DNA from: Beijerinckiaceae bacterium
Lineage (GTDB): Bacteria > Pseudomonadota > Alphaproteobacteria > Rhizobiales > Beijerinckiaceae
Length of the DNA stretch: 59,714 nt
Assembly (NCBI GenBank): GCA_036758905.1
Contig: DAIOVR010000002.1
Location: 1-59,714 of the forward strand
Reading direction: 5' to 3'
Part shown: positions 1 through 59,714 of the stretch, in pieces
Layout: every line of letters starts with the position of its first letter
Position numbering within the stretch: position 1 is the stretch's first letter
Translations under genes and position numbers: made by a program
The notes under the pieces: model-generated
Seen by the model: only the letters and a program-made list of their open reading frames with translations
Told to the model about the DNA's origin: nothing
Database searches by the model: none

Positions 1-1
1 C

Positions 2-298
2 GATCTCAGCGGTGCCTATCTCAGCGGTGCCGATCTCAGCGGTGCCTATCTCAGCCGTGCTAAAGGTGCATTTTCGCTTGGAACGCCGGATGGTTGGTCG
101 GCTGTTGCTTGGCTGCGCGACGGTTTCTTATCGATCCGCGTCGGTTGCCGAGATAAGCGGTTAGATGAAGCCCGCGCATATTGGGCCAATAAAAATGACC
201 GGTGCGAAGTTATGGCGGCGCTGGATTACGCTGAAATAATTGCGCGCCTTCGTGGTTGGGCCATTGAAGCACCGGCTGAACAAGTGGCAGCGGAGTAA
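2..298 (+). CDS. Pentapeptide-repeat protein, C-terminal part (same ORF as 59506..59714, wrapping the window ends)
   Basis: Frame open from window start to TAA 296-298. It reads DLSGAYLSGADLSGAYLSRAKG..., i.e. A(D/N/Y)LS(G/R) pentapeptide units. The phase matches the ORF running off the 3' end. Confidence 0.7.
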   Translation, partial: DLSGAYLSGADLSGAYLSRAKGAFSLGTPDGWSAVAWLRDGFLSIRVGCRDKRLDEARAYWANKNDRCEVMAALDYAEIIARLRGWAIEAPAEQVAAE

Positions 299-304
299 TT
301 TACC

Positions 305-454
305 ATGGAAATCGAACACCTTTGCGAAATATGCGACGAGCGGATTGGAAAACAAGACACCGAGTCAGGCTTTTGGCTTGGCGACCGCGCGCCGTTTATT
401 TGCGACGTGTGCAATATTGATTTGGCCGAACGCCAAATGGCAGGTGAACAATGA
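305..454 (+). CDS. Small Zn-ribbon-like protein (49 aa)
   Basis: ATG 305 to TGA 452-454. Carries CEIC...CDVC cysteine pairs. ATGA overlap with the next ORF. Confidence 0.45.
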   Translation: MEIEHLCEICDERIGKQDTESGFWLGDRAPFICDVCNIDLAERQMAGEQ

Positions 455-732
455 TTGCCACACCCGATCAGCCGCGCGTTATTGTGCGCCCACATACACG
501 CCGCAAATCAATAAATTTTATAAACGCCGAACTCGAACGCCGCGCGCAACGGGATTTAACCGTTCAATTGTTGCGCGAATATGTCGATGAAAAAAAGACG
601 TTCGATATTCCCTTTAAAAGCCGTGTGGTTGTCAAAGACGTGACCAACGATTTTTTACTGGCATTTTCGGTTTTAACTTTTTTTGTTGGTTTTATCGCAT
701 GCGCCGCAACCATCGTCTTGGTGACGCTATGA
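451..732 (+). CDS. Hypothetical protein with C-terminal transmembrane segment
   Basis: ORF track entry. Hydrophobic tail FLLAFSVLTFFVGFIACAATIVLV. Translationally coupled on both sides. Confidence 0.55.
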   Translation: MIATPDQPRVIVRPHTRRKSINFINAELERRAQRDLTVQLLREYVDEKKTFDIPFKSRVVVKDVTNDFLLAFSVLTFFVGFIACAATIVLVTL

Positions 733-827
733 AACTGATTTTTAATTGGTTCAAGCGTCCAACGCTTGCTGACTTACCCCTAGAAACCCGGCTGATTTGC
801 GCAGCCATTATGGGAGCAAAGAAATGA
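729..827 (+). CDS. Mini-ORF (32 aa), translationally coupled
   Basis: ATGA overlaps at both ends (729-732 and 824-827). No similarity recognised. Confidence 0.3.
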   Translation: MKLIFNWFKRPTLADLPLETRLICAAIMGAKK

Positions 828-1933
828 ACGCGCCCACCAAACTTCACGCTTTGCCCAAAGCGGGATTCGCGCCAGGTATTTATTTTAACCTGCCCGAAAA
901 TGAATACCGTGCGGACCCCAGCCTATCCGCGTCAGGCATTAAAAGCTTGATCCGATCACCTTTTGATTATTGGTGCGATTGTCTGGACCCCACGCGGGAA
1001 GATGACCAAACCGAAGCCAAAGACAAAGGCAAAGCATATCACAAAATGCTTTTGGAAGGCATTGCGGCTTTCGATGCGACCTACGTGGTAGCGCCAACCA
1101 TTGAAAATTATCCGGACGCATTGCCGGATGGATCAGCGTTAAAAGCTTGGTTGAAAGATCAGGGCGCAAAACAGACGGGCACTAATGCCGAACTGTATCA
1201 GCTCGCCCTTGAAATCAACCCTGCCCTAGAATTTTGGCCAGATATTCGCGCCAAATGGAAAGCCGATCACATGGATTGTGAAGCGGTATCCCGCGAGACT
1301 TGGACAGAGCTGCAACGCGCCCGCATGGTTTTATCCCGCATGGACAGCGCCAAACGTGCATTTACGGGCGGCATGTCGGAGGTTTCAATTTTTTGGGTGC
1401 ATGAATCCGGCGTCCCGATGAAGGCCCGGATCGACTATTTAAAACCCAGCGCCATAGTGGACCTAAAGACCTTTGCCAACAAAATGGGCAAAGACTTGCG
1501 GTCAGCCGTGGTTAGCGAGATTTCAAACAACCGCTATGAAATCCAAGCCGCTGTCTATCTGGACGGCATTAAAACCATCAAGGCTCTATTCAAAGCCGGG
1601 AAGCTGGCAATTGTTGGGGATCATGACCCCGAATGGCTTGAAAAGGTCATGGCGACCGACCGGCATAGGTTCTTTTTTGCTTTTCTGCAAACTGGTCGCT
1701 GTCCCAATTTTATTATTCGTGAATTTGCCGAATTTGACACCTTTGCTGGATTGGGTGCCCAGGCTAACGAATATTTTTCAATCGGTCGCATGGCCTACAA
1801 GCACGGCATCGAGCAATGGGCGCGATATATGCGGACTTTTGGCCCCGATGAACCATGGGTGACTGACTACGAAATCCAACCTTTCCGCGATGACGAGTTT
1901 CCAGTGTGGGTGCTCCAAAGAGGTGTCCAATGA
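824..1933 (+). CDS. PD-(D/E)XK (RecB/Cas4/YqaJ-like) exonuclease
   Basis: Motifs RIDYLKP...IVDLKT and YEIQAAVY (D..D/ExK, QxxxY). GGAG lies 8 nt before ATG 824. The track ORF begins at TTG 797. Confidence 0.75.
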   Translation: MNAPTKLHALPKAGFAPGIYFNLPENEYRADPSLSASGIKSLIRSPFDYWCDCLDPTREDDQTEAKDKGKAYHKMLLEGIAAFDATYVVAPTIENYPDALPDGSALKAWLKDQGAKQTGTNAELYQLALEINPALEFWPDIRAKWKADHMDCEAVSRETWTELQRARMVLSRMDSAKRAFTGGMSEVSIFWVHESGVPMKARIDYLKPSAIVDLKTFANKMGKDLRSAVVSEISNNRYEIQAAVYLDGIKTIKALFKAGKLAIVGDHDPEWLEKVMATDRHRFFFAFLQTGRCPNFIIREFAEFDTFAGLGAQANEYFSIGRMAYKHGIEQWARYMRTFGPDEPWVTDYEIQPFRDDEFPVWVLQRGVQ

Positions 1934-2874
1934 CCGTGATGAAATTTACCCAAGCGATCCGCAAAGCCACCCGCCCGCTCATTGCCATTGGTGGACCATC
2001 AGGCAGCGGAAAAACTTATGGTGCTCTTTTAATGGCGCGAGGCATTGCCGGACCCAAAGGCAAGATTATTGTCTTGGACACCGAGAACGGTCGAAGCCAA
2101 ATGTATGCCGATGATCCGACAATTGGCGGGTTTATCGTGGGAGATATGTATCCGCCGTTTACCAGTGCATCATTTATTGACGCCATCGACGCCGCTGAAA
2201 ATGCCGGAGCTGACTGCATTGTGATCGACAGTATGACCATGGAGTGGTCCGGCACAGGCGGATGTATCGAGCAAGCCGAGGAAATGGCAAAGCCCGGCCC
2301 CCAAGCATGGATTAAACCAAAGCGCAACCACGCTCGAATGATGAATCGCATTCTCCGTTGTCAAGTGCCGGTCATTTTTACCCTTCGCGCAAAGCCAGAA
2401 TTGCTAACGGTCAAAAACGCCCAAGGCAAAGACACGTTCATTAAGGGCGAAATGATTTGCGAACAGGAATCCCGTTTCATTTATGAAATGACCCTTGCTT
2501 GCCTTTGTGATTACCAGACCAACAAAGCATATTATTCCAAGCTGAAAAACCTACCAAAGCCCTTAACCGGCGTTTTAAAAGACGGCGATCTAATCACCGT
2601 TGATACAGGACGGATCATTAAAGAATGGGTATCCACTGGACAGGCAGTCGATACCGCCCTTGAACGGTCCAAGGCTTTAATGATTGAAGCCGCCCAGCAA
2701 GGTTTAATTGCCTTTGCGGATTGCTGGAAACATACCCCCAAAGAACACCAGCGGCTTTTGGCCGATGAAAAAGACCGGCTCAAAATTGTGGCGCAAACCG
2801 TTGACGCGCTACACGCTGAAAATGAACCAGAGCCAACCGAACCGAAAGATGACGGTTTAGGGGAGGCCGCATAA
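1930..2874 (+). CDS. Sak4-like RecA-fold ATPase (AAA_24-type, ssDNA annealing)
   Basis: Walker A GGPSGSGKT and Walker B-like CIVIDSMT. ATGA overlap with the exonuclease stop. Sits immediately upstream of SSB. Confidence 0.75.
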   Translation: MTVMKFTQAIRKATRPLIAIGGPSGSGKTYGALLMARGIAGPKGKIIVLDTENGRSQMYADDPTIGGFIVGDMYPPFTSASFIDAIDAAENAGADCIVIDSMTMEWSGTGGCIEQAEEMAKPGPQAWIKPKRNHARMMNRILRCQVPVIFTLRAKPELLTVKNAQGKDTFIKGEMICEQESRFIYEMTLACLCDYQTNKAYYSKLKNLPKPLTGVLKDGDLITVDTGRIIKEWVSTGQAVDTALERSKALMIEAAQQGLIAFADCWKHTPKEHQRLLADEKDRLKIVAQTVDALHAENEPEPTEPKDDGLGEAA

Positions 2875-3335
2875 TGGCCGGATCAGTCAATAAATGCATC
2901 ATCCTTGGTCATTTGGGCGCAGACCCCGAATGCCGCCACACGCAATCAGGTGACTTGATTGTAAACTTGCGGGTTGCCACATCGGAATCATGGCGGGATA
3001 AAAATTCAGGTGAACGCCGCGAGAAAACCGAGTGGCATCGTGTTGTAATTTTTAACGATGCCTTGGGCAAGGTCGCGCAGCAATACCTCAAGAAAGGCGC
3101 GAAAGTCTATCTTGAAGGCCAATTGCAGACCCGCAAATGGGTCGATCAAGGCGGCACTGAACGATATTCAACCGAGATCGTTTTGGCACGGTTTAAAGGC
3201 GAATTGACCATGCTGGATGGTGCTAGAGCATCAAATCGAGAACCAGGCGAGGATGATTACAATCAGGACGAACGCCCAGCCTCATCATATCGTGCGCCAC
3301 AAAACAGCGATATGGATGATGAAATCCCATTTTGA
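2874..3335 (+). CDS. ssb: Single-stranded DNA-binding protein
   Basis: OB-fold signature NKCIILGHLGADPE...TEWHRVVIF...YLEGQLQTRKW and the acidic tail DDEIPF. Confidence 0.95.
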   Translation: MAGSVNKCIILGHLGADPECRHTQSGDLIVNLRVATSESWRDKNSGERREKTEWHRVVIFNDALGKVAQQYLKKGAKVYLEGQLQTRKWVDQGGTERYSTEIVLARFKGELTMLDGARASNREPGEDDYNQDERPASSYRAPQNSDMDDEIPF

Positions 3336-3703
3336 GGTCTGCCATGCTCCAACGCCGCAAACACACCCGCTCAGGTATTCGAGACAATGACGGGCCGATC
3401 CGTAACGCATCACACCGTCAATGGGTGCGCGGTCACGTCTGTGCTGCACCAGGATGCGTCAATACACCGATAGAATGTGCTCACGTTGACTATGACGTGC
3501 CATTGGCTGATCGGGGCGGTATGGGGCTTAAAAATGGCGACAACTGGACGTGGCCGCTATGTGGTGGACCTAACGGGCATCACGCGGAAAGCCATCGGAT
3601 CGGGGCAAAGACATTCGCGGCTAAGTATCGGTTAGACCCCCACACCATTGCCGCCGATCTATGGCGCAGATCACCACATAAGATGAAACAGGAGAGACAG
3701 TGA
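3332..3703 (+). CDS. DUF968/HNH-like Cys/His-rich nuclease-associated protein
   Basis: CAAPGC...ECAHVD...GGMGLKNGDNWTWPLCGGPNGHHAESH. Confidence 0.5.
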   Translation: MRSAMLQRRKHTRSGIRDNDGPIRNASHRQWVRGHVCAAPGCVNTPIECAHVDYDVPLADRGGMGLKNGDNWTWPLCGGPNGHHAESHRIGAKTFAAKYRLDPHTIAADLWRRSPHKMKQERQ

Positions 3704-4068
3704 TAACCCTAGACACAACACAAATCCGCGCATTGCTGCATGGTATAAAGCCAAATGATTGGTTTCCAGGTAATATATTTCTTGCTGCTGAAATTGCCTA
3801 CGAGCACATACCCGCCCTCTGCGATGAAATAGATGCACTACGTAAGAAGGTGGCGGAGTTGGAAGCTGAGCGGAAATGGCGACCGATTGAAAATGCGCCA
3901 AAATATCAATCTGTAATTTTGGCAACAAAGAACAACAAAGTCGGAGAAGCAATTTTTGCAAGATCAAATGATGGTCAAATGGAATGGTGGTGGATCAATA
4001 CTCACGACCCGGTTGAATTTATGCCCACCCACTGGATGCCCCTACCAACCCCACCAATTGAGGACTGA
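3700..4068 (+). CDS. DUF551-like phage protein
   Basis: GTGA overlap at the start. C-terminal WRPIENAP...THWMPLPTPP resembles the DUF551 signature. Confidence 0.55.
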   Translation: MITLDTTQIRALLHGIKPNDWFPGNIFLAAEIAYEHIPALCDEIDALRKKVAELEAERKWRPIENAPKYQSVILATKNNKVGEAIFARSNDGQMEWWWINTHDPVEFMPTHWMPLPTPPIED

Positions 4069-4071
4069 CCG

Positions 4072-4440
4072 ATGGATGACAAAAACCCAATGCGTCAAAT
4101 ATTGACTGACAACATAAGGCAATCTGCCCGCATTAGGGAGCTTGAGGCGGCTTTGCGTTTGATTATTGACGCCGCCAAAAGTGGTTCAGATACCAGTGTT
4201 CTTCAAAACTTTGCAGCCGACGCGCTGCACTCAAAAAAGGCCCGCCCAATGATCGCTGGACACCCGGAAGTCACCAAGAAAACCTATGCCCAAGAACGCG
4301 ATAAGGTTGAGCGGGCCGTAAGGTTCGCCATTGGTGCAGTCCATAACGGCTTGGGGGCCGATCATCAGGTTCCCGCCGAAACGGTTGCAAAACTGACCGC
4401 GCAAATTGAGCGCGATTTCCTTGTCGAAATTATGGAATAG
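4072..4440 (+). CDS. Hypothetical protein
   Basis: ORF track entry, co-oriented in a tightly packed operon. Confidence 0.55.
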   Translation: MDDKNPMRQILTDNIRQSARIRELEAALRLIIDAAKSGSDTSVLQNFAADALHSKKARPMIAGHPEVTKKTYAQERDKVERAVRFAIGAVHNGLGADHQVPAETVAKLTAQIERDFLVEIME

Positions 4441-4451
4441 AGGCCCCAACC

Positions 4452-4643
4452 ATGAATGCCTTGGACACTCACACGATCACAATTAACGTGACGCCACTCG
4501 ACCTAGCCGCGCTGCATCAATTGTTGGTCGTAAATCACGCTTTGGCCGGTAGCATGGGTCACGCGGCCCAAAAAGACCTTAAAGCGTTAATTGGCGTCCT
4601 TGATGGGCTGATTGTTCAAATCTCAATTGGAATTAATCGATAA
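4452..4643 (+). CDS. Hypothetical protein
   Basis: ORF track entry, co-oriented. Confidence 0.45.
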   Translation: MNALDTHTITINVTPLDLAALHQLLVVNHALAGSMGHAAQKDLKALIGVLDGLIVQISIGINR

Positions 4644-4774
4644 GAAAGGCCACTCGCGTCGATGCCGCCCTTAACCCCGAAACCACCAACGCATAGGGCG
4701 GCGAACCGTCGGCGCTTCCAGCACCGAGCCGGGGCGGTGGCCCTATGCACCCCGGCGATTAACAAAAGGAGACA

Positions 4775-5137
4775 ATGATGGACTTTCAAGATTTCAGTGT
4801 TTTCAACCGCCGCCGTTGCGAAGCGGCCAATGGTTTCAACCACGCCCTTTCGAGATGGACCCTTTCGGACTGGTTTACTGCGGTTGTTGGTGAACTTGGC
4901 GAAGCTGCCAATGTCGCAAAAAAGCTGAATCGTGTGCGCGATGGAATTCCCGGCAACAGCGAAACGCCGGAACAATTGCAAGCAGCTTTGGCGGATGAAA
5001 TTGCAGATACGTTTATTTATCTCGATTTGCTCGCTCAAAGCGCCGGGATCAATTTGGAAGTGGCTGTGATTGATAAATTCAATCGCACATCGGCCAAGAT
5101 CGGCTACAACGACAAGCTATTTCGCAGAAGCTTATAG
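4775..5137 (+). CDS. mazG: MazG-like nucleoside triphosphate pyrophosphohydrolase
   Basis: GELGEAANVAKK...ALADEIADTFIYLDLLA (EExxE/D-type MazG helices). AAGGAG lies upstream. Confidence 0.8.
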   Translation: MMDFQDFSVFNRRRCEAANGFNHALSRWTLSDWFTAVVGELGEAANVAKKLNRVRDGIPGNSETPEQLQAALADEIADTFIYLDLLAQSAGINLEVAVIDKFNRTSAKIGYNDKLFRRSL

Positions 5138-5153
5138 GCATCCAGGCGATTGA

Positions 5154-5354
5154 ATGGAGGGAATGATGGAAAAAGCAGATGCAAAAACGGCAATTATTGT
5201 CGGATGTTTTTTAATTTGGTTTGGAATTTTCTTTTGCACAATGATGATATTTGGCGCTGAAAGTTTTGTGCCTAAAGCATTTTTTGTTTTATCGGTTATA
5301 GGCGGGGGTTGGCGACTGGTTCAATGGGGTTTGTCGCATGATGGGAGGGAATGA
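5154..5354 (+). CDS. Small membrane protein (2 TM)
   Basis: Hydrophobic segments AIIVGCFLIWFGIFFCTMMIFG and FFVLSVIGGGW. Confidence 0.5.
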   Translation: MEGMMEKADAKTAIIVGCFLIWFGIFFCTMMIFGAESFVPKAFFVLSVIGGGWRLVQWGLSHDGRE

Positions 5355-5539
5355 TGCCAATATCAACATGGATTTTTGTTTTGGCGATTTTTTATTGCAC
5401 TGTCGAAACAGCTTACTTTGGATGGAATTTTACACCTGCATCTGAGGCCGAACTTATTGCAGACGGGATTTCAACAATTATTGCCTCAATTGGATTTTTG
5501 GCTCGCATCATCGAGCGCCAAACGCTGGCAATTAAATAA
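5351..5539 (+). CDS. Small membrane protein (2 TM)
   Basis: ATGA overlap at the start. Hydrophobic segments WIFVLAIFYCTV and ISTIIASIGFLA. Confidence 0.5.
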   Translation: MMPISTWIFVLAIFYCTVETAYFGWNFTPASEAELIADGISTIIASIGFLARIIERQTLAIK

Positions 5540-5581
5540 CCCATGACCCCCCGCTTCCTATCCCGTCAGGCCGGATAACCC

Positions 5582-5899
5582 ATGAACTTCCCGCGCCCAA
5601 TCCCAGCCAACAGGCAAGATGAAATTGAAATTCATCGGCCTTGGGCACGGCTGCCAAATTGGCCGCGATTGCTACCAGAACTTTTGGCGGCTGCCTATGT
5701 CGGCGGTGTCTCGATCGGTACTTTCCGAACGGAGGTCGAACAAGGCATTTGGCCCCCGCCAATCCGGCGCGGACGGCGCATATTTTGGGATTTGGGCGAC
5801 CTTGATAGGGCAGTTGACCGGCTAAAGGGCATTGTATCTGATACTCTTCCTGATCAACCTTCGGGCCTCGGGGACATAAATTGGGACAAATCCGCTTGA
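5582..5899 (+). CDS. xis: Excisionase / AlpA-like HTH protein
   Basis: LLAAAYVGGVSIGTFRTEVEQGIWPPPIRRGRRIFWDLGDLDRAV. Sits immediately upstream of the integrase. Confidence 0.6.
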   Translation: MNFPRPIPANRQDEIEIHRPWARLPNWPRLLPELLAAAYVGGVSIGTFRTEVEQGIWPPPIRRGRRIFWDLGDLDRAVDRLKGIVSDTLPDQPSGLGDINWDKSA

Positions 5900-6933
5900 G
5901 CCTCAGCGTGCCACGGCTCCATATCGTCGGGGACCGCTTTTATTGGCGCCCCACGGCCCCTATCCGTGCTTTGGGGTTTTCTTACGAGGCTTTGGGCAAA
6001 GACCCCATGAAAGCCGCTGCAAGGGCCAGGGAGCTTAATGAACAGGTCGAGCGGGCCAAACTAGGGTTGGATGCCAGGACCAAGCGCGGCGACACGGTGG
6101 CAGCCCTGATCGACGCCTATCAGTCCTGCCCCCGGTATAAGAGCCGGGCGGAAACCACCCGAAAGGGCTATGACCATTTCCTAAAACACATCCGCGCGCT
6201 TGCCGGGCATGTCATTGTGGCGACCATTGACCGGCCCGGCATGTTGCAGACCTATGAGAAGCTAATCGCCGCCAGGGGCCTTTATACCGCCAATGCGTAT
6301 ATGAAGGTCTGGCAGATATTGCTTAAGCACGCCTATGACCTCGGATGGCGCAAAGATAACCCCGCCGCCGGGCTTGGGCTTCAAACGCCGCCGCCGCGAG
6401 AGCAAGTCTGGACGGTCGATCAAATCCTTGCATTTTGTGATGCCGCCGTGGAAATGGGCAGGCCGTCCATGCGTCTGGCGATGCTATTGGCCTATGACCT
6501 TGGGCAACGCCCTGGCGACTATATCAAGCTGACTTGGACCACTTACACCGGGTCCGGGTTTATGATTAAGCAGTCCAAGACCAAAACCCGCGTCAATGCG
6601 CCGTTCGAAAACCCGTTTCTTTGGGCTGAAATCGACGCCATGCCGCGCAAACACTCGCATGTCTTGATTTGTGAGGGGACCAAAGCCCCCTATAAGGCTG
6701 ATTATTTCCGGCACCTATGCACCAAGATCAGGCGCGCGGCCAAACTGCCGGAACAGCTTCAATTCCGCGATCTGCGCCGGACAGCCGCCACGGAAATTGG
6801 CAATGCCGGGGCAACAGATGATCAGTTACGGGCGCTCCAAGGCTGGAAAACCCGGAATCAGGCGGCGACTTATGTGGTGGTATCGTCAGCCGGTGCCGAA
6901 GGCGCTCAAGCGAAACGGAGGGCGAACAGGTAA
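5881..6933 (+). CDS. int: Tyrosine integrase
   Basis: C-terminal catalytic region LGQRPGD...FRDLRRTAATE...LQGWKTRNQAATYV. Start is TTG 5881 or GTG 5908. Adjacent to attP. Confidence 0.9.
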   Translation: MGQIRLSLSVPRLHIVGDRFYWRPTAPIRALGFSYEALGKDPMKAAARARELNEQVERAKLGLDARTKRGDTVAALIDAYQSCPRYKSRAETTRKGYDHFLKHIRALAGHVIVATIDRPGMLQTYEKLIAARGLYTANAYMKVWQILLKHAYDLGWRKDNPAAGLGLQTPPPREQVWTVDQILAFCDAAVEMGRPSMRLAMLLAYDLGQRPGDYIKLTWTTYTGSGFMIKQSKTKTRVNAPFENPFLWAEIDAMPRKHSHVLICEGTKAPYKADYFRHLCTKIRRAAKLPEQLQFRDLRRTAATEIGNAGATDDQLRALQGWKTRNQAATYVVVSSAGAEGAQAKRRANR

Positions 6934-6941
6934 AGGATCAG

Positions 6942-7148
6942 GTGTAATTTTCGTTACACTTTGGGGGTTTTTCAGGGGCTAAGGATTTTCCCTAACCCCT
7001 TGAAAAATCTTGGTGAGCGCGATGGGATTCGAACCCATGACCCTTTGATTAAAAGTATCATGCACCCCTAGCAAATCCGCCATTTTTTACACTTGTTCTG
7101 CGTCTGTTCATGTATGATATATCAATGACTTACGGGCTAAGTGTAACG
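6942..7148. promoter_or_regulatory. attP region with candidate arm-type integrase sites
   Basis: CGTTACACTT occurs at 6952-6961 (+) and 7139-7148 (-). TTACACTT occurs at 7087-7094 and GTGTAA at 6942-6947. These flank the tRNA-derived core. Confidence 0.45.
7011..7055 (-). other. tRNA 3' fragment (anticodon loop to CCA), probable attP core
   Basis: The reverse complement reads CTTTTAATCAAAGGGTCATGGGTTCGAATCCCATCGCGCTCACCA. That gives a T-arm ATGGG/TTCGAAT/CCCAT, an acceptor 3' strand plus CCA, and a Lys(UUU)-like loop. The upstream sequence cannot form an acceptor or D arm. Confidence 0.7.
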
Positions 7149-7172
7149 GCAGTTTGATGGAAAAGTGATAAA

Positions 7173-7541
7173 ATGGCAGGAGATGTTTCAGTCAATTTGG
7201 CGCCACAAACATCAAAACTGGAAAATTCAACCAAAACCAGTTTTGTTTATTTGGTCCGCAGCGGGCAACATTTAAAAATTGGCAGAACGAAAAATGTTCA
7301 AGCCAGATTTTTGGCTTTGCAAAATGCCACACCCGCCAAATTACGTTTAATCCGGTATTTTGAAGTGCCCGCCGAAGAAGTGATCGGGATAGAATATGAA
7401 GCCATGGTAACTTTAAAATCCCAGGGCTATCACGTTCGAGGCGAGTGGTTTTCGGCGCCCACCGATTTAGCTTTAAGGGCTATCTATCAAGCAATTGAAG
7501 CCGCAAAGCCTAATGGCAAGCCAATTGTGACTCCGGCCTAG
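7173..7541 (+). CDS. T5orf172 / GIY-YIG-like domain protein
   Basis: FVYLVRSGQHLKIGRTKNVQARFLALQ...GEWF pattern. Confidence 0.65.
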   Translation: MAGDVSVNLAPQTSKLENSTKTSFVYLVRSGQHLKIGRTKNVQARFLALQNATPAKLRLIRYFEVPAEEVIGIEYEAMVTLKSQGYHVRGEWFSAPTDLALRAIYQAIEAAKPNGKPIVTPA

Positions 7542-7665
7542 CGCGAACAATATCGGTTTAGGCTGACACAGAATCGGACACATCATTTGTCAGGGGTGTT
7601 CTGGTTTTGCCCCATATATTATTCATTATTGGGTTTATTGAACATTATATGGGTCATCCCGGCTC

Positions 7666-7881
7666 CTATTTTGCTTCTCGCGCTAATTTGCGCGCTGGAA
7701 TGGTTTTACAAAAATCAATTATTTGGATACAAGATTTACAAGTGACTTTGCCGCGCTCAGATTTGACAAAGAAATCATTACCTTCTTCGCCATCAAGCGA
7801 AAACCCACAAAGCGTATAATCTTCACCAGTCACAGAACCAGAATGAGCGATACCATTATTTTCTATCCAAATCGCAATCAT
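7666..7881 (-). CDS. Hypothetical small protein
   Basis: AAGGAGC SD before ATG 7881. The track ORF extends to 7920. Confidence 0.5.
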   Translation of the reverse strand: MIAIWIENNGIAHSGSVTGEDYTLCGFSLDGEEGNDFFVKSERGKVTCKSCIQIIDFCKTIPARKLAREAK

Positions 7882-7972
7882 CGGTCGCTCCTTAATAATA
7901 AATGGACAAATCGCCTGCACACGCTTGTCCCATGTCTTTCGTGGTGCAGTACGGATGGGTCATAGCAGCTCC

Positions 7973-8155
7973 TTATTTCATGTAACTGGTCACGCCGGAT
8001 ATTTTTTCCATATCGGCTTTAATAACTTCATTGACCACATGATAATGCCATCGCCAAAGCAATGAAATGACTTCATCTCTAGCGCGTCCGCGAGGCATAA
8101 CCCACAAACCAAAATGGATTATATGTCGCGTCAAAGAATATCGAAAATTTTTCAC
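7973..8155 (-). CDS. Hypothetical small protein
   Basis: AAGGAGC SD before GTG 8155. Confidence 0.4.
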   Translation of the reverse strand: MKNFRYSLTRHIIHFGLWVMPRGRARDEVISLLWRWHYHVVNEVIKADMEKISGVTSYMK

Positions 8156-8170
8156 GGCGACTCGCTCCTT

Positions 8171-8383
8171 TTATGCCGCTTTGATCATTGCCGTATAGCA
8201 AATGGCAGTTGTTTGTTTAGGCGGCGGGTAATCTTCGAACGGCGACAATGCGTCTATTTTGTTTTGATCCATGAGTTCTAACGCAGCTTGTAACCCAGCC
8301 GATATTTGTTTGTCAGTTGGTTCTTTGGGAACAATGACAAACCCTTGGGGGCATAGATAAGTTAAAAGTTTAATCCACATCAT
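8171..8383 (-). CDS. Hypothetical small protein
   Basis: AAGGAGCC SD before ATG 8383. Confidence 0.5.
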   Translation of the reverse strand: MMWIKLLTYLCPQGFVIVPKEPTDKQISAGLQAALELMDQNKIDALSPFEDYPPPKQTTAICYTAMIKAA

Positions 8384-8390
8384 CGGCTCC

Positions 8391-8594
8391 TTAATAATTG
8401 GCGCGGGCTATCGCAGTCCACCATCCGGTAGCTGGATTATCTCTTACCGTACCCCCGCGCAGCACAGTCGTATTCTGTCGGAAATGTCCCCTATGGGCGT
8501 CATCAGCGGTCATCCGGCTCTGAATGACTTGAGATTGACCAAGACAGAAATCAGTCAATTCGATGCTCCTATTGTGCAGTTTGTTTAAACCCAA
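8391..8594 (-). CDS. Possible small ORF (start uncertain)
   Basis: Fills the gap in the minus-strand operon. An internal AGGAG-TTG start is possible. Confidence 0.3.
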   Translation of the reverse strand: MGLNKLHNRSIELTDFCLGQSQVIQSRMTADDAHRGHFRQNTTVLRGGTVRDNPATGWWTAIARANY

Positions 8595-8745
8595 AATATT
8601 CTGGATCGTCTGAAATTAAGTCAAATACTTTTCCATATTTCAAATCTAGCTTTTCATGGACAAGTGCCCAATGTGCTCCATCTGACAGGTCAAGCGTTTC
8701 GACCTCATCCATTATTTCTTTGATGCGCTTTTTAGACGGGTTCAT
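8569..8745 (-). CDS. Hypothetical small protein
   Basis: AAGGAGCGACC before ATG 8745. The track ORF extends to 8793. Confidence 0.45.
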   Translation of the reverse strand: MNPSKKRIKEIMDEVETLDLSDGAHWALVHEKLDLKYGKVFDLISDDPEYFGFKQTAQ

Positions 8746-8755
8746 GGTCGCTCCT

Positions 8756-8953
8756 TTATTCCCAATTTTCATTATTAGCGCGGTCAACCGCATCTACGCC
8801 AATCGCCAATTTCTGCGCCTCGGTGAAAGTGTCCCATATTTCTCTTGTTTTGTAACCAACGTGATTGCGCCAATTATGCACTCGACCGCCTTTCCCCCAA
8901 GATTGGGGAACTTCGAGGATTTCTTTGATAAGATATTCATCAAGCTCGTCCAT
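8756..8953 (-). CDS. Hypothetical small protein
   Basis: TAGGAGCC SD before ATG 8953. Confidence 0.5.
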   Translation of the reverse strand: MDELDEYLIKEILEVPQSWGKGGRVHNWRNHVGYKTREIWDTFTEAQKLAIGVDAVDRANNENWE

Positions 8954-8962
8954 TACCGGCTC

Positions 8963-9589
8963 CTAATTTGCTTTGCGCTTTTTGCAATCGCGCAATCGTG
9001 TGTAAATAATGCTTTCGCTGACTTTCAGCTTGGCCGCGATTTGCTTGATCGTCAGCCCTTCCTTGCGGAGGGCTTTAATCTGTTTCAGCTTTTCAGCGGT
9101 TAGTTTCTTGGGCGCACCTTGCCAGCCGCCCTCACGTTCTTTAAACGCCTGAATACCGGCTTTAGTCCGTTCAATGGTTAGCTGGCGTTCAAATTCCGCG
9201 ACAATGGCGAATAGGCCAAGGATTAGCTTGCCGGTTGCTGTGCTGAAATCGAATTGCTCTGTCAGGGATTTAAAAGACGCGCCCGCATCGGAAATCTGGT
9301 CTAGCCGTGCGTATAGTTCACGCATATTGCGGGCCAGCCGATCTAGACGCCAGACCACAAGGGTATCGCCCTCGCGCAAATCTTTCATGGCGTGTTCAAG
9401 TGCCGGTCTGGACTTAGACGCCGCCGATTTTTTTTCGATGTGGAGATTGTCGGGCAACACCCCGGCACGCTTAAGCGCGTCCACTTGAAGGTCAAGTTTC
9501 TGATCTTCTGTGAACACGCGGGCATACCCGATTAATCGGGTCGCGGGCAGGTCTGGCAATTTTGTGCGTCGTTTCAAAACCATGACCAC
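8963..9589 (-). CDS. Serine-recombinase-family protein (resolvase/invertase fold) with Phe at the nucleophile position
   Basis: LIGYARVFTEDQ...LVVWRLDRLARN...GLFAIVAEFERQLTIERTKAG plus a C-terminal HTH (LTIKQIAAKLKVSESIIY). The codon at 9512-9514 is TTC (Phe) where the family has the catalytic Ser. Confidence 0.85.
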   Translation of the reverse strand: MVMVLKRRTKLPDLPATRLIGYARVFTEDQKLDLQVDALKRAGVLPDNLHIEKKSAASKSRPALEHAMKDLREGDTLVVWRLDRLARNMRELYARLDQISDAGASFKSLTEQFDFSTATGKLILGLFAIVAEFERQLTIERTKAGIQAFKEREGGWQGAPKKLTAEKLKQIKALRKEGLTIKQIAAKLKVSESIIYTRLRDCKKRKAN

Positions 9590-9659
9590 ATTTTACATGA
9601 AACGGCCAGATAGTCAACAAATAGCGTATGATTTTTACACTGGAATTAGCGAATGGCTA

Positions 9660-9687
9660 TTGCAGTCTAATTTGATCCGTGTATAAT
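9660..9687 (+). promoter_or_regulatory. Candidate sigma70-type promoter (extended -10)
   Basis: TTGCAG-16 nt-TATAAT with TG at -15/-14. Sits 27 nt upstream of ATG 9714. Confidence 0.4.
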
Positions 9688-9713
9688 GGGGACACCAACA
9701 CGGAGACACGACA

Positions 9714-9932
9714 ATGACCATCGAAAAGAATATTTCAATTTTTGACGGAAACGACCAGGAACACGCCGAATTTATTCGCGGCTGCGTCAAAAGCCTTGGC
9801 GGTGAAATCCCCGCTCATTGGTCAGACGAAGCGGTAATCGAGTTTTTTAATACCCTGTCTAACGATGCCCCGCGCATTTATACGGACATGGAAAAAGCAG
9901 ATATGAAATATCAAGCCCAAATGGCTGAATAA
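9714..9932 (+). CDS. Hypothetical small protein
   Basis: ORF track entry. First gene after the candidate promoter. Confidence 0.5.
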   Translation: MTIEKNISIFDGNDQEHAEFIRGCVKSLGGEIPAHWSDEAVIEFFNTLSNDAPRIYTDMEKADMKYQAQMAE

Positions 9933-9946
9933 GAAAGGCCCGACTA

Positions 9947-10210
9947 ATGCGTTATGTTCTTGAGGGTGAATGGAGCGGATACGTAAGCGCCCAACAAAAG
10001 GTGCATCATCGGGAAATTGTGCCCGCATCTTTGGTTAAGGATATGCGACTGCACACAATCCAATTTACCGATGGAACTTATTTGAGGATTAAGTGTTGGG
10101 AAGCCAAGCCGCGTGAACGCATTGAAACCAAAGACCAGTATGGCCGGTTGATACGTGACGCAATTCGGATTGGCAAACCTTTTGTCACCGTCAGCGAACT
10201 CAAGCAATAA
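9947..10210 (+). CDS. Hypothetical small protein
   Basis: Preceded by junction motif AAAGGCCC-N5-ATG. Confidence 0.5.
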   Translation: MRYVLEGEWSGYVSAQQKVHHREIVPASLVKDMRLHTIQFTDGTYLRIKCWEAKPRERIETKDQYGRLIRDAIRIGKPFVTVSELKQ

Positions 10211-10221
10211 AGGCCCGCTCC

Positions 10222-10740
10222 ATGCGCGACATTCACAAAGACATTGGCGAAAAGCTAAAAGCAACGCTTGATGCTGCAATAGGCGAGACTGCGCTTAAAG
10301 CCGTCAAAGAAAAGACAAAAGAAATTATCCAAGAAATTGAAGATGATCTTGAATACCGCGTCAAAGATGATCTGGCTTACAATTTGGTCGAATATGTGGC
10401 CGATATGGCAAACAAAACAATTGACGCTTTATTGCGCGGCAATGAAAACGAAATGCGCCGGTATCTTGGTTGCGAACGTGGCGCTTGGACAGGTCGAAGC
10501 GATGCCGATGTATGTGGTGCCAAGCGTCCAGACGATCAATGGCACCAAGTCATAAACGGCACCTTGTCCGAATATGGCGGCTTAGATTTACGGCGCAAAA
10601 TCGCAGATGCTTACGCCGATCTTATCAAAAATGAGCGCATTCTTGATTTGGAAAATCAGGTGAAATGCCTTGTTGCCCAGGTTAATAAATTGGAAGCCCA
10701 AAAACGTGACATTTGGGAACGCCGTGGCGAATACGCTTAA
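10222..10740 (+). CDS. Hypothetical protein (coiled-coil C-terminus)
   Basis: Preceded by junction motif AATAAAGGCCC. Confidence 0.55.
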   Translation: MRDIHKDIGEKLKATLDAAIGETALKAVKEKTKEIIQEIEDDLEYRVKDDLAYNLVEYVADMANKTIDALLRGNENEMRRYLGCERGAWTGRSDADVCGAKRPDDQWHQVINGTLSEYGGLDLRRKIADAYADLIKNERILDLENQVKCLVAQVNKLEAQKRDIWERRGEYA

Positions 10741-10762
10741 CCCTAGAATAAAGGCCCCGACT

Positions 10763-11014
10763 ATGACCTTATCAGATTTAGTTGACCAAGCATCCGATCT
10801 TGCCGCAGACCTGCACAACAAGGCCGCATTGATTGAGCGCGGTAAAGCCAATCTTAACCTAAGCGGCGATGCGGATCATTCCGTGATCCAAGCGTTTACA
10901 TCACTGGCAACGGCGGCGGCTGCAATGGCAAACGCTTTGATAATGCAAAGCGCATTGACCAAGCAAAAAGCCGACAATGACGCAATCCGCGCCACCCTCA
11001 AAGCTAAACAATAA
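10763..11014 (+). CDS. Hypothetical small protein
   Basis: ATG 10763 preceded by AATAAAGGCCCCGACT. The track ORF starts earlier (10670) and overlaps the previous gene. Confidence 0.5.
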   Translation: MTLSDLVDQASDLAADLHNKAALIERGKANLNLSGDADHSVIQAFTSLATAAAAMANALIMQSALTKQKADNDAIRATLKAKQ

Positions 11015-11025
11015 AGGCCCAGACC

Positions 11026-11208
11026 ATGATCCGCAGACGCGCCAAAATCACCATTACGGTATCCGTTGATTTGGATGATGTGCCGGGTGCTTACTACCAG
11101 CCCGAAGATTGGGTGCAAATGATGACAGGTGAAATTTTGTCTCGCGCCAATCACTATAACCCAAAACTTGAAGCCACTGACATTGAAGTCAGTCGCATCA
11201 CTCAATAA
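11026..11208 (+). CDS. Hypothetical small protein
   Basis: Preceded by junction motif AATAAAGGCCC. Confidence 0.45.
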   Translation: MIRRRAKITITVSVDLDDVPGAYYQPEDWVQMMTGEILSRANHYNPKLEATDIEVSRITQ

Positions 11209-11219
11209 GGCCCCGCGCT

Positions 11220-12392
11220 TTGATTCGCTCATTCAACTACATCCCAGCGCGTGCAGCCGGTCAAATTTTGTTTGACGGATTCCCATATCAATCCGCGATT
11301 GAGTGGCCCAATTTCATTCATGGCCAATGTCAAAACATTCAAGCCAATGGTCAGCCCGATCAATTTGGATGGCGATACAAAACCATTGACGGCACCCCTT
11401 ACCTTTTGGCCGATGACCCATTTGTGGTCAAATTAAAAAACGCAATGGTTCAGCGCGTCAATTTTGGTCAAGACCGCTGGCACGTTGCCGTCAGCCCAGG
11501 GGTTTGTATTGAAGAAACCTATTATTCGGGCGAATGGTTTAACCGTTTTTGCGGTCAAACCATGAGAATCCCCACCAATGCCGGATCGTTTGACGTGCAT
11601 GTCATGGAAGATATTGCGCCAGAGTCGGTGTCATCCGTCCCCAGCGTATTATTGGCTCATCAATGGGACACGAATTATGCGCATTGCCTAATGGAAACCG
11701 TGGGAAAATTGTTTTTAGCAGAACATTGGGACGATCATTTGCCGCAGCTAATCTGGAACCCGACAACCCCATATCAGCGCGAGATTGCGGATTTGCTATC
11801 AATCAAATACGTTCCGCAAACCCAAAAAGCCGTTCAATACGATGAATTATATGTCATTTCCCAATTTGCCCATAACGGGATTTGCGCGGAACAGTTCAAA
11901 CAAATCCGCGCGCTGTTTCAACAAAGGCTTTGCGACAAAATCCCTTATTTCTCAAATCCCCCAGTTACATCAGGCAACAAGCGCATTCTGATTTCCAGAA
12001 ACGACGCCACCAGCCGCCGTATTGCTAATGAATCAAACATAATGACCGCCCTGGCTCCCATGGGCTTTGAGCGTGTCACGTTGAGCAATTTAAGCGTGCT
12101 CGACCAGGCCAAGCTATTTCATTCAGCATCAATCATTGTGGCGCCACACGGCGCCGGATTAATGAATATGCTGTTTGCCAGCCCCAGCACCGCCTTGATT
12201 GAAATTGCCCCCGAATCCTACCAGCACCCTTTGTTCTGGTACGTCGCCAAGTGGTTGGGCCATTGGTACGGGCGAATCATCACCCCGGATCACGGTTCCG
12301 AAAAAGACATGATTATTGACATTGCGGCGGTTAAAAACGCCATTGACGCCGCCATATCGTCTAAAAGTGTACGGTCATCACTTGTTGCATAG
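11220..12392 (+). CDS. Glycosyltransferase family 61 (DUF563)-like
   Basis: ILISRNDATSRRIANESNIMTALAPMGFERVTLSNLSVLDQAKLFHSASIIVAPHGAGLMNMLF...LIEI matches the GT61/DUF563 C-terminal signature. TTG start after AATAAGGCCCC. Confidence 0.7.
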   Translation: MIRSFNYIPARAAGQILFDGFPYQSAIEWPNFIHGQCQNIQANGQPDQFGWRYKTIDGTPYLLADDPFVVKLKNAMVQRVNFGQDRWHVAVSPGVCIEETYYSGEWFNRFCGQTMRIPTNAGSFDVHVMEDIAPESVSSVPSVLLAHQWDTNYAHCLMETVGKLFLAEHWDDHLPQLIWNPTTPYQREIADLLSIKYVPQTQKAVQYDELYVISQFAHNGICAEQFKQIRALFQQRLCDKIPYFSNPPVTSGNKRILISRNDATSRRIANESNIMTALAPMGFERVTLSNLSVLDQAKLFHSASIIVAPHGAGLMNMLFASPSTALIEIAPESYQHPLFWYVAKWLGHWYGRIITPDHGSEKDMIIDIAAVKNAIDAAISSKSVRSSLVA

Positions 12393-12447
12393 CTAAAAAG
12401 GCATCAAGGTAAATAAAAACGCCTTTTAACCCCTTGGAGTAACGACA

Positions 12448-12936
12448 ATGAAAAACGCCCTATTAGCTTTATTGGCCCTAATGTTTATTGCACCCCCAGC
12501 CATGGCCGGAGGAACGCCGTGTCAAATGTTCGCCGGGTATTTTCGCTGTAACGGCGGCAATCAGGCTTTATGGGTGCCAAATTCCGGCCTGTATTGGAAC
12601 CCCAGCGAAGGCGGTACAAGCTGGACCATCCAACAATCCACCAATGGCCACACAATCCTGATTTCTGGCCTTGGATGGAGCGATACCGGCAACGGCAATG
12701 CAGATTGGTATTTGGCCAGACTAGAGCCGGTTGACACCGAAACGGCGCCTAACGTTTATACGTCAACGTCAACAATTCAGTGCATCGGCGGTCAAGGTCT
12801 GTCATCGCCCAATTATCTTGCGCCCAATTGCGTTTTGACCGGCAAATCCATTTCGCTAACGCTGGAAAGCACAACGGCTGGCACTTTGGTTTACGGCACC
12901 AGAACCAGCCACGTTGAAAATTACGTCAATTTTTAG
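12448..12936 (+). CDS. Secreted Cys-containing protein (signal peptide)
   Basis: MKNALLALLALMFIAPPAMA/GG signal-peptide-like N-terminus. GGAG SD. Confidence 0.6.
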   Translation: MKNALLALLALMFIAPPAMAGGTPCQMFAGYFRCNGGNQALWVPNSGLYWNPSEGGTSWTIQQSTNGHTILISGLGWSDTGNGNADWYLARLEPVDTETAPNVYTSTSTIQCIGGQGLSSPNYLAPNCVLTGKSISLTLESTTAGTLVYGTRTSHVENYVNF

Positions 12937-13141
12937 TCCGGCAATTGGCTTCGACATTACGATTGTGAATAACCGCCCATTGCTTTTCCGAACGCGTCCA
13001 TCTTGATTCAAAATCTGAATCAGGATGGACTTCGGAAAGCCACCCGCACGCAGTTGGATTAGGCGCCGGATTTTCCGCGCAACTCGCTGTCAAGATCAGC
13101 GTCAGACATGCGCCGCACATCATCATGAATGATTTGAGCAT
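12926..13141 (-). CDS. o-spanin (outer-membrane lipoprotein, Rz1-like)
   Basis: MLKSFMMMCGACLTLILTASC lipobox-type signal. The gene starts inside the i-spanin gene in another frame. Confidence 0.65.
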   Translation of the reverse strand: MLKSFMMMCGACLTLILTASCAENPAPNPTACGWLSEVHPDSDFESRWTRSEKQWAVIHNRNVEANCRTKN

Positions 13142-13292
13142 TTCGATCCTCCGCAACAGCGGATTGCAAATCAACCGCTTGTTGTTCAATTCGGCCATGA
13201 TCCCTTAATCCCTTGTCTCGAACCATATCAACAATCTTCGCCCCTATGGACGACACGATGGTCGAGACAAGGGATAAAAGGGCTTCAATCAT
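13059..13292 (-). CDS. i-spanin (Rz-like)
   Basis: N-terminal TM EALLSLVSTIVSSIGAKIV followed by a charged periplasmic helix. Overlapped by the o-spanin. Confidence 0.65.
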   Translation of the reverse strand: MIEALLSLVSTIVSSIGAKIVDMVRDKGLRDHGRIEQQAVDLQSAVAEDRNAQIIHDDVRRMSDADLDSELRGKSGA

Positions 13293-13600
13293 TGACCAGC
13301 CGTTTGTTGCGCGCCATGGGCTTGAGCAATGGCCGTTGACAGAGCAACCGCCAGTGACGCCGCCCCAGCCTTTACACCCGCCGCAACCGCCGCTTTAGCC
13401 GTGCTGGACGCCGCATCGCCAATGGCTTGAGCCGCAGCATGCAAATCAGTCGGATTGCTGGCAACCGCTTGAATGGCCGAAGTGGCAAATTGTTCCGCAA
13501 ACGGAATCAATGTGGCCACTTCGGCGTGTTCAATTTGAGAAACAGCATCGGTCACAAACGGCTCGACAGCCTTGTGAAACCATTGTGAAAACCAAGACAT
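13289..13600 (-). CDS. Hypothetical Ala-rich protein in lysis cassette
   Basis: ATG 13600 lies 2 nt after the upstream stop. ATGA overlap with the i-spanin. Confidence 0.45.
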   Translation of the reverse strand: MSWFSQWFHKAVEPFVTDAVSQIEHAEVATLIPFAEQFATSAIQAVASNPTDLHAAAQAIGDAASSTAKAAVAAGVKAGAASLAVALSTAIAQAHGAQQTAGQ

Positions 13601-13601
13601 A

Positions 13602-13829
13602 TTAAACCCCGTTTGTTTGAAGGGATTGAGGATCAATTTCACGGATTAACTTGCGCCGGATGGCATCCACCAACGGCACCAAAGACGCCCCCACAATCAG
13701 CGCCACTTCATCGCCAGGCACAACCAATTGACCGGCGCTCAGGCAATGAATGACCCATTGCAACACAAGCCCAGCGCCAGCCGTGGACATGGCAACAGCG
13801 GACGTGGAAGTATTTTGACTGGTGTTCAT
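13602..13829 (-). CDS. Small membrane protein (holin/antiholin candidate)
   Basis: ATG 13829 just after the endolysin stop. Hydrophobic segments AGAGLVLQWVIHCL and VALIVGASLVPLV. Confidence 0.45.
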   Translation of the reverse strand: MNTSQNTSTSAVAMSTAGAGLVLQWVIHCLSAGQLVVPGDEVALIVGASLVPLVDAIRRKLIREIDPQSLQTNGV

Positions 13830-13833
13830 AACA

Positions 13834-14244
13834 TTACCCTGATAAAGCCGACGCAGCCGCTTGAGCAAGCTGATTATCGGTATATGGATCAGACCCGTTT
13901 TCGTGATGGACAATGGCGCGCGTCAACGGGATCAAAACCAATTGAGACGACAAATTCACATATTCATCCGGTCCGCATCCGGTCAAATTGCACACATCGC
14001 TTTTATATGCCTCAGTGTCATTTTCCGATGGGGGCGCCCATCGATCAATTGCGCCAGAAATCGTATTAATGCCGTGCAGCACTTGATAATTTTTCAACGT
14101 AATCATCAGCGCCCGCAAACCATCTTCCGGCGTATCAAATTCGCAAAATTGATCGTCGGAACCCGGCACCACTTGCCCTTTCCAAATGGTTTTGGAAAGT
14201 TTGATATTGCCAGGATTGTTTAATCGAATGCCGCGCGCGGTCAT
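13834..14244 (-). CDS. Endolysin candidate (uncharacterised NNPGNI-motif domain)
   Basis: Sits between the holin-like and spanin genes. ATGA overlap with the holin stop. The domain RLNNPGNIK...FDTPEDG...KNY...WAP..ENDT..Y is also present in the internal virion protein at 27471-27794. Confidence 0.55.
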   Translation of the reverse strand: MTARGIRLNNPGNIKLSKTIWKGQVVPGSDDQFCEFDTPEDGLRALMITLKNYQVLHGINTISGAIDRWAPPSENDTEAYKSDVCNLTGCGPDEYVNLSSQLVLIPLTRAIVHHENGSDPYTDNQLAQAAASALSG

Positions 14245-14459
14245 TTTTTGATCCATCGTTTTTCGCAAATACGATAAACCCCGTGAACCGCAATAATCGC
14301 GCCACCAATGGCGCCAATTCCGTGCGCAACCCCCAACGTGCTTTCGACAAAATCATGCCATGTCGGCAACGTCATTAGAATGAATCCTAACGCGGCCTCA
14401 AGCGCACCGTGCAGCTCAGTCTTATGGTCCATTTCCCCATTACTCCAATACCGTGACAT
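14241..14459 (-). CDS. Holin candidate (2 TM)
   Basis: 72 aa with hydrophobic segments ALEAALGFILMTL and GIGAIGGAIIAV and a basic C-terminus KRWIKK. First gene of the lysis cassette. Confidence 0.55.
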   Translation of the reverse strand: MSRYWSNGEMDHKTELHGALEAALGFILMTLPTWHDFVESTLGVAHGIGAIGGAIIAVHGVYRICEKRWIKK

Positions 14460-14465
14460 GATTTT

Positions 14466-15302
14466 TTACCAAAAGATTGCCGCGTAACCCGCTGTTGCGT
14501 TACCACCTGATTGCGCGCTTGTACCAGCAGCGGCACCACCGCCACCACCACCATATCCAGAAGCATTACCGCCCGCTGCACCAGCGGCAGTAGCGTTGGC
14601 TCCATCGCCACCTTTGCCTAAGTACCCACCACCACCACCACCACCAGCCGTGCCGGAAGCTGCGCCCGATCCCCCCAAAGATGAACTTGAAAATAATGAG
14701 GCTGCACCATAACCGCCTTGATAGACTGTGCCTAAATTGCGCTGACCGCAGCCACCCCCGCCCGGATAACCCCCGTCCGCAGCTGTCGTGCCGCTATAAA
14801 TACCACCTGGGCCACCGCCACCAGACATGCCCCCTGGATAAACAAGCGCTTTATTAAGGCCACCACCGGCTGAGTAAGTAACACCACCAACAACTAACGT
14901 GGTAGCTGTGCCATTACCGCCAATTGCACCACTTGCAGCAGCGCCAGCAGCGCCAATTGTTATGGTTGCACTAGACCCAATGTAGACGGGGAAAAATTCA
15001 ACGCCACCAGCACCACCGCCGCCGCCGCCCTCTGTTCCACTTGCAGGGGTGCCATTGCCAGCAGCACCCCCGCCAACAAGTAAAACGTAATAAACGCCAT
15101 ACCCTTTGCCTTGCGTGACCGGATTAAATGTCCCGCTTGCCGTGTAGGCAACTTGATAATTAAGACCGCTTAGGCCAATAAATGCTTTGCCAGCAGCGGG
15201 ACCCGCCCCAGGCGCAACATTCAACGGCGTTGCAACCGCAAAGCCTAACTGACCAATTGCGAATAAAAGCGCAATTAATCCAAAGCGAAGATTCTTAAGC
15301 AT
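14466..15302 (-). CDS. Glycine-rich tail-fibre-module protein with N-terminal signal peptide
   Basis: MLKNLRFGLIALLFAIGQLGFAVA/TP, then YYVLLVGGGAAG...GGGGGGAGG glycine-rich blocks. ATG 15302 lies 2 nt after the upstream stop. Confidence 0.6.
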   Translation of the reverse strand: MLKNLRFGLIALLFAIGQLGFAVATPLNVAPGAGPAAGKAFIGLSGLNYQVAYTASGTFNPVTQGKGYGVYYVLLVGGGAAGNGTPASGTEGGGGGGAGGVEFFPVYIGSSATITIGAAGAAASGAIGGNGTATTLVVGGVTYSAGGGLNKALVYPGGMSGGGGPGGIYSGTTAADGGYPGGGGCGQRNLGTVYQGGYGAASLFSSSSLGGSGAASGTAGGGGGGGYLGKGGDGANATAAGAAGGNASGYGGGGGGAAAGTSAQSGGNATAGYAAIFW

Positions 15303-15303
15303 T

Positions 15304-15786
15304 TTAGAAATCACCGCAAACAGAGGTCAGATTGATATAGGTTGACGTGGAAACGGTCGGAGTCGCCGTCAACGTATCGCCGCTTTTCAAAAACAAATAT
15401 GGATTTCCATAATTGTCCAATGGCAAACCCTGCCAAGTTGCAGAATTGAACATATTGACATTAAGCGCAGTCGAAACCGCACCGGCACCAGCCGGGATAG
15501 CAACCGTTGTTTGATAATAATTGACCGCTGATCGGGTCACAAAAACCTGCACATTGTAAGCCGTGGACGTACAAGTATTTGCCGCTGTCAACGAAAAACA
15601 CGCCGACCCATTGGCCCCAGCCGTGTAAATCGTCACATTGTTAGCCGCATTGGATTGCACAAGGCCCAACGTAGGCGTTTGAACGGTTACAACGCTATTG
15701 GGCGTCGTTGCTGCATTGACCCCGCTTGCAATGCCCACAAGTGATAATACAAGGGCCGAACTACAATAAAATTGACGCGCGTTCAT
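15304..15786 (-). CDS. Tail-fibre-module protein with N-terminal signal peptide
   Basis: MNARQFYCSSALVLSLVGIASGVNA/AT. ATGA coupling to the upstream gene. Confidence 0.55.
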   Translation of the reverse strand: MNARQFYCSSALVLSLVGIASGVNAATTPNSVVTVQTPTLGLVQSNAANNVTIYTAGANGSACFSLTAANTCTSTAYNVQVFVTRSAVNYYQTTVAIPAGAGAVSTALNVNMFNSATWQGLPLDNYGNPYLFLKSGDTLTATPTVSTSTYINLTSVCGDF

Positions 15787-17273
15787 TTTATGCCTCCAAA
15801 AGACCCCATAAGCACGGACACAGACGCAGCTTGAATGTAAGCCGCCGTTGTTCCGCTAGATGATGTTCCGCAAGAAAAACCGGTGCCATTTGTGTAATTT
15901 AAATGATTGCCACCCGTATCCGTACATGATGGTAAGGTTGCAGCAGTTGGGCTTGCGGTTGAAGCGGTGACGTTTGCCACCACCGTATTTGCTGATTGTG
16001 TAGCGTGCATCGGTAAAGTGACCGTTGCGGTATCCCCAGAAGTGATTACCGTGCCATTCACAGCTGGAATTGTTGTTGTAAAATTGGACGCTCCGGCGTT
16101 TGCCATGGTCAATGTATTAGCGCCCGTCGATGACCCCAAAATCTTTATTGTTGAATTGTTATACGTTTGAACCGCCGTCCAAGTTTGCGCCAAATTCAAT
16201 TCGGCAATGGTTCCGGTATTAGCTGGTAAGGTTGCCGTGGTTGATCCGGCCACCGCTGTGGGAACAATCGTTGTGGCGCCACTTGTGGCACCTTGCATTA
16301 TCAACGATCCGCCAACCGGCCCCGTTGATTGACCCAAAGTCAAAGCACCATTGGAAATCGTTGCATTGGCATTACCAGACACGGCATTTGTGGTTGAGGC
16401 GTAATAACTCAATTGCCCGGACGTACCGGAATTGACCGTACCCGATCCGCCCGAAATAGTATTGCAGCCAAACCCCGTACTTGTGGTCCAAGTCAGCGCA
16501 CTGGTCGCAGCCGAGCAAGATGGAATGGCAAAAGACGCAATGTTAGCCGTTGACCCGGTGTTATTCCCCAAAATCGTGTTAGCCGTAATTTGCGGCAAAT
16601 TTGCCAAAGTCAGACTATTTGACGGGAATGTAATCGTGGACGTTGCTTGCAGAGTGGTAAATTTGCCCGTGCTGGCCGTTGTGACGCCCACCGCCATGCT
16701 ATTCAAACCGGTTGACGTTATGCTGCCAACGCTTGTTGGCGAAACAGTCCCCCCACCGGAATAAAAATTGATAACGCCCCCGGTTCCAAGCGCACCAATG
16801 TCAAATTCACCATCTGTAGTATAAGTATAAGCCGCATGAGCAGCTGTAAACGGAGCTGCGGCCCCAGCACTATTATTTATGCCAAAATCCGCATAATGCG
16901 TTGAATCATTGCCATCGTCCGCCGTTACAACAAAGTCAGATGAGGCACTTGATCCGCTATTGGTATTTTGAAGGCTCAATTGATAGAAATTATTGGCGTT
17001 TCCGGTAAATTGAAACGCCGTTGCGCCAGAACTTGTATATCCCGGCACACCCACATTGGTTCCCAGCGCAATTGATCCGCTTGTGGTGATCGGATTGGCC
17101 GTACAGGTTAAGCCGCCATTGGTCGAACACGTCACAGACGTAACCGTACCCGATCCGCTGCCACCACTTGACGCCCCCGACGAAATCACAATTCCACTAT
17201 TTCCCAATTGCTGAGCAATTGCGGGAACGCAAACAATCAAGCCAAATAAAACAATAGCAAGCCGCTTCATCAT
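15783..17273 (-). CDS. Ser/Thr/Gly-rich tail-fibre-like protein with N-terminal signal peptide
   Basis: MMKRLAIVLFGLIVCVPAIA/QQ. Fibre-type repeats GTVTSV..GGLT..NPITTSGSIAL and NLAQTWTAVQTY. Confidence 0.65.
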   Translation of the reverse strand: MMKRLAIVLFGLIVCVPAIAQQLGNSGIVISSGASSGGSGSGTVTSVTCSTNGGLTCTANPITTSGSIALGTNVGVPGYTSSGATAFQFTGNANNFYQLSLQNTNSGSSASSDFVVTADDGNDSTHYADFGINNSAGAAAPFTAAHAAYTYTTDGEFDIGALGTGGVINFYSGGGTVSPTSVGSITSTGLNSMAVGVTTASTGKFTTLQATSTITFPSNSLTLANLPQITANTILGNNTGSTANIASFAIPSCSAATSALTWTTSTGFGCNTISGGSGTVNSGTSGQLSYYASTTNAVSGNANATISNGALTLGQSTGPVGGSLIMQGATSGATTIVPTAVAGSTTATLPANTGTIAELNLAQTWTAVQTYNNSTIKILGSSTGANTLTMANAGASNFTTTIPAVNGTVITSGDTATVTLPMHATQSANTVVANVTASTASPTAATLPSCTDTGGNHLNYTNGTGFSCGTSSSGTTAAYIQAASVSVLMGSFGGIK

Positions 17274-17665
17274 TTGTAATAGCTCACGTTGATAGTGGCG
17301 CTTGCAGTCGTTTGAATAAACTGCAACGAAGCCAGATTGCCCGTGTAAGACAAAGCAGAACCCGCCGCGACCAGCATGCCAACAGATGCAGTTGGTGCCA
17401 CACCATCATCGCGCCACCGAACAGATTGTGTTTCAACCACGATAACAGCCAATGTCGCCCCGGTCGGCACGGTCAAAAACGTTGCCCCAGACAATGAGGT
17501 GATTTGCTGATACCCCAATGGCGTTACAAATGCCGTGGACACCGTGCAGCTTGGTTGACTGCCAGGGCATCCAACCGTTGAAATCTTACTTGGAACAACG
17601 CTTGCCGCAGTTTGGGCAAAAGCCGGTGATACCAAAAGCCAAAAAACGACAATTAACCATTTCAT
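17270..17665 (-). CDS. Tail-fibre-module protein with N-terminal signal peptide
   Basis: MKWLIVVFWLLVSPAFA/QT. ATGA coupling to the tail spike gene. Confidence 0.55.
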   Translation of the reverse strand: MKWLIVVFWLLVSPAFAQTAASVVPSKISTVGCPGSQPSCTVSTAFVTPLGYQQITSLSGATFLTVPTGATLAVIVVETQSVRWRDDGVAPTASVGMLVAAGSALSYTGNLASLQFIQTTASATINVSYYK

Positions 17666-20013
17666 TTTTTGGCCTCCAATTCTTCAAGCCGGGCAGTGAG
17701 TTCACGCACCGCTTGCCACAACACCGGAATTAATTGATCCGGCCTCAAATGATGTGTGCCATCTTCGTCTTGCACATATCCGGCAAAATCTTTGCCCGTG
17801 GCGGCAAACGCATCGCGCACTTCGGTAGCCAAGAAACCCCAATGGGTCCGCTTGCCAGGACGATCCACAAATTTTTTAACTTTGACCTTTTTTGCGATCA
17901 TGCGCGGGACAGGGTGCATTTTTTGCTGCAATTGTCCCGGCTCGCCTTTTTTGCCCGGCACAAATTCCATGACCGGATTGCCATCGGCATCAACCACCGG
18001 CATCAAGTCATAAACGCCAGTTTCCGTTTTAACGATCCGGTCAAACGCAACCGGCTTGCCGTCCACAATTTGAATATCGTGAACAACGCCCTCAGACACT
18101 TCGCTTTCGTGAACAAGTTGATCTTCTTCAACTTCAATTTCATCCCGTCCACCGGCAATCCACTTAAACGTCTTTGGTTCAAGGGATTTAATGATGGGCA
18201 ACACATCCGAAACCGGCTCAATATCGGTTTTTAAACTTGGATCAGATGTTTGAATGGTGCCATTGACAGCCCACACCGCAGACCACCGGCCCGCCGCCGT
18301 GCCGCATGTGTAAGCATTGTCAGATAACCCAGCCAAATGACCGCCAAACACAGCCGCATAACCACCGCCCCCGGTAAATGTGGCGCGTCCATTTAACGTC
18401 AAACCAGCCAGAACGCCCGTGCCGTCAATGTTAATATAAGCACTGGACGTTCCGCCGCTCAAAATGCCCACTTGACCAGACACGCATTGAATATAAGCCG
18501 TCCCCGGATTCATTGTGGAATCTGGAAACGCTTTACCCGCCCCATATGATCCGTTTAAATAAATGCGAGCGGAATCGGCCAAAACAATCGATGCACTGGT
18601 GCCAGGATTATATCGGTGCGCTTGGGTCAAGTCGATTGCCGCGCGATACCCGGACAGACCTTTAAACGAAATGCCCGCGTCCACCGGAAATTTTACAGTA
18701 GACCCGCCAATAACATTGGTTCCGCTGGAATCCATCAGCCAGCCAATCCACGTATTGCCGTAACCAACAGTCGTCGTGGTTCCGCTGTAGAAAGTGGATT
18801 GCGACGTGCTGGACCCGGCTCGCAGCATGCTATGAAACCAACCGATACATGCCACGTCATAAGATGTGGTGCCAGAAAGATTGGTGTAATCAAATTCAAA
18901 CGGGTTTAGATACGTGCCATCTTTGTAAGACGTGGCCCCGCCGTTCATGATTGAAACGGCAGGACACGTTGCAAACCCATAAGTCGCATCGCCGGACGTA
19001 ATTGTGGGCTTGGCCAATGCCGAAATGCCAACATTGACATTCAACGCGGCGCAATCGCCCTTATTGTCCTGATAGACATTTAATTGCATGCCAACGGCGC
19101 TTGTCCGTTGCGTCAACGGATTGCCAAAAACGGTATAATCCGTGCTGCTATTCCAGCCCGAATAGTTCCGCATAAACAAAGCAAAGGGAAAGGTTTGCGG
19201 CATGTAATAAATACCGGTTGAATACCCCCCCAGCGTGTTTAGGCCGGTGACATAATGTTCAATGGAAAAATTCTGGCGCGACCAATCCCCGTTAAAATAT
19301 TTGGTATTATCGGCCAAAGCAAAATTAGTCAGGTCCGGTTGCATTGTGACCATTGAATAAAATTTGCCGCGCTTGGATTGCGAGCCATCCAACGCCAAAG
19401 ACGCAACTTGCCCTTGACCATAGAAATTTGCCGTTAATTTCGGCCAAGTCTGATATGTCGCACCACCCGTCGAGCTTCCGCCATCCGATGACGCGGTTAT
19501 GGTTGTGGTATAAAGCCCAACGGGAACATAAATGCTGCCATTTGTATTGGCGCCAATCGCCGTTGTGACCGCAACCGTATTGTCATACCCATAAGTCGAA
19601 ATACCGCCATAATACGCAAGATTGCGCGGCAAATCCTGATCTTGAATGTTCCGAAATGTCGGAGACGCGGTGACACCCGTGGACGCATTCCCCGGCCCCG
19701 CCAAAAATGTTTGGCTGGACACCGAAATAAACGACGCGCTTAAAGTGCCAAACGTGGTGACGGGCGATCCGGTAATACCAAATAAAGCCGTGGGCAAAAA
19801 TAGGCCAACCGAATTGACCCCAGCCCCAGATACCGCGACCCAGCCCGCGCTTGTCGTGGTTCCCGTGGTGACACATGCATAATAAGCCCGATTGGTCACG
19901 TCATAGCAGAAATCGGGCGGTACACCCCCGGCAACACCTTGCTGCCCGGCAACATGCCCGTTTGGATTCCCGGCATAGACAAAGACATTAGGCGATTGAA
20001 TATTTGAACTCAT
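17662..20013 (-). CDS. Tail spike/fibre with C-terminal S74-type intramolecular chaperone domain
   Basis: C-terminus TSDPSLKTDIEP...RTHWGFLATEVRDAF...LRPDQLIPVLWQAVRELTARLEELE (Peptidase_S74-like). ATG 20013; the track ORF starts at 20073. Confidence 0.8.
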   Translation of the reverse strand: MSSNIQSPNVFVYAGNPNGHVAGQQGVAGGVPPDFCYDVTNRAYYACVTTGTTTSAGWVAVSGAGVNSVGLFLPTALFGITGSPVTTFGTLSASFISVSSQTFLAGPGNASTGVTASPTFRNIQDQDLPRNLAYYGGISTYGYDNTVAVTTAIGANTNGSIYVPVGLYTTTITASSDGGSSTGGATYQTWPKLTANFYGQGQVASLALDGSQSKRGKFYSMVTMQPDLTNFALADNTKYFNGDWSRQNFSIEHYVTGLNTLGGYSTGIYYMPQTFPFALFMRNYSGWNSSTDYTVFGNPLTQRTSAVGMQLNVYQDNKGDCAALNVNVGISALAKPTITSGDATYGFATCPAVSIMNGGATSYKDGTYLNPFEFDYTNLSGTTSYDVACIGWFHSMLRAGSSTSQSTFYSGTTTTVGYGNTWIGWLMDSSGTNVIGGSTVKFPVDAGISFKGLSGYRAAIDLTQAHRYNPGTSASIVLADSARIYLNGSYGAGKAFPDSTMNPGTAYIQCVSGQVGILSGGTSSAYINIDGTGVLAGLTLNGRATFTGGGGYAAVFGGHLAGLSDNAYTCGTAAGRWSAVWAVNGTIQTSDPSLKTDIEPVSDVLPIIKSLEPKTFKWIAGGRDEIEVEEDQLVHESEVSEGVVHDIQIVDGKPVAFDRIVKTETGVYDLMPVVDADGNPVMEFVPGKKGEPGQLQQKMHPVPRMIAKKVKVKKFVDRPGKRTHWGFLATEVRDAFAATGKDFAGYVQDEDGTHHLRPDQLIPVLWQAVRELTARLEELEAKK

Positions 20014-20020
20014 AAACCAC

Positions 20021-20800
20021 CTATTGAACAAACCAATTGCCCGCGCCATCGCATTGCAGCGTTGCACTGGCAAAATTGGATCGAAGGTTAAAAGCGGACG
20101 TGGACCCTAAAATGGTGTCCCCGGAATAAGGCGTCACAGCGATATTGTAGGTTTGAGCCGTGCCAATTTCGTCAGTAACGGTAATTTTGTTCCAGATATA
20201 AGTGGACGTGCATTGGTAAAGATTTTCGGTCTTGTTTGAAGCCGTGGCACTTTTCCAAGCAATCGTGCTTAGAGACGGAATTGCGGTATCCGTTGACCCA
20301 GATGTGATTTGGCGCCCCACATTGGCCGTTGACGTTGTGGTGGACACGGATAGTGAATTAATCTGGCTTTGAAGCTGTTGAGTGATATAGGTTAGGTAAT
20401 CTAACCCGCCCTCAATCGCCTTAAATGTCGGCCCCTGGTTGGAAATCGACACCGTTTGAACCAAAGGAACCACACGCGAAATCGTGATGTAATATCCCGC
20501 CGATAATGGCGATCCGGTTAAGGGATAAGTGACCGTCCCGCCAATGCTTCCAACCCCTGTCAGGGTGTATTGGCTTGGCGTTAATGTGGTCAAAGTGTTG
20601 GGAGTGACATTGGTATTTAATACTGTGATGACCGCATCCCCAGCCGACACCATGGGGAAATTATAGGTGAACGAGGTTGTAACCCCATTTCCTTGCGCCG
20701 TGGTCGAACTTGACGTGGTTGAAACGGTCGAAAATACCGGGTCCGCAATCAGTCCCAGTACAACAAAGACCAGAATTTTAAACACGGCGGACAAGCGCAT
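20021..20800 (-). CDS. Tail fibre adaptor-type protein (conserved fibre N-terminal domain) with hydrophobic N-terminus
   Basis: GNGVTTSFTYNFP...YTLTG...ISRVVPLVQTVSISNQGPTFKAIEGGLDYLTYITQQLQ is typical of podovirus fibre N-domains. N-terminus is MRLSAVFKILVFVVLGLIADPVFS. Confidence 0.65.
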   Translation of the reverse strand: MRLSAVFKILVFVVLGLIADPVFSTVSTTSSSTTAQGNGVTTSFTYNFPMVSAGDAVITVLNTNVTPNTLTTLTPSQYTLTGVGSIGGTVTYPLTGSPLSAGYYITISRVVPLVQTVSISNQGPTFKAIEGGLDYLTYITQQLQSQINSLSVSTTTSTANVGRQITSGSTDTAIPSLSTIAWKSATASNKTENLYQCTSTYIWNKITVTDEIGTAQTYNIAVTPYSGDTILGSTSAFNLRSNFASATLQCDGAGNWFVQ

Positions 20801-20867
20801 TTGCACCTTTTCCGCCAAGGGATGTTATGGCCGACGCATCTTTGCGCTCTTGCCTAAGACTTCTTTA

Positions 20868-20877
20868 ACCCGACGCA
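20868..20877 (-). promoter_or_regulatory. Conserved box TGCGTCGGGT, copy 1 (upstream of tail-fibre operon)
   Basis: Plus strand reads ACCCGACGCA. A degenerate second copy (TGCGTCGGCC) lies at 20829-20838. Confidence 0.5.
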
Positions 20878-20892
20878 GCGGTTAAGGTCTAG

Positions 20893-23800
20893 CTATTCGC
20901 CATTCCTAGCCCGCATTTTATCTTCCATTGCACCTTTGATAATGTCGTTTGGCCCCCCGACACTTTGAGCCGCAATCATATTTGCCGCAGCCGTCCGGCT
21001 GGATGAAATCGTTTTGGTGATGGTTTCCGCCCGGATATTCTTGGGGATTTGCTGCCAGCCCGGATTTTGAACCAAAGCGTTTAATCGCATTTTGGCTAAC
21101 CGGCCCGCCGTCTGGGCATATTGGTCATATTGCTCATCGGTCAAATCCTGCCCTCGGATTGACCGGCGCAATTTCCCAACCCCCAGACCCAAGGCGTTCA
21201 TTTCCTTAACCACCGAATCATTGGCATAACGATCCGCCGTGCCACTTTGCGGGATTGGTTCGCCAAACATATCTCGTTTGGGCAATAGGCCAATTGAGAC
21301 AAACGGCACCTTGGCCTTGGCGGCATCCAATAAGGTCCGCGCTTCGCGTTGATACGGATCGACCGCGTGAGCCACTTGACTCATGCCAACGCTAAACGGC
21401 ATCCAATTGATGACCATCCCTCGAATATAGCTTTCGCCATATTCTTCCGGATGAAACACCGCATTCAGCATGTCAGACAATCCTTTCATAAAGGTTTCAT
21501 CCAACACCGCTTTATTAAACCCTTCAAACGCCGCTTTGGCTAAAACCGTGCCATCTTCACCATCCCAGCCATGCGCGGCTTCGGTCATATTGGCCCCAAA
21601 CCGCATAAGCATGGCAAACGGCCCCAGACGGTCATAGGCCACCGACACATCGCCAATGGTAATGTGATTGGGTTTATTGGCCATCAGCCACACACGGCGC
21701 TCATTGGGATCAGCAGGGCCATCCCCGGTCATCAACCCATTTAAGGTCATCATGACGGATGTACCGATTAAAGCCGTGCCGGTGGCGATTTTGCCAAATT
21801 GCATGTCTTGAGCAGACCCGCCGTTTTGCCCGGACAAATTGCCGCGCACGTCCCTATCCAATAAGCCAATGGGCGAGCGTTCAATAAATGCTTCGCGGGT
21901 TATTTGGGTGCCAATTTTCATAAACGGCACAATGATTTTTGCCGCTAGGTTTGAATTGGCCGCAGCTGTTAATTTCCCTGAAAACGAATTGTAATCCGCA
22001 GGCGCCATGAATAATTCTTTCATGGCATCCGCACTTGCAGCAATCATCATTTCCGGTGTCGGCTTTTGAGTTAATTCCGCAACCCGTCCTTTGAACGCAT
22101 CCCCGGTCAAACCATCATTCATGGCTTCCCGATAGGCCAAAGATTGAATGTTTTGCTCATATCGCAGGGATTTAAAAAACGAGTGAATGGCCGCAACCGA
22201 TTTGGACGGCACATTGATAATTTCGCCAACCTTGCCCGGAATGGCCCGCGTGTTCATATCGGTAAAATGACCAGATACCTTTTCCCCAGGCAATGCAGGG
22301 GAAATGCCGGTTTTAAACGCTTGCGTTGCCGCCATTAAGCCATCGGATGATCCCTTCATCATGCCGTATAATTGCGCGCCCGCCTCACCTAAATAAACTC
22401 GATTTTTGACCTCATAGCCCAAAGCCTCGCGCGCCGCGCCGACCGCAGACGCCACCGGAATTTCGATCAAAGGACGCGCCAAGGCATTTAACGCATTGCC
22501 CACCGAATACCGGGCATGGGTTATCGGCCCCGAAATCAAAGCATTAACGTAATATTCCAATATGGCGTTTTTGATCGACCCACGGGCGGAATCATTAACA
22601 AACTTGGCCACTTGTCCCGGCGTTTGCAGGTTCATCCCAAATTGCGCTTCTTGCCTTAGTTGTTCCGGTGTCCGGCCAATGGTGCTTTGGAAGAATTGCG
22701 CCAACGCTTCGGCATCCGCCGACCCTTCCAGCTTACGGAATGCTCCCAACGCCCGGCCAGCTTCCGCCGTAATCCCCGCCACTTGCTCTTGAATCATCAA
22801 GTGACGTTGCCGCGCTTTGGCATAGGCCATCACATCGGCATCCGATCCATTGGCCGCTTTTGCCATCAAATCACGCACTTCCGTCGCAGATTGAATTAAC
22901 AGCTTTCGAGCCGCAAGGATTTGTTCGGCGTTGAACGCTTCCCCGATCCGGCGCCAATTGAGTTTTGCCGCATTCATGCCCAAAGCATCGGCCAGGTCCA
23001 ATTGTTCCCCGGCAGAAATCACGCCCCGCCGTGCGGCCATGAAATCTTCATTATCCGCCGCCGTTTGACGCAAAACTTCTTTTACATCTTCCGGTGTATT
23101 GAGATTATCTAACCGGATATTCCCGGCCTTATCTACAAGGTCTGATTCATCGGTTGCGAACCGCTCATTGGGTCCGGCTGGGTATTCTGTCTTGCTCCCA
23201 TTAGACCTAGTGCTGCGTCCGCGTGATCCGCTGCTTTCTTGAACATCGACCGCACCTCCTCCGGCAGGTCCTGATTGCCCGCCATCATCCGCGCTCTTGA
23301 TCGGCCCTCTAGCAGATTCTTCCGCCCGGTATTCATTTTCCAAATCCTCCTCGGTGCGCGGATTGTCGTAATCCGGCACGTTATCACCTTCCCAAGCATC
23401 GCCTTTGGCTTCTAAATGAGACTTGGCCCATTCTTCCGCGTGGCGCAATTCGCGCTCAAAATCCGCTTCCTGAGAATGAATTTCCTTTAATTGTTCTTCG
23501 GTTGACATGCGGCTGGCAACTTCATTCCAGAACTCGCTATGCGACATGCCGTCCGCTTTAATGCCCAATTCCCCGGCAATTCGATCCACTTCGGAATTGT
23601 GGTTTAAAGCATCCTGATAGGCTTTAACCTTGTCATAATCAAAATCGGAGAATTGATGGTCCCCGTTTACGTCACGGGTTAGCTTTTCCAAAAATTGATT
23701 AATCGTGGGACGTTCACCGCCCAATTCAGGGAAAAACCCGGCTTCTTCCGCCGCTTGCGCCACCCGGTCAATATCTTTGCCCGTTTTGCGCAGCACCCCG

Positions 23801-26373
23801 CCATTACGCTTGCCACCAAACAATGCCGCAATATCGCCCCGATCATTGCCAATTCCGCCATAAGATCGAACAAAATCGGTTAGCGTCGAAGGGCGCGCAG
23901 GAACCTTGGAATAAAGCTTTTGCTTTGAACTAGGGCCAAATTTTAGGTTTGACTCTTGTGGTGGTCCAATGCCTTCAACCTTAGCTTGACCTCCGCCCGC
24001 GCCGACCGTTCCAGATTTTTGTATAGCGCCATTTGTTCCGGTGTCAGGTCCGGACGCATTGACGCCACTGTCAGCACCTTCACTTCGTGCCGGGCTTTCG
24101 CCAGGTCCGTTTCCAATTCTTCCAGGCTGTAATTCATCCGAAATCTCCGAAGCATGTTCATCAGCTACCGCGTGACGCTCATCACGCACCCTATCGCCAA
24201 CGACCTTTGCTTGGTTCCCCGGCGTGTGTTCCGCATCGCCTTCATGCAGCGTTGCAAAATCAGCCCCCAAAGCACGATCCGGCGCTATTGTAACCTTTTC
24301 CGGGTTGGTTGACAAAAGCCTATCGAACACGTCCCGAATATCGTCATTGATAGGCGATTTCAGCCGGGTCACGGTTTCATAAATCTTGGTCAGCCATTGT
24401 TTAAATTGATCAAACACCCGCGCTAGGGTTTGGCTTGGCGCGCGGCCTTCCATCAAATAACGTTCAAACCCGCGCGCAAACTTTTCATGCGCCCGCGTCG
24501 GTATGGCCTCATCCTCGCTAACCCCAAGCCATTTACGCACCGTTGCAGCATCCGCCTTAATTTGATCCGGTGCAGCCTCATGAACGGCATCGGCCATCAT
24601 TTCTTCTAGAAACTTATGGCCGGTTTCATGGATAAAAGTTGACGCATCGGCGCCCTTGAACAGTTTGATAATTGTCTTATTTTCCCGGAATTGAACAGAA
24701 CCCCGCTTGGCTTGCTCATATTCCTTGGCCGTGATTTCCGGCGCTTGATCCTTTTTTTGCGCCATTTCCCGCACACGTTCGCGCGCGGCTTGGATGACGG
24801 CCCCATCCCGGTTAAACAATTCCAACGGCGATCCCAGCTTGCCGCCCATGCGCGCCGCCCGTGTTTCATACCTTGCCGCGATTAATTGAGCAGCGGCTTC
24901 CGCTTCATCCCTTGGCCGTCCGGCATCTTCCAATTGACGCGCGACCCTAGAGGCAATTTGCGCCTTTTGTTGTTCAATCGGCAATTCTGTTTTGGCCGGT
25001 GTCTCGTCAGGCTTTACACCCTCCGCCGCAGGTTCACCCGGTTTAGTCTCGACCGGCTTGGCCGTTTCAGTGACCGTTTCATTTTTCGGTTGCGCAGTTT
25101 CCGTTTCACCTTGCTCCCGGCCCTGAACGCGCGCCTCATCAACGGCTTGCTCGACTTCCGGTGCGGCTTCTTGCGGCATACGCTCTTGCGCTTCCCGATA
25201 TGCTTTTGTCACATCCGGCGCTAAATCGCGCATTTTATAATCATTTTCTTGCAGCACGCGGCGGATGCGCGCCATGTCCGGCGAATCCAGCTTGGCCGTG
25301 CTTTCAATTTCGTCCAATTGATCCCGCAAATCAGATAACCGGCCCGCTTGACGTTTGGTCAAACGATCTTCGACACCATTAACCTTGGCTAAAATATCGT
25401 CAATTTCGCTATTGATTGATTTTACATCTTCCCGGTTAGCGTGTGCTTCATCGCGCGTTTCCGACAGCTCATTGAGCCATTTGCGATAGGTATCGCGCCG
25501 CGCCACCAAAGCATCGTATTTTTCAAACGTATCGGGATCAATTTGACGCGCAATAGAATGAATATCCGGCTGTGCTTCTTGCGTTGTGGCTTGAACCGGC
25601 GTTGCCTCCGGTGTCGCTTGAGCCTCCGCCCCAGCCGCCCCTTGTTCGGCAAGCTGATCTTCTAACGGTTTGACACTGGATTTTAAATCATCCGCCAATG
25701 CACCATCGGCCAATGGTTCAGGTTCTTTCAGTCCAAAATAAACCGCGTCATCCCCGCCAATGACTTTGTTCTTAATGGCATCATTCCAAAACTTTGCCGG
25801 TGCCGGATGAAACTTTGACCCAAATGGAAAGCCCATGGCTTCCATGTCCATAATGCCCGTTACGTCCCGTCCCAGCTTATTCAAGCCAAACACGCCACCC
25901 GTTGCATTATTGGCTTCTTCACCCGCCTGAACGATACCCGCTTGGACGCCGCTATACCCCGCCGCACCTACTCTTAAAGCTGCATTTGCCGCCATGACCG
26001 CAGGGCGCATGAACGTATCATTAAACCCACCCATGAAACTGGGTTTTTTGGGATCGTTAAACCAACCCAGTTTTTTAAAGAAATCTTCGCTTTCCGGAGA
26101 CAACGCCATTCCTTCCCAGCCGGTTTTTACGCCGCCCACAAAAGCATCAGTAATCCTGCCTTCCGGTGTCCCCTTGAACCATTGATTAAATTGGTCAGAC
26201 GTATTGGCTAAAGGCTGAATAGGCGGCACTTTTGGCAGACGCGCATCAACACCCGGATAAAATGGCCCAGGTTGAGCAGGCGCATGCTGATCCAGCAATG
26301 AATCAACGTCCATTGACTGATTCGGCGCATGCGCATCCAATAAATCATCGACAGATGACGGCTGATCGGTCAT
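20893..26373 (-). CDS. Giant internal virion / ejection protein (gp16-like position; polyvalent-protein-like)
   Basis: 1826 aa, last of the internal-protein series before the fibres. Contains STFIHETGHKF (HExxH at 24616-24630). Confidence 0.65.
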   Translation of the reverse strand: MTDQPSSVDDLLDAHAPNQSMDVDSLLDQHAPAQPGPFYPGVDARLPKVPPIQPLANTSDQFNQWFKGTPEGRITDAFVGGVKTGWEGMALSPESEDFFKKLGWFNDPKKPSFMGGFNDTFMRPAVMAANAALRVGAAGYSGVQAGIVQAGEEANNATGGVFGLNKLGRDVTGIMDMEAMGFPFGSKFHPAPAKFWNDAIKNKVIGGDDAVYFGLKEPEPLADGALADDLKSSVKPLEDQLAEQGAAGAEAQATPEATPVQATTQEAQPDIHSIARQIDPDTFEKYDALVARRDTYRKWLNELSETRDEAHANREDVKSINSEIDDILAKVNGVEDRLTKRQAGRLSDLRDQLDEIESTAKLDSPDMARIRRVLQENDYKMRDLAPDVTKAYREAQERMPQEAAPEVEQAVDEARVQGREQGETETAQPKNETVTETAKPVETKPGEPAAEGVKPDETPAKTELPIEQQKAQIASRVARQLEDAGRPRDEAEAAAQLIAARYETRAARMGGKLGSPLELFNRDGAVIQAARERVREMAQKKDQAPEITAKEYEQAKRGSVQFRENKTIIKLFKGADASTFIHETGHKFLEEMMADAVHEAAPDQIKADAATVRKWLGVSEDEAIPTRAHEKFARGFERYLMEGRAPSQTLARVFDQFKQWLTKIYETVTRLKSPINDDIRDVFDRLLSTNPEKVTIAPDRALGADFATLHEGDAEHTPGNQAKVVGDRVRDERHAVADEHASEISDELQPGRIGNGPGESPARSEGADSGVNASGPDTGTNGAIQKSGTVGAGGGQAKVEGIGPPQESNLKFGPSSKQKLYSKVPARPSTLTDFVRSYGGIGNDRGDIAALFGGKRNGGVLRKTGKDIDRVAQAAEEAGFFPELGGERPTINQFLEKLTRDVNGDHQFSDFDYDKVKAYQDALNHNSEVDRIAGELGIKADGMSHSEFWNEVASRMSTEEQLKEIHSQEADFERELRHAEEWAKSHLEAKGDAWEGDNVPDYDNPRTEEDLENEYRAEESARGPIKSADDGGQSGPAGGGAVDVQESSGSRGRSTRSNGSKTEYPAGPNERFATDESDLVDKAGNIRLDNLNTPEDVKEVLRQTAADNEDFMAARRGVISAGEQLDLADALGMNAAKLNWRRIGEAFNAEQILAARKLLIQSATEVRDLMAKAANGSDADVMAYAKARQRHLMIQEQVAGITAEAGRALGAFRKLEGSADAEALAQFFQSTIGRTPEQLRQEAQFGMNLQTPGQVAKFVNDSARGSIKNAILEYYVNALISGPITHARYSVGNALNALARPLIEIPVASAVGAAREALGYEVKNRVYLGEAGAQLYGMMKGSSDGLMAATQAFKTGISPALPGEKVSGHFTDMNTRAIPGKVGEIINVPSKSVAAIHSFFKSLRYEQNIQSLAYREAMNDGLTGDAFKGRVAELTQKPTPEMMIAASADAMKELFMAPADYNSFSGKLTAAANSNLAAKIIVPFMKIGTQITREAFIERSPIGLLDRDVRGNLSGQNGGSAQDMQFGKIATGTALIGTSVMMTLNGLMTGDGPADPNERRVWLMANKPNHITIGDVSVAYDRLGPFAMLMRFGANMTEAAHGWDGEDGTVLAKAAFEGFNKAVLDETFMKGLSDMLNAVFHPEEYGESYIRGMVINWMPFSVGMSQVAHAVDPYQREARTLLDAAKAKVPFVSIGLLPKRDMFGEPIPQSGTADRYANDSVVKEMNALGLGVGKLRRSIRGQDLTDEQYDQYAQTAGRLAKMRLNALVQNPGWQQIPKNIRAETITKTISSSRTAAANMIAAQSVGGPNDIIKGAMEDKMRARNGE

Positions 26374-28715
26374 TGCATTGGCACCGTGGGCTTATAGGCT
26401 TCGGTTGCCCATTTGTTATCTAGCAAAGCTTTTCGCGCTTGGTCGCGCGTGATTTTGCCTTGATTGAAAGCCGTTAGCACATTTTCCTTTGTGGACAAAT
26501 CCACCGCAGCGGCTTTAACGGGCGCCGTCTGAGTTGGGACAACCGATTGCGGATTGCCCACCAATACGTCAGCTTGCCATTGATTAAACGGGCGCGCATA
26601 CCCTTTAGTTAATTCGCCCAAAGATTCCGGGTTTCCAAAACTCAATAATTTGGCCGGTGGAATGCCTTTTGCCCGACCCTCTTTGTAAGCATCGACAAAT
26701 GACCCCAAGAAATTTTGATAAAGTTGATCCCCCTTGGGATCAACAAACCCCATGTGCTCATTCGAGCCTGTAATTTGACCCTTGGCGGCTTTTAAAAACT
26801 CTGTTTGCAATTGCTTTTCGGAATCATTTTGCGCCATCAGGGTTTGAAGGTGCTTAAGCCCCTCAAAATTCAACCCGCCATCTTTGAAATGCTGCATTAA
26901 TTGTGATGGATCGGTAATTTGTGGCCCATTAGGTGACGGCGCCAAAACTTGCGCGACCAAATCGGGAAAATCCTTGCCATACAACGCCGCGTCTTTGTTC
27001 ACTCCATGCGCCGCTGCCGTCAAAACATGTGTTTGAATGCTCGTGGCAAATTGCGGAGAATGCGCCATTGACCGTTCCCACGCGGCTTTCACGTCAGGAC
27101 TAATCGAGGTCAGTTGTTCAATAGACGTGGGTTTTTGACCCGTCCGGTTTAATTCCCCGCTGACAGCCTGAACGACCAAATCATTGTCCGCCTTATAAGA
27201 CATTTCCTGTTGGCGGATTTGGTCACCCAATCTCTGCTCAACCCGCGACCGGGCCAAATCCCTGAATTGTTGATCCCCAGGCCGTTGCGCTTCCGCTTGA
27301 TCTTCCGCTTGCTTGACAATCGCCGCATAATTCTGCCGCAAATAATCCGTCGAGGTCAGCATGGGCCGGTTATCGTTCCCAGCCGCATTTGCAACTTTGG
27401 TCGGTTTTTGACCCGCGAAAGCTTGTTCGATTCCTTGCGTTACGGACGTATCGTCAAACGCCGCTCGATCCGCTTGACCCTTTTCAGCGGGAACAATTGC
27501 CTTGATTAAGGACGATACCGCCGTTTTGTCATCCATATTTGGCACCGCATTGGGCGCAAGCCCGGATGCCCTGGACACATTATTGACCCAATTATCCACT
27601 TCACTTTGTGGCTGATCCTTGCCCACCCATTTGCGCCCGATTTCCGCAAGTGTCATTCCCCGGTAATTATTACGAAGATTGGATGCCGTCGCGTTCACCC
27701 CATCGGCAGGTGTCGCATAGTTTTCAAAATCCGGCACATTATTGGCAATGCCATAAGCAGATTTGATATTTCCAGGGTTATTAGACCCTTTATTCAGCCC
27801 ATTGGTAAATGTCTGGGTCGCTGTTCCAATGACATTATCGGCAATGGACCGGGTTTGCGCGTCTTTAATCTTGGGCTGCAAAAACGCTTCAATCTGAACT
27901 TGAGCCGTGCCGGGAATGCGCGACCGATTGTCTTGAAACAATTTTGCCGCCATATCGACATTGGAATTGGACAGCGTGCGCAGTCTTTCTTCCCATGCCT
28001 TACCCACGGCGGTATCTCGAACGGATTGATAAACGGACGACGCCCGCTTGCCATTTTCGCTGTCGTCAAATGATAACAACCCATCATCTTGTTGGGTCAT
28101 GCCCGTACCAGCATCCCATCCTTGGGTTTGCATTTGACGCGCCACGCCAAAATTCACGTCATGCAAAATATCTTCAAACCGCATGTCATTGGCGGCAATG
28201 GATGAATCCCCAGCCCTTGAGACAGCCGTTAAAACCGACGCATGGGCGGAATCCGCGTCCGCCTTTTTAACTTGGGTCGCGGAATAATTATTGGCATCCG
28301 AAAGCGCATAACCCTCATGCCTTAATGCCAATGTGGTAAACGCTTTTTGAACCGCAGGATTGGGCAGCGTTTCTAACAATTGTTGACGTAAATCTTGAAC
28401 GTCTTGACTATATTGAGGAAGGGCCGCAACCGCCGCCAAGCCCTCTTTTGACTTATACGCCGCGCTCAATTTGGACAATTGGTCCATATAAGTTGTTTCG
28501 GCATTTGTGGCCATTGTCTCGTTCAGCATGCCTTGTTGTTTCAGGGCAATATCACCAGCTTCTTGACCGGCATGCTGAACCGATTGACCCAATCCCGAAA
28601 TAGCAGACGCAACCCCGGCGCCAAACGCATCCGGAGACGCATTGACATTCAAAAACCCACCGGATGGTCCGTTAGGTTGAACGCTCGGTATGGCGTCGGG
28701 CGTTGCAATGGGCAT
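26370..28715 (-). CDS. Internal virion protein (gp15-like position) with NNPGNI putative muralytic domain
   Basis: 781 aa. GSNNPGNIKSAYG...FENYATPADGV...LRNNY...KAIVPAEKG (27471-27794) is homologous to the endolysin candidate. Confidence 0.6.
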   Translation of the reverse strand: MPIATPDAIPSVQPNGPSGGFLNVNASPDAFGAGVASAISGLGQSVQHAGQEAGDIALKQQGMLNETMATNAETTYMDQLSKLSAAYKSKEGLAAVAALPQYSQDVQDLRQQLLETLPNPAVQKAFTTLALRHEGYALSDANNYSATQVKKADADSAHASVLTAVSRAGDSSIAANDMRFEDILHDVNFGVARQMQTQGWDAGTGMTQQDDGLLSFDDSENGKRASSVYQSVRDTAVGKAWEERLRTLSNSNVDMAAKLFQDNRSRIPGTAQVQIEAFLQPKIKDAQTRSIADNVIGTATQTFTNGLNKGSNNPGNIKSAYGIANNVPDFENYATPADGVNATASNLRNNYRGMTLAEIGRKWVGKDQPQSEVDNWVNNVSRASGLAPNAVPNMDDKTAVSSLIKAIVPAEKGQADRAAFDDTSVTQGIEQAFAGQKPTKVANAAGNDNRPMLTSTDYLRQNYAAIVKQAEDQAEAQRPGDQQFRDLARSRVEQRLGDQIRQQEMSYKADNDLVVQAVSGELNRTGQKPTSIEQLTSISPDVKAAWERSMAHSPQFATSIQTHVLTAAAHGVNKDAALYGKDFPDLVAQVLAPSPNGPQITDPSQLMQHFKDGGLNFEGLKHLQTLMAQNDSEKQLQTEFLKAAKGQITGSNEHMGFVDPKGDQLYQNFLGSFVDAYKEGRAKGIPPAKLLSFGNPESLGELTKGYARPFNQWQADVLVGNPQSVVPTQTAPVKAAAVDLSTKENVLTAFNQGKITRDQARKALLDNKWATEAYKPTVPMQ

Positions 28716-29251
28716 TAGATCACACCGGCCATTTTATACCCAGCCGCTTGACCGGATAGTGAAGATGCCCCGCTTAACAATGAACTAAACGCGCCAATCT
28801 GTCCCGCAGCCGCCGCATTCTCGCCTTTGAGCGTATCCAATTGAGAATCCGCCTGAAACCCAGCACCCTCAAGGTCATAGCCATAGGCTTGCTTGGCGGC
28901 ATTGGATCGAACGGTTAAAGCGTTTAATTGTCCGGTTTCCGCCGCCGATGACCGCACGTCCACAGATGACCCGGAATTAACATCGACTCCAGACGCAGCT
29001 TGAGCGGCCTTAATAGCCCCCAATTCTTGCCGATTTTTTTGCCCTTCATTGGCGGTTTGCTGTTCGCCCGCAACAGACGCCACCCGCGACTTTTCCCCGG
29101 CGATAATGGCGTTATTTTGCGCGACTTGAGCTTGATAATTTGCCGCCGCTCGCTGCGCTTCGCCTTGACGAATATTGCCAAGGATCGAAACGCCAGTCCC
29201 CACACCCGCCGTTGCCAATGCTGCAATTGCTAATGTAGTTGGTTCACACAT
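28715..29251 (-). CDS. Internal virion protein (gp14-like position)
   Basis: 178 aa, Ala/Gln/Gly-rich, with an N-terminal hydrophobic segment. Assigned by synteny. Confidence 0.5.
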   Translation of the reverse strand: MCEPTTLAIAALATAGVGTGVSILGNIRQGEAQRAAANYQAQVAQNNAIIAGEKSRVASVAGEQQTANEGQKNRQELGAIKAAQAASGVDVNSGSSVDVRSSAAETGQLNALTVRSNAAKQAYGYDLEGAGFQADSQLDTLKGENAAAAGQIGAFSSLLSGASSLSGQAAGYKMAGVI

Positions 29252-29704
29252 TTACCGCCTCAATTCAAATCGCCGAAACAAGGCCCGCTTTGGTCCAAAT
29301 TCAACGGGCGGACCAAGATCAAACCCCAGAATCAAAAGAAACCCACAGGCTTGCACGTAGGATGCCAGCACATAATTTTCCAATAAAGGAAACATTGCTT
29401 GCATCTTGGCCACTTCGCGCCGCCCTTCCCTTACAAAAGAAAATGGCACGCGCTCAATAGCCTCAGACGTTAAAAGCCATGGATAACCCACACCCGATAA
29501 GACCGATCCGCCAACCCCAAACATGCACGCAATGTCGCCATCAACAAATGCCGTGCGTCGAATAATGCTACCACGAAACGCCTTAAACAGCGCCCGATTG
29601 GGCGACATGCCCACGGACGTTAATTCTAATTTATCACCCCGACGCAGCTTATCTGCCAACATCGAAACGTGATTTAATTGCGCGGGAACAATTTGATACC
29701 TCAC
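29252..29704 (-). CDS. Internal virion protein A-like (T7 gp13/DUF2833-like)
   Basis: 150 aa. YPWLLTSEAIERVPFSFVREGRREV...LENYV...LILGF resembles the gp13-family pattern. Supported by synteny. Confidence 0.45.
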   Translation of the reverse strand: MRYQIVPAQLNHVSMLADKLRRGDKLELTSVGMSPNRALFKAFRGSIIRRTAFVDGDIACMFGVGGSVLSGVGYPWLLTSEAIERVPFSFVREGRREVAKMQAMFPLLENYVLASYVQACGFLLILGFDLGPPVEFGPKRALFRRFELRR

Positions 29705-32700
29705 CCGGCACTATCCCCAACATCAAACCATGGCACCATTGCCAAAACCGTCAAAGGTAAAGGTTGCGTTTGCTGGACCGCAATTTGCCCCTTAGTCCCA
29801 CCCAGCCCATCATTGATATTGTTATAAATATCCCCGGTGAAAAGGGCATAGGGCTGCAAAGGATTATTTGTCCCGACCGGTGCTGCAAATTGCGTCATAT
29901 TCGACCATGTAACCGTTGCATTCCCAGGCTGAACGGATTGATCCGGCTGATTGGTTCCCACTTCAAAAACAGACCCGGAATTTTCAACCCGAACCGTTGC
30001 ATTATACGCGACTTTTCTGCGTCCCTGAACAGTCACTTGCGCTGGAAAATCCAAATACATGGTTTGCAATTGCGCCGTGAACCCAAGGCCCACCACAATA
30101 TTTGATGCAGCGACCGATAATGTAACCGTACCGCCAGACACCACTTGAGGCGCTTGAACCACGCCATCCGCCAAAATTGAAACGGTCATGCCTTCCAAAT
30201 GGTTCAGCCCATAAACCGTTGTGATCGGAGTGGCGATTGACCACGTACCCGGCGATTGCGGAATGGGCAGATTATTGGGGTCATTTGGAAAAGTCTGCGT
30301 AATTGGCCGCACGACCTGAACAGATAAATGACTTGAATCAATATAGGATAAAACCGTCAGCAGACCCCCGCCGATCCGGATAACATCGCCCGCTTGGCCA
30401 TAGCCCGCCGTATTCGACAGCACCGCCGCACTTGTGGAAAATGTGGTGACGTTGAGCGAAAAAATATTAACAACCGCGCCGCCGCCCTGATTGGTCGGAT
30501 CGACTACAACAAATTTAGGGTTTGTGTATCCCGTCAAGGTCCCGATAACCCCCACGGCGGTAATAGCCCCAGCCGTCACTGTTACCGTGCCGATAGCCCC
30601 TGATCCGGTTGGATCGTCAATCCGAGCATAAGTCGTATCGGAATAATTCTGACCTCCATAAGCCAAAACAGGTTGTTGAAGTGTCGGTGTTCCCGTCGCG
30701 CTTAAAACGCTGGCATAGGTTTCCGGTTGATTTTGGGTATAAGACAGCCCGGCATCAACGCACCACGCATCATCTATGGTTTCCCATAGCCGGTCATTCA
30801 TGCGTTCCAGATAATACGCATTAACCCCCGCCCCAGGAATATACCGTTGAACCACAAAATAAGCCGCGTCCACCGGAGGCTCAGAAATCGAACAGACCGA
30901 TTTAAACAAGCCATTGGTGTCATGCCGTGACCACGCATAAACGTCTTGCTCTTTCAAATAAGTCAGATTGAGCAAAATGCCGTCATCGCGCACGGCCCAT
31001 AAGAGCTTATTCGGCTCCTCGCACCAATCCCACCGCACGATCGTATGGCCATCAAACAGATGGTTTGAAAGCACCGTCAAATCCGTGCCGGTATAGATAT
31101 TCGTAAAAAAATTATAGCTCAGATCACGGACAATAGAGCCTTTTTCCTGAACATAGAGAATGTCAAAATTGACCGGAATGGGCCGGATTGTCGGAGAGCA
31201 TCCGGTATAGGCTTGCGGCGCGGCAAATTGATTTGACGGCGTGATGGCCGTTCCCGATTGCCCCGATCCGGATAATTGCCACGCTCCGCGCCCGGTCAAA
31301 ACCACCAAGCCCCCAGGCATGTTAATCATCCATTGAATGCCATTGACTTGTTGCGACCATGGAGTCCCAACAATCGCATCATCGGCTTTGGTCGGAATAG
31401 ACCGATCCATATTAGTGAACGCGCCAGGTTGAGACGCAAAATAAGTGTCCGGATTGTTATACGTGGACGCATAAAACCGGCGTTGCTGGAAATACGCACA
31501 AACTCCCGGATAAGTCCCAGTGGACGGGCCGACTTGAATTGTACCTTGTGCGCCCGATCCGGTTGAATCAATAAATGACAATGTGTCAGAGGTCGAATAC
31601 CCATGACCCCCATTGTCAATCGTGACCCATTGGATTTGACCATCAATAACAACCACTGTACCGGCAAAGCTAGACCCATTGGTCGATGAAATTGATACCG
31701 TCACCCCAGCCGTGGAATAACCAGACCCCGGATTTGTCACATTAATAGACGTGACCGAGGACGTAGCAAACGGATTGGTATGGATGGGCGGCGATACGGT
31801 ATAATCAGGCGTGATATTGGCATCCGTAAAACAGACACCCCGGCTGGTTCCGATATACCCGTAAATCTGGCCCCCCACGGGAGGGGACGCATAAGACACG
31901 GGCGCCCGATAAAAATTATAGGATTCCGCCGTGGTCACTGGATTGCAGTTAATCCGAATGGTCCCGGCTTGCGCGGAAATATTAACCGATGCCACCGTAT
32001 AAGGTGGAGACGCTATGCTTTCCTGCCCCGTGACCGCATCAACCGCCGTGGCCACATATTGATAGTAGAAAGACGTTGTGGACGTGGTGACGCTGGATGC
32101 AGACGCAAATAAAGCCGTGGGCGCAGCAATCGCCACATCAAAGCTGGTTTGCGTCAATGTCCAATTGTTATAATTGATCCGGGTTAAATCATAGGGCGGA
32201 TAGGACGGATGAGTAAGCGTCATCACGTCCGCGCTTTGGGTCCATTTTAACAAAGGAAGATCAGACGCGGCGTAAGGCGTTGACACCTCGTAAATGCGCG
32301 CCAGCGTTCCCCCGCCGGTCCATAACGGCCAATTGGTCGCATCGACATTTCCACCGGTTAAAGGATCAAGCAAAGTGACCCCAATTGGGGACCGCGTGCC
32401 AATCACAAATAACCGGCCATTAACTTCCGGAATACCCCCAATACCAGACGCATAAACCCAATCGCCCGGCGCCCAAAGGTTATTGACCGAAATTAACGCG
32501 GGCGAAACATTGTTAAACCCATAAATGGGTATTGGTGTTTCGGTGACATAAGCCCCATCAATGGCAAATCTCAAATAATTATCGCCAAATTCAAGTGCTA
32601 TGCCTTGAGTGACCGAGTATTGAAACGGGATCAAAACAGGCGGCAATGCAGCATTATTGCCCAGCGACCCTTGTTTGCATTGACCCACAAAAGCCGTTCC

Positions 32701-32850
32701 CGCGCGCGATGCAGCGCCGCCGCGATAGGACGCAAAGAAATTGCGCAGCGTCGAACAACCTTTGCGGTATTTATCAAGGTCTGTCCGGCCAAATAATGAC
32801 GGCGATAATTCACCAGCATTTAGGGCATTTTGTAAAATGGGCGCTGTCAT
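29701..32850 (-). CDS. Tail tubular protein B / nozzle-like protein
   Basis: 1049 aa. N-terminus NALNAGELSPSLFGRTDLDKYRKGCSTLRNFF...GGAASRAGTAFVG. Follows the adaptor gene. Confidence 0.6.
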   Translation of the reverse strand: MTAPILQNALNAGELSPSLFGRTDLDKYRKGCSTLRNFFASYRGGAASRAGTAFVGQCKQGSLGNNAALPPVLIPFQYSVTQGIALEFGDNYLRFAIDGAYVTETPIPIYGFNNVSPALISVNNLWAPGDWVYASGIGGIPEVNGRLFVIGTRSPIGVTLLDPLTGGNVDATNWPLWTGGGTLARIYEVSTPYAASDLPLLKWTQSADVMTLTHPSYPPYDLTRINYNNWTLTQTSFDVAIAAPTALFASASSVTTSTTSFYYQYVATAVDAVTGQESIASPPYTVASVNISAQAGTIRINCNPVTTAESYNFYRAPVSYASPPVGGQIYGYIGTSRGVCFTDANITPDYTVSPPIHTNPFATSSVTSINVTNPGSGYSTAGVTVSISSTNGSSFAGTVVVIDGQIQWVTIDNGGHGYSTSDTLSFIDSTGSGAQGTIQVGPSTGTYPGVCAYFQQRRFYASTYNNPDTYFASQPGAFTNMDRSIPTKADDAIVGTPWSQQVNGIQWMINMPGGLVVLTGRGAWQLSGSGQSGTAITPSNQFAAPQAYTGCSPTIRPIPVNFDILYVQEKGSIVRDLSYNFFTNIYTGTDLTVLSNHLFDGHTIVRWDWCEEPNKLLWAVRDDGILLNLTYLKEQDVYAWSRHDTNGLFKSVCSISEPPVDAAYFVVQRYIPGAGVNAYYLERMNDRLWETIDDAWCVDAGLSYTQNQPETYASVLSATGTPTLQQPVLAYGGQNYSDTTYARIDDPTGSGAIGTVTVTAGAITAVGVIGTLTGYTNPKFVVVDPTNQGGGAVVNIFSLNVTTFSTSAAVLSNTAGYGQAGDVIRIGGGLLTVLSYIDSSHLSVQVVRPITQTFPNDPNNLPIPQSPGTWSIATPITTVYGLNHLEGMTVSILADGVVQAPQVVSGGTVTLSVAASNIVVGLGFTAQLQTMYLDFPAQVTVQGRRKVAYNATVRVENSGSVFEVGTNQPDQSVQPGNATVTWSNMTQFAAPVGTNNPLQPYALFTGDIYNNINDGLGGTKGQIAVQQTQPLPLTVLAMVPWFDVGDSAG

Positions 32851-33618
32851 TTAATAACTCAGCCCATCAGCAAACACCACATTATCCCAATTCATTGGGA
32901 AGCCGCCCGCAGACCCAAAAGCCCAAGGCACAGATGACACCATACGAGCCTTGAACCAATCCGGTATGTGGTCTGTATCGTTAATGCCTTCATTGCCCGA
33001 TCCAGATCGAGCATCCATAATCGCGTTCTTGGCAATGGCAATCTGATCTTTTAATTGCTGTTCATTCCGGGCCAGCGCATTAATAAAGTAAGACGCAAGA
33101 TAAGCCGTTGCCGCCGTCAAAAACAATGAATCCCACAAATCGGGCACTTGGGTTAAATCCCGCGTGTAAATCAATTGGGCTTGTTCCAAATTGGTCAGAA
33201 TGACCTTAATCGGACTGCCATTGGTGTCGTAATCCGTACCCACCACAAAAGGCGTTGTGGTATCCACCGCTTGCGCGGGTTGCCATACCGTTTGACCCGT
33301 GGTCAAAGGCACCGTGCTGCCCGTGGTATTTGTTTGAGTTGGAATGATAAACCGGGCCTCCAAACAATCGGAGGGCCAAGCATATTCATATAAAAAAGGT
33401 TGCGGCGGCGGGTTTGAATCCGTGTAGGATTTCAATTGCGTTAAAGCAATTTGACCGCGCCAGCCGTTCCAAGGCGCCCCCCGCGCCAATGCTTGCATTT
33501 TGGGCGTATAAAACAGCTTGGCAATATTGGCTTGCGGCGATCCATCATCAAACGATGAAATAGACGTGCGGTTGCCAATTTCAGCCAAGGCAAGATTGCA
33601 CACATCAACCGCGTTCAT
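32851..33618 (-). CDS. Tail tubular protein A / adaptor-like protein
   Basis: 255 aa. N-terminus MNAVDVCNLALAEIGNRTSISSFDD is typical of podovirus gp11-like adaptors. Confidence 0.55.
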   Translation of the reverse strand: MNAVDVCNLALAEIGNRTSISSFDDGSPQANIAKLFYTPKMQALARGAPWNGWRGQIALTQLKSYTDSNPPPQPFLYEYAWPSDCLEARFIIPTQTNTTGSTVPLTTGQTVWQPAQAVDTTTPFVVGTDYDTNGSPIKVILTNLEQAQLIYTRDLTQVPDLWDSLFLTAATAYLASYFINALARNEQQLKDQIAIAKNAIMDARSGSGNEGINDTDHIPDWFKARMVSSVPWAFGSAGGFPMNWDNVVFADGLSY

Positions 33619-33651
33619 GCGACAACCTCACCTTAACTTTGAACGTGGGGA

Positions 33652-33951
33652 CTATTCGTCCTCCTCGTCCCCTTCGTCATCTTCATCTTCGACAGTGCCA
33701 TGAATTGCAGCCAATTCGATCCGGCATCCGTTTTCAGTCTTGTGAACCGCCGTCACTTCGCACATCAAACGAAGATGCAGCAAATCACCCATATCAACGT
33801 CATCGGAAAGCCCCAGCTTTTCCAATTCCGTTTCGGTCAAGCACAAACACAGACCCGGCGGCGTATCAGACGGCTCGTAAGCCATCGGCATCATATCTTC
33901 AACCTTTTCGCGCGGCGTGCGCTTAAGGTTCACCATGCCATAGGCGCTCAT
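33652..33951 (-). CDS. Acidic small virion-module protein with poly-acidic tail
   Basis: The ORF ends in VEDEDDEGDEEDE. Confidence 0.5.
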   Translation of the reverse strand: MSAYGMVNLKRTPREKVEDMMPMAYEPSDTPPGLCLCLTETELEKLGLSDDVDMGDLLHLRLMCEVTAVHKTENGCRIELAAIHGTVEDEDDEGDEEDE

Positions 33952-34349
33952 TATTCGCGCCCTAATTCAGTGCCGCCCTTACCAATGTCGGTGCGGTCAT
34001 AACGCTCCATGTGCTTCTTATCCATGGCCTTTTGTTCTTCTTCGTGGCGCGTATGCATGTCGCGGCGCTCTTTTTCATGCCGCGTGTGCATTTCCTTGCG
34101 TTCGGTCGCGTGCAATTCGGAAACATGCACCATGTCGTCATTGCCACCCATGGTGCCTTCTTTGCCCACCATTTTCTTATCGCCAGCATGCGGCGTGGCT
34201 TCACGATCCGCCGTCTTTTCAGCAGCCGCAGCGGCCTTTTTCGGCGCCACGGCGCGATCCGTGTCACCCTCAGATTTCACGGTTTCAATATGCGGCGGTG
34301 TGCCATAACGCTTCTCGCCTTTGGATTTTGCTTTGGGATATTCGCTCAT
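33951..34349 (-). CDS. Highly charged His-rich protein
   Basis: ATG 34349 lies 5 nt after the upstream stop. Tandem EMHTRHE / DMHTRHE motif. Confidence 0.45.
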   Translation of the reverse strand: MSEYPKAKSKGEKRYGTPPHIETVKSEGDTDRAVAPKKAAAAAEKTADREATPHAGDKKMVGKEGTMGGNDDMVHVSELHATERKEMHTRHEKERRDMHTRHEEEQKAMDKKHMERYDRTDIGKGGTELGRE

Positions 34350-34353
34350 CGTA

Positions 34354-34557
34354 TCAGCCCTTCTTAACAGTGACCCGGCCATAACGACGCGCGGCCTTTG
34401 AATTATGCTGCAATCCAATGACCTTTTCGGCTTTGTTGGCCCGGTCAATGGAACTTACAGTTTCCACAGAATCATCGTCATCGGCAAAAACAGGTTCATC
34501 TTTGTAAGACGATCCGTCTTTTTCGACTTTCTTGCCCTTTTTGATCCATTTGGCCAT
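34354..34557 (-). CDS. Small basic protein
   Basis: ORF track entry, tightly packed. Confidence 0.45.
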   Translation of the reverse strand: MAKWIKKGKKVEKDGSSYKDEPVFADDDDSVETVSSIDRANKAEKVIGLQHNSKAARRYGRVTVKKG

Positions 34558-34766
34558 CAGCGCACCACTCCTTTCGGGGCATACCGTTTTGATACCTTAT
34601 GGCTCATTCCCATTAAGGTTTCAGCCAATCGCGCTTCGCGGCCCAGCTTGCCCGGCGCATCGGCTTTTTCGGCGGCATATTCGCGCGTGGTTTTACCAGC
34701 CCGTTCCGCCTTTTTGCGAAACGTGCCTTTGTTGTTCCCAACCGCACCTTTGATCCAATTAGCCAC
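34557..34766 (-). CDS. Small basic protein
   Basis: GTG 34766 overlaps the upstream stop. NWIKGAVGNNKGTFRKKAERAGKT. Confidence 0.4.
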   Translation of the reverse strand: MANWIKGAVGNNKGTFRKKAERAGKTTREYAAEKADAPGKLGREARLAETLMGMSHKVSKRYAPKGVVR

Positions 34767-34944
34767 CGTCAGACCCCTTAGACTTATACCGGCGATACGC
34801 CTTTGATTTGTGCTCAGGTAACTTTCCAGGCTTGTCAGCCGCCACAAACTCTTTAGCCACCTTTTGCGACACGCCCGCTAAACCGCCCTTTTTTGATGCA
34901 GCGGCATACATAAGAGCGCGTTGACTTTGCGAGACAGGCGGCAT
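34759..34944 (-). CDS. Small basic protein (DUF3008-like)
   Basis: MPPVSQSQRALMYAAASKKGG pattern. AGGTGA SD. Confidence 0.45.
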   Translation of the reverse strand: MPPVSQSQRALMYAAASKKGGLAGVSQKVAKEFVAADKPGKLPEHKSKAYRRYKSKGSDGG

Positions 34945-34951
34945 GGATCAC

Positions 34952-35065
34952 CTATTTAAACGACGAAGCCAGCGTGTATTTGTGCCAATCAACATCTTGC
35001 CTTGCATCCACATGCGTGACCACCGGAGCGCCGCCCGCTTTGTTCGGCTGTTTCGGCGCACTCAT
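34952..35065 (-). CDS. Mini-ORF (37 aa)
   Basis: ATGA overlap with the upstream mini-ORF. Fills an otherwise empty 224-nt gap. Confidence 0.3.
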   Translation of the reverse strand: MSAPKQPNKAGGAPVVTHVDARQDVDWHKYTLASSFK

Positions 35066-35169
35066 GCGTAACTCGCAAAATACGTGTAATTCCACCACGT
35101 TGAAGCGGTATCCGCATCAATGCGCGTTTTGGTCAAAGCCGCAGCGCCAACATCACATGGATTAGCCAT
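35062..35169 (-). CDS. Mini-ORF (35 aa)
   Basis: TAATG overlap with the upstream gene. Confidence 0.3.
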   Translation of the reverse strand: MANPCDVGAAALTKTRIDADTASTWWNYTYFASYA

Positions 35170-35783
35170 TAGATTGCCTCACGTCCGATTTGAGCATAAG
35201 TTTTCGGCGTAGGCCGTTCATTGGCCGAGCTTTGCGGCGTGGTCGAAATAACCGGGCTTGCCTTGCGCGGACGCCCGCCACGATTACGTATCGCAGCAGC
35301 ATCTTCCGTGTGCGGCATGGTCGGCACTTCCGAGCGATCCACCGGCATGGCTACAACCACTTCATTGGCCGTCCGGCGCGCATGCTGCAAATTCTGCGCA
35401 ATCAGCACGCCATTATCGGTCACAAGACCTTCGAACGGGCGCCCGTGCAATTGAGCGGTTTGACGCGCCGCATCGGTCAGCATGCCGATAAATTCTTGCA
35501 TCCGCTTTTCAGCGGCTTTGTTGAGCGGCACCATTTCCAGATTGGGCGTGCCGATATATTCAACAATGTCCCCTTCCATGCGAAGCGTATCATCTTCGAA
35601 ATAGCACGGAGAGTTTAGCTTGTATTTCGGCACCTCACCGTTGAACACGGGACGCGAAATGGTATTGCCTTGCAATTCGGCAAGACGGGCGCGCAGCGCC
35701 TCATTCTCAGCCTTAATGCTGGCTAAATCTGATCCGCCAAGAGCTTCGGTCGCGGTATTGCCGCCTTCATCATCGTAACGCAT
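35169..35783 (-). CDS. Hypothetical virion-module protein
   Basis: ORF track entry. First gene after the capsid-operon terminator. GGAG SD. Confidence 0.55.
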   Translation of the reverse strand: MRYDDEGGNTATEALGGSDLASIKAENEALRARLAELQGNTISRPVFNGEVPKYKLNSPCYFEDDTLRMEGDIVEYIGTPNLEMVPLNKAAEKRMQEFIGMLTDAARQTAQLHGRPFEGLVTDNGVLIAQNLQHARRTANEVVVAMPVDRSEVPTMPHTEDAAAIRNRGGRPRKASPVISTTPQSSANERPTPKTYAQIGREAI

Positions 35784-35810
35784 TATAGCGCTCCAAAATT
35801 AGTTATAGGG

Positions 35811-35842
35811 TCAAAACCCTCCCGGTTTTTAGGCCGGGAGGG
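35811..35842 (-). terminator. Rho-independent terminator after capsid/decoration genes
   Basis: Perfect 9-bp stem CCCTCCCGG/CCGGGAGGG (35817-35825 / 35834-35842) with an 8-nt loop, followed on the minus strand by TTTTGA. Confidence 0.6.
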
Positions 35843-35855
35843 CCAGAACTAAATG

Positions 35856-36365
35856 CTACGATACAGAATAGCCAGCAGCGTAGAGAGCTTGCGTGTCGTA
35901 GCTATCTTCGCGCTGAATAACGATGCCACCGATGACATTGCCAGACGAAATGGATTCCGTGTTGGCATTGCCAGCCACAACCATGTTAATCCGGTAATAG
36001 CGCGGCAAAGCGGCGCCAGCCGGACGACGCGGCACGTCAATGGGCAGCACGAAATAACCGGCCTTGTAAGACGCGGTTGAAGCCGTGCCGCTTTCGGCAT
36101 AGGTGGTCCAGGTGGTGGAATTGGTCGAACCTTGGAATTGGAAATTCAGGGTCAGCGACGTACAAGCGCAAGTGATGCCGGTGCTTAATTGCAAGGCAAC
36201 CTTGGGAATGTACAGGCCATCGCCGATGCCCAAATCTTCAAACACGCCCATGTCGATGACGGATGATGCCGTGGTTGCAGTCGTGACCAGCGAAACATAT
36301 TCGCCACCCGTAAATGCAAACGCGGAACCGGAGTGATAGAAAAGTGTATTAACGTCGAACAACAT
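35856..36365 (-). CDS. Head decoration / cement protein candidate (BPP-1 Bbp16-like position)
   Basis: 169 aa, immediately downstream of the major capsid gene and upstream of a strong terminator. Confidence 0.45.
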   Translation of the reverse strand: MLFDVNTLFYHSGSAFAFTGGEYVSLVTTATTASSVIDMGVFEDLGIGDGLYIPKVALQLSTGITCACTSLTLNFQFQGSTNSTTWTTYAESGTASTASYKAGYFVLPIDVPRRPAGAALPRYYRINMVVAGNANTESISSGNVIGGIVIQREDSYDTQALYAAGYSVS

Positions 36366-36377
36366 TGTTCCGGCTCC

Positions 36378-37418
36378 TCAGACTAGGGTGGCTTCGGTGT
36401 TTACGAGCGTGTCGCAAACACGAATGGGGATGCCACGGAACTCGACAACCGGCTCACCGGCATACTCCGTGGGTTTCAACAACACGTTCTTGTCGCGGAT
36501 AGCCTGAATGTCCAGGTACTCGCGGACGGTACGGTTGACATAGAATGCCGGGCTGATACCGGGCGCCGGTTCATCCGGAGCATCCGTTTCCGTAATGCCA
36601 GATGCGCGCTTGGTCAGCGTCGGTAAACGCACAACCGCCTTGCTCATGTAATAGAACAGGTCAGGCGGCGTTGAACCTTGCAGACCGACCGTTGTGGTGT
36701 CAATATTGGCAATGCGGCAAATATAACGCCAATCCTTGGTGACCAAACCCGCATTCCATTGGAAATACGAGGTATAGGCCGGGAAGGGATTGTTGGCGGC
36801 GTCATAACCCGGAACCACATCCCCACGATCTTCAAACACCAGACCAGCCTTCGACCCTTGCGGGAAAATGCCAAAGCAAGTGTTGTCACCCCAGCCAACA
36901 AGCCAGATTGAAGCGTTTGACGACCCGGTGCCACCGGCGTCAATCACGTTCTGAGCATTGGCGGCAGTGGTGGCCGTCTTGGTATTAAAGCGCGGCGAGA
37001 AACCCGTGAACTGGGTCGGAGCCGTGGACACGTTGCCATAGAACAGCGTGGTTGCCATTTGCTGGCTCAAACCTTCCAAATGGGCGTTATCTTCCGACAT
37101 GCGAACTTGTGCGACCTTGCCGCCCAATTCCGCCACCATCTTGTCAACTTGGCTATAAGCAGCCAATTGGCCAATGGCATCGGTCACTTGCGCCGTGCGC
37201 GACTTGGTGTAAGGAACGCCACCATAAGCCGCGCGCCAGGTGCCTTGCGGCAGACCGGTGCGGATCGTGCTTTTGTGACCAGTCGGCAGGTTGGATTCAA
37301 CCCACAGCATGTCCTTAAACACTTCGTTGCACTGAGACAACAATTCAGCAATTTCCGCCACCGACCCATCCGGGTCCATGCGACGGGTCACGTCCAGAAG
37401 GGAAAGGTAAGCCATCAA
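36378..37418 (-). CDS. Major capsid protein
   Basis: 346 aa, after the scaffold and before the terminator. Size and position are typical. Confidence 0.75.
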   Translation of the reverse strand: MMAYLSLLDVTRRMDPDGSVAEIAELLSQCNEVFKDMLWVESNLPTGHKSTIRTGLPQGTWRAAYGGVPYTKSRTAQVTDAIGQLAAYSQVDKMVAELGGKVAQVRMSEDNAHLEGLSQQMATTLFYGNVSTAPTQFTGFSPRFNTKTATTAANAQNVIDAGGTGSSNASIWLVGWGDNTCFGIFPQGSKAGLVFEDRGDVVPGYDAANNPFPAYTSYFQWNAGLVTKDWRYICRIANIDTTTVGLQGSTPPDLFYYMSKAVVRLPTLTKRASGITETDAPDEPAPGISPAFYVNRTVREYLDIQAIRDKNVLLKPTEYAGEPVVEFRGIPIRVCDTLVNTEATLV

Positions 37419-38272
37419 TTTGCTCCACTAGAGGCGGAATAACGTCTATCCGCGCGAGATTTAAGAACTGGTGCTTTCGGAGTGTTGGCAGCGACGGGAC
37501 GTGCAGTCTCGACGGTTTTGCCAGCGACCCAATTGACAAAACGGATGACTTCGGGATGATCCCCGGCCCCCGTTACGCGAAGCGCATTGCGTAATGCCGC
37601 TTCCTTTTCCGGCCCAACGATGGAGCCGTAGCGTTCAATAACCGCCCCCGCCTTGCGGATCGTCGTTTCTTGACGATTGCCACCAATGTCAGGGTCTTTG
37701 CGGAATTCATCTTTCCAGCTATCGCGCACTTTGTTCCATGTCTCTAATTGGACATTTTGAACCCGCTCCGCGCTTGCCTTTTGCTCGCTAATGAAGAAAT
37801 CGACCAACTGTTGACCAAGGGCTTGCGCCGCATCATGCGGCACATTGGCCTTTACTTCGAACTCACCAAGCAACTTATTAAAATCACCAACTAACTTTTC
37901 ATCCAGCTTGATGCCTTCCGGCACCGCGAATGTTTCATAAGACGGCAGAACCACGGCATCGGTCGATTCGGGCGCCTTTGCCTCATCAGACTTTGCCTCA
38001 ATTTCTTTGGCTTCCGGCTCTTTGGTCCGAGCCTCGCTTAACAGCGTTTCGCCGGTATCAGCGACCTTTGGGGTTTCAGCAGCCGCGATATCCGGCGTTT
38101 GTGCAACGTCTGGCGTTGTTGTGGGTGTCGCGTTATCGGGTGCTGAAAAAGTCGCCGGTGTCGCGCTCGCATCCGGCACAGACACCGGCGCAGTTACCGC
38201 GCCCGCCCCTTGGCTTGCAGGTGCGGGGATGGTTGCCGCAATGTCTTGAATTGGATCAGGCACGCTGGTCAT
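37415..38272 (-). CDS. Scaffolding protein candidate
   Basis: 285 aa, acidic and Ala/Pro/Glu-rich, directly upstream of the capsid gene with an ATGA overlap. Confidence 0.55.
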   Translation of the reverse strand: MTSVPDPIQDIAATIPAPASQGAGAVTAPVSVPDASATPATFSAPDNATPTTTPDVAQTPDIAAAETPKVADTGETLLSEARTKEPEAKEIEAKSDEAKAPESTDAVVLPSYETFAVPEGIKLDEKLVGDFNKLLGEFEVKANVPHDAAQALGQQLVDFFISEQKASAERVQNVQLETWNKVRDSWKDEFRKDPDIGGNRQETTIRKAGAVIERYGSIVGPEKEAALRNALRVTGAGDHPEVIRFVNWVAGKTVETARPVAANTPKAPVLKSRADRRYSASSGAN

Positions 38273-38591
38273 TCTCCGAAATCATTAAGGCGGCATTGGC
38301 AGGATCGACAGCGCACAAGAAACGCAACAGGTTTAGACCAACTTCACGTTGACCCTCGTAAAACCCGTTTTCGTGTTCCCCCGTCATACTTATGCGCTTT
38401 TCCCAAATGCCCGTATCTGAAAGGATTTGCCACAGCCATTCACGGCCATAAAGCGACCCCAAAATAGTCGCAGCGACCTCCCGCCGTTTAACTTCCCTTA
38501 CTTGCGACTCTTGCTCCGCCAGCTTTATTGCTTTTGGATCAGAGGCATCAAAGGCCGGTTTTTTGGTACGTGGACGACGCGGCAAGTTCAT
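38256..38591 (-). CDS. Hypothetical head-module protein (Bbp19-like)
   Basis: ATG 38591 with a TAAGG SD. The track ORF starts at TTG 38624. Confidence 0.45.
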   Translation of the reverse strand: MNLPRRPRTKKPAFDASDPKAIKLAEQESQVREVKRREVAATILGSLYGREWLWQILSDTGIWEKRISMTGEHENGFYEGQREVGLNLLRFLCAVDPANAALMISENDQRA

Positions 38592-38605
38592 AGCCTTAAC
38601 CACTA

Positions 38606-38615
38606 ACCCGACGCA
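38606..38615 (-). promoter_or_regulatory. Conserved box TGCGTCGGGT, copy 2 (upstream of head operon)
   Basis: Plus strand reads ACCCGACGCA. Sits 15 nt upstream of ATG 38591. Confidence 0.5.
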
Positions 38616-38632
38616 TAAGCGCAAATGTTCAA

Positions 38633-38683
38633 ATGGGTCACAGATGGGTGCTAAATGATGTAATGATGGGTGCTGATATGGGT
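38633..38683. repeat. Four direct ATGGGT(GCT) repeats in divergent control region
   Basis: ATGGGT at 38633, ATGGGTGCT at 38644 and 38666, ATGGGT at 38678. Spacings are 11, 22 and 12 nt. Confidence 0.6.
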
Positions 38684-38705
38684 AAAAAGCAGTCTTGAAA
38701 ATTGC

Positions 38706-38715
38706 TGCGTCGGGT
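38706..38715 (+). promoter_or_regulatory. Conserved box TGCGTCGGGT, copy 3 (upstream of RHH gene)
   Basis: The only plus-strand copy, oriented toward the plus-strand gene starting at 38755. Confidence 0.5.
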
Positions 38716-38754
38716 TATCATTAATTCATAAATCAACCATCATGAGGCCAAGGC

Positions 38755-38940
38755 ATGATGTCCACTAGCGCAGAGACAAACGCCCCCGTTGCGTACCCAT
38801 TGGTGCGCGTCAATTTATATATGGCTGAACACGTCATTAGGCTGATCGACAATGAAGCAATCCGCCGTGGTGTCAGCCGGTCAGAAATGATCCGGCGCGG
38901 GCTTGATCCGATGTTGGAAAAATTACGGGGTGCCAGGTGA
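38755..38940 (+). CDS. Ribbon-helix-helix (CopG/Arc-like) DNA-binding protein
   Basis: RVNLYMAEHVIRLIDNEAIRRGVSRSEMIRRGL (beta-strand plus two helices). Opposite strand to the surrounding virion genes. Confidence 0.65.
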   Translation: MMSTSAETNAPVAYPLVRVNLYMAEHVIRLIDNEAIRRGVSRSEMIRRGLDPMLEKLRGAR

Positions 38941-39068
38941 CAGACATTCAATTTGCAACACTTGTTGCTCTTATCGTGGCCATTGGTCCATTGTGGCTTT
39001 TGGGTATAATCCAATGGTCAATGTCTATTTATGACGAATATCATCGCCGCAGGGGATATTGGAAATAA
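38937..39068 (+). CDS. 43-aa hydrophobic peptide (single TM), coupled to RHH gene
   Basis: GTGA overlap with the RHH stop. FATLVALIVAIGPLWLLGIIQW followed by a basic tail HRRRGYWK. Confidence 0.4.
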   Translation: MTDIQFATLVALIVAIGPLWLLGIIQWSMSIYDEYHRRRGYWK

Positions 39069-39089
39069 TACCAATTGTGACACGCGCAA

Positions 39090-39254
39090 TCAGCGATGAT
39101 AATTTAATTTGACCGCTTGAGCATAAAGCAGATTAAACGCGCGATCAGACAATTCAATGCGCACCGGCTGACCATTTGATCCAACGCCGGTAATCAAATA
39201 TTGCTGGCCGTCATAACTTAAATTGGCTGTTTGAGCGGGCTTATAATCATCCAT
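39090..39254 (-). CDS. Hypothetical small protein
   Basis: ATG 39254 overlaps the upstream stop (ATGGATGA). The track ORF extends to 39371. Confidence 0.35.
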   Translation of the reverse strand: MDDYKPAQTANLSYDGQQYLITGVGSNGQPVRIELSDRAFNLLYAQAVKLNYHR

Positions 39255-39477
39255 GGGGCGCTTCCAACCATGAATCGGGGAAACCTTCTCTGATTTCCAT
39301 TGGCACAGGCCCGCTTGACGGTATCCGCCGCACATAACCGCTTGACGTGCATTTGTATGCCTCAAAGGCACAAGACGCCAACATTTGTTCGCGGCCCGTT
39401 GAATTTAGCTTTTTGCCGTTAATCCGGATAGATCGCACATAGTCAATTAATTCATTGGGCGTCTTAACCTGAATCAC
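39247..39477 (-). CDS. Hypothetical small protein
   Basis: ATGA overlap with the upstream gene. Confidence 0.4.
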   Translation of the reverse strand: MIQVKTPNELIDYVRSIRINGKKLNSTGREQMLASCAFEAYKCTSSGYVRRIPSSGPVPMEIREGFPDSWLEAPHG

Positions 39478-39782
39478 TTTAGCGCCTTTCTCATATCCGC
39501 AATGACCTCCGGATGGTCATTGATAAACTGCAATAGAAACGGGGATATTGCCCGAATAACCCGTTCCTCCTCTTTCATTGGCAATCCAACCATAGACGTG
39601 CGGAATATCGTGTGAAGTAATTCATGCAAGAATGTTTCAGCTCGCACTTGCTGTTCTAAATCTTGGTCAATCCTGATTGTGGATTTGTGATCCAGAAACA
39701 CGCCTTGGGTGTCATCGTAAAAATCATATAGCTCTACTTTGATTTTTCGATACCCAACGCGGATTTCTGTTGGAAGTTTCAT
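39474..39782 (-). CDS. Small HExxH protein (putative Zn-metallopeptidase-like)
   Basis: FLHELLHTIF motif. ATGA overlap with the phosphoesterase stop. Confidence 0.45.
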   Translation of the reverse strand: MKLPTEIRVGYRKIKVELYDFYDDTQGVFLDHKSTIRIDQDLEQQVRAETFLHELLHTIFRTSMVGLPMKEEERVIRAISPFLLQFINDHPEVIADMRKALK

Positions 39783-41146
39783 GCCGCCCACCGTACCCAA
39801 TCAGATTGATTAACCGTCACTTGATCTTCGAGATAGACCGGCACTTGGAATGTCACCCCGCGCTTAGGATGGGTCCACCAAAGAGCTTGAATAGGCGACT
39901 GATACCGCGCGCGCAGGAATAGCCGCGCATATTCGTCATAACCTTTCAACGTTCCGTTTACGATCACGCCGGGCAGCGGCAAGTATTGATGCCAATGCCC
40001 CATAATGACGGTATCGAAATCCCGGCCAATTTGAGATTCGGAACCGTGCAGCTTCACGGTCCCGCGCAGGATCGGCCCTAATGCGCCAATGATTCCATCG
40101 CCGCCCTTAACCCCCAGCGCATCACCATGGGTTAAAAGATACCGATGCCCCGCCACGCAATAATGGGCATCCGTTTCCCCAGGAATATAAAACCGTACCC
40201 GGTCATCGCCCGCAAACCGCTGTTCAAGCCACGTATAAAGCAGCCATTCATAAGACGTGTGAACCCGTTGCTTTGACCTTGGCTTTTTGCCCATACGCCC
40301 ATGATTGCCCACGACGCAAGGCACAAACACTTTGCCAAACCGCTCTGCCATGGTTTCAATGGCGCGAATCAATTGACCCATTAGCCAAACTAAAGTTGGC
40401 GCCGTCCGCATTTCATTGGTCTGGGTCAATTCATCGTGCAGGTCATCCCCGGAAATCATATCCCCGCCCAAATTGACTACAATACCGGGATATTCAGGGG
40501 ATGATAAGTGATGGATGCACAAATCAACAATGCGCTCGACCAGCGATTTTATGCGCCGTTCGGCAATTTCAAGATTGAATTCATTGACCCCCGCCACTTC
40601 AATCCGGTCAACCCGCTCGCCCACATGCCAATCTGACCACATCGTACTAGGTACGCCAGGCGCCCCCGCCACACTGGTTGAATTAACAACCCAATCAGGA
40701 ATAATGATCGGCAACCGGGACAGGTTGAATATTTCTTCCCTGATCCGTTCAGCGGATAGGCTTTCCCGGTGCGCCTCGGTCAATTGCTTTGTTAAAACAT
40801 CAATCCGGTCTTTGAACTTGATCCGCTCGCGTTCGGCAAGTGGCGTTTGATCAAGCGCAATGCTAACCGGCTCTCCCGATATTTGTTCAAATGTGCCATC
40901 CGATTTTAACCGGAATCGCGGCTTTTCATTGGCAGCTTTCGGTATCTCTGACGCAACCAGACCTCGTTTAAACCCGGCATTACACCGCGTTTCGAATGTC
41001 CCGCGCGGGATTCCCTTGTCTCCCGTGGGCTGCATTTGCTTATCAAGAACCGACGCAAATTGCGACGCCATCAAATGCGTTTTATGCCGGGCATATAAAT
41101 CCACAGCTTCTTGCAATGCCCATTGTGGAATTTTATGCCCGGCCAT
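39779..41146 (-). CDS. Calcineurin-like metallophosphoesterase with ~170-aa N-terminal extension
   Basis: The full motif set is present: SDWHVG, GGDMISGDD, VVGNHG, LLTHGD, IMGHWHQ. Confidence 0.75.
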   Translation of the reverse strand: MAGHKIPQWALQEAVDLYARHKTHLMASQFASVLDKQMQPTGDKGIPRGTFETRCNAGFKRGLVASEIPKAANEKPRFRLKSDGTFEQISGEPVSIALDQTPLAERERIKFKDRIDVLTKQLTEAHRESLSAERIREEIFNLSRLPIIIPDWVVNSTSVAGAPGVPSTMWSDWHVGERVDRIEVAGVNEFNLEIAERRIKSLVERIVDLCIHHLSSPEYPGIVVNLGGDMISGDDLHDELTQTNEMRTAPTLVWLMGQLIRAIETMAERFGKVFVPCVVGNHGRMGKKPRSKQRVHTSYEWLLYTWLEQRFAGDDRVRFYIPGETDAHYCVAGHRYLLTHGDALGVKGGDGIIGALGPILRGTVKLHGSESQIGRDFDTVIMGHWHQYLPLPGVIVNGTLKGYDEYARLFLRARYQSPIQALWWTHPKRGVTFQVPVYLEDQVTVNQSDWVRWAA

Positions 41147-41153
41147 GGTTCAC

Positions 41154-42839
41154 CTATGCCGCAACTTGAACTTTAACCGTCTCAGGCGGCAAATACCTTG
41201 CTCGCTCCTCATCGGTTAAGGTTGCAGGGTTTTTGCACGTGACTTCCAACGTCCCCAAATGAACCACTTGGAATGTCAAATCAACATCGCACCAGATTTG
41301 ATACCCAGCTTTGCGAACCTTGCGACAGAAATTCAAATCTTCCGAAAAATACAAAAATTCTTTGCCGTCATGGCCCAAAGTGTAATTCTCGTTGATCCAC
41401 TCCGCTAATGGCGTGCCATCCAAACTGTCCAAAACCTCTTGCGGCGGCACGTCCGTAAAATAATCTTTCAGCAAAGATTTGAACCCATCCAGCCGGGTTT
41501 CACCTTGCCAATGATAGGTTTCAAAATATGACGGCCATTGCGTCTTGCGGTACACATCACATTTGACCAGCAACAACCCGCCAGGCAGCAACAAAGCTTC
41601 CTGTAACCCGCCTTCCATAACCGATTGCGGGTTTTTAAAGGTCCCCAATGTTTCATAGGGCGGCACGCGCTTATTATAAGTCGCGCCCACAATGTCTTTC
41701 TTGTGGTTCAACAACCGAATAAGCGTATCCGGTGGAAACTTCATATCTGAATCCACCCACAGGATAAAATCGCATCCTGTATCCAAAGCTTTTTGAACCG
41801 TGGAGTTGCGGGAATGCGTAATCATCGAAGATTGAACATTGATAATGGCGGTATCAATCCCGGCCCGTGCCGAATAAGTCAGCAGCCCCGCCACATCAAC
41901 CGCCGTTCCCGCTTCCCATGTCCGGCCAGATGGAATAGCAATACCCACCCGCAACGGACGCGGGATGGATTTTTTAATCTCAGCAATGTGCTTTTCAGCC
42001 GCCGCTTTGATTTGCAAATACTTGTCAGATGGCGCGTGATCCATCTTGGCCGACACTTGCTTGATCAATTCCGGATTGCGCAGGTGCTTAATCTTTTCAT
42101 AGCAAAAGGCTTGGGCTTGCGGCAAACGTTCAAGCATGGCCCGGAACGCAGCCGTTTCTTTGCCGCCAAACGCCACTTCACCCAGAATAAACGCGTCTCG
42201 GCACCGAACAGGATGCGTTGCCTCAAAATAGCCAAGCCAAAATTCAAACTCAACCAAACCGTGAGTAAGCCCCTTGCCTTCGGGCATTAACACATCAAGA
42301 TCAACCTCGATCAATTGGCCAAACACCGTGGCGATTTCATCCCACCACGTATCGCCAAACCAATTTGGAAACCCATTGGGCATGAAATACCCAAGTGTCT
42401 CATAGACCTTGCGAGGAATGACCGGCAGAGACGGAAACCCCTGATGCCCCGCATCCCGCAGGTGCATGACCCCAATCCCATTGACCAGTCCCTTGGCCGC
42501 ATTAAAAATGCGATTGGGCCATTTGGCATCATCATCCAAAGTATAGTCATCGGCAAAAGCCATCAGATACTTACCTTGAGATTTTTCAGCCAAAGCATTG
42601 TAAACCGCTGCCAATGTCCCATGTCGCTCACCCAGCACGACGGACAATTGCCGACCGGGGATTTCAAGCGTGCCAAGCAATTCAACCGCTTCGGTATAAG
42701 TTGAATCGTCGTCGTCTAGTGCAATAAGCACTTCGACATTTGGCGGGATTTTGCGGTTAATCATCAAAGATGATACGGCGCGCAAAAGATTGCCGGGACG
42801 ACCCCGCGACGGGATCAGGACAGAAATTTCAATGGTCAT
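41154..42839 (-). CDS. Two-domain GT-A glycosyltransferase
   Basis: N-terminal domain ISVLIPSRGRP...VLIALDDDD. C-terminal domain VGIAIPSG...FILWVDSDMKFPPDTL (DxD). Confidence 0.7.
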   Translation of the reverse strand: MTIEISVLIPSRGRPGNLLRAVSSLMINRKIPPNVEVLIALDDDDSTYTEAVELLGTLEIPGRQLSVVLGERHGTLAAVYNALAEKSQGKYLMAFADDYTLDDDAKWPNRIFNAAKGLVNGIGVMHLRDAGHQGFPSLPVIPRKVYETLGYFMPNGFPNWFGDTWWDEIATVFGQLIEVDLDVLMPEGKGLTHGLVEFEFWLGYFEATHPVRCRDAFILGEVAFGGKETAAFRAMLERLPQAQAFCYEKIKHLRNPELIKQVSAKMDHAPSDKYLQIKAAAEKHIAEIKKSIPRPLRVGIAIPSGRTWEAGTAVDVAGLLTYSARAGIDTAIINVQSSMITHSRNSTVQKALDTGCDFILWVDSDMKFPPDTLIRLLNHKKDIVGATYNKRVPPYETLGTFKNPQSVMEGGLQEALLLPGGLLLVKCDVYRKTQWPSYFETYHWQGETRLDGFKSLLKDYFTDVPPQEVLDSLDGTPLAEWINENYTLGHDGKEFLYFSEDLNFCRKVRKAGYQIWCDVDLTFQVVHLGTLEVTCKNPATLTDEERARYLPPETVKVQVAA

Positions 42840-42852
42840 GCCAAAGCCCTTT

Positions 42853-43092
42853 TTAATTGCGATACGGAATAATCAAACCCGTCCCTTTGCGCATTAAGCG
42901 TTCTGTTTTTTCGCTCATTTCTTCATAGATGCCCGCCATAGCAAGCCAGTGCATTGACTTGCGCGAATGAGCCATGCCGCGCGCCAATGTGTGCAATTGC
43001 GCCAAATGATCCTTCATGCGCAGGAACAATTCGCGCTCGTTAATTTCAGAACCAATATGGTTCTGATATGCTTTCATCGTTGTTTCAGCCAT
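42853..43092 (-). CDS. Hypothetical small protein
   Basis: ORF track entry, co-oriented. Confidence 0.45.
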   Translation of the reverse strand: MAETTMKAYQNHIGSEINERELFLRMKDHLAQLHTLARGMAHSRKSMHWLAMAGIYEEMSEKTERLMRKGTGLIIPYRN

Positions 43093-43230
43093 GATTCAAT
43101 TCCCCTGTTAAATGTCGGCTTGCCATCCTTATCCGTTTCAAAGCCCCTAAAGCCGGGCGCCCGGACACGCAGGACAGCTTGGTATGCTCGGACAGCCGAC
43201 TTACCCGCCGGAAATGGCGCCCCACGAAAC

Positions 43231-43770
43231 TCAAGCAGACAACTCACGCAGCTTGGCCAGCCGCGCATTCAAATCACTCAGCTTGGCCGCAGCTTCGGCC
43301 TCGCGCGCCTCAATTTCAGCCTCGCGCTCATCCAATGCTTTATGCGCCGCCAATATCTGATCCCTGGCGGTTTCAATGTTTTCTTCGTGGTCCTCGACCG
43401 CCATTTGATGATCCGCCGCGACCTTGGCTGCTTGCGCATTGAAGGCTTCTTGCGCTGCATTCAAATCAGCCTCGCGCTGATTCAAATCATTCTCGCGCGC
43501 GTCTAGCGCCGTTTTGCGCTGATCCAAATGCGCCCGGATGCCTTCTTGAACATCCGACAATTGGTCAATTTCCACCTTGCGCTGATCCAAGGCTTTTTCC
43601 TTGGCCACCACGTCCGTTTGAGCCTCATTGACTTCGGCCAGTAAAGCCGTGTTTTGCTCAATGGCATCTTTCAACGTGGCAATGACCTGCCCCGTGGTCG
43701 CGGAATCAGACAAAAGCACAATCAGACCTTCAAGTGTGCCAAGCCCCTTTAAGGTGCTTTCCATTGGCAT
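43231..43770 (-). CDS. Coiled-coil protein
   Basis: Long heptad-like Ala/Glu/Gln/Asp-rich sequence. ATG 43770; the track ORF starts at 43788. Confidence 0.5.
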   Translation of the reverse strand: MPMESTLKGLGTLEGLIVLLSDSATTGQVIATLKDAIEQNTALLAEVNEAQTDVVAKEKALDQRKVEIDQLSDVQEGIRAHLDQRKTALDARENDLNQREADLNAAQEAFNAQAAKVAADHQMAVEDHEENIETARDQILAAHKALDEREAEIEAREAEAAAKLSDLNARLAKLRELSA

Positions 43771-43799
43771 GTTTAATCCACCAAACATTGTCCCGATCC

Positions 43800-44099
43800 T
43801 TATGTGTTAGAAATCACAGATACGGACGTTCCGCCGCCCGCTGGCACCGCAAAATATTCCGTTGAGTTTTGATACATCCGTGGAGACGTTGCCGCCGCAG
43901 CCACGTTGAAATCTACCGAGCAAGTGGCATCCGGATGCAGCCGCACCATGACCGTTTTGGGATTAAAGAACGCCGCGTAGGTCACGCCCGCCGTGATGGC
44001 CACCTTCTGCGTTGCCAAATACGGTTGATGACCAATCTGGCCAATCTGGTTTCCCACCATGCCCAATGACGAAAATTCAGTTACATAAAGATTGGCCAT
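43800..44099 (-). CDS. Hypothetical protein
   Basis: ORF track entry, co-oriented. Confidence 0.5.
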   Translation of the reverse strand: MANLYVTEFSSLGMVGNQIGQIGHQPYLATQKVAITAGVTYAAFFNPKTVMVRLHPDATCSVDFNVAAAATSPRMYQNSTEYFAVPAGGGTSVSVISNT

Positions 44100-44102
44100 G
44101 GC

Positions 44103-44264
44103 CTAACCCCCGCTCAATTTGGCAAAAATAACGCGCCAATGATTGGGCATCGGATCAGAACCAACCACCGCCCATCCGGCAGCACCATGCGCGTTTAATC
44201 GTTGAGCCAATTCTTCCGGTGTCATCCGTGGGAAATCGACCACGTTATACTCGTATGTGTTCAT
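44103..44264 (-). CDS. DUF4177-like small protein (53 aa)
   Basis: YEYNVVDF...ELAQRLNAHGAAGWAVVG pattern. ATGA overlap with the portal stop. Confidence 0.4.
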   Translation of the reverse strand: MNTYEYNVVDFPRMTPEELAQRLNAHGAAGWAVVGSDPMPNHWRVIFAKLSGG

Positions 44265-46126
44265 TGACTGCCCCCGTTCCCAATGCCGTGCAGCATGGCT
44301 TGAACCGCGTTTTGCCCCCCGCCCACGTCAATATCCGATAGTGTTTTGGCCCCTTGAACCGCCGCCAGGCTGGCTTGCCCTTGTTGCTGCGCTTGCATCT
44401 GCGCCGCGCGTTGCTGACGCAATGCCGCAACCTTCTCAGGCGAATTAAGGATATGTTTGGGAATAAATAAATCATCCGCGTATTCGCGCATCCAGGCATC
44501 CCGATCCCAAATATCAGCGATGGACGGATCACCCGCTTGCATGTTCCCAGCCGTACCAGCAAACCGCTCAAGCGCGGACGTGGACGAGGCTTTTTGCGCC
44601 AAGGCCAACATGCCCACAAACTCAATTCCGATATTCACGCCCTGTAACGATTTGGGCAGCGGCGGCAGCAAACCCTTGCGTTGCATAATCGCAAACACCC
44701 GCTTAACCGCAGGTGCTAGGGCTTCATTCTGTAACCGCTCAATCACCGGACCCAGCACTTGCAGCTTTTCTTGTTGCCGTTGTGCAACTTCATAAGCGGT
44801 CATGTTCTTGTTCGATGCCGTTTCCAGCATCATGAACAGGTCATTAAAGAACCCCTCTTTGATCCGCTGTTGAATTGCGGCCAAGTCTTGCATCATGTGA
44901 TCAATGTTGGGCTGAACCGTATAAATCGGTCGCATGCCCTTGCCATTGTCCAATTGATTCACATAAGTCACTTTGCCGGGCAGGATCGAGGAAGGCTCAT
45001 TCTTCAAATCCATCGAAGCAAGCATTGGCGGACGCACCATTTTTTCAATGGCTTCCGCTTTGCGCATTGTCTCGACTTGCAACTGCATAATGTCCGGGAG
45101 CACGTCCATGCCCACCGAACGCCCATAAGCATCATTGGACGTTGTGGCCCAGCGTGGAGCGTAATGCGGTTGGTCTAAGAAGCCCCGCATGGATAGGGGA
45201 TAAGCCCCACCGGCACCCCAGACCCAATAGACCTCGCGCCAGACAAAATCCCCATCCACGACGCCGACATTGCCGGAGCCATTAGGCGTCTTAATGGGAA
45301 AATTTGGCTCAATCGCATGCGCCACGGTCCGTTCGACTTCAAGCGAACCGCCCTTTTCCATCCACAGCTTTTGAATGTCAGACGGGCAATTCTCAATCCC
45401 AAACATTTCCACAATCGCGGAAACGGTCATAACAAATTGGCGATAAAGAGATTCAACCCGATTGGCCGATGACGAAGCCAAGAAATACTCACCGCAGCAT
45501 GGCGTATAAGCACGGATCACATCTTCATCATCCTCGTAAAGAATGACCGGACCCGTCCCAAAGGTCACCAAATCTTCAAACATTTGGGCGCCAGCGTCAT
45601 AGAAGTTCGACCGGCCCATGACCTCGTAAACGCGGTTCTCGCATTCTTCAAACCAATCAACTGCGTCATCATCCATATCTGAACGATCAAGCAGCCCAGG
45701 CTTTAATTTGAACCACGGGCGAGATGGAGACATTAAACCGCTCATCATACCAGCCGCACACTTACGCATGGCCAGCGTGCCCGTAGGATCGACAATCGCG
45801 TCATTAATAGGCGAGCCGCGCACCATGCTATTGGGTGTCGGCATTGCATTGTTAATAAAAATGCCCCGGCGCGGCAGGATATAGGTTTCAAGGATCGACC
45901 AATGCGACGCCCAGCTTTGCCGCCAGGATCGAAGCATGGCCAGCCGTGTCTCTAAATGCCCGCGCAGGATCAGCCAGTCATTGCCTTGCGTTACTTCGCG
46001 CACCGAAGCTTTGGCCGGTGTCATGGCTAATGCTTTTGGCCCGGCGCTTTCATACGCGACCTCGCGCGCCTTACGGCCCGGCTTGGAGCGTGTATCCGGA
46101 CGGTCTGTAACCGCAGCGTCACTCAT
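44261..46126 (-). CDS. Portal (head-tail connector, T7 gp8-like family)
   Basis: 621 aa, downstream of the terminase. WSILETYILPRRG...IVDPTGTLAMRKCAAGMMSGLMSPSRPWFKL. Confidence 0.8.
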   Translation of the reverse strand: MSDAAVTDRPDTRSKPGRKAREVAYESAGPKALAMTPAKASVREVTQGNDWLILRGHLETRLAMLRSWRQSWASHWSILETYILPRRGIFINNAMPTPNSMVRGSPINDAIVDPTGTLAMRKCAAGMMSGLMSPSRPWFKLKPGLLDRSDMDDDAVDWFEECENRVYEVMGRSNFYDAGAQMFEDLVTFGTGPVILYEDDEDVIRAYTPCCGEYFLASSSANRVESLYRQFVMTVSAIVEMFGIENCPSDIQKLWMEKGGSLEVERTVAHAIEPNFPIKTPNGSGNVGVVDGDFVWREVYWVWGAGGAYPLSMRGFLDQPHYAPRWATTSNDAYGRSVGMDVLPDIMQLQVETMRKAEAIEKMVRPPMLASMDLKNEPSSILPGKVTYVNQLDNGKGMRPIYTVQPNIDHMMQDLAAIQQRIKEGFFNDLFMMLETASNKNMTAYEVAQRQQEKLQVLGPVIERLQNEALAPAVKRVFAIMQRKGLLPPLPKSLQGVNIGIEFVGMLALAQKASSTSALERFAGTAGNMQAGDPSIADIWDRDAWMREYADDLFIPKHILNSPEKVAALRQQRAAQMQAQQQGQASLAAVQGAKTLSDIDVGGGQNAVQAMLHGIGNGGSQ

Positions 46127-46359
46127 CCGAGCAGCGATGCCTTGGCCGTTGTCGCCGGTGTCGTTAAGCCACCAGCCCCGCCATCATTCTTGACAGTCCC
46201 GCTAAATCCCGCACCCGCCGCAGCAGCAGCTTTGCCCTTTTGTGAATTGCCAGCCTGATCGACATTTGCATTGGCCATAATTGGCGGCGCCGCAGCCGGT
46301 GGCACAGCAGGAATAACAGGAGCTTGAGGTGTCGGAGGTGACGAAAATAACGCGCCCAA
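46123..46359 (-). CDS. Small Ala/Pro/Gly-rich protein
   Basis: TTG start with a GAGGA SD. ATGA overlap with the portal start. Confidence 0.4.
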   Translation of the reverse strand: MGALFSSPPTPQAPVIPAVPPAAAPPIMANANVDQAGNSQKGKAAAAAGAGFSGTVKNDGGAGGLTTPATTAKASLLG

Positions 46360-46395
46360 AGGTCAATCCTCACGGTTAAGTGAGGCAAAATCTAA

Positions 46396-46405
46396 ACCCG
46401 ACGCA
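46396..46405 (-). promoter_or_regulatory. Conserved box TGCGTCGGGT, copy 4 (upstream of portal operon)
   Basis: Plus strand reads ACCCGACGCA. GGGTGC-type repeats and the palindrome GGGTGCGAATTGCACCC (46424-46440) lie just upstream on the coding strand. Confidence 0.5.
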
Positions 46406-46483
46406 TGGTCATTTGTGTTCTATGGGTGCGAATTGCACCCTATATGCCCCACGATTGGGGGCGGCAAAGCGGATATTTGGGTG

Positions 46484-47245
46484 CTATCGCTTGCCCCATG
46501 CAGAGGCGAGAGGATTGTAATCAACTTCATGTTTGTTTGGTCGCAACCCAGCGCGCACGCGGTAATCGTCAACCGGACGAAATGCGGCAATGTCAATCCC
46601 GCTCATAATCCCATACCGCATGCAGTCCATTAAATGGTCATTTTCTTTGACCACTTGCCCCTTATCGTCCCGGCGATAAATGCGATACTCGCTTAACGTA
46701 TTTTGCAGCGTTTTAAATATTTTAAGCCGCCCCGTCGATAATCGCATCCAGGTCCGATATATGCCCGCTTCCCTCGCATTATTGGCCGTAATCAGCGTTA
46801 ATCCTAATTGTTGATATTCCCATAACAATTGCTCGCCATCCTTTTGTGCTCGACCGCGTGACGCCGGATCAATAACCCCCGGTATCCACTCTCCGCGCGC
46901 CTTAATGGCTTGAGCGTGAGTCGATGGTTCAGCCTGCCCGCGATAATGTTCAGAATAAGCGTAAACCACGTCCGATTCGGTATCATGCGCAAACCACAAT
47001 CCCGCCGTTCTATTCCATCCCACGTCCATGGCGTAAAAATGTTTCCAATGAGCGGGTATTTCGAACGGATCACAGGTCACGTCATCTTCCGGCACCGGAT
47101 AAATGGCGCCCGATCCAAGGGCCGGAATGCCTTTGGTGCGCGCGTCCCGTTCATGCGGAGCATAAGACTTAATCATTTCCGCTTGCGCTTCCGCTGATAT
47201 GTGCGGAACGTCTGCCCAGGAAACGAATGTAATGTATTTCGCCAT
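46484..47245 (-). CDS. terL: Terminase large subunit, C-terminal nuclease half (separate ORF)
   Basis: YAMDVGWNRTAG...IDPASRG...NDHLMDCMRYG (RNase H-like nuclease motifs). ATG 47245 lies 5 nt after the HNH stop; an alternative ATG is at 47278. Confidence 0.8.
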   Translation of the reverse strand: MAKYITFVSWADVPHISAEAQAEMIKSYAPHERDARTKGIPALGSGAIYPVPEDDVTCDPFEIPAHWKHFYAMDVGWNRTAGLWFAHDTESDVVYAYSEHYRGQAEPSTHAQAIKARGEWIPGVIDPASRGRAQKDGEQLLWEYQQLGLTLITANNAREAGIYRTWMRLSTGRLKIFKTLQNTLSEYRIYRRDDKGQVVKENDHLMDCMRYGIMSGIDIAAFRPVDDYRVRAGLRPNKHEVDYNPLASAWGKR

Positions 47246-47250
47246 TTCCG

Positions 47251-47775
47251 TTAGCCGTTTTGCAAAGCAACGGCCCAACGCTTGCCGCGAACAATGCGCC
47301 CAATTTGCGTTTGTTTTACCCCAAACATTTCACCTAATTGTCGTTGATAAAATTTGCCGCTTTTCCAAAGGCTTAATATCTTACGCACATCATCGACAGA
47401 CAAGACGGCGTTATGATGCCGCTCACCCATCAAACTTGTCCCATGCTTTCGCTTGTCCAAATGATTTGACGACCGAGTATCCCATCTTAGATTTGAATAA
47501 TGGTTATTCGATGGATCGCCGTCGATATGGCAAATTTCCGCCCCGTCAAACGGCTTTAACCCTATAAAAGCATACGCAACCAATTGATGAGCTTTTTTGT
47601 GGATCGACTTACCATCCTTACGCAAAATCACCATTGGATAGCCGTCAGATCGAATCCACATCTTCAATATTTTGCCAATGCGCGCGCCGGGAGCAGCCGT
47701 AACGCGACGAACAGCGCCCCATTCACTAACTTCATAATCCTCAAAACCAGGCACAATCCGCCATTCAGCAATCAT
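47251..47775 (-). CDS. HNH homing endonuclease (NUMOD4 + HNH_3 + C-terminal HTH)
   Basis: EWRIVPGFEDYEVSEWG..., HQLVAYAFIG...CHIDGDPSNNHYSNLRW, QRQLGEMFGVKQTQIGRIVRG. Confidence 0.85.
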   Translation of the reverse strand: MIAEWRIVPGFEDYEVSEWGAVRRVTAAPGARIGKILKMWIRSDGYPMVILRKDGKSIHKKAHQLVAYAFIGLKPFDGAEICHIDGDPSNNHYSNLRWDTRSSNHLDKRKHGTSLMGERHHNAVLSVDDVRKILSLWKSGKFYQRQLGEMFGVKQTQIGRIVRGKRWAVALQNG

Positions 47776-48545
47776 GACTTAACCTCCCCTTCCAAACGCG
47801 CACCACCCGGCATGAATGAAAGAACCACAGCCGAAAGGCCGCGCAGCGGCGTGAACCCGCATATCACCAACCCGGACGGTTGACCGGGCACGGTCGAAAG
47901 CGTTCGAGTTAAGCCTTCCGAGTAAATGTCCAATGGCGGTTCTTCATCAAATTGCATAATGTCGATTTTGGCCGCTTGGAACGATTCACGCCCCTGATCA
48001 TAGGATTTAAACAGCATCCGCGACACGCCGCCCGATAAATGCTTGACCGTCACGCTATCCACAGCATCCGGCACGCCCGGCCTTGGTGTCGCCTTGATGA
48101 TATTGTCAGCCGGTATTAAACCCGTGCCATGGTCCCCGGTTGGCCCCAAATACGTCACTTGCAAGGATTCGCGGACGGCCTTGGTATCTTCGCCCGCCGC
48201 CCACATGGTCACAGGGCGATCAAACTTGCGCCCAACCCACCAATGGGGATACCAACCAGTTAAATGAAGGGCGCACTCATACGAACACCCAAACGTCTTT
48301 CCCGATCGGTTGCCGCCGACCAAAGCCCGCTCTTGATACGTGGCCCCAGCCGCAAAATGGGCCAAATGCTTAGGGTATAATTCGCGCCGCAATGGCCCGG
48401 TATCAGGATAAGCCCGGTAAAGCAGCGTCTTGCGGTAAATGTCATGCTCTAATTCGATAATGGCCTTAAGGCGCGCATAATCATCCACCGGCAGCGCTGC
48501 CAATTGTTCTGGCGTCAGCGCCGCAACTTCATCGAACAAAGCCAC
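47772..48545 (-). CDS. terL: Terminase large subunit, N-terminal ATPase half (separate ORF)
   Basis: Walker A GGNRSGKT and Walker B IDIMQFDEEP. The stop overlaps the HNH ATG (ATGA). Confidence 0.85.
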   Translation of the reverse strand: MALFDEVAALTPEQLAALPVDDYARLKAIIELEHDIYRKTLLYRAYPDTGPLRRELYPKHLAHFAAGATYQERALVGGNRSGKTFGCSYECALHLTGWYPHWWVGRKFDRPVTMWAAGEDTKAVRESLQVTYLGPTGDHGTGLIPADNIIKATPRPGVPDAVDSVTVKHLSGGVSRMLFKSYDQGRESFQAAKIDIMQFDEEPPLDIYSEGLTRTLSTVPGQPSGLVICGFTPLRGLSAVVLSFMPGGARLEGEVKS

Positions 48546-48747
48546 ATTCGCCGCCTAACCGATGGTACAATGCTTTTACAGCCAGAAACGCCATAACCGG
48601 GCAATAGCCCGTTTCCCAATTCTGAACCGTGCGCGCGGTCACGTCTAATACCAAAGCCAATTCAGCACGCGATAGGCCCAATAATTCCCGATATTCAGCC
48701 AATCGAGCGGCAAAATTGACCTGTTTGGAAATATTTTCAGTAACCAC
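48529..48747 (-). CDS. XRE-type HTH protein between terS and terL
   Basis: LGLSRAELALVLDVTARTVQNWETG. Confidence 0.55.
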   Translation of the reverse strand: MVTENISKQVNFAARLAEYRELLGLSRAELALVLDVTARTVQNWETGYCPVMAFLAVKALYHRLGGECGFVR

Positions 48748-48782
48748 CGCGCAAACTCCTCATTTTTAAGAAATAATTTCCA

Positions 48783-49229
48783 TCAATGAACTTTTGACGG
48801 GGCAATCTCGCGCGCTTTCTTCATAATCATCATAGCATCGGCAACGCGCTCGTTTGGCGCCATTTCCTTAACGGTATGCTCAATCGACCCTTTGTGCTCA
48901 TGCTCGTGCTTTTGAACGAACAATTTGAGATACTCGCCCAGCTTTGCCCAAGCGGTCACACGCGCCCCGTGTGACGAACCTTCACCTGTACGCCGAGCCT
49001 CGGTCAAAAGCCCGTCCAGCACCAAATCTGCCGTGATTTCAGCCGTTTTTATTTGCTTTGACACCAATTGAGCCACAGCCGCCTTCACCTGAGCATTCCC
49101 TAGCAAGCGCGGACCATTAACCTCTGCGCTTTTAGCCGAGTACCCAGCCCGGATAGCCGCTTGTGTCGCGTTTAAATCCTTAACGTATTCAAGAACAAAG
49201 CGTTGTTGCTTGGGGTTCAGGTCGCTCAT
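48783..49229 (-). CDS. terS: Terminase small subunit (Terminase_2/P27 family)
   Basis: LNPKQQRFVLEYVKDLNATQAAIRAGYSAKSAEVNGPRLL. Confidence 0.85.
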   Translation of the reverse strand: MSDLNPKQQRFVLEYVKDLNATQAAIRAGYSAKSAEVNGPRLLGNAQVKAAVAQLVSKQIKTAEITADLVLDGLLTEARRTGEGSSHGARVTAWAKLGEYLKLFVQKHEHEHKGSIEHTVKEMAPNERVADAMMIMKKAREIAPSKVH

Positions 49230-49353
49230 GCGTTTATCTTGCCAAACAATGACTTAGCCAAACACTCGACAAAGATTGCAATGCTGATCCTATTAAAAAA
49301 ATCCAACATGACAGGCGGCATGAAAACTTGGCCTTGGTGTTCAAAAGCGCGAT

Positions 49354-49587
49354 TCATGGCGTTTGGCCTTTCAACAATGATTTGGCCAGTCTCTCCACCA
49401 TTTCCGCCGCAGCCACGCCGTGGAAATACGCTTTGTTCCGACTATAGCCCGGCATAAACCGCGAATTGTAACGCCGGGATTCGTATTCAAATTGAGCGCG
49501 CAGGGCTTTTGAATACATTTCAACAATGTGCGGAGGCAATAAAACGCCCGATTGGTCGGTTATGTCGCCAATTGCAATCATCGCCAC
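49354..49587 (-). CDS. Hypothetical small protein
   Basis: ORF track entry, co-oriented. Confidence 0.4.
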   Translation of the reverse strand: MAMIAIGDITDQSGVLLPPHIVEMYSKALRAQFEYESRRYNSRFMPGYSRNKAYFHGVAAAEMVERLAKSLLKGQTP

Positions 49588-49814
49588 ATTCCAAAAAACT
49601 CGCGGGATACAAACGCATCCATACCGTTTGGCCCCAGAATGTCGCTGCCCGTAACGGGTTCAACAGGCTTTGACGCCAATCCCGCCATTTCCAATATCGC
49701 ATCCACAAATTCTTCCGCCAGTATATCAGACGGAGCAGCGGGTAATTCAACCACTCGTCCGTTATACGAGATGGTCACCGGCCCAATTTGCGGCATGTAT
49801 TCCGGTTTGCTCAT
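49578..49814 (-). CDS. Hypothetical small protein
   Basis: ORF track entry. ATGA overlap with the upstream gene. Confidence 0.45.
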   Translation of the reverse strand: MSKPEYMPQIGPVTISYNGRVVELPAAPSDILAEEFVDAILEMAGLASKPVEPVTGSDILGPNGMDAFVSREFFGMWR

Positions 49815-50128
49815 TGGCCATCCATCAAATTAATGGCGGAAATAATCGTGCCAGTTAAAAAGCACAACCATCCAACGGCATAGAACATCAACGCTATCAT
49901 GGTCCGCCTCGCGCTTTTAATTTCCATCAATGACCGCAATTTCCAAGCCCAAACGCTCTCTTGAAAATTGATTTCAAAAAACAATCCAAGCATGCCCCCA
50001 AAAACAAATGGCACCCAAATCCGCCAGCCAGGCACATAACCGTTGACCACAGCCAGTATCGCGGGCGCAAAAAGCAAAAATTGCGCAAATCCAAATACTT
50101 TTAAAGCCGTTTGCCGTTTCATGGTCAT
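49811..50128 (-). CDS. Membrane protein (3 TM)
   Basis: Hydrophobic segments FAQFLLFAPAILAV, VPFVFGGMLGLFF and LMFYAVGWLCFLTGTII. Confidence 0.5.
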   Translation of the reverse strand: MTMKRQTALKVFGFAQFLLFAPAILAVVNGYVPGWRIWVPFVFGGMLGLFFEINFQESVWAWKLRSLMEIKSARRTMIALMFYAVGWLCFLTGTIISAINLMDGQ

Positions 50129-50136
50129 GTATTTTC

Positions 50137-50146
50137 ACCCGACGCA
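50137..50146 (-). promoter_or_regulatory. Conserved box TGCGTCGGGT, copy 5
   Basis: Plus strand reads ACCCGACGCA. Sits 9 nt upstream of ATG 50128, in the 43-nt gap after the GcrA-like gene. Confidence 0.5.
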
Positions 50147-50171
50147 GCCAGCACCGACAAGCAAAAAACCA

Positions 50172-50732
50172 TTACCCAAACCTCCGCCCGACAAATTCCG
50201 CATGCCGCTTAAATGACCGCTCCCGCTTCTTATCCAAAGGAAAATAAGCAATGGCAGCGTGATCCGCGCAATATGGCTTATTCGATAACTTTGCGTCTTG
50301 GCAGTAACGCCAAACATTATCTTGCGGCCCCGGATTGCCATAGACCCAGCAGCACCCGCACGGTTCTTTAACACCCTCACCGGCCACAACATCACCCCAC
50401 GCCGGATCAATCGGCAGTGATTTAGATACCAAGCGCGGCTTCATTGGTTCAGTGACCAGCCTGGGCATCCGCAGCCCTTTAAACCCCATCACGCGCTTTG
50501 CATGTGCCTTGGCCTTTGGCTTTTGTTCGACCGGCTCCTGATCCGCCCCCTTGGCATTTGACAGCTTAAGCCCCAACCGCCGCAATTGCCCCATAACTGC
50601 ATTGCGCGTGATATGCCATCCAGCCGCCTCCGAAGCAATTAAAGCAATCTGGCTGGACGATGCCCCAGGAGTTTTTTCCCAAGCCTCTCGAATGTATTTG
50701 CGCGAGTCCGAAATCTGAATGGCGTTTCTCAT
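50172..50732 (-). CDS. gcrA: GcrA-like cell-cycle regulator
   Basis: N-terminal SSSQIALIA...ITRNAVMGQLRRLGLK. C-terminal CCWVYGNPG...YCQD...KPYCADHAAIAY (GcrA family pattern). Confidence 0.75.
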   Translation of the reverse strand: MRNAIQISDSRKYIREAWEKTPGASSSQIALIASEAAGWHITRNAVMGQLRRLGLKLSNAKGADQEPVEQKPKAKAHAKRVMGFKGLRMPRLVTEPMKPRLVSKSLPIDPAWGDVVAGEGVKEPCGCCWVYGNPGPQDNVWRYCQDAKLSNKPYCADHAAIAYFPLDKKRERSFKRHAEFVGRRFG

Positions 50733-50902
50733 TTTGTTTCCCCAAAAAATCCCGGTCGCGCCGGTTTTTCACCGCGATAATCCCGCAGAATGTCCAACCA
50801 ATCCAAAACCGTAATCCATGCCGACGCGCCGATGATAAGCACCCCCATCAGCCAAAGCGGGCTTGTGACAAACACCCACCACCAAAATGATAGGGTTTCC
50901 AT
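50729..50902 (-). CDS. 57-aa membrane protein
   Basis: METLSFWWWVFVTSPLWLMGVLIIGASAWITVL. TGATG and ATGA overlaps with its neighbours. Confidence 0.4.
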   Translation of the reverse strand: METLSFWWWVFVTSPLWLMGVLIIGASAWITVLDWLDILRDYRGEKPARPGFFGETK

Positions 50903-51456
50903 CACGCCTCCGCCCTAAACATGGTCGCAACCTTGGCCCTGATGCGCTCGACCGATACCATGCGCTCGTCCCTACTCATTTCAACCGGCGCTGGATCACG
51001 CGGTGCCAAAAGCTTTTGAACCGCGCGCAATTCCGCTTGCTTGTCCTTCATTAGCTTCTCGCACCGGCTCCAAATGACCCCAACAACCGGAATAAACGTA
51101 TCCGCCGACCGTATTTGCTCCCCGATCACTTGACGCAAAATCCGCTCAGGAACAGGCGCCAAAATCTTGACGTACAATTCCCCGTCAAAATTGGTCAGTG
51201 CCTTTGATCGAACCAGCCAAGTCATCATTTCGCCCGCAAAAGCCTTTCCGCAAGGTTGCAACGCATCAAACAAATCCCGGCTGTACCGGCTCAAGATCAA
51301 GTGTTGGTCCGCTGAAATGCCCACCGCTTGCCCCCGGCGCTCCACCATCCCCACCAACGGCGCTAGCGATGCTGGCAAGCGCGGCATCAAGGCTGGATTG
51401 CCGTTTTCCCTTTGATCCGCGCGCTCTAAAGCACCCTTCGATGAATGAGATTGCAT
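50902..51456 (-). CDS. Hypothetical protein (start uncertain)
   Basis: ORF track entry. The 5' end overlaps the DUF1376 gene by up to 190 nt. Internal ATGs lie at 51387 and 51348. Confidence 0.4.
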   Translation of the reverse strand: MQSHSSKGALERADQRENGNPALMPRLPASLAPLVGMVERRGQAVGISADQHLILSRYSRDLFDALQPCGKAFAGEMMTWLVRSKALTNFDGELYVKILAPVPERILRQVIGEQIRSADTFIPVVGVIWSRCEKLMKDKQAELRAVQKLLAPRDPAPVEMSRDERMVSVERIRAKVATMFRAEA

Positions 51457-52096
51457 CTATCGCCCCTTCCCGTTTTGCCGAACCCAAAACCTCAATCAAA
51501 GCCGCATCCCCATGAATGCCTCGCCATCGGCCAAGCACTGACCGGGCTTGAGGCTCTTTGACGCCCTTGGAAATTAAAAATTTTAGACCATCAGTAAAAA
51601 CCAAAGTGGCCAAATCGGGCGGCTTGCCGCCAGTTACGCTAGTAACTGAATCCTCTATATTGGATATAGGATTAGGATAGCTTTCGTGGGGGTTAGCCAC
51701 TTGGTTATCTTTGGGTTTGCTTTGGGTTTCATCTAGCAAACCCACTGGGTTATTTTTGGGTTTAGCTTTAGGCCTGCCACCGCCCGCCCCATTGGTTCGC
51801 GCCCGCTCTTGCCGTAGGATAGCAGCGGCCCATTCTTTCTCTAATCTCTTTTGACGCCACTTGCCGTCAGTCAAATCAAAAAACCTGACCAACACAGGAC
51901 GTAGCTTTGTAAATCGCGCCAATGGCATCCGGCATATCCGCGCCATGGTTTCCGCGTCATCATCTAACGGCTCGCCATTGTTGCGCCATGTCGCATAAAG
52001 AATAAAATGATACGCTCCAAACAACTCAGCATCGCAATGCAGAGTATCGCCCAAAAGCGCATCCACAAACATTGGCATAACCGGCGCCTGGCTCAT
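51266..52096 (-). CDS. DUF1376 (YdaU-like) replication-associated protein
   Basis: FVDALLGDTLHCDAELFGAYHFILYATWRNNG...MARICRM...KRLEKEW. Confidence 0.65.
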   Translation of the reverse strand: MSQAPVMPMFVDALLGDTLHCDAELFGAYHFILYATWRNNGEPLDDDAETMARICRMPLARFTKLRPVLVRFFDLTDGKWRQKRLEKEWAAAILRQERARTNGAGGGRPKAKPKNNPVGLLDETQSKPKDNQVANPHESYPNPISNIEDSVTSVTGGKPPDLATLVFTDGLKFLISKGVKEPQARSVLGRWRGIHGDAALIEVLGSAKREGAIDAISFIEGCFRARGSKGKRQSSLDAALASIASAVGGDGGAPGASGGHFSGPTLDLEPVQPGFV

Positions 52097-52097
52097 A

Positions 52098-52358
52098 TCA
52101 ACCCGCCTTCCGGTTACGCTTGCGCGTGCCGCGCAGGTGCATAATTGACGTGTGATCCCGATTTAATAATCGCCCCATTTGTGCGCACGACAACCCCAGC
52201 GGGGCCATCGCCATTACAGCAGCCCGACGAGCCGCAACCAATTCACGAAACCGAGCCTCGCCTTTAATTTCATCAATGGTAAACCCATGGGATTTAGCCA
52301 CTTCTGCAATGACATACCGGCCACGCTCAAAACTGTTAATGTGCTCAGGAATAATCAT
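52098..52358 (-). CDS. DnaA domain IV-like HTH protein
   Basis: RELVAARRAAVMAMAPLGLSCAQMGRLLNRDHTSIMH resembles Bac_DnaA_C. Confidence 0.55.
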   Translation of the reverse strand: MIIPEHINSFERGRYVIAEVAKSHGFTIDEIKGEARFRELVAARRAAVMAMAPLGLSCAQMGRLLNRDHTSIMHLRGTRKRNRKAG

Positions 52359-53233
52359 GCGGCATCCCCAAATAAATTTGATTGCCGATCAACGGAATCC
52401 AAATACCGGCACGCCTGGCGCCAATAAGCCTCTTTCAGTTCCGTGCCAATAAACTTTCGGCCTAGCTTGAGAGACATATACCCCTCAGATCCAATCCCCA
52501 TAAATGGGCTCAAAACCACATCCCCGGCATTGCTCCACATAATCAAGGCCCGCTCAATCACATCAAGCTGCAATGGACACAAATGGCGCTCATCATTATG
52601 TTCCCGCGCCATGTGGACGTTCAAAACATTGGATTGGTTGACAGTCATCCATACCGGGCTGGCCCATTCCTGCCATTGTTCAACGGGGAAATCTTCCGGC
52701 GTATGAGTGATAGGATCAGCATTCTCGCCCGGTTTCACAAACGTCAAAAGGTAATCGGGCATCCCGCCGCGACTTTTGGCGCTGTCTTTTTTTAGCTGCT
52801 TATAAAGCAAGCCGACATGCTTTGTACGGGTCATTTCCGTGACAGGGCATTTCCAGATCGTGCGCCGTGAATGCAAAATCCATCCTTCCGCCTCATGAGC
52901 ACGAATAATTTGCCCGCTGAAATCCTTGATCCCAACCGCGCCATCTTTCCATTTAGTCATCGGGAGATCGGAGCAATGAACGGCAGTCAGCCGCCCAGGT
53001 TTGGTTACACGGAATTTTTCGCGCACCAAAAATTGATAATGGGCTGCAAATTCTTCATCAGTAGAATTGCCCATATCGGCGGCACTGGTCGAATAAACAA
53101 ACAGCGATCCGAAAGGCGGCGAATAGACCGAAAAATCAATGCTTTCGCTCGGTAACTGGCTTATGACGCTAACGCAGTCTCCGTTGAACGCCGCAAACCG
53201 CTCGCCGTGGTATTCGTTGTCGCAGTCAACCAT
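52355..53233 (-). CDS. Beta-class N6-adenine/N4-cytosine DNA methyltransferase
   Basis: Motif IV SPPF (VYSPPFGS) precedes motif I SPFMGIGSE (beta order). Confidence 0.8.
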   Translation of the reverse strand: MVDCDNEYHGERFAAFNGDCVSVISQLPSESIDFSVYSPPFGSLFVYSTSAADMGNSTDEEFAAHYQFLVREKFRVTKPGRLTAVHCSDLPMTKWKDGAVGIKDFSGQIIRAHEAEGWILHSRRTIWKCPVTEMTRTKHVGLLYKQLKKDSAKSRGGMPDYLLTFVKPGENADPITHTPEDFPVEQWQEWASPVWMTVNQSNVLNVHMAREHNDERHLCPLQLDVIERALIMWSNAGDVVLSPFMGIGSEGYMSLKLGRKFIGTELKEAYWRQACRYLDSVDRQSNLFGDAA

Positions 53234-54600
53234 GATGGTAGTCTCCCTTTGTGTTTAGGTTCGTAAGCAATCTTTGTTTGTTGAGTAGTGGTAGCAGACC
53301 GAAGCATGGCGGCGCGCATGGCGGATTTCATCTTGCTGTGATCCATCGCCTTGCGGTCAATCACGCGTCCGATCTCGGATTCACCCTCTGCAACGATCAA
53401 GTGAACATTGACAGGTTTAGTCTGTCCAAACCGCCAGCAACGGCGGACGGCCTGATACCATGTCTCATAGGAATAGCCGCGACCGACAAACGCCATATCA
53501 GCGCAATGCGACCAATCTAAGCCATATCCAAGCATCGACGGCTTGCCGATCAGCACCTTGATATCGCCCGAAGCAAAAGCCTCTAGTCGGCTTTCCTTTT
53601 CATCAATGGATTGTGCCCCCCGAACCTCAACCGCAAAAGGCAAAGCCTTTTTAACGCTGTCGGCTTCATAATCGGTATCAACCCAAATGATCCACGGTTT
53701 ATCTTGAGTGACGAAGCCGCCCAAAACATCCGTTCTAGCGGCAGCGGTTTGACGTTTCACGTCATGCAGATTGGTCGCTGATAGGGCCAGATGGGCAAAT
53801 AGATCATTGCCATCGGTTTTAATTTCGGTTTGGGCCGCCTGATGCCGGATAATTTCCATCGGCGGCAGATCAAACCGCGAGTCAGTTTCCATGTCCCCCA
53901 GATCAGCCGGACGTTCAGCCATCCGGCACCAAGATGCCATCCAATCCCAAAATGAAATCTCAGCATGACCCTTAAGCCGCCACTCTTGGGAAGCGGTTGA
54001 AGTGTCATTGATAAAGAACCGGGATAGCATTTCATTTGCGGCCATGATTTCAAGAAATTCAGCATAATTGCCAATTTCCATGTGATCATTCGGGGCCGGT
54101 GTCGCGGTCGCTGTCAGCTTAAACCGATGACCCTTGAACGCATCAATCAACGCCCGCGTGGTTTTATTTGTAAATGATTTAAGAATTGACGCCTCATCAA
54201 GTGACACGGCACCAAAAGCATCAGGATCAATCTTATCCAAGCGGTCATAATTGCAAATGTTAATTCCTGGTCCAACATCTGACATTTCGCGGATTACGCG
54301 GGCCTCATAACCATACTTATCCGCCCGGCGCTTGGTTTGTTGCGCGACAGCTAACGGCGTCAGCAATAAACCGCGCCCGTTAGTCGCCTTCATGGCGTGG
54401 TACAAATACTCAAGCTGGATCTCGGTTTTGCCCATGCCAGTGTCTAAAAACAACCCAGCCGCGCCGACGCGCAAATTATGGTCAACGCATTCGCGCTGAA
54501 ACGGAAACAAATGATCCGCTAACAACGCATCGCCCTTTAAGCCGCGCATAACCGCACGAGGCTGCTTGGACGCAAGAAAAGATTGATAATCACCGTTCAT
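53161..54600 (-). CDS. SNF2/DEAD-like helicase
   Basis: LDTGMGKT (motif I), SLDEAS (motif II) and C-terminal helicase motifs ...RCWRFGQTKPVNV. The start is ATG 54600 or 54639. Confidence 0.8.
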   Translation of the reverse strand: MNGDYQSFLASKQPRAVMRGLKGDALLADHLFPFQRECVDHNLRVGAAGLFLDTGMGKTEIQLEYLYHAMKATNGRGLLLTPLAVAQQTKRRADKYGYEARVIREMSDVGPGINICNYDRLDKIDPDAFGAVSLDEASILKSFTNKTTRALIDAFKGHRFKLTATATPAPNDHMEIGNYAEFLEIMAANEMLSRFFINDTSTASQEWRLKGHAEISFWDWMASWCRMAERPADLGDMETDSRFDLPPMEIIRHQAAQTEIKTDGNDLFAHLALSATNLHDVKRQTAAARTDVLGGFVTQDKPWIIWVDTDYEADSVKKALPFAVEVRGAQSIDEKESRLEAFASGDIKVLIGKPSMLGYGLDWSHCADMAFVGRGYSYETWYQAVRRCWRFGQTKPVNVHLIVAEGESEIGRVIDRKAMDHSKMKSAMRAAMLRSATTTQQTKIAYEPKHKGRLPSWLTATTNTTASGLRRSTETALAS

Positions 54601-54796
54601 TTGGTGTCCCAGCATAAAATTTTGTGTCAACCGGCTCACCCTCGCCTATCCATTCCAGGCACTCGCTCCAATATTCATGGTGCGAAAGCCCATTGTTTCG
54701 ACCCGTGCGCGCCCATTTGCCGGTGCCTATGGCCCAATCCACTTGAGACTTGGGAAAGTGGCGAAAATACCGGATTGCGGGCGCCGCACTCATCAT
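54590..54796 (-). CDS. Hypothetical small protein
   Basis: ATGA overlap with the C5-MTase stop. Confidence 0.4.
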   Translation of the reverse strand: MMSAAPAIRYFRHFPKSQVDWAIGTGKWARTGRNNGLSHHEYWSECLEWIGEGEPVDTKFYAGTPNER

Positions 54797-55980
54797 GCCG
54801 CCGCCCTCACATCCATATATGCACCTATGAACTCTGCCGCTGCTTGCGGGACAATCGCGTTACCGAAGCCGCGCAACATACCCACTCGGTTGGGTAGCCC
54901 ATCAACCAAGAGACAAATTCCGGGTTTAACTGGCCTGGCTTTTCCGTCGATCCCGACAATCCGTTCTGCATCGGCCCAATAATTGCCGCTTGAACGTTCA
55001 ACGCTTGGCTGTTGCGTTCGAATTGTGACGGCCCCGCGTTGTTTTTGGCGTCGTTCGTTGTCGGCGTCGACCAATAAACCATAGACGGAAGCGTCATGCT
55101 CCCCGATCCGTATTTCTGGTTCGGTCCGCCCTTGTCGCCGTCTGTCGCTTTGGGCGTCGACCAAAGCGCCGGCACATGATCCTGCAAATTGACCTGGTGC
55201 CCCGATTGTATCCGGGCTGCCGCTTTGTCCGGGTCCGTATAGTCCCCGCCGCCCTTCTCGCGCACTTGCGGCGTCGCCCAAAGCGCCGTCGTCTGGCGCA
55301 ACAACAAGCCCCCTTGTAAATTCGGTTGAAGCTGCGCGCCCGTCCCGTCGTTCGCCCGAGGCGTCGGCCAAAGTGCTTGGATCGTATTCTGTAGCGTCAC
55401 TGTTGCTTTTGAGCCGTCCGGCCGGACCCCTGTCGGCGTCGTACCGGGAGGATTGCTTTGCCCGCCGCTCGGAGTTGTGGGCGTGGGCCACAAAGAACAA
55501 TCGGTCGCGGCGGTGCGGCGCGCCGACGGCACAAGCCGGAATAATCGCCGCCCCAACGGCGTAATCAAGTCCTTCAAGATCATTGGCGACATTGTCGAGC
55601 CATGATTGACCAACCGCTGCCGCAACCTGTTCGCCAAACAGGTTTGAAGGTCGACACTCGCCGACGAGCCGAAACAATTCCGGCCAGAGGTGACGCTTGT
55701 CGTCGACCCCTTGCCGCTTTCCCGCGACACTGAAGGGCTGGCATGGTGGCGAGCCGGTCCAGACGGGACGGTCGACCGGCCATCCGGCAAGTCTAAGAGC
55801 CTCGGCCCATCCCCCGATTCCGGCGAAGAAATGGACTTGGTCGAATCCGACAAGGTCGGCGCCGGTGACGTCGCAAATAGATCGAATGTCGACGAATCCA
55901 TCTGGAATCAATCCTTGTTTGATTAGCTCGCGCAACCAAGCAGCGGCAAACGGATCGTTTTCGTTGTAATAAGCCGTCAT
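54793..55980 (-). CDS. DNA (cytosine-5) methyltransferase (frame A)
   Basis: Motifs FFAGIGG (I), SPPCQPFS (IV), GEQV (VI), PHRRDRLFFVA (VIII) and GFGNAIVPQ (X). The middle ~180 codons are low-complexity. Confidence 0.8.
   Translation of the reverse strand: MTAYYNENDPFAAAWLRELIKQGLIPDGFVDIRSICDVTGADLVGFDQVHFFAGIGGWAEALRLAGWPVDRPVWTGSPPCQPFSVAGKRQGVDDKRHLWPELFRLVGECRPSNLFGEQVAAAVGQSWLDNVANDLEGLDYAVGAAIIPACAVGAPHRRDRLFFVAHAHNSERRAKQSSRYDADRGPAGRLKSNSDATEYDPSTLADASGERRDGRAASTEFTRGLVVAPDDGALGDAASAREGRRGLYGPGQSGSPDTIGAPGQFAGSCAGALVDAQSDRRRQGRTEPEIRIGEHDASVYGLLVDADNERRQKQRGAVTIRTQQPSVERSSGNYWADAERIVGIDGKARPVKPGICLLVDGLPNRVGMLRGFGNAIVPQAAAEFIGAYMDVRAAA
54825..55901 (-). CDS. Overlapping +1-frame ORF (frame B) with five WxTP repeats and a motif-IX-like LMGYPTEW
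   Basis: A 358-codon open frame nested in the MTase gene. Repeats are LWPTPT, LWPTPRANDG, LWATPQ, LWSTPKATDG and YWSTPTTNDA. The C-terminus reads LNPEFVSWLMGYPTEW. Confidence 0.5.
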   Translation of the reverse strand: MDSSTFDLFATSPAPTLSDSTKSISSPESGDGPRLLDLPDGRSTVPSGPARHHASPSVSRESGKGSTTSVTSGRNCFGSSASVDLQTCLANRLRQRLVNHGSTMSPMILKDLITPLGRRLFRLVPSARRTAATDCSLWPTPTTPSGGQSNPPGTTPTGVRPDGSKATVTLQNTIQALWPTPRANDGTGAQLQPNLQGGLLLRQTTALWATPQVREKGGGDYTDPDKAAARIQSGHQVNLQDHVPALWSTPKATDGDKGGPNQKYGSGSMTLPSMVYWSTPTTNDAKNNAGPSQFERNSQALNVQAAIIGPMQNGLSGSTEKPGQLNPEFVSWLMGYPTEWVCCAASVTRLSRKQRQSS

Positions 55981-56408
55981 GCCGCCACCGCATCCAATTC
56001 AAATGCTTCGATGGTTACTTTGACCTTGGGCTTATCCGCCCAATGCCGCCGCACGGTCAGCCAAATGATTTGCTTGTCATCTTGGTACACAACGCCGTTA
56101 AGAGCATCGCAAACCGCCTTGGCGACATTATCCAGATCGACCCGATGAATCGGTGCAAACGTCCCTTTTAAAGCCGCATTGCGTTGACGTGCTGGCCAAG
56201 ATTTAGGAGGCACGACAAACACATTGATGGTCGCCGCTATGGCATTGCCAACCGGATCATCTTTGAACACGGCGCGCGCCGCCCATTGAACGGCTTGCTC
56301 ATATTCAACCGTCTTGGCGGGAGTATAAACATGACCCTGTTTGGTCATGCGCGGACGCTGTTTGCCGACCGGCTCCCCGCCAATTTCAAATGTCGCCAAG
56401 TGACGCAT
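55977..56408 (-). CDS. rusA: RusA Holliday-junction resolvase
   Basis: GKQRPR...DLDNVAKAVCDALNGVVYQDDKQI. Confidence 0.9.
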   Translation of the reverse strand: MRHLATFEIGGEPVGKQRPRMTKQGHVYTPAKTVEYEQAVQWAARAVFKDDPVGNAIAATINVFVVPPKSWPARQRNAALKGTFAPIHRVDLDNVAKAVCDALNGVVYQDDKQIIWLTVRRHWADKPKVKVTIEAFELDAVAA

Positions 56409-56686
56409 CAGGCCGCAACACGCTTTAATGCGGCTTCACCCAACGGAGTGGTGGCAAGCATGCCCAAAGCGTTCAAATACAATTCCAGCTTTGCTTCTTC
56501 TTCATCGCGCTGCGCTTTGTCTTTTTTGCGAAGCGCAATGACCTTGCGGATGATTTTGGTTTCAAACCCGTGAGCAGCCGCCTCCGCGTACACATCCTTA
56601 ATGTCCCCAGCCAGCTCTGCCTTCTCGGTTTCAAGGCGCTCAATCCGCTCCACTATTGACTGCAATTGTCCGTTTGAAATTGTCAT
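56408..56686 (-). CDS. gapR: GapR-like (DUF2312) nucleoid-associated protein
   Basis: LQSIVERIERLETEKAELAGDIKDVYAEAAAHGFETKIIRKVIALRKKD...LELYLNALGM. ATG 56686. Confidence 0.8.
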   Translation of the reverse strand: MTISNGQLQSIVERIERLETEKAELAGDIKDVYAEAAAHGFETKIIRKVIALRKKDKAQRDEEEAKLELYLNALGMLATTPLGEAALKRVAA

Positions 56687-56786
56687 TCTCAATCTCCAAA
56701 AAGGCCAGGGCCAAAGCCCCGGCAAGTTGAGGGAGGTACGCCCGTGTGGGCCTGTTGAGCAGGTAAAAACCCGCAATTCTTAAAAC

Positions 56787-57236
56787 TCAATCGCCAGTTA
56801 AATCGGAAAATACAGGTCCATCACTTTGTGACCCGTTCGAATGCACCAATGGCCGATCCGATTCAGCGCGGATGCCGTCAAAATCAGCCCGCGCTTGTAA
56901 AATGCGATCCGCCAATTGCGCATGTTCTTTCTGTAAATCATCCAATTCCCCTCGGATTCGTAGCATTGCCGTGTCGCCACAAGCTGGTTCAAACACAAAC
57001 GCCACAAACCGATACCCAAATAAGCCGCTTAACCGCGAAATATGCTTTCCGCTTGGGTACTTGCCCTCAAGCCATTCCCGAACGGTGCGCTCATCACTAT
57101 CAACCGCTCTCGCCACCTCTTTCACGGTATTGCGCGGATAGGCTTGGCGCAGCCAGAACGCCACGCGCGATCCCATTTCAGGAACGGCATCAACGCACGG
57201 CATTTTTTTGGTAACTTTCACTGTGTATTTGCTCAT
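56787..57236 (-). CDS. HTH regulatory protein (CII-position)
   Basis: ATG 57236. NTVKEVARAVDSDERTVREWLEG. Second gene of the Cro-side operon. Confidence 0.45.
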   Translation of the reverse strand: MSKYTVKVTKKMPCVDAVPEMGSRVAFWLRQAYPRNTVKEVARAVDSDERTVREWLEGKYPSGKHISRLSGLFGYRFVAFVFEPACGDTAMLRIRGELDDLQKEHAQLADRILQARADFDGIRAESDRPLVHSNGSQSDGPVFSDLTGD

Positions 57237-57451
57237 CGTTCCCTCGCATTTTAATGATGCAAGGACGGGAGCCAGATTGATGATTGAACGGGAATTGGAG
57301 CGTGACGACCTTGGCCGGAATGACACGCTCGACAATTGGGTAAAACTTGATATGGCGACAGGACTGGCCTTGATCGTCATTGGCTGCAAACTTATTAACC
57401 GGTCGGATCATCCCCAACCGATTGGCGAACAAGTTGCGGCCAATGACTGAT

Positions 57452-57700
57452 CTAGCCAGCATTACGCACCTCATCATTTTGAGATTGCGGCAATGGCACC
57501 AAAAAAATGTCTGGCCTTAATTCGCACCGGGAAATACCGGTTGCCCTTTCAATGGCCAACGCATTTTCGGCTGAAATCTTGGTTGAACGATTAACCCATG
57601 CCCAAATGGACGGCTGTTTGACCCCAATGGCGCGGGCCAAGGCGTTTTGTCCACCGGCAATCTCTAATGCGCGTTGCAGCGCGGTTATAGGCGTGTTCAT
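57452..57700 (-). CDS. cro: Cro-like / YdaS-type HTH repressor
   Basis: GGQNALARAIGVKQPSIWAWVN...ALAIERATG. Divergent from the CI-like gene. Confidence 0.7.
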   Translation of the reverse strand: MNTPITALQRALEIAGGQNALARAIGVKQPSIWAWVNRSTKISAENALAIERATGISRCELRPDIFLVPLPQSQNDEVRNAG

Positions 57701-57701
57701 A

Positions 57702-57751
57702 GGTTTGTCTATATAGGCAAACCAAAGCCGCGTCAATAGTGGATGCTATTG
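57702..57751. promoter_or_regulatory. Immunity-region candidate operators
   Basis: Palindromes GGTTTGTC-TATATA-GGCAAACC (57702-57723) and CAATAG-N6-CTATTG (57734-57751) lie between the divergent cro-like and cI-like starts. Confidence 0.4.
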
Positions 57752-57783
57752 GAAAAATGAGTTTTTTTAATTAATGTGCGGAC

Positions 57784-58446
57784 ATGGAAACTTTAGGTAA
57801 ACGAGTGCGCGCCCGTCGCGCTGATTTAAAATTGTCTCAAGCGGAACTTGCCAGCCGCGTGGGCATATCTCAGCCGTCTTTATCAGCCATTGAAAATGAC
57901 GAGACTCAAGGCACCACCAAAATATTAAAGCTGGCAGAAGTATTGGAATGTGACCCCAATTGGCTTTTGATGGGCAATAAACTAAAGTTTAGCGTCCCCA
58001 ACAAACTTACAACTTATAAAAATAATCCTGTTGCAAACGAATCAGTTTTTACTACCATCAATATGGGCAAAAGAGACTTACCTATTAGAGGTCTGGCTCA
58101 AGGGGGTGATGGGGTGCTAACATTTGACCAAGACGCAATAGATTATACTTTTCGTCCATCTAATTTAGTCGGCATAGATGAAGCGTTTGCGCTTTATGTT
58201 ACCGGCGACTCCATGGGCGAAGTCTTGATCCCAGGCACTTTGTTATTGGTTCACCCCAAACAAGAACCAAAAATTATGGATTTTGTCGTTATTGAAAAAA
58301 TTGACCGATCCGTAATCGTTAAACGATTGGTTCGCAGATCGGCCAATAGCGTCACCTTGCGCGAATACGACCCGCCCAATGATTTTGTGCTTTCTCGCAG
58401 CGAAATTCGAATGATGTTGCGGGTTTGCGGGACGGCCATGGAATGA
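57784..58446 (+). CDS. cI: CI-like repressor (XRE HTH + S24 LexA-type peptidase)
   Basis: LSQAELASRVGISQPSLSAIEN; YVTGDSMGE...VIVKRL (Ser/Lys dyad). Confidence 0.9.
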   Translation: METLGKRVRARRADLKLSQAELASRVGISQPSLSAIENDETQGTTKILKLAEVLECDPNWLLMGNKLKFSVPNKLTTYKNNPVANESVFTTINMGKRDLPIRGLAQGGDGVLTFDQDAIDYTFRPSNLVGIDEAFALYVTGDSMGEVLIPGTLLLVHPKQEPKIMDFVVIEKIDRSVIVKRLVRRSANSVTLREYDPPNDFVLSRSEIRMMLRVCGTAME

Positions 58447-58769
58447 AACGGCTTGCCGCACTCTTTATACTAGGAGCATGCGCCAGCCCTCAGCTGGCCA
58501 CACCCCAACAAAAAAACGAGGCAATCAAAACCTGGTTTGATTGCATGACTATAAAAGCCGTGCAATTCGACGACCACCAATCCGATGCCGGATCAATCGC
58601 TTTGGGCATTATGGGGCTTTGCCACACGGATTTTATGGAAAGCGTGCGTTTACAATTAACCGGCACATCCCCAGCCCTTCAAACCAATCTTAAGGCCAAG
58701 CTTTTAAACGATGAACTGCCAATGGCAACCAGCGTCGTTTTAACGGTGCGATCCCCTCAAAAACGCTAA
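58443..58769 (+). CDS. Lipoprotein co-transcribed with the repressor
   Basis: MKRLAALFILGAC lipobox. ATGA overlap with the cI stop. Confidence 0.6.
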   Translation: MKRLAALFILGACASPQLATPQQKNEAIKTWFDCMTIKAVQFDDHQSDAGSIALGIMGLCHTDFMESVRLQLTGTSPALQTNLKAKLLNDELPMATSVVLTVRSPQKR

Positions 58770-58848
58770 TTTGACGCCGGGCAAATTTTTGCAAATTTTC
58801 TCCATGCCCAAAATTATCGGTATTTCTATATTGCAATAAATTTGCCTA

Positions 58849-58877
58849 TTGACCGTAAATATAGTTTGTCCTATAAA
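58849..58877 (+). promoter_or_regulatory. Near-consensus sigma70-type promoter of the plus-strand early operon
   Basis: TTGACC (58849-58854), 17 nt, TATAAA (58872-58877). Confidence 0.45.
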
Positions 58878-58886
58878 TATTTCCGT

Positions 58887-58954
58887 CACCGGATGCACCC
58901 CCGGTGAAGCAGCGGCCCCGGTACAAACCCTCCTGCATCGAGCCGGGGCCGCTG
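58887..58954 (+). promoter_or_regulatory. Structured leader: two GC-rich hairpins
   Basis: CACCGG/CCGGTG (58887-58906) and a perfect 12-bp stem CAGCGGCCCCGG/CCGGGGCCGCTG (58910-58921 / 58943-58954) with a 21-nt loop. No U-tract follows. Confidence 0.4.
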
Positions 58955-58976
58955 ACCACCACAAGGGAGATTTGAT

Positions 58977-59174
58977 ATGGCCCGCCTAACGTCAGAAATT
59001 GAGGTTAAATCTTGGGAAGTGTTCCAAACTAACTCCACCATTATGCTTACTGGTTACGACAACGCGGGCAGCGATGTTGTTACCGTCTACGCCACTGACA
59101 AAGAATTGGTTGCCTTGCGCGATGTGTTAATCGCTCGCTATCCGGTAATCACCGAAATTCGGGTTGCCGCATAA
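58977..59174 (+). CDS. Hypothetical early protein
   Basis: ORF track entry. GGGAG SD. Confidence 0.5.
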   Translation: MARLTSEIEVKSWEVFQTNSTIMLTGYDNAGSDVVTVYATDKELVALRDVLIARYPVITEIRVAA

Positions 59175-59500
59175 TGCGCTACGAAACCCTATTCACGCTT
59201 AAAAGCGATGACATTGAAATCGAATACGAAATCAATGTTGATTACGAGCATAATGAAGCATACGGCGGCGGTTGGTCAGAACCCCGCGTGCCGGAGCATT
59301 GCGACATTATCAGAGTTACCGGCAGAGCATATCTGCAAGGCGGCAGAAACCCGATCATGGGCCAACCGTTTGATTTTATGCCCCTACTGTCAGCAAGCGC
59401 ACTTCAAAGCCTAGCGGACGCTTGTTTAAACGATCACAACGGCATGATTGCGGACGCCATGGAAATGCGCGCTCTGGAACGCCGTGATGCAGCGGAGTAA
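59174..59500 (+). CDS. Hypothetical early protein
   Basis: ORF track entry. TAATG overlap with the previous gene. Confidence 0.5.
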   Translation: MRYETLFTLKSDDIEIEYEINVDYEHNEAYGGGWSEPRVPEHCDIIRVTGRAYLQGGRNPIMGQPFDFMPLLSASALQSLADACLNDHNGMIADAMEMRALERRDAAE

Positions 59501-59505
59501 TTACT

Positions 59506-59714
59506 ATGCTATTCACAATCCCTTTCCGTTCATGGACTGGCAAAGCCGCATTTGAGGTCGAGATCGCCGACGATGTTGAACCGCGCTTTCAAATGCGCGC
59601 TGCCTTGTCGGTTGTGATCGGCAAAGCCAAAGAAAAGGGCGAACGTGCCAATCTCAGCCGTGCCGATCTCAGCGGTGCCGATCTCAGCGGTGCCTATCTC
59701 AGCGGTGCCGATCT
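59506..59714 (+). CDS. Pentapeptide-repeat protein, N-terminal part (runs off the window end, continues at 2..298)
   Basis: ATG 59506. ...ERANLSRADLSGADLSGAYLSGAD, with no stop before the window end. Confidence 0.7.
   Translation, partial: MLFTIPFRSWTGKAAFEVEIADDVEPRFQMRAALSVVIGKAKEKGERANLSRADLSGADLSGAYLSGAD
59679..59714 (+). repeat. Terminal 36-nt identity with positions 1-36 (circular closure)
   Basis: CGATCTCAGCGGTGCCTATCTCAGCGGTGCCGATCT occurs at both window ends, in the same reading phase. Confidence 0.8.

Follow-up and report, generated by a model that had tools for sequence, protein, structure and literature searches.

A conserved 10-nt box at the head of late transcription units in a temperate alphaproteobacterial podophage, with a phage GcrA-family protein as its candidate reader

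A 10-nt sequence, TGCGTCGGGT, recurs in front of late genes in the window (the whole stretch of DNA that was analysed, 59,714 nt), which is a circular temperate BPP-1/epsilon15-like podophage (~60 kb) of an alphaproteobacterium. No earlier description of this box was found in the literature, and the question raised by the locus is which factor reads the box and at which step of late gene expression it acts. The boxes are predicted, with moderate confidence, to be elements of late promoters whose activity depends on a phage factor, a retargeted protein of the GcrA family. The original prediction had offered host polymerase with a phage factor as its first option; this option accounts for the evidence better than the others and can be specified further, with the GcrA-like protein as the factor that would bind the boxes and activate promoters there.

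Placement and orientation of the box

Both strands of the window were scanned and five exact copies of TGCGTCGGGT were found against 0.14 expected from shuffles, all five being co-oriented with their downstream genes (5/5), restricted to the late region and agreeing in coordinates and strands with the original prediction (Table 1). The degenerate copies TGCGTCGGCC and TGCGTCGGCT (Table 1) and TGCGTCGGGG (29637-29646) proposed alongside them were also real. At several sites the flanks extended the conservation to 12-14 nt, and the longer consensus was TGCGTCGGGTTwA, an element of 10-13 nt. The 8-mer TGCGTCGG was present in 10 copies against 2.8 expected, all of them co-oriented with local transcription and located within 13.8-50.2 kb. 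Three of these copies (28233, 29637 and 41048) are intragenic, which equals the chance expectation for an 8-mer, and they are probably non-functional.

The late genes form a 37-kb unidirectional cluster with a box at the head of each block. Box 1 heads the late region, ahead of p105, small genes, terS, HTH72 and terL, and box 2 is followed by TAGATT and then by a CCTCAC/GTGAGG hairpin covering the SD. Boxes 3 and 4 pair as a perfect inverted repeat with 12-nt arms (TAACCCGACGCA / TGCGTCGGGTTA) 90 nt apart, and two boxes facing outward from a common 90-bp control region are a promoter-like arrangement. By JGI gene calls, only a 4-nt gap separates the end of the endolysin gene from the next ATG, and the copy at 13846 is a possible internal promoter for the last lysis genes.

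Table 1. Positions of the box copies and of the features discussed with them
Feature	Position	Strand	Context
Box 1, gcTGCGTCGGGTgaaaat	50137..50146	-	26 nt past the GcrA-like stop codon; intergenic by JGI gene calls (L056 10561/10605)
Box 2, caTGCGTCGGGTttagatt	46396..46405	-	Between the terL C-terminal ORF and a small gene + portal gene; intergenic by JGI gene calls
Box 3, taTGCGTCGGGTtagtgg	38606..38615	-	14-nt gap, then ATG 38591 of the Bbp19-like/protease/major-capsid operon
Box 4, gcTGCGTCGGGTtatcat	38706..38715	+	Divergent from box 3; 39 nt before the RHH gene ATG 38755
Box 5, gcTGCGTCGGGTtaaaga	20868..20877	-	Gap of 92 nt separating the gene for the 1826-aa virion protein from the tail-fibre genes (20801-20892 by JGI gene calls)
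Degenerate second copy, TGCGTCGGCC	20829..20838	-	Same gap as box 5, 39 nt downstream of box 5
Degenerate copy, TGCGTCGGCT + ttatcag	13846..13855	-	Within the final codons of the endolysin gene; ATG 13829 follows after 16 nt
Four ATGGGT(G/C) direct repeats	38633..38683		Starts 38633, 38644, 38666, 38678; spacing 11, 22, 12 nt; between boxes 3 and 4
GCACCCAT + palindrome GGGTGC-N5-GCACCC	46421..46440		16 nt upstream of box 2
Ribbon-helix-helix (RHH) gene	38755..38940	+	Pfam RHH_1, 1.5e-6; downstream of box 4
GcrA-family gene, 186 aa	50172..50732	-	Pfam PF07750; proposed reader of the box
C5-cytosine DNA methyltransferase	54793..55980	-	PF00145, phrog_363, M.HhaI-like catalytic core; part of the box system only under the methyl-C reading

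The exceptional feature of the box is its placement, with copy number secondary. An expectation of about 0.1 copies, as first calculated, overstates the rarity of the box, because oligonucleotide usage in this genome is very skewed (132 different 10-mers occur at least four times and 24 at least five times) and the copy-number statistic is therefore too generous. Under a conservative longest-ORF mask (95.2% coding, 4.8% non-coding), TGCGTCGGGT was the only one of the 132 frequent 10-mers with 4/5 copies intergenic, 114 of them having zero intergenic copies, and the intergenic/coding density ratio of TGCGTCG was 13. The claim that the box always lies in a non-coding gap holds for four of the five exact copies under this mask and for all five if p111 starts at ATG 38591, a start supported by the length of its homologues in relatives (106-112 aa); the degenerate copy at 13846 lies within the 3' end of the endolysin gene. 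Regulatory motifs in k-mer-skewed genomes are thus to be called by placement statistics and not by copy number.

It is very improbable that the box has no regulatory role and is a by-product of skewed oligonucleotide usage or another polar signal (Chi-like, packaging or replication). The 132 10-mers with at least four copies and the chance-level number of intragenic 8-mer copies would be expected under such a reading, but no other frequent k-mer is intergenically concentrated, the flanks are conserved as well, and Chi-like signals are not confined to gene starts. In the control phage MW202785 no outlier motif was found, indicating that the placement test does not routinely yield such outliers.

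The GcrA-like protein and its match to the box

GcrA, a monomeric sigma70 cofactor, recognises YGAKTCG, one asymmetric element of 7 bp whose centre lies at -20 ± 1 within the promoter spacer, and its elements may also lie at +5 to +30 (PMC9976885). The last early (Cro-side) gene of the phage, directly ahead of box 1, encodes a protein matching PF07750 with 44.9 bits (gathering cut-off 26.9; E = 2e-11; residues 14-171). At E <= 1e-3, 753 relatives of this protein were found, with a best identity of 41%, and it aligned to Caulobacter GcrA 7ye1_G with E = 8e-9. Its domain layout consists of an N-terminal HTH, a linker and a C-terminal CCCH zinc-ribbon sigma70-interacting domain. The recognition helix TRNAVMGQLRRLGL aligns to T32-L45 of 7ye1_G and fits T-R-N-x-x-x-G-x-x-x-R-L-G-L, while in the C-terminal domain the residues C, C, C and H are kept, W120, Y142 and Y151 are identical, and F130W and F132Y differ from Caulobacter GcrA. 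In the AF2 model the DNA-binding domain had a pLDDT of 95-97, and the top 3 matches of a PDB fold search with this model were all GcrA (5yix_B ranked 2, rmsd 2.5 A); a single-sequence AF2 model gave generic HTH matches only. Alignment and structure model together identify the protein as a GcrA family member with both domains conserved.

In GcrA, R33 reads +3T and +4G, N34 and G38 read -7A, R42 reads -8G and -9C, I37 reads +5A, and I37 together with H41 reads +6T (PMC5887438). The bases read by R33, N34, G38 and R42 are all kept in the box, and all four residues are kept in the phage protein. The box differs from YGAKTCG only at +5 and +6, where it has C and G, and the phage protein is changed at the residues touching these two positions (I37M and H41R); M/Q/R at positions 37/39/41 was unique among 109 family representatives. 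In sequence, box and phage protein are therefore concordant residue to base, and no alternative candidate regulator offers a like concordance.

The box sequence TGCGTCG is a 6/7 match to YGAKTCG without the methylated GANTC core (C for A at +5), and none of the 10 canonical YGAKTCG sites in the window lies in a late-region gap, so that the box is a variant and not a canonical GcrA box. Because of the A to C change at +5, the box has no site for the CcrM methyl mark on the '+' strand, which is normally read by I37. The Y-G-N-K-T-C-G frame is contained in only 0.73% of the window's 10-mers; the likeness between box and GcrA element was noticed post hoc (p about 0.007). Since the conserved element spans 10-13 nt versus the 7-bp GcrA footprint, GGGTTwA is left unexplained by the GcrA reading.

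The original prediction had named the GcrA-like protein last in its list of candidate regulators; it is now the best-supported reader, to which binding of the box is provisionally assigned. Less probable, although to be taken seriously, is that the boxes are late-promoter or operator elements read by another DNA-binding protein or a host factor and that the GcrA likeness is coincidental. Several uncharacterised HTH proteins are encoded by the phage, and the candidates include the early HTH 56787-57236, the HTH 48529-48747 (HTH72, between terS and terL), a DnaA-domain-IV-like 86-aa protein (52098-52358) and an unannotated small early protein. Late genes of alphaproteobacterial GTAs are run by DnaA-domain-IV-like and sigma-like activators (GafA and GafYZ), which provide a precedent. 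The post hoc nature of the motif likeness, the length of the box beyond the GcrA footprint and the lack of such boxes in other GcrA-carrying phages also favour another reader. However, HTH and RHH regulators are usually dimers whose sites are palindromes or repeats whereas the box is one unit and not a palindrome, the HTH72 and RHH genes are themselves downstream of boxes, and none of these candidates matches the box as the GcrA-like protein does or is encoded beside the first box.

A more speculative and rather improbable extension of the GcrA reading is a private epigenetic switch, in which the phage C5-methyltransferase marks the GCGTC cytosine, the retargeted GcrA reads the 5-methyl group, and late genes fire only on replicated, marked phage DNA. 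The marked cytosine would replace the canonical m6A (complement GACGC, an HgaI-type site) and I37M would remodel the methyl pocket. If true, the phage protein would be a sigma70 cofactor that reads m5C, in a circuit orthogonal to that of host CcrM/GcrA.

Promoter geometry and the ACCCAT repeats

The ~10 nt after every box copy are A/T-rich, and GCGTC is followed after 4-5 nt by hexamers starting with TA (TATCAT, TAGATT, TATCAG, TAAAGA and TAGTGG). These hexamers are weak as -10 elements, with both A2 and T6 in only 4/7, and no consensus sigma70 -35/-10 pair (16-18 nt spacing) or TTGACGS-N10-14-GCTANAWC coincides with any box. A GcrA element was defined by position as a single asymmetric copy at -20 ± 1, -30 ± 2 or +5 to +30 relative to the TSS. 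The box is single and asymmetric, and its spacing to the TA hexamer is like that of the PcsM scaffold, in which GAATC is followed after 5 nt by TATAAT; the asymmetric element is on the non-template strand here versus the template strand in PcsM. Readings as ECF-type (GAAC-N-CGTC), sigma32 (CCCCATnT), sigma54, CtrA, LexA or DnaA-box sites were rejected by eye, having wrong spacing or being inconsistent between sites.

The early promoter TTGACGC-N12-CCTATAT (57736-57711) is a textbook alphaproteobacterial sigma70 site, with its hexamer followed after about 9 nt by the Cro ATG. At 38606, and at the second ATG beyond 50137, the ATG starts 15 nt after the box, a spacing that resembles the early promoter and suggests, by analogy, that late transcripts are near-leaderless with GCGTC at about -19 to -23.

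Under the GcrA reading, the regulator would be made at the end of the early programme, as its gene ends the early (Cro-side) operon. By analogy with Caulobacter GcrA, the target of its C-terminal zinc-ribbon would be region 2 of host sigma70, and its N-terminal HTH would scan as a monomer for TGCGTCG(GGTTwA) in place of methylated YGAKTCG. The element would occupy the spacer of a promoter that has no usable -35; the centre of GCGTC would be near -20, and a weak A/T-rich -10 would follow immediately downstream. RNA polymerase would then be loaded at five to seven sites, namely the late-region start (50137), the portal block (46396), the head-to-virion block (38606), the RHH gene (38706), the tail-fibre/lysis block (20868 and 20829) and possibly the last lysis genes (13846).

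An RNA-level role had been offered as the second option of the original prediction, and the results weaken it. The box would in this case act during or after transcription, by ops- or qut-like loading of a processive antiterminator on the non-template strand or as an unstructured RNA site 5' of the RBS (processing or translation), within one long late transcript. Strict co-orientation at the head of each block in the unidirectional cluster and the lack of a canonical promoter at the boxes are compatible with it, as is the RfaH-like gene ahead of the late genes in MW202785, which has a related layout; GcrA elements themselves can also sit at +5 to +30. However, the distance from box to start codon varies from 8 to 67 nt, and no shared RNA structure or nut-/put-like hairpins were found. 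RNA fold z-scores at six sites were 0.2, 0.4, 0.3, -2.9, -0.6 and -0.9 (near 0 at 5/6), folds differed between sites, and no Rfam match was found. As first claimed, no phage RNA polymerase was found: no RNAP, sigma, Q or NusG/RfaH-like domain was present in any ORF scanned, nor was a NusG-paralogue, Q or N domain, although novel small proteins could escape a domain search. In addition, no strong terminators lie between blocks, and the outward-facing boxes 4 (plus strand, 38706) and 3, 90 nt apart, need their own promoters in a region without other promoter-like sequence. Action at the RNA level is consequently judged improbable.

The original prediction had also suggested a bipartite element of box and ACCCAT at 15-16 nt. 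The spacing is actually 16 nt (46396) and 17 nt (38606), and since only 2/7 sites carry ACCCAT the bipartite element is not general; genome-wide, CACCCAT was observed 11 times against 11.1 expected. An ACCCAT(t)WGAACA element is common to the regions upstream of box 2 and box 3, and GATGGGTGCT occurs twice, 22 nt apart, within the 38633-38683 repeats. ACCCAT is probably a separate operator for the adjacent RHH protein, which is a candidate repressor or modulator acting on the repeats. Made from box 4, this protein would probably bind the ACCCAT repeats and modulate the head and portal promoters. An RHH gene is found at the equivalent place in one relative (L103).

Relatives and known regulatory systems

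Other contigs of the same phage were all >=99.8% identical, and no close relatives were found among GenBank phages by megablast. By portal protein (IMG/VR, JGI metagenomes and a 5.8-billion-protein set), the nearest relatives were 64-73% identical, with a GC content of 61-65% versus 51% for the phage here. The box, the GcrA-like gene and the other candidate regulators were absent from these portal-based relatives (<=73% portal identity), and k-mers shared in their gaps were attributable to chance or uncalled coding sequence. Absence of the motif from related phages had been named beforehand as evidence against the box; the box is indeed missing there, but this is uninformative because the relatives are distant, differ in GC and lack this phage's candidate regulators. 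The pattern ACCCGACGCA-N70-100-TGCGTCGGGT had 0 matches in IMG/VR, and its 29 matches in GTDB genomes, about the chance number, were all unrelated (a duplicated segment, assembly palindromes and coding sequence).

GcrA-family matches in IMG/VR numbered 330. Intergenic DNA was not marked by GcrA-type boxes, canonical or private, either in phage MW202785 or in the 80 other viral loci encoding GcrA, indicating that a box-driven late programme is not general to phage GcrA homologues. Canonical YGAKTCG was not enriched in the intergenic DNA of the other GcrA-encoding phages (density ratio 0.8), and the apparent private boxes in two loci (L187 and L208) were coding sequence missed by the ORF mask.

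GcrA homologues are common in phages and have been described since 2012, but to our knowledge no function has been demonstrated for any of them and no DNA target is known. The pairing on offer here has three parts: a paralogue of GcrA, an element of 10-13 bp with a defined sequence, and a candidate regulon spanning all late transcription units. If true, a host cell-cycle-methylation-linked sigma70 cofactor would have been recruited as a phage late-gene switch. The natural specificity swap (I37M and H41R versus A-to-C and T-to-G at +5/+6) would inform base and methyl reading by GcrA, and synthetic biology in alphaproteobacteria would gain an orthogonal activator/promoter pair.

Phage GcrA homologues are not known to have a cognate cis element in the phage, and canonical-motif scans were negative (PMC9437464). 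For the GcrA-family genes of other alphaproteobacterial phages (phiCbK gp222 and relatives), the role proposed to date is action on host genes and manipulation of the host cell cycle (PMC3556154), whereas here a candidate cis element and regulon are available. In Brevundimonas subvibrioides, a prophage-like structural operon depends on GcrA, so that phage structural genes are GcrA-dependent there too, but host GcrA is used and the cis element is undefined (PMC7987155). Caulobacter crescentus GcrA is of the same family as the phage protein and shares both domains, the residues of the sigma70-region-2 contacts, the base contacts at positions 3, 4, 7, 8 and 9 and, under the proposed geometry, a single asymmetric element in the spacer just upstream of the -10. 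The phage element differs in lacking GANTC and in its length of 10-13 nt, and helix residues 37, 39 and 41 are changed; Caulobacter GcrA targets host cell-cycle genes, whereas the phage paralogue is proposed to target the phage's own late genes.

P2 Ogr and Mu C are small phage activators (zinc-binding in Ogr) made at the end of the early programme, which act on four to six late promoters with one short shared element and without a good -35. This activator logic is common to the proposed phage GcrA system, but Ogr and C use dyad sites centred at about -55 and -43, either contacting the alpha subunit of RNAP or acting as dimers, whereas the box is asymmetric and abuts the putative -10, and the proposed contact here is sigma70 region 2. 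Lambda Q/QBE and RfaH/ops are alike in having an orientation-specific DNA element near the -10 or in the early transcribed region and a regulator gene directly upstream of the first target, lambda Q before PR' resembling the GcrA-like gene before box 1. Q and RfaH differ in being antiterminators with one site per operon and a pause signal, and no homologue is present in the window. With T4 MotA/AsiA (MotA box at -30) the proposed system shares a phage factor that replaces -35 recognition across a promoter class; it differs in having no AsiA/MotA homologue, a box nearer the -10 and a GcrA mechanism without sigma region 4 remodelling.

Placement of the box in the window

An exact-match search of the window confirmed the five co-oriented copies of the 10-nt box TGCGTCGGGT at the predicted places. 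With one mismatch allowed, 13 sites were found in the window against 4.2 expected, and the 8-mer TGCGTCGG occurs 10 times there against 2.8 expected, all 10 copies being co-oriented with the local genes and lying at 13.8-50.2 kb. The original prediction had argued from rarity (about 0.1 copies expected, so five non-random). In an unbiased count of the window, 132 10-mers had at least four copies and 24 at least five (for example CACCAATGGC, 7 times; TTGGCCGATG and GGAAATGGCG, 6 times each), so five box copies by themselves are unremarkable and that argument fails on copy number. Oligonucleotide usage in the window is strongly skewed, most of the frequent 10-mers being coding and present on both strands, and shuffle-based expectations are therefore invalid for repeated words.

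The signal is nevertheless real, and the distinguishing feature of the box is its location, not its copy number. When the longest ORFs were conservatively masked (95.2% coding, 2,738 nt non-coding), no intergenic copy was left for 114 of the 132 frequent 10-mers. Placement of all copies in non-coding gaps, as originally claimed, was found for four of five under this mask, and for five of five once ATG 38591 is taken as the start of the Bbp19-like gene, a start supported by its homologues. The intergenic to coding density ratio of TGCGTCG in the window was 13. Independent JGI gene calls confirmed the gaps at 50137, 46396 and 20868/20829 and put the predicted degenerate copy at 13846, itself real, inside the 3' end of the endolysin gene; the other three intragenic copies of the 8-mer are as many as chance would give. 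The same placement analysis of the comparison phage MW202785 gave no comparable outlier word.

Coordinates of the boxes and of the associated features
Feature	Position	Strand	Remark
Box 1	50137	-	lies 26 nt past the GcrA-like stop codon
Box 2	46396	-
Box 3	38606	-
Box 4	38706	+
Box 5	20868	-
CI-like repressor	57784-58446	+	heads rightward operon reaching recombination genes and integrase
Early promoter	57736-57711	-	TTGACGC-N12-CCTATAT
Cro-like gene	57452-57700	-	heads leftward early operon
GapR-like protein	56408-56776		PF10073, 3e-30
DnaA-domain-IV-like protein	52098-52358		86 aa, PF08299
GcrA-family gene	50172-50732	-	last gene of early operon
Late cluster	50128 to about 13000		leftward
Split terL	46484-48545		two-ORF terminase
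Split terL, relative L103	1493-3057		two-ORF terminase
Split terL, relative L104	7311-8923		two-ORF terminase
Split terL, MW202785	24453-26085		two-ORF terminase
HNH/NUMOD4 homing-endonuclease ORF	47251-47775		between terL halves
Cargo block	38625-44264		about 5.6 kb
GT2-family glycosyltransferase	41154-42839		cargo block, conserved
IrrE/ImmA-like metallopeptidase	39474-39800		cargo block
455-aa protein			cargo block
RHH (ribbon-helix-helix) gene	38755-38940	+	cargo block, convergent

The GcrA-like protein as candidate reader

The box set is interpreted as putative factor-dependent late promoters, and the most likely reader, to which we give an even chance, is the phage GcrA paralogue with its specificity shifted from methylated GANTC to GCGTC. 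The protein would then direct late transcription through the boxes ahead of each late block, which, if true, would provide the first defined target for phage GcrA homologues. GcrA is a monomeric sigma70 cofactor whose C-terminal zinc-ribbon binds sigma70 region 2 and whose N-terminal HTH reads a single asymmetric YGAKTCG whose centre lies in the spacer, at -20 ± 1 or -30 ± 2, or else at +5 to +30 (PMC9976885; PMC4647560). A precedent exists in Brevundimonas, where phage structural genes depend on GcrA (PMC7987155). The phage protein passes the Pfam GcrA threshold, aligns with Caulobacter GcrA across both domains and retains both the CCCH zinc finger and the aromatic residues that contact sigma70. 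A model built from a 20-sequence alignment was compared with the whole PDB, and its top three fold matches were all GcrA structures.

The box starts with TGCGTCG, and contacts to the canonical TGATTCG are available from the crystal structure (PMC5887438). Bases +3T and +4G (read by R33), -7A (N34, G38) and -8G and -9C (R42) are conserved in the box, as are all these residues in the phage protein. The methylated +5A, read by I37 at the floor of the methyl pocket, is C in the box, and +6T, read by I37 and H41, is G. Since the phage substitutions I37M and H41R touch +5 and +6, the altered residues match the altered bases exactly, and R41 could plausibly read the +6 guanine. The backbone contact K39 is Q. 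This M/Q/R combination at 37/39/41 was found in no other of 109 family representatives, where the positions are Ile in 75%, Lys in 90% and His in 65%, respectively. The match was spotted after the GcrA literature had been read; the Y-G-N-K-T-C-G frame occurs in 0.73% of window 10-mers and, among the frequent ones, only in the box and its overlapping shifts.

The geometry agrees as well. In the PcsM scaffold, 5 nt lie between GAATC and the -10; at the boxes, GGGT or GGGTT lies between GCGTC and a TA-starting hexamer. Every copy has an A/T-rich stretch in the 10 nt that follow it. The ATG that follows box 3 (38606) and the second ATG that follows box 1 (50137) each begin 15 nt after the box, a spacing like that of the early promoter, where the Cro ATG follows the -10 by about 9 nt. 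This suggests near-leaderless mRNAs with GCGTC at roughly -19 to -23. Against the GcrA reading, the asymmetric element lies on the strand opposite to that in PcsM, the conserved GGGTTwA tail is not accounted for and the -10-like hexamers are weak; a different DNA-binding factor as reader, one of the two main rivals, is considered unlikely.

No sigma70-consensus promoter coincided with any box in the window scan, and no clear terminators were found upstream of the boxes. Antitermination or action at the RNA level, the other main rival, is very doubtful. RNA folds differ among six box sites, z-scores lying close to zero everywhere but in the hairpin-rich 46396 region, Rfam gave no match, and the box-to-start-codon distance varies from 8 to 67 nt. 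Consistent with the original prediction, no phage RNA polymerase was detected among the ORFs scanned in the window, nor was a sigma, Q, N or NusG/RfaH-like protein, and finding none of the last three argues against antitermination. At box 2, the 121-nt region gives a folding z-score of -2.85, and a downstream hairpin (CCTCAC-ttaacc-GTGAGG, 46360-46395) covers the only SD-like GAGG, located 8 nt ahead of the TTG start of a 78-aa gene, so translational control at this site is possible.

The putative head-operon control region

At 38.6 kb, boxes 3 and 4 point away from each other and form the arms of a perfect inverted repeat of 12 nt, separated by 90 nt and enclosing four helically phased ATGGGT repeats; box 3 would drive the head operon and box 4 the RHH gene. 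This divergent gap is retained in the relatives, where it precedes the head genes and follows a cargo region of variable content; in one of them an RHH gene occupies the equivalent position. ACCCAT, proposed earlier as the second half of a bipartite element, is present as ACCCAT(t)WGAACA 16-17 nt upstream of the box at the head and portal sites, and only there. The head copy belongs to the phased four-copy array and the portal copy lies within a GGGTGC-N5-GCACCC palindrome. A separate operator is the better interpretation of ACCCAT; its probable ligand is the RHH protein, which would thereby feed back on the promoters at both sites.

The cargo between portal and head genes differs at the equivalent spot in relatives (methyltransferases, glycosyltransferases and, in L103, an Acb2/Tad1-like anti-CBASS protein), and this region resembles a moron or anti-defence hotspot within the structural module.

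The phage, its host and its relatives

At about 59.8 kb, the genome in the window is complete and circular, since L056, another contig of this phage, spans both window ends. The assembly break falls in 15-bp tandem repeats (GATCTCAGCGGTGCC-like) of a pentapeptide-repeat protein gene (1-50 and 59660-59714). The phage is a temperate BPP-1/epsilon15-type podophage, its portal protein being 37% identical to that of BPP-1. The leftward early operon encodes HTH, GapR-like, RusA, C5-methyltransferase, helicase, N4/N6-methyltransferase, DnaA-domain-IV-like and DUF1376 proteins and small genes. The late cluster contains terS, split terL, portal, cargo block, head genes, internal virion proteins, tail fibres and lysis genes, each late block being preceded by a box.

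GANTC is two-fold depleted in the window (96 observed, 188 ± 12 expected) and YGAKTCG three-fold (10 against 33 ± 6), and GCGTC/GACGC is enriched (179 against 124 ± 11), as would suit a host of the alphaproteobacteria with CcrM. The early promoter has a textbook alphaproteobacterial form, which no other intergenic site in the window matches, and its short distance to ATG 57700 implies a near-leaderless cro mRNA. Together, the GapR and GcrA genes, the GANTC depletion and this promoter point to an alphaproteobacterial host bearing CcrM. The GapR-like nucleoid protein and the DnaA-domain-IV-like protein are further cases of phage-borne alphaproteobacterial chromosome-biology genes.

In the nearest relatives (portal 64-73% identical, GC 61-65%), neither the box nor a GcrA-like gene was found, and the phage population is clonal. 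With a GC of 51% against 59-65% in all relatives (L001-L109, portal 57-73% identical), the phage is a low-GC offshoot with a wholly different early/regulatory gene set. GcrA-family genes are frequent in IMG/VR viral contigs (330 matches); neither canonical nor private boxes marked the intergenic DNA of the 80 best of these 330 loci, and a published scan was likewise negative (PMC9437464). Across GcrA-encoding loci L140-L219, R33, N34, G38 and R42 are fixed and residue 41 is highly variable (H, T, S, R, V, M, Q, D, Y, L, G, E), which hints at phage GcrA copies with diversified DNA specificity. The large terminase is split into two ORFs across the phage family (Terminase_6N, about 257 aa; Terminase_6C, about 253-267 aa), and the homing-endonuclease ORF lies between the halves in the window only.

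What the first reader, a model, noticed from the sequence alone, without database searches (positions are those of the whole stretch)
54793..55980. Two ~1.1-kb same-strand overlapping open frames through the C5-methyltransferase gene (dual coding or double recoding)
Frame A (minus strand, 54793-55980, 395 aa) has C5-MTase motifs I (FFAGIGG), IV (SPPCQPFS), VI (GEQV) and VIII (PHRRDRLFFVA) at its N-terminus. Motif X (GFGNAIVPQ) sits at its extreme C-terminus. The ~180 codons in between are Arg/Gly/Asp/Ala-rich, with no recognisable target-recognition domain or motif IX.

Frame B (+1 relative to A; 54825-55901, 358 aa) is open across nearly the whole gene, and its middle looks far more protein-like. 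It has five spaced repeats: LWPTPT, LWPTPRANDG, LWATPQ, LWSTPKATDG and YWSTPTTNDA. The DNA copies lie at 55479-55490, 55360-55373, 55270-55283, 55153-55166 and 55063-55076, spaced 90-119 nt apart. The repeats are preceded by GSTMSPMILKDLITPLGRRLFRLVPSARRTAATD. They are followed by LNPEFVSWLMGYPTEW, which resembles the C5-MTase motif IX (..LMGFP..W). So frame B carries exactly the parts that frame A lacks.

The periodic LADA/LGDA/LVDA in frame A are just the other-frame reading of the WxTP codons. PLxDG.. in frame A likewise corresponds to WLMG in frame B. The third frame and the opposite strand in this interval are broken into ORFs of 90 codons or fewer in the supplied track, so two long open frames are not expected by chance.

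Three options remain. (i) Two proteins are encoded by the same DNA. (ii) The active enzyme is made by two recoding events, A to B near 55490 and B to A near 54870. (iii) There are two compensating indel errors, though that would not explain why each frame stays open beyond its own conserved segments.

I recall both sequence types from prophage annotations. One is the MTase with an ADA-punctuated low-complexity middle. The other is a hypothetical protein with WPTP repeats. I cannot verify that recollection here.
Basis: partly seen in the sequence, partly recalled or inferred. Interest (0 to 1): 0.85.

Follow-up and report, generated by a model that had tools for sequence, protein, structure and literature searches.

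The report
Methyltransferase with second subunit nested inside
This phage cytosine-methyltransferase gene really does encode two proteins in two reading frames of the same DNA: a catalytic subunit, and nested inside it a DNA-reading subunit. One E. coli enzyme (M.EcoHK31I) was shown to work this way in 1995, but the layout turns out to be standard for a very large, mostly mis-annotated phage family.

Summary
On the minus strand, frame A (54793-55980, 395 aa) and frame B (+1; 54825-55901, 358 aa) are both open and share 1,077 nt.

This is neither chance nor error. In about 150 distant relatives, chosen only by the frame-A catalytic N-terminus, frame B is open too. Stops in that frame are avoided from about codon 40 onward (7 observed against 328 expected over codons 42-165). 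The +2 frame and flanking genes show no such avoidance.

Substitution patterns show which frame is under selection along the gene:
- Frame A over motifs I-VIII.
- Both frames at the first junction.
- Frame B in the middle (WxTP repeats).
- Both frames again at the second junction.
- Frame A at motif X.

AlphaFold models the frame-A middle (residues 187-330) as disordered.

Best explanation: a two-subunit C5-methyltransferase. Alpha (frame A) carries motifs I-VIII, a filler linker and motif X. Beta (frame B) has its own ATG and carries a docking element, the repeats (probable target-recognition part) and motif IX. This is the published architecture of M.EcoHK31I. Actinophage relatives show the simpler AquI-like split and a single-chain form.

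Double recoding and indel errors are not supported. The kind is known. The size of the family and the near-total overlap seem little appreciated. Expression of beta and the heterodimer itself are inferred, not shown.

The parts
54793..55980 (-). Alpha ORF (frame A, 395 aa): catalytic subunit of the C5-methyltransferase, with motifs I-VIII, a long linker and motif X.
   Evidence: ORF. PF00145 at residues 75-177. PHROG 363 over residues 1-392. The AlphaFold model has pLDDT ~90 for residues 1-170 and 92-95 for the C-terminal helix. Foldseek matches M.HhaI, M.HaeIII and DNMT1 over about 170-195 columns. The ATG overlaps the stop of the upstream RusA gene (ATGA).
55486..55830 (-). Alpha catalytic motifs: I (FFAGIGG, 55810-55830), IV (SPPCQPFS, 55729-55752), VI (GEQV, 55624-55635), VIII (PHRRDRLFFVA, 55486-55518).
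   Evidence: Coordinates. These columns are invariant or nearly so in 71 homologues. Substitutions peak at alpha codon position 3 here: 0.073/0.069/0.286 for codons 42-95.
54991..55422 (-). Alpha linker (residues 187-330). It is rich in Ala/Gly/Arg/Ser/Asp, predicted disordered, and is the out-of-frame reading of the beta repeats. It is kept open but is not selected at the amino-acid level.
   Evidence: pLDDT 30-40. Composition. In the middle region substitutions are 0.249/0.135/0.096 at alpha positions 1/2/3, which is the coding pattern of frame B. Amino-acid identity is 0.70 in A against 0.86 in B. About 3 alpha stops are expected under beta-synonymous shuffling and none is seen.
54814..54984 (-). 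Alpha C-terminal module: conserved W..W..DGKxRPVxPG hairpin, LVDGLPxRV, then motif X (GNAIVPQAAAEFIGAYM, 54814-54864).
   Evidence: Invariant columns W335, D345, R349, L358, G361, R365, L369, R370, G373, N374, A375, I376. Strands at 339-342 and 348-351, helix at 378-394. The last 27 codons show a pure frame-A signature: 0.090/0.092/0.272.
54825..55901 (-). Beta ORF (frame B, +1 relative to alpha, 358 aa), lying entirely inside alpha. Proposed DNA-recognition subunit.
   Evidence: ORF. PHROG 1008 E 1e-35. At least 6,782 homologous protein clusters, none with a Pfam domain. The +1 frame is open in about 147 of 151 relatives. Frame-B purifying selection acts in the middle.
55899..55916 (-). Proposed beta start: ATG at 55899-55901, AAGGA (Shine-Dalgarno-like) at 55912-55916, and the last upstream frame-B stop TGA at 55908-55910.
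   Evidence: Read. In 148 relatives the last upstream frame-B stop lies at alpha residues 19-38 in most. The first ATG lies at alpha residue 27, 29, 31, 37 or 41 in 126 loci. An ATG at residue 37 occurs in 91 loci, 67 of them with an SD-like motif. Stop avoidance begins only after this point.
55662..55901 (-). Beta leader (residues 1-80). It is rich in Ser/Thr/Pro/Gly, predicted disordered, and is the out-of-frame reading of alpha motifs I-IV. It is kept open but is otherwise unconstrained.
   Evidence: pLDDT about 50. Composition. Amino-acid identity is 0.68 in B against 0.91 in A for alpha codons 42-95, yet 7 stops are observed against 95 expected over alpha codons 42-95.
55512..55664 (-). 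Beta helix plus beta-hairpin (residues 80-130; family consensus L.SSL.SRLR.RL...GST...LTWK...TP.GR.L.RL..S.RRT). Proposed docking element for alpha. It is encoded over alpha motifs VI-VIII.
   Evidence: This is the best-predicted part of beta: helix 81-100, strands 107-113 and 119-125, pLDDT 74-90. G101, S102, W109, P115 and G117 are invariant or nearly so. The region shows mixed constraint, 0.125/0.078/0.177. The docking role is an inference from M.EcoHK31I, where the N-terminal ~42 residues of beta govern association (PMC2836561).
55047..55493 (-). Beta WxTP repeat region, with five units: 55476-55493, 55344-55373, 55266-55283, 55137-55166 and 55047-55076. Probable target-recognition part.
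   Evidence: The number of units varies from 0 to 5 among relatives. The region is similar to the xPTP repeats of the beta-like ORFs of Arthrobacter phages (tblastn E 4e-10 to 5e-4; sequences). A short stretch (41 residues, E 8e-4) also matches the single-chain Gordonia enzyme, whose xPTP repeats are visible. Frame-B coding signature.
54882..54935 (-). Beta motif IX (GQLNPEFVSWLMGYPTEW). It is encoded on the same bases as alpha ...KARPVKPGICLLVDGLPNRV, so this stretch is truly dual-constrained.
   Evidence: L325, P327, W332, L333, P337 and W340 are invariant or nearly so. Helices 327-333 and 338-347, pLDDT about 80. hhalign gives 92% probability against ...RLSARFTEWMMGQPVGW of the phage Jamun beta-like ORF. 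By eye it fits M.HhaI LHPRECARVMGYPDSY (sequence shown). Mixed substitution pattern 0.189/0.104/0.137.

Best explanation
The locus encodes a two-subunit (alpha/beta) DNA cytosine-5 methyltransferase whose beta gene lies entirely inside the alpha gene in the +1 frame.

Alpha (frame A) is translated from 55980 through to 54793. It supplies the whole large catalytic domain, that is motifs I-VIII plus the motif X helix. These are joined by a disordered linker of about 145 residues. The linker sequence is only the out-of-frame reading of beta, and it has to stay free of stops so that the ribosome reaches motif X.

Beta (frame B) is translated independently from its own ATG at 55901, about 80 nt into alpha. 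It has four parts:
1. An unconstrained, disordered leader of about 80 residues, which is the out-of-frame reading of alpha motifs I-IV.
2. A conserved helix plus hairpin that probably docks onto alpha.
3. The WxTP repeats, which take the place of the target-recognition domain.
4. Motif IX.

The two chains are proposed to assemble into one enzyme with one active site, as shown experimentally for M.EcoHK31I. In the phage it probably acts as an orphan methylase that protects phage DNA from host restriction.

Shown here: both frames are open and conserved, each is under its own selection, beta has a recurrent start, and the order of the parts is as described. Inferred: that beta is expressed, that a heterodimer forms, that beta reads the DNA target, and the biological role.
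For: (1) Family-wide conservation. In 164 loci fetched with the alpha N-terminus only, the +1 frame is stop-free over about 85-95% of alpha. This holds from 45% to 70% GC and across many phyla. The +2 frame is broken in all of them.

(2) Specific avoidance of stops. Observed against expected +1-frame stops under synonymous shuffling of alpha:
- codons 1-26: 314 / 242
- codons 42-70: 7 / 81
- codons 70-95: 0 / 14
- codons 95-125: 0 / 136
- codons 125-165: 0 / 96
Controls show no avoidance: +2 frame 601 / 585, and 196 flanking ORFs 2121 / 2121. For alpha in the middle region, about 3 stops per locus are expected under beta-synonymous shuffling and none is seen. Motif X is still in frame A at the end in about 90% of loci.

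(3) The selected frame switches along the gene. In 22 independent close pairs, mismatch rates at alpha codon positions 1/2/3 are:
- .104/.104/.288 for codons 1-26
- .073/.069/.286 for codons 42-95
- .125/.078/.177 for codons 96-165
- .249/.135/.096 for the middle
- .189/.104/.137 for the region around motif IX
- .090/.092/.272 for the last 27 codons, which include motif X
Amino-acid identity in A against B is .91/.68 over codons 42-95 and .70/.86 in the middle.

(4) Beta has its own start. An ATG lies at alpha residues 27-41 in 126 of 148 loci, often with an SD-like motif. The last upstream frame-B stop lies just before it.

(5) Structure predictions. Alpha residues 1-170 and 378-394 are confident and residues 187-330 are disordered. 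Beta residues 1-80 are disordered, while the helix-hairpin, the first repeat and motif IX are confident.

(6) Relatives with simpler layouts. In Arthrobacter phages the catalytic ORF stops after motif VIII, and a +1 ORF carries the repeats, IX and X. Gordonia phage Gudmit has everything in one chain. hhalign links the motif IX regions.

(7) Experimental precedent. In M.EcoHK31I beta is encoded entirely within another frame of alpha, alpha has motifs I-VIII and X, beta has motif IX, and both are required for methylation (PMC2836561, PMC3404938).
Against: There is no direct evidence here that beta is translated or that alpha and beta bind each other.

The beta repeat region itself is modelled with low confidence (pLDDT 45-64). 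Neither Foldseek nor a profile search of PDB sequences links beta to any solved methyltransferase small domain. Calling the repeats a target-recognition domain therefore rests on their position, on selection, and on homology to the variable region of split and single-chain relatives.

The literature places the predicted TRD of M.EcoHK31I in alpha, not beta (PMC2836561).

It is not explained why beta should start about 80 codons before its first constrained element. Frequent internal ATGs at alpha residues 93/94 could mark a second start.

Two related viral contigs (L026, L042) carry one or two stops in the alpha linker yet keep motif X in frame A.

Sequence homology to M.EcoHK31I could not be tested.

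The combined shuffle statistics are not corrected for phylogeny.
Confidence: 0.8

Rival explanations
1. Double programmed frameshifting. The ribosome starts in frame A, shifts +1 into B after motif VIII, and shifts -1 back into A after motif IX. This would give one conventional single-chain methyltransferase.
For: The order of the meaningful segments is A, then B, then A. That matches the order of parts in the single-chain relative Gudmit gp58.
Against: This model gives no reason for frame B to stay open for about 100 codons upstream of the junction, or for frame A to stay open through about 145 unconstrained codons. Both are strongly maintained.

Frame B has its own recurrent ATG. No X XXY YYZ heptamer occurs between motif IX and the beta stop in any of 131 loci. 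There is no frame-A stop or conserved slippery site at the first junction: the window reads TTC TTT GTG there and SEN5 reads TTC TGG GTG.

A B-to-A junction after ...PTEW would leave only about 6 residues before GNA. The single-chain relatives have about 17. The experimentally studied precedent makes two separate chains (PMC2836561).
Confidence: 0.05
2. Beta is a real, separately translated protein, but its function is unrelated to methylation. It would be, for example, an overprinted regulator or anti-defence protein that merely shares DNA with the methyltransferase.
For: Beta has no Pfam or NCBIfam model and no structural match. Its leader and repeats are modelled poorly.
Against: Beta ends in a motif IX-like element, which is exactly what alpha lacks. 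That element aligns with the motif IX region of the split actinophage methyltransferases, where it is followed in the same chain by motif X. The beta repeats match the variable region of those enzymes. Beta co-occurs with alpha in essentially every family member. In M.EcoHK31I beta is required for methylation (PMC2836561).
Confidence: 0.08
3. Frame B is not translated. Its openness and apparent conservation are by-products of the amino-acid and codon composition of frame A.
For: Some conserved frame-B residues (GST, TP, RRT) sit over conserved alpha residues (WLD, YA, PH). GC-rich genes often have long alternative ORFs (reverse frames).
Against: Synonymous shuffles that keep the alpha protein and its codon usage predict about 328 stops over codons 42-165 in 150 loci, and 7 are seen. 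The +2 frame and flanking genes behave as expected. In the middle region the substitution pattern is that of a gene read in frame B, not A. The effect also holds at 45-52% GC.
Confidence: 0.02
4. Sequencing or assembly indels, or a decaying pseudogene of a single-frame methyltransferase.
For: A few relatives do show isolated frame fusions or stops that look like indels or decay: L057, L141 and L037.
Against: The same two-frame layout is found in about 150 independent loci from isolates, metagenome-assembled genomes and phage genomes. These include N15, K1ind2, SEN5, Seifer and Cy-LDV1. The exact alpha protein of this window occurs on 8 contigs in public data.
Confidence: 0.01

Closest known systems
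M.EcoHK31I (E. coli, YGGCCR; Lee, Kam & Shaw 1995, as described in PMC2836561 and PMC3404938)
   Same: It is a natural heterodimeric C5-methyltransferase. Beta is encoded entirely inside alpha in another reading frame. [quoted passage not shown] The N-terminal part of beta governs association. Alternative internal start codons of beta can be used.
   Different: - The reported beta is 176 aa inside a 309-aa alpha (sizes from my own recollection of the 1995 paper, which is not held here). In the window beta is 358 aa and covers 91% of a 395-aa alpha.
- The literature assigns the predicted TRD to alpha. Here the alpha middle is unconstrained and predicted disordered, and the selected variable region is in beta.
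- M.EcoHK31I belongs to a restriction-modification system. The window gene sits in a phage replication and recombination module with no endonuclease seen nearby.
- Sequence homology between the two could not be tested.
M.AquI (CYCGRG) and the split methyltransferases of Arthrobacter phages (Jamun gp39 plus a +1 ORF; PrincessTrina gp81/gp82)
   Same: These are two-polypeptide C5-methyltransferases. The second ORF is in the +1 frame and overlaps the end of the first. The actinophage beta-like ORFs share xPTP repeats and the ...F.EWMMG.P.GW motif IX with the window's beta.
   Different: There the first ORF stops soon after motif VIII and the second carries the variable region, IX and X. The overlap is short, about 38 to 230 nt. 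In the window alpha continues through the whole of beta to reach motif X, so the overlap is nearly total and motif X is in the other frame. The M.AquI description is taken from PMC3404938. Its sequence was not compared here.
Single-chain C5-methyltransferases (Gordonia phage Gudmit gp58; M.HhaI and M.HaeIII as structural references)
   Same: The catalytic fold and motifs are the same. Gudmit gp58 has xPTP repeats...FAEWMMMLPAGW and GNGV in one chain.
   Different: One polypeptide and one frame. In the window the small-domain parts have moved to a second polypeptide.
Fully embedded same-strand phage genes, such as lambda Rz1 inside Rz and phiX174 B inside A (from general knowledge)
   Same: A gene lies wholly inside another gene in the +1 frame of the same strand, and the two products act together.
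   Different: Those embedded genes are short, from tens of codons to about 120. Here the embedded ORF is 358 codons, and the two products are parts of one ancestral enzyme, not a new protein overprinted on an old one.

Membership tests
DNA cytosine-5 methyltransferase (Pfam PF00145 / TIGR00675 dcm superfamily) | AdoMet-binding motif I (FxGxG) and catalytic motif IV (PCQ) | tested here: met
   FFAGIGG and SPPCQPFS are present in frame A. PF00145 scores E 8.7e-22, 78 bits, above the 22-bit cut-off. Foldseek matches M.HhaI with probability 1.00.
DNA cytosine-5 methyltransferase (Pfam PF00145 / TIGR00675 dcm superfamily) | All ten motifs plus a target-recognition domain in a single polypeptide | tested here: not met
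   PF00145 covers only residues 75-177 of alpha, which is profile positions 66-169 of 324. TIGR00675 scores 52 bits, below its 100.65-bit cut-off. Alpha residues 187-330 are disordered and unconstrained. Motif IX lies in the other frame.
M.EcoHK31I-type nested alpha/beta C5-methyltransferase | Alpha ORF with motifs I-VIII and X but without a proper motif IX | tested here: met
   Alpha has only a degenerate shadow of motif IX (...RPVKPGICLLVDGLP), which HMMER aligns to M.HhaI motif IX without significance.
M.EcoHK31I-type nested alpha/beta C5-methyltransferase | Beta ORF encoded entirely within alpha in an alternative reading frame of the same strand | tested here: met
   Beta at 54825-55901 lies inside alpha at 54793-55980, in the +1 frame. 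This is conserved in about 147 of 151 relatives.
M.EcoHK31I-type nested alpha/beta C5-methyltransferase | Beta carries motif IX | tested here: inconclusive
   LNPEFVSWLMGYPTEW fits the pattern of M.HhaI LHPRECARVMGYPDSY by eye. It aligns with the motif IX region of split phage methyltransferases at 92% hhalign probability. However, a profile of beta finds no solved methyltransferase in the PDB sequences.
M.EcoHK31I-type nested alpha/beta C5-methyltransferase | Both polypeptides are made and both are required for methylation | not testable with these tools
   Only indirect support is available: each frame is under its own purifying selection, and beta has a recurrent ATG.
M.EcoHK31I-type nested alpha/beta C5-methyltransferase | Sequence homology to M.EcoHK31I alpha and beta | not testable with these tools
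   The 1995 paper (PMC306636) is not held, and no sequence or supplement was available. No hit named EcoHK31I appeared among the listed best 120 of three protein searches.
M.AquI-type split C5-methyltransferase | First subunit ends within or before the variable region, and the second subunit carries motifs IX and X | tested here: not met
   Alpha does not stop after motif VIII, and motif X is in alpha, not beta. The AquI-like layout is seen in the Arthrobacter phage relatives instead.
Programmed ribosomal frameshift gene | A conserved slippery site at the frame junction, with the non-used frame closing soon after it | tested here: not met
   No -1 heptamer in 0 of 131 loci. Both frames stay open far beyond the junctions.

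The most novel reading that the evidence does not exclude
The nested layout may be the normal design of a very large, phylum-spanning phage and prophage methyltransferase family, not a rare oddity represented only by M.EcoHK31I. Thousands of alpha and at least 6,782 beta protein clusters were found.

In this family the embedded +1 gene covers about 90% of its host gene (260-360 codons). That would make it one of the longest and most widespread same-strand nested gene pairs in prokaryotic viruses.

The DNA-reading part would sit in beta as a variable number (0-5) of WxTP modules. The 'variable region' of alpha would be pure filler. Exchanging or changing the number of repeat modules in beta could retarget specificity without touching the catalytic subunit.

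Standard annotation misses beta almost everywhere: it has no Pfam or NCBIfam model, and RefSeq E. coli genomes list alpha only.
Probability: 0.5. Interest if true: 0.7.

Novelty: new member of a known kind. Interest (0 to 1): 0.6.

Why it matters
Heterodimeric C5-methyltransferases are described in the literature as a small number of exceptions, namely M.AquI and M.EcoHK31I (bioRxiv 10.1101/2020.03.09.983320; PMC3404938). Long same-strand gene overlaps in prokaryotes are generally regarded as nearly non-existent (abstract of bioRxiv 10.1101/724807).

This locus and its relatives show a clean, statistically overwhelming case of long-range dual coding. Each frame in turn is the selected one, while the other is kept only free of stops.

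Practical consequences:
- Genome annotation lists only one of the two subunits, and sometimes a fragment, as in cyanophage Cy-LDV1.
- Cloned 'methyltransferase' ORFs with frame B accidentally altered, for example by codon optimisation, would probably be inactive.
- Predicting specificity from the alpha 'variable region' would be meaningless.
- The family gives a large natural data set for studying how two proteins share one DNA sequence.
- It may also provide naturally split methyltransferases for targeted-methylation engineering, the use already made of M.EcoHK31I (PMC2836561).

Tried and rejected
- Foldseek of the beta model against the PDB gave nothing below E = 0.7. The model is too uncertain to be useful.
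- A profile of beta against PDB sequences gave no methyltransferase hit.
- Pfam and NCBIfam scans of beta and of two beta relatives found no family.
- The window does not match any GenBank phage at the DNA level (megablast of 40000-59714), so the source phage remains unidentified. The exact alpha protein occurs on 8 public contigs, the longest 60,180 bases, without a name.
- Attempts to test homology to M.EcoHK31I failed. The original paper and the supplements are not held. A tblastn of an enterobacterial beta against plasmids found 27 records, several of them 27-70 kb, all annotated only 'DNA cytosine methyltransferase' where annotated. Their flanks were not inspected, so the search did not identify an EcoHK31I-like restriction-modification plasmid. 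The third protein search, with enterobacterial beta sequences, listed no EcoHK31I-named protein.
- The name 'Mte8-like', given to a beta ORF by one source, led to no informative paper.
- Literature searches for a description of this phage family as nested or dual-coding found none. The library lacks most subscription journals, so this is weak evidence of absence.
- PDB entry 3g7u (prophage CP-933R methyltransferase) matches only alpha residues 69-165 at E 6e-7. I judged it too distant to serve as a solved member of this family.
- Considered and rejected, for the reasons under rival explanations: double recoding, indel artefact, and a compositional by-product.


Full report
**1. The observation**

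The minus strand carries two long overlapping ORFs. Frame A is 54793-55980 (395 aa). Frame B is 54825-55901 (358 aa). B starts 79 nt after A, so it is the +1 frame. The shared stretch is 1,077 nt, 91% of A.

Frame A has C5-methyltransferase motifs I, IV, VI and VIII in its first 165 residues and GNAIVPQ near its end. Pfam PF00145 matches only residues 75-177. PHROG 363 ('DNA methyltransferase') matches residues 1-392.

Frame B has five WxTP units and ends ...GQLNPEFVSWLMGYPTEW... It matches PHROG 1008 ('DNA methyltransferase') at residues 172-352 and no Pfam family.

For this gene alone, synonymous shuffling of frame A gives 3.9 +1-frame stops on average, with P(none) = 0.002.

**2. It is a family trait, not an accident**

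The first four annotated relatives I looked at all have the same two frames. These are cyanophage Cy-LDV1, Salmonella phage SEN5, Klebsiella phage Seifer and, later, N15 gp58.
- In Cy-LDV1 the annotators called only a 3' piece of frame B.
- In E. coli phage K1ind2 both frames were annotated as 'DNA methyltransferase'.

To avoid bias I then fetched 160 loci using only the catalytic N-terminus of frame A: 80 from viral contigs and 80 from bacterial and archaeal genomes. They come from Proteobacteria, Acidobacteriota, Chloroflexota, Verrucomicrobiota, Planctomycetota, cyanobacteria and others.

In practically every one the +1 frame is stop-free over 85-95% of the methyltransferase ORF. This holds from 45% to 70% GC. 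The +2 frame never exceeds about 150 codons.

Gene callers have independently called frame-B proteins thousands of times. There are 310 hits with the window's B and at least 6,782 with a profile of three enterobacterial B sequences. None carries a Pfam domain.

**3. Stop avoidance is specific**

I shuffled synonymous codons of frame A in 150 non-identical loci. Observed against expected stops in the +1 frame were:

| Frame-A codons | Observed | Expected |
|---|---|---|
| 1-26 | 314 | 242 |
| 42-70 | 7 | 81 |
| 70-95 | 0 | 14 |
| 95-125 | 0 | 136 |
| 125-165 | 0 | 96 |

Controls showed no avoidance: the +2 frame gave 601 against 585, and the +1 frame of 196 flanking ORFs gave 2121 against 2121. 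So frame B is protected from about codon 40 onward and not before.

Conversely, shuffling synonymous codons of frame B predicts about 3 frame-A stops per locus in the middle region, with a mean probability of none of 0.12. Yet frame A runs on to an in-frame motif X in about 90% of loci by my first, narrow pattern. Most of the apparent exceptions turned out to be C-terminal extensions or a GDAIV variant. These pooled figures are not corrected for phylogeny, but most loci are so diverged that synonymous sites are near saturation.

**4. Which frame is selected where**

In 22 independent pairs of relatives (66-99% DNA identity) I counted mismatches by frame-A codon position. Frame-A position 1 is frame-B position 3, and frame-A position 3 is frame-B position 2.

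| Region | Pos 1 | Pos 2 | Pos 3 | Reading |
|---|---|---|---|---|
| Codons 1-26 | .104 | .104 | .288 | A only |
| Codons 42-95 (motifs I-IV) | .073 | .069 | .286 | A only; aa identity A .91, B .68 |
| Codons 96-165 | .125 | .078 | .177 | both |
| Middle | .249 | .135 | .096 | B; aa identity B .86, A .70 |
| Around motif IX | .189 | .104 | .137 | both |
| Last 27 codons (incl. motif X) | .090 | .092 | .272 | A only |

Nevertheless each frame is kept open where it is not the meaningful one.

**5. Frame B has its own start**

In 148 loci the last upstream frame-B stop lies at frame-A residues 19-38 in most. The first ATG after it lies at residue 27, 29, 31, 37 or 41 in 126 loci. An ATG at residue 37 is present in 91 loci, 67 of them with an SD-like motif.

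In the window, TGA (55908-55910) is followed by ATG (55899-55901), with AAGGA ten bases upstream of the ATG.

**6. Structure predictions**

Frame A (71-sequence alignment): residues 1-170 have pLDDT around 90, residues 187-330 are below 50 (mostly 30-40), there is a short hairpin at 339-351, and the helix at 378-394 scores 92-95. Foldseek matches M.HhaI, M.HaeIII and DNMT1 over about 170-195 columns.

Frame B (83 sequences): residues 1-80 have pLDDT around 50. A helix (81-100) plus hairpin (107-125) scores 74-90, the first repeat region (residues 141-170) 75-86, the remaining repeats 45-64, and the motif IX helices about 80. Foldseek and PDB sequence searches with B found nothing.

**7. Relatives that explain the layout**

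- In Arthrobacter phage Jamun the catalytic ORF (motifs I-VIII) stops at 199 aa. A +1 ORF overlapping it by about 77 codons carries xPTP repeats...RFTEWMMGQPVGW (motif IX) and ...LKACGNGVV (motif X).
- PrincessTrina gp81/gp82 has the same layout with a 38-nt overlap.
- Gordonia phage Gudmit gp58 has the catalytic domain, repeats, IX and X in one chain.
- A Lacticaseibacillus phage has the nested type.

The window's frame B matches the Arthrobacter-phage repeat regions by tblastn (E 4e-10 to 5e-4), and a short stretch of it matches Gudmit gp58 (E 8e-4). Its motif IX region matches that of Jamun by hhalign at 92% probability.

The frame-A segment LVDGLPNRVGMLRGFGNAIVPQ resembles the stretch that follows motif IX in the one-chain enzyme (VTDIPGLSRAEQLKAIGNGV). 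Together the two window proteins therefore contain every canonical segment. This last comparison is my reading, not a statistical test.

**8. The precedent**

M.EcoHK31I is described as a natural heterodimer. [quoted passage not shown] Both are needed for methylation in vivo and in vitro. Progressive N-terminal deletions of beta weaken association, and internal Met codons of beta can serve as starts (PMC2836561; also PMC3404938).

M.AquI is the other known two-chain enzyme, split inside the variable region (PMC3404938).

The window gene has the M.EcoHK31I architecture. I could not test sequence homology to it, because the 1995 paper and the sequence are not held.

**9. How it most likely works**

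Alpha is translated through its whole length. It forms the large domain, with motif X brought back by a long, disordered linker that acts as filler.

Beta starts at its own ATG. It carries a filler leader, then a helix-hairpin that probably docks on alpha, then the WxTP repeats acting as the target-reading part, then motif IX.

The pair forms one enzyme. Its place between RusA and GapR-like genes and a helicase, with no endonuclease seen nearby, suggests an orphan phage methylase that protects phage DNA.

Dual coding and selection are shown. Expression, assembly, target reading by beta and the biological role are inferred. I put 0.8 on this model.

**10. Rivals**

- Double recoding (0.05). It is contradicted by the openness of both frames beyond the junctions, by the beta start, by the absence of slippery heptamers in 0 of 131 loci, and by the short spacing a B-to-A junction would give.
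- A beta protein unrelated to methylation (0.08). This is unlikely given motif IX and the split relatives.
- A compositional by-product (0.02) and indel errors (0.01) are excluded and by the comparative data.

**11. Novelty**

The kind is known, so I file the locus as a new member of a known kind. What appears under-appreciated:
- The size and breadth of the family.
- The near-total overlap: 358 codons here, against 176 in M.EcoHK31I by my recollection.
- The evidence that the selected variable region is in beta while the middle of alpha is filler.
- The fact that RefSeq E. coli genomes list only alpha, and that no Pfam or NCBIfam model exists for beta.

I found no paper describing this in the held library, which is weak evidence of absence.

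Noticed in passing
window 55977-56776 (-) and 53161-54796 (-): The methyltransferase sits in a tightly packed minus-strand operon.
- Upstream lie a GapR-like DNA-binding protein (56408-56776, PF10073) and a RusA resolvase (55977-56408, PF05866). The RusA stop overlaps the alpha ATG (ATGA).
- Downstream a 68-aa ORF (54590-54796) starts in ATGATGA, overlapping the alpha stop.
- After that comes a 492-aa helicase-like protein (53161-54639, weak DEAD/Helicase_C matches).

Phage K1ind2 has the same order, with the methyltransferase followed by a helicase. The GapR-like gene hints at an alphaproteobacterial host. That hint comes from my general knowledge and was not tested.
   Followed up: partly
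L026 (frame-A stops at codons 178 and 234) and L042 (stop at codon 230), viral contigs: Two related viral contigs carry one or two in-frame stops inside the alpha linker. They still keep an intact frame B and an intact motif X segment further on in frame A. They could be recent pseudogenes. They could also be natural three-piece versions (alpha-N, beta, alpha-C), which would say the linker only has to connect, or not even that.
   Followed up: partly
L168 852-2237 (Gordonia phage Gudmit gp58): After motif VIII this single-chain enzyme has a low-complexity stretch with a repeated TPADTSGD(G/R)R.. unit. That looks like xPTP repeats read out of frame. In-frame LPPTP/LLPTP repeats follow, then IX and X. 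It may be a frame-fused descendant of a split gene, a possible intermediate in the evolution of these layouts.
   Followed up: no
L003 (cyanophage Cy-LDV1, BK059895.1) 1489-2721: The deposited annotation misses the 410-aa alpha ORF altogether. It calls only the last 185 codons of beta as 'methyltransferase', and places a 'hypothetical protein' on the opposite strand over the catalytic domain. This shows how the nested layout confuses gene callers.
   Followed up: yes
window 54882-54935 (-), and the same region in relatives: Around motif IX both frames give a similar pattern: alpha V-K-P-G-I-C-L-L-V-D-G-L-P and beta L-N-P-E-F-V-S-W-L-M-G-Y-P. The cause is that the Pro and Gly codons are CCC-G and GGG-C, which read as Pro and Gly in both frames. 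HMMER even aligns the alpha version to M.HhaI motif IX, without significance. This frame-robust coding may be a trace of how the overlap arose.
   Followed up: partly
family-wide, frame-A residues 93/94 and 119: Besides the upstream ATG, many loci have a frame-B ATG at alpha residues 93/94 (69 of 148), or a start codon with an SD-like motif at residue 119 (74 of 148). Both lie just before the beta helix-hairpin. A shorter beta isoform starting there would be closer in size to the 176-aa beta I recall for M.EcoHK31I.
   Followed up: no
L088, L163, L032/L097 (bacterial genomes): Some alpha proteins carry C-terminal extensions after motif X containing Cys-x-x-Cys pairs (for example ...TPCTACGFPATDNQLCDTCEELY). 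These look like a small zinc-ribbon-type addition. They are absent from the window.
   Followed up: no
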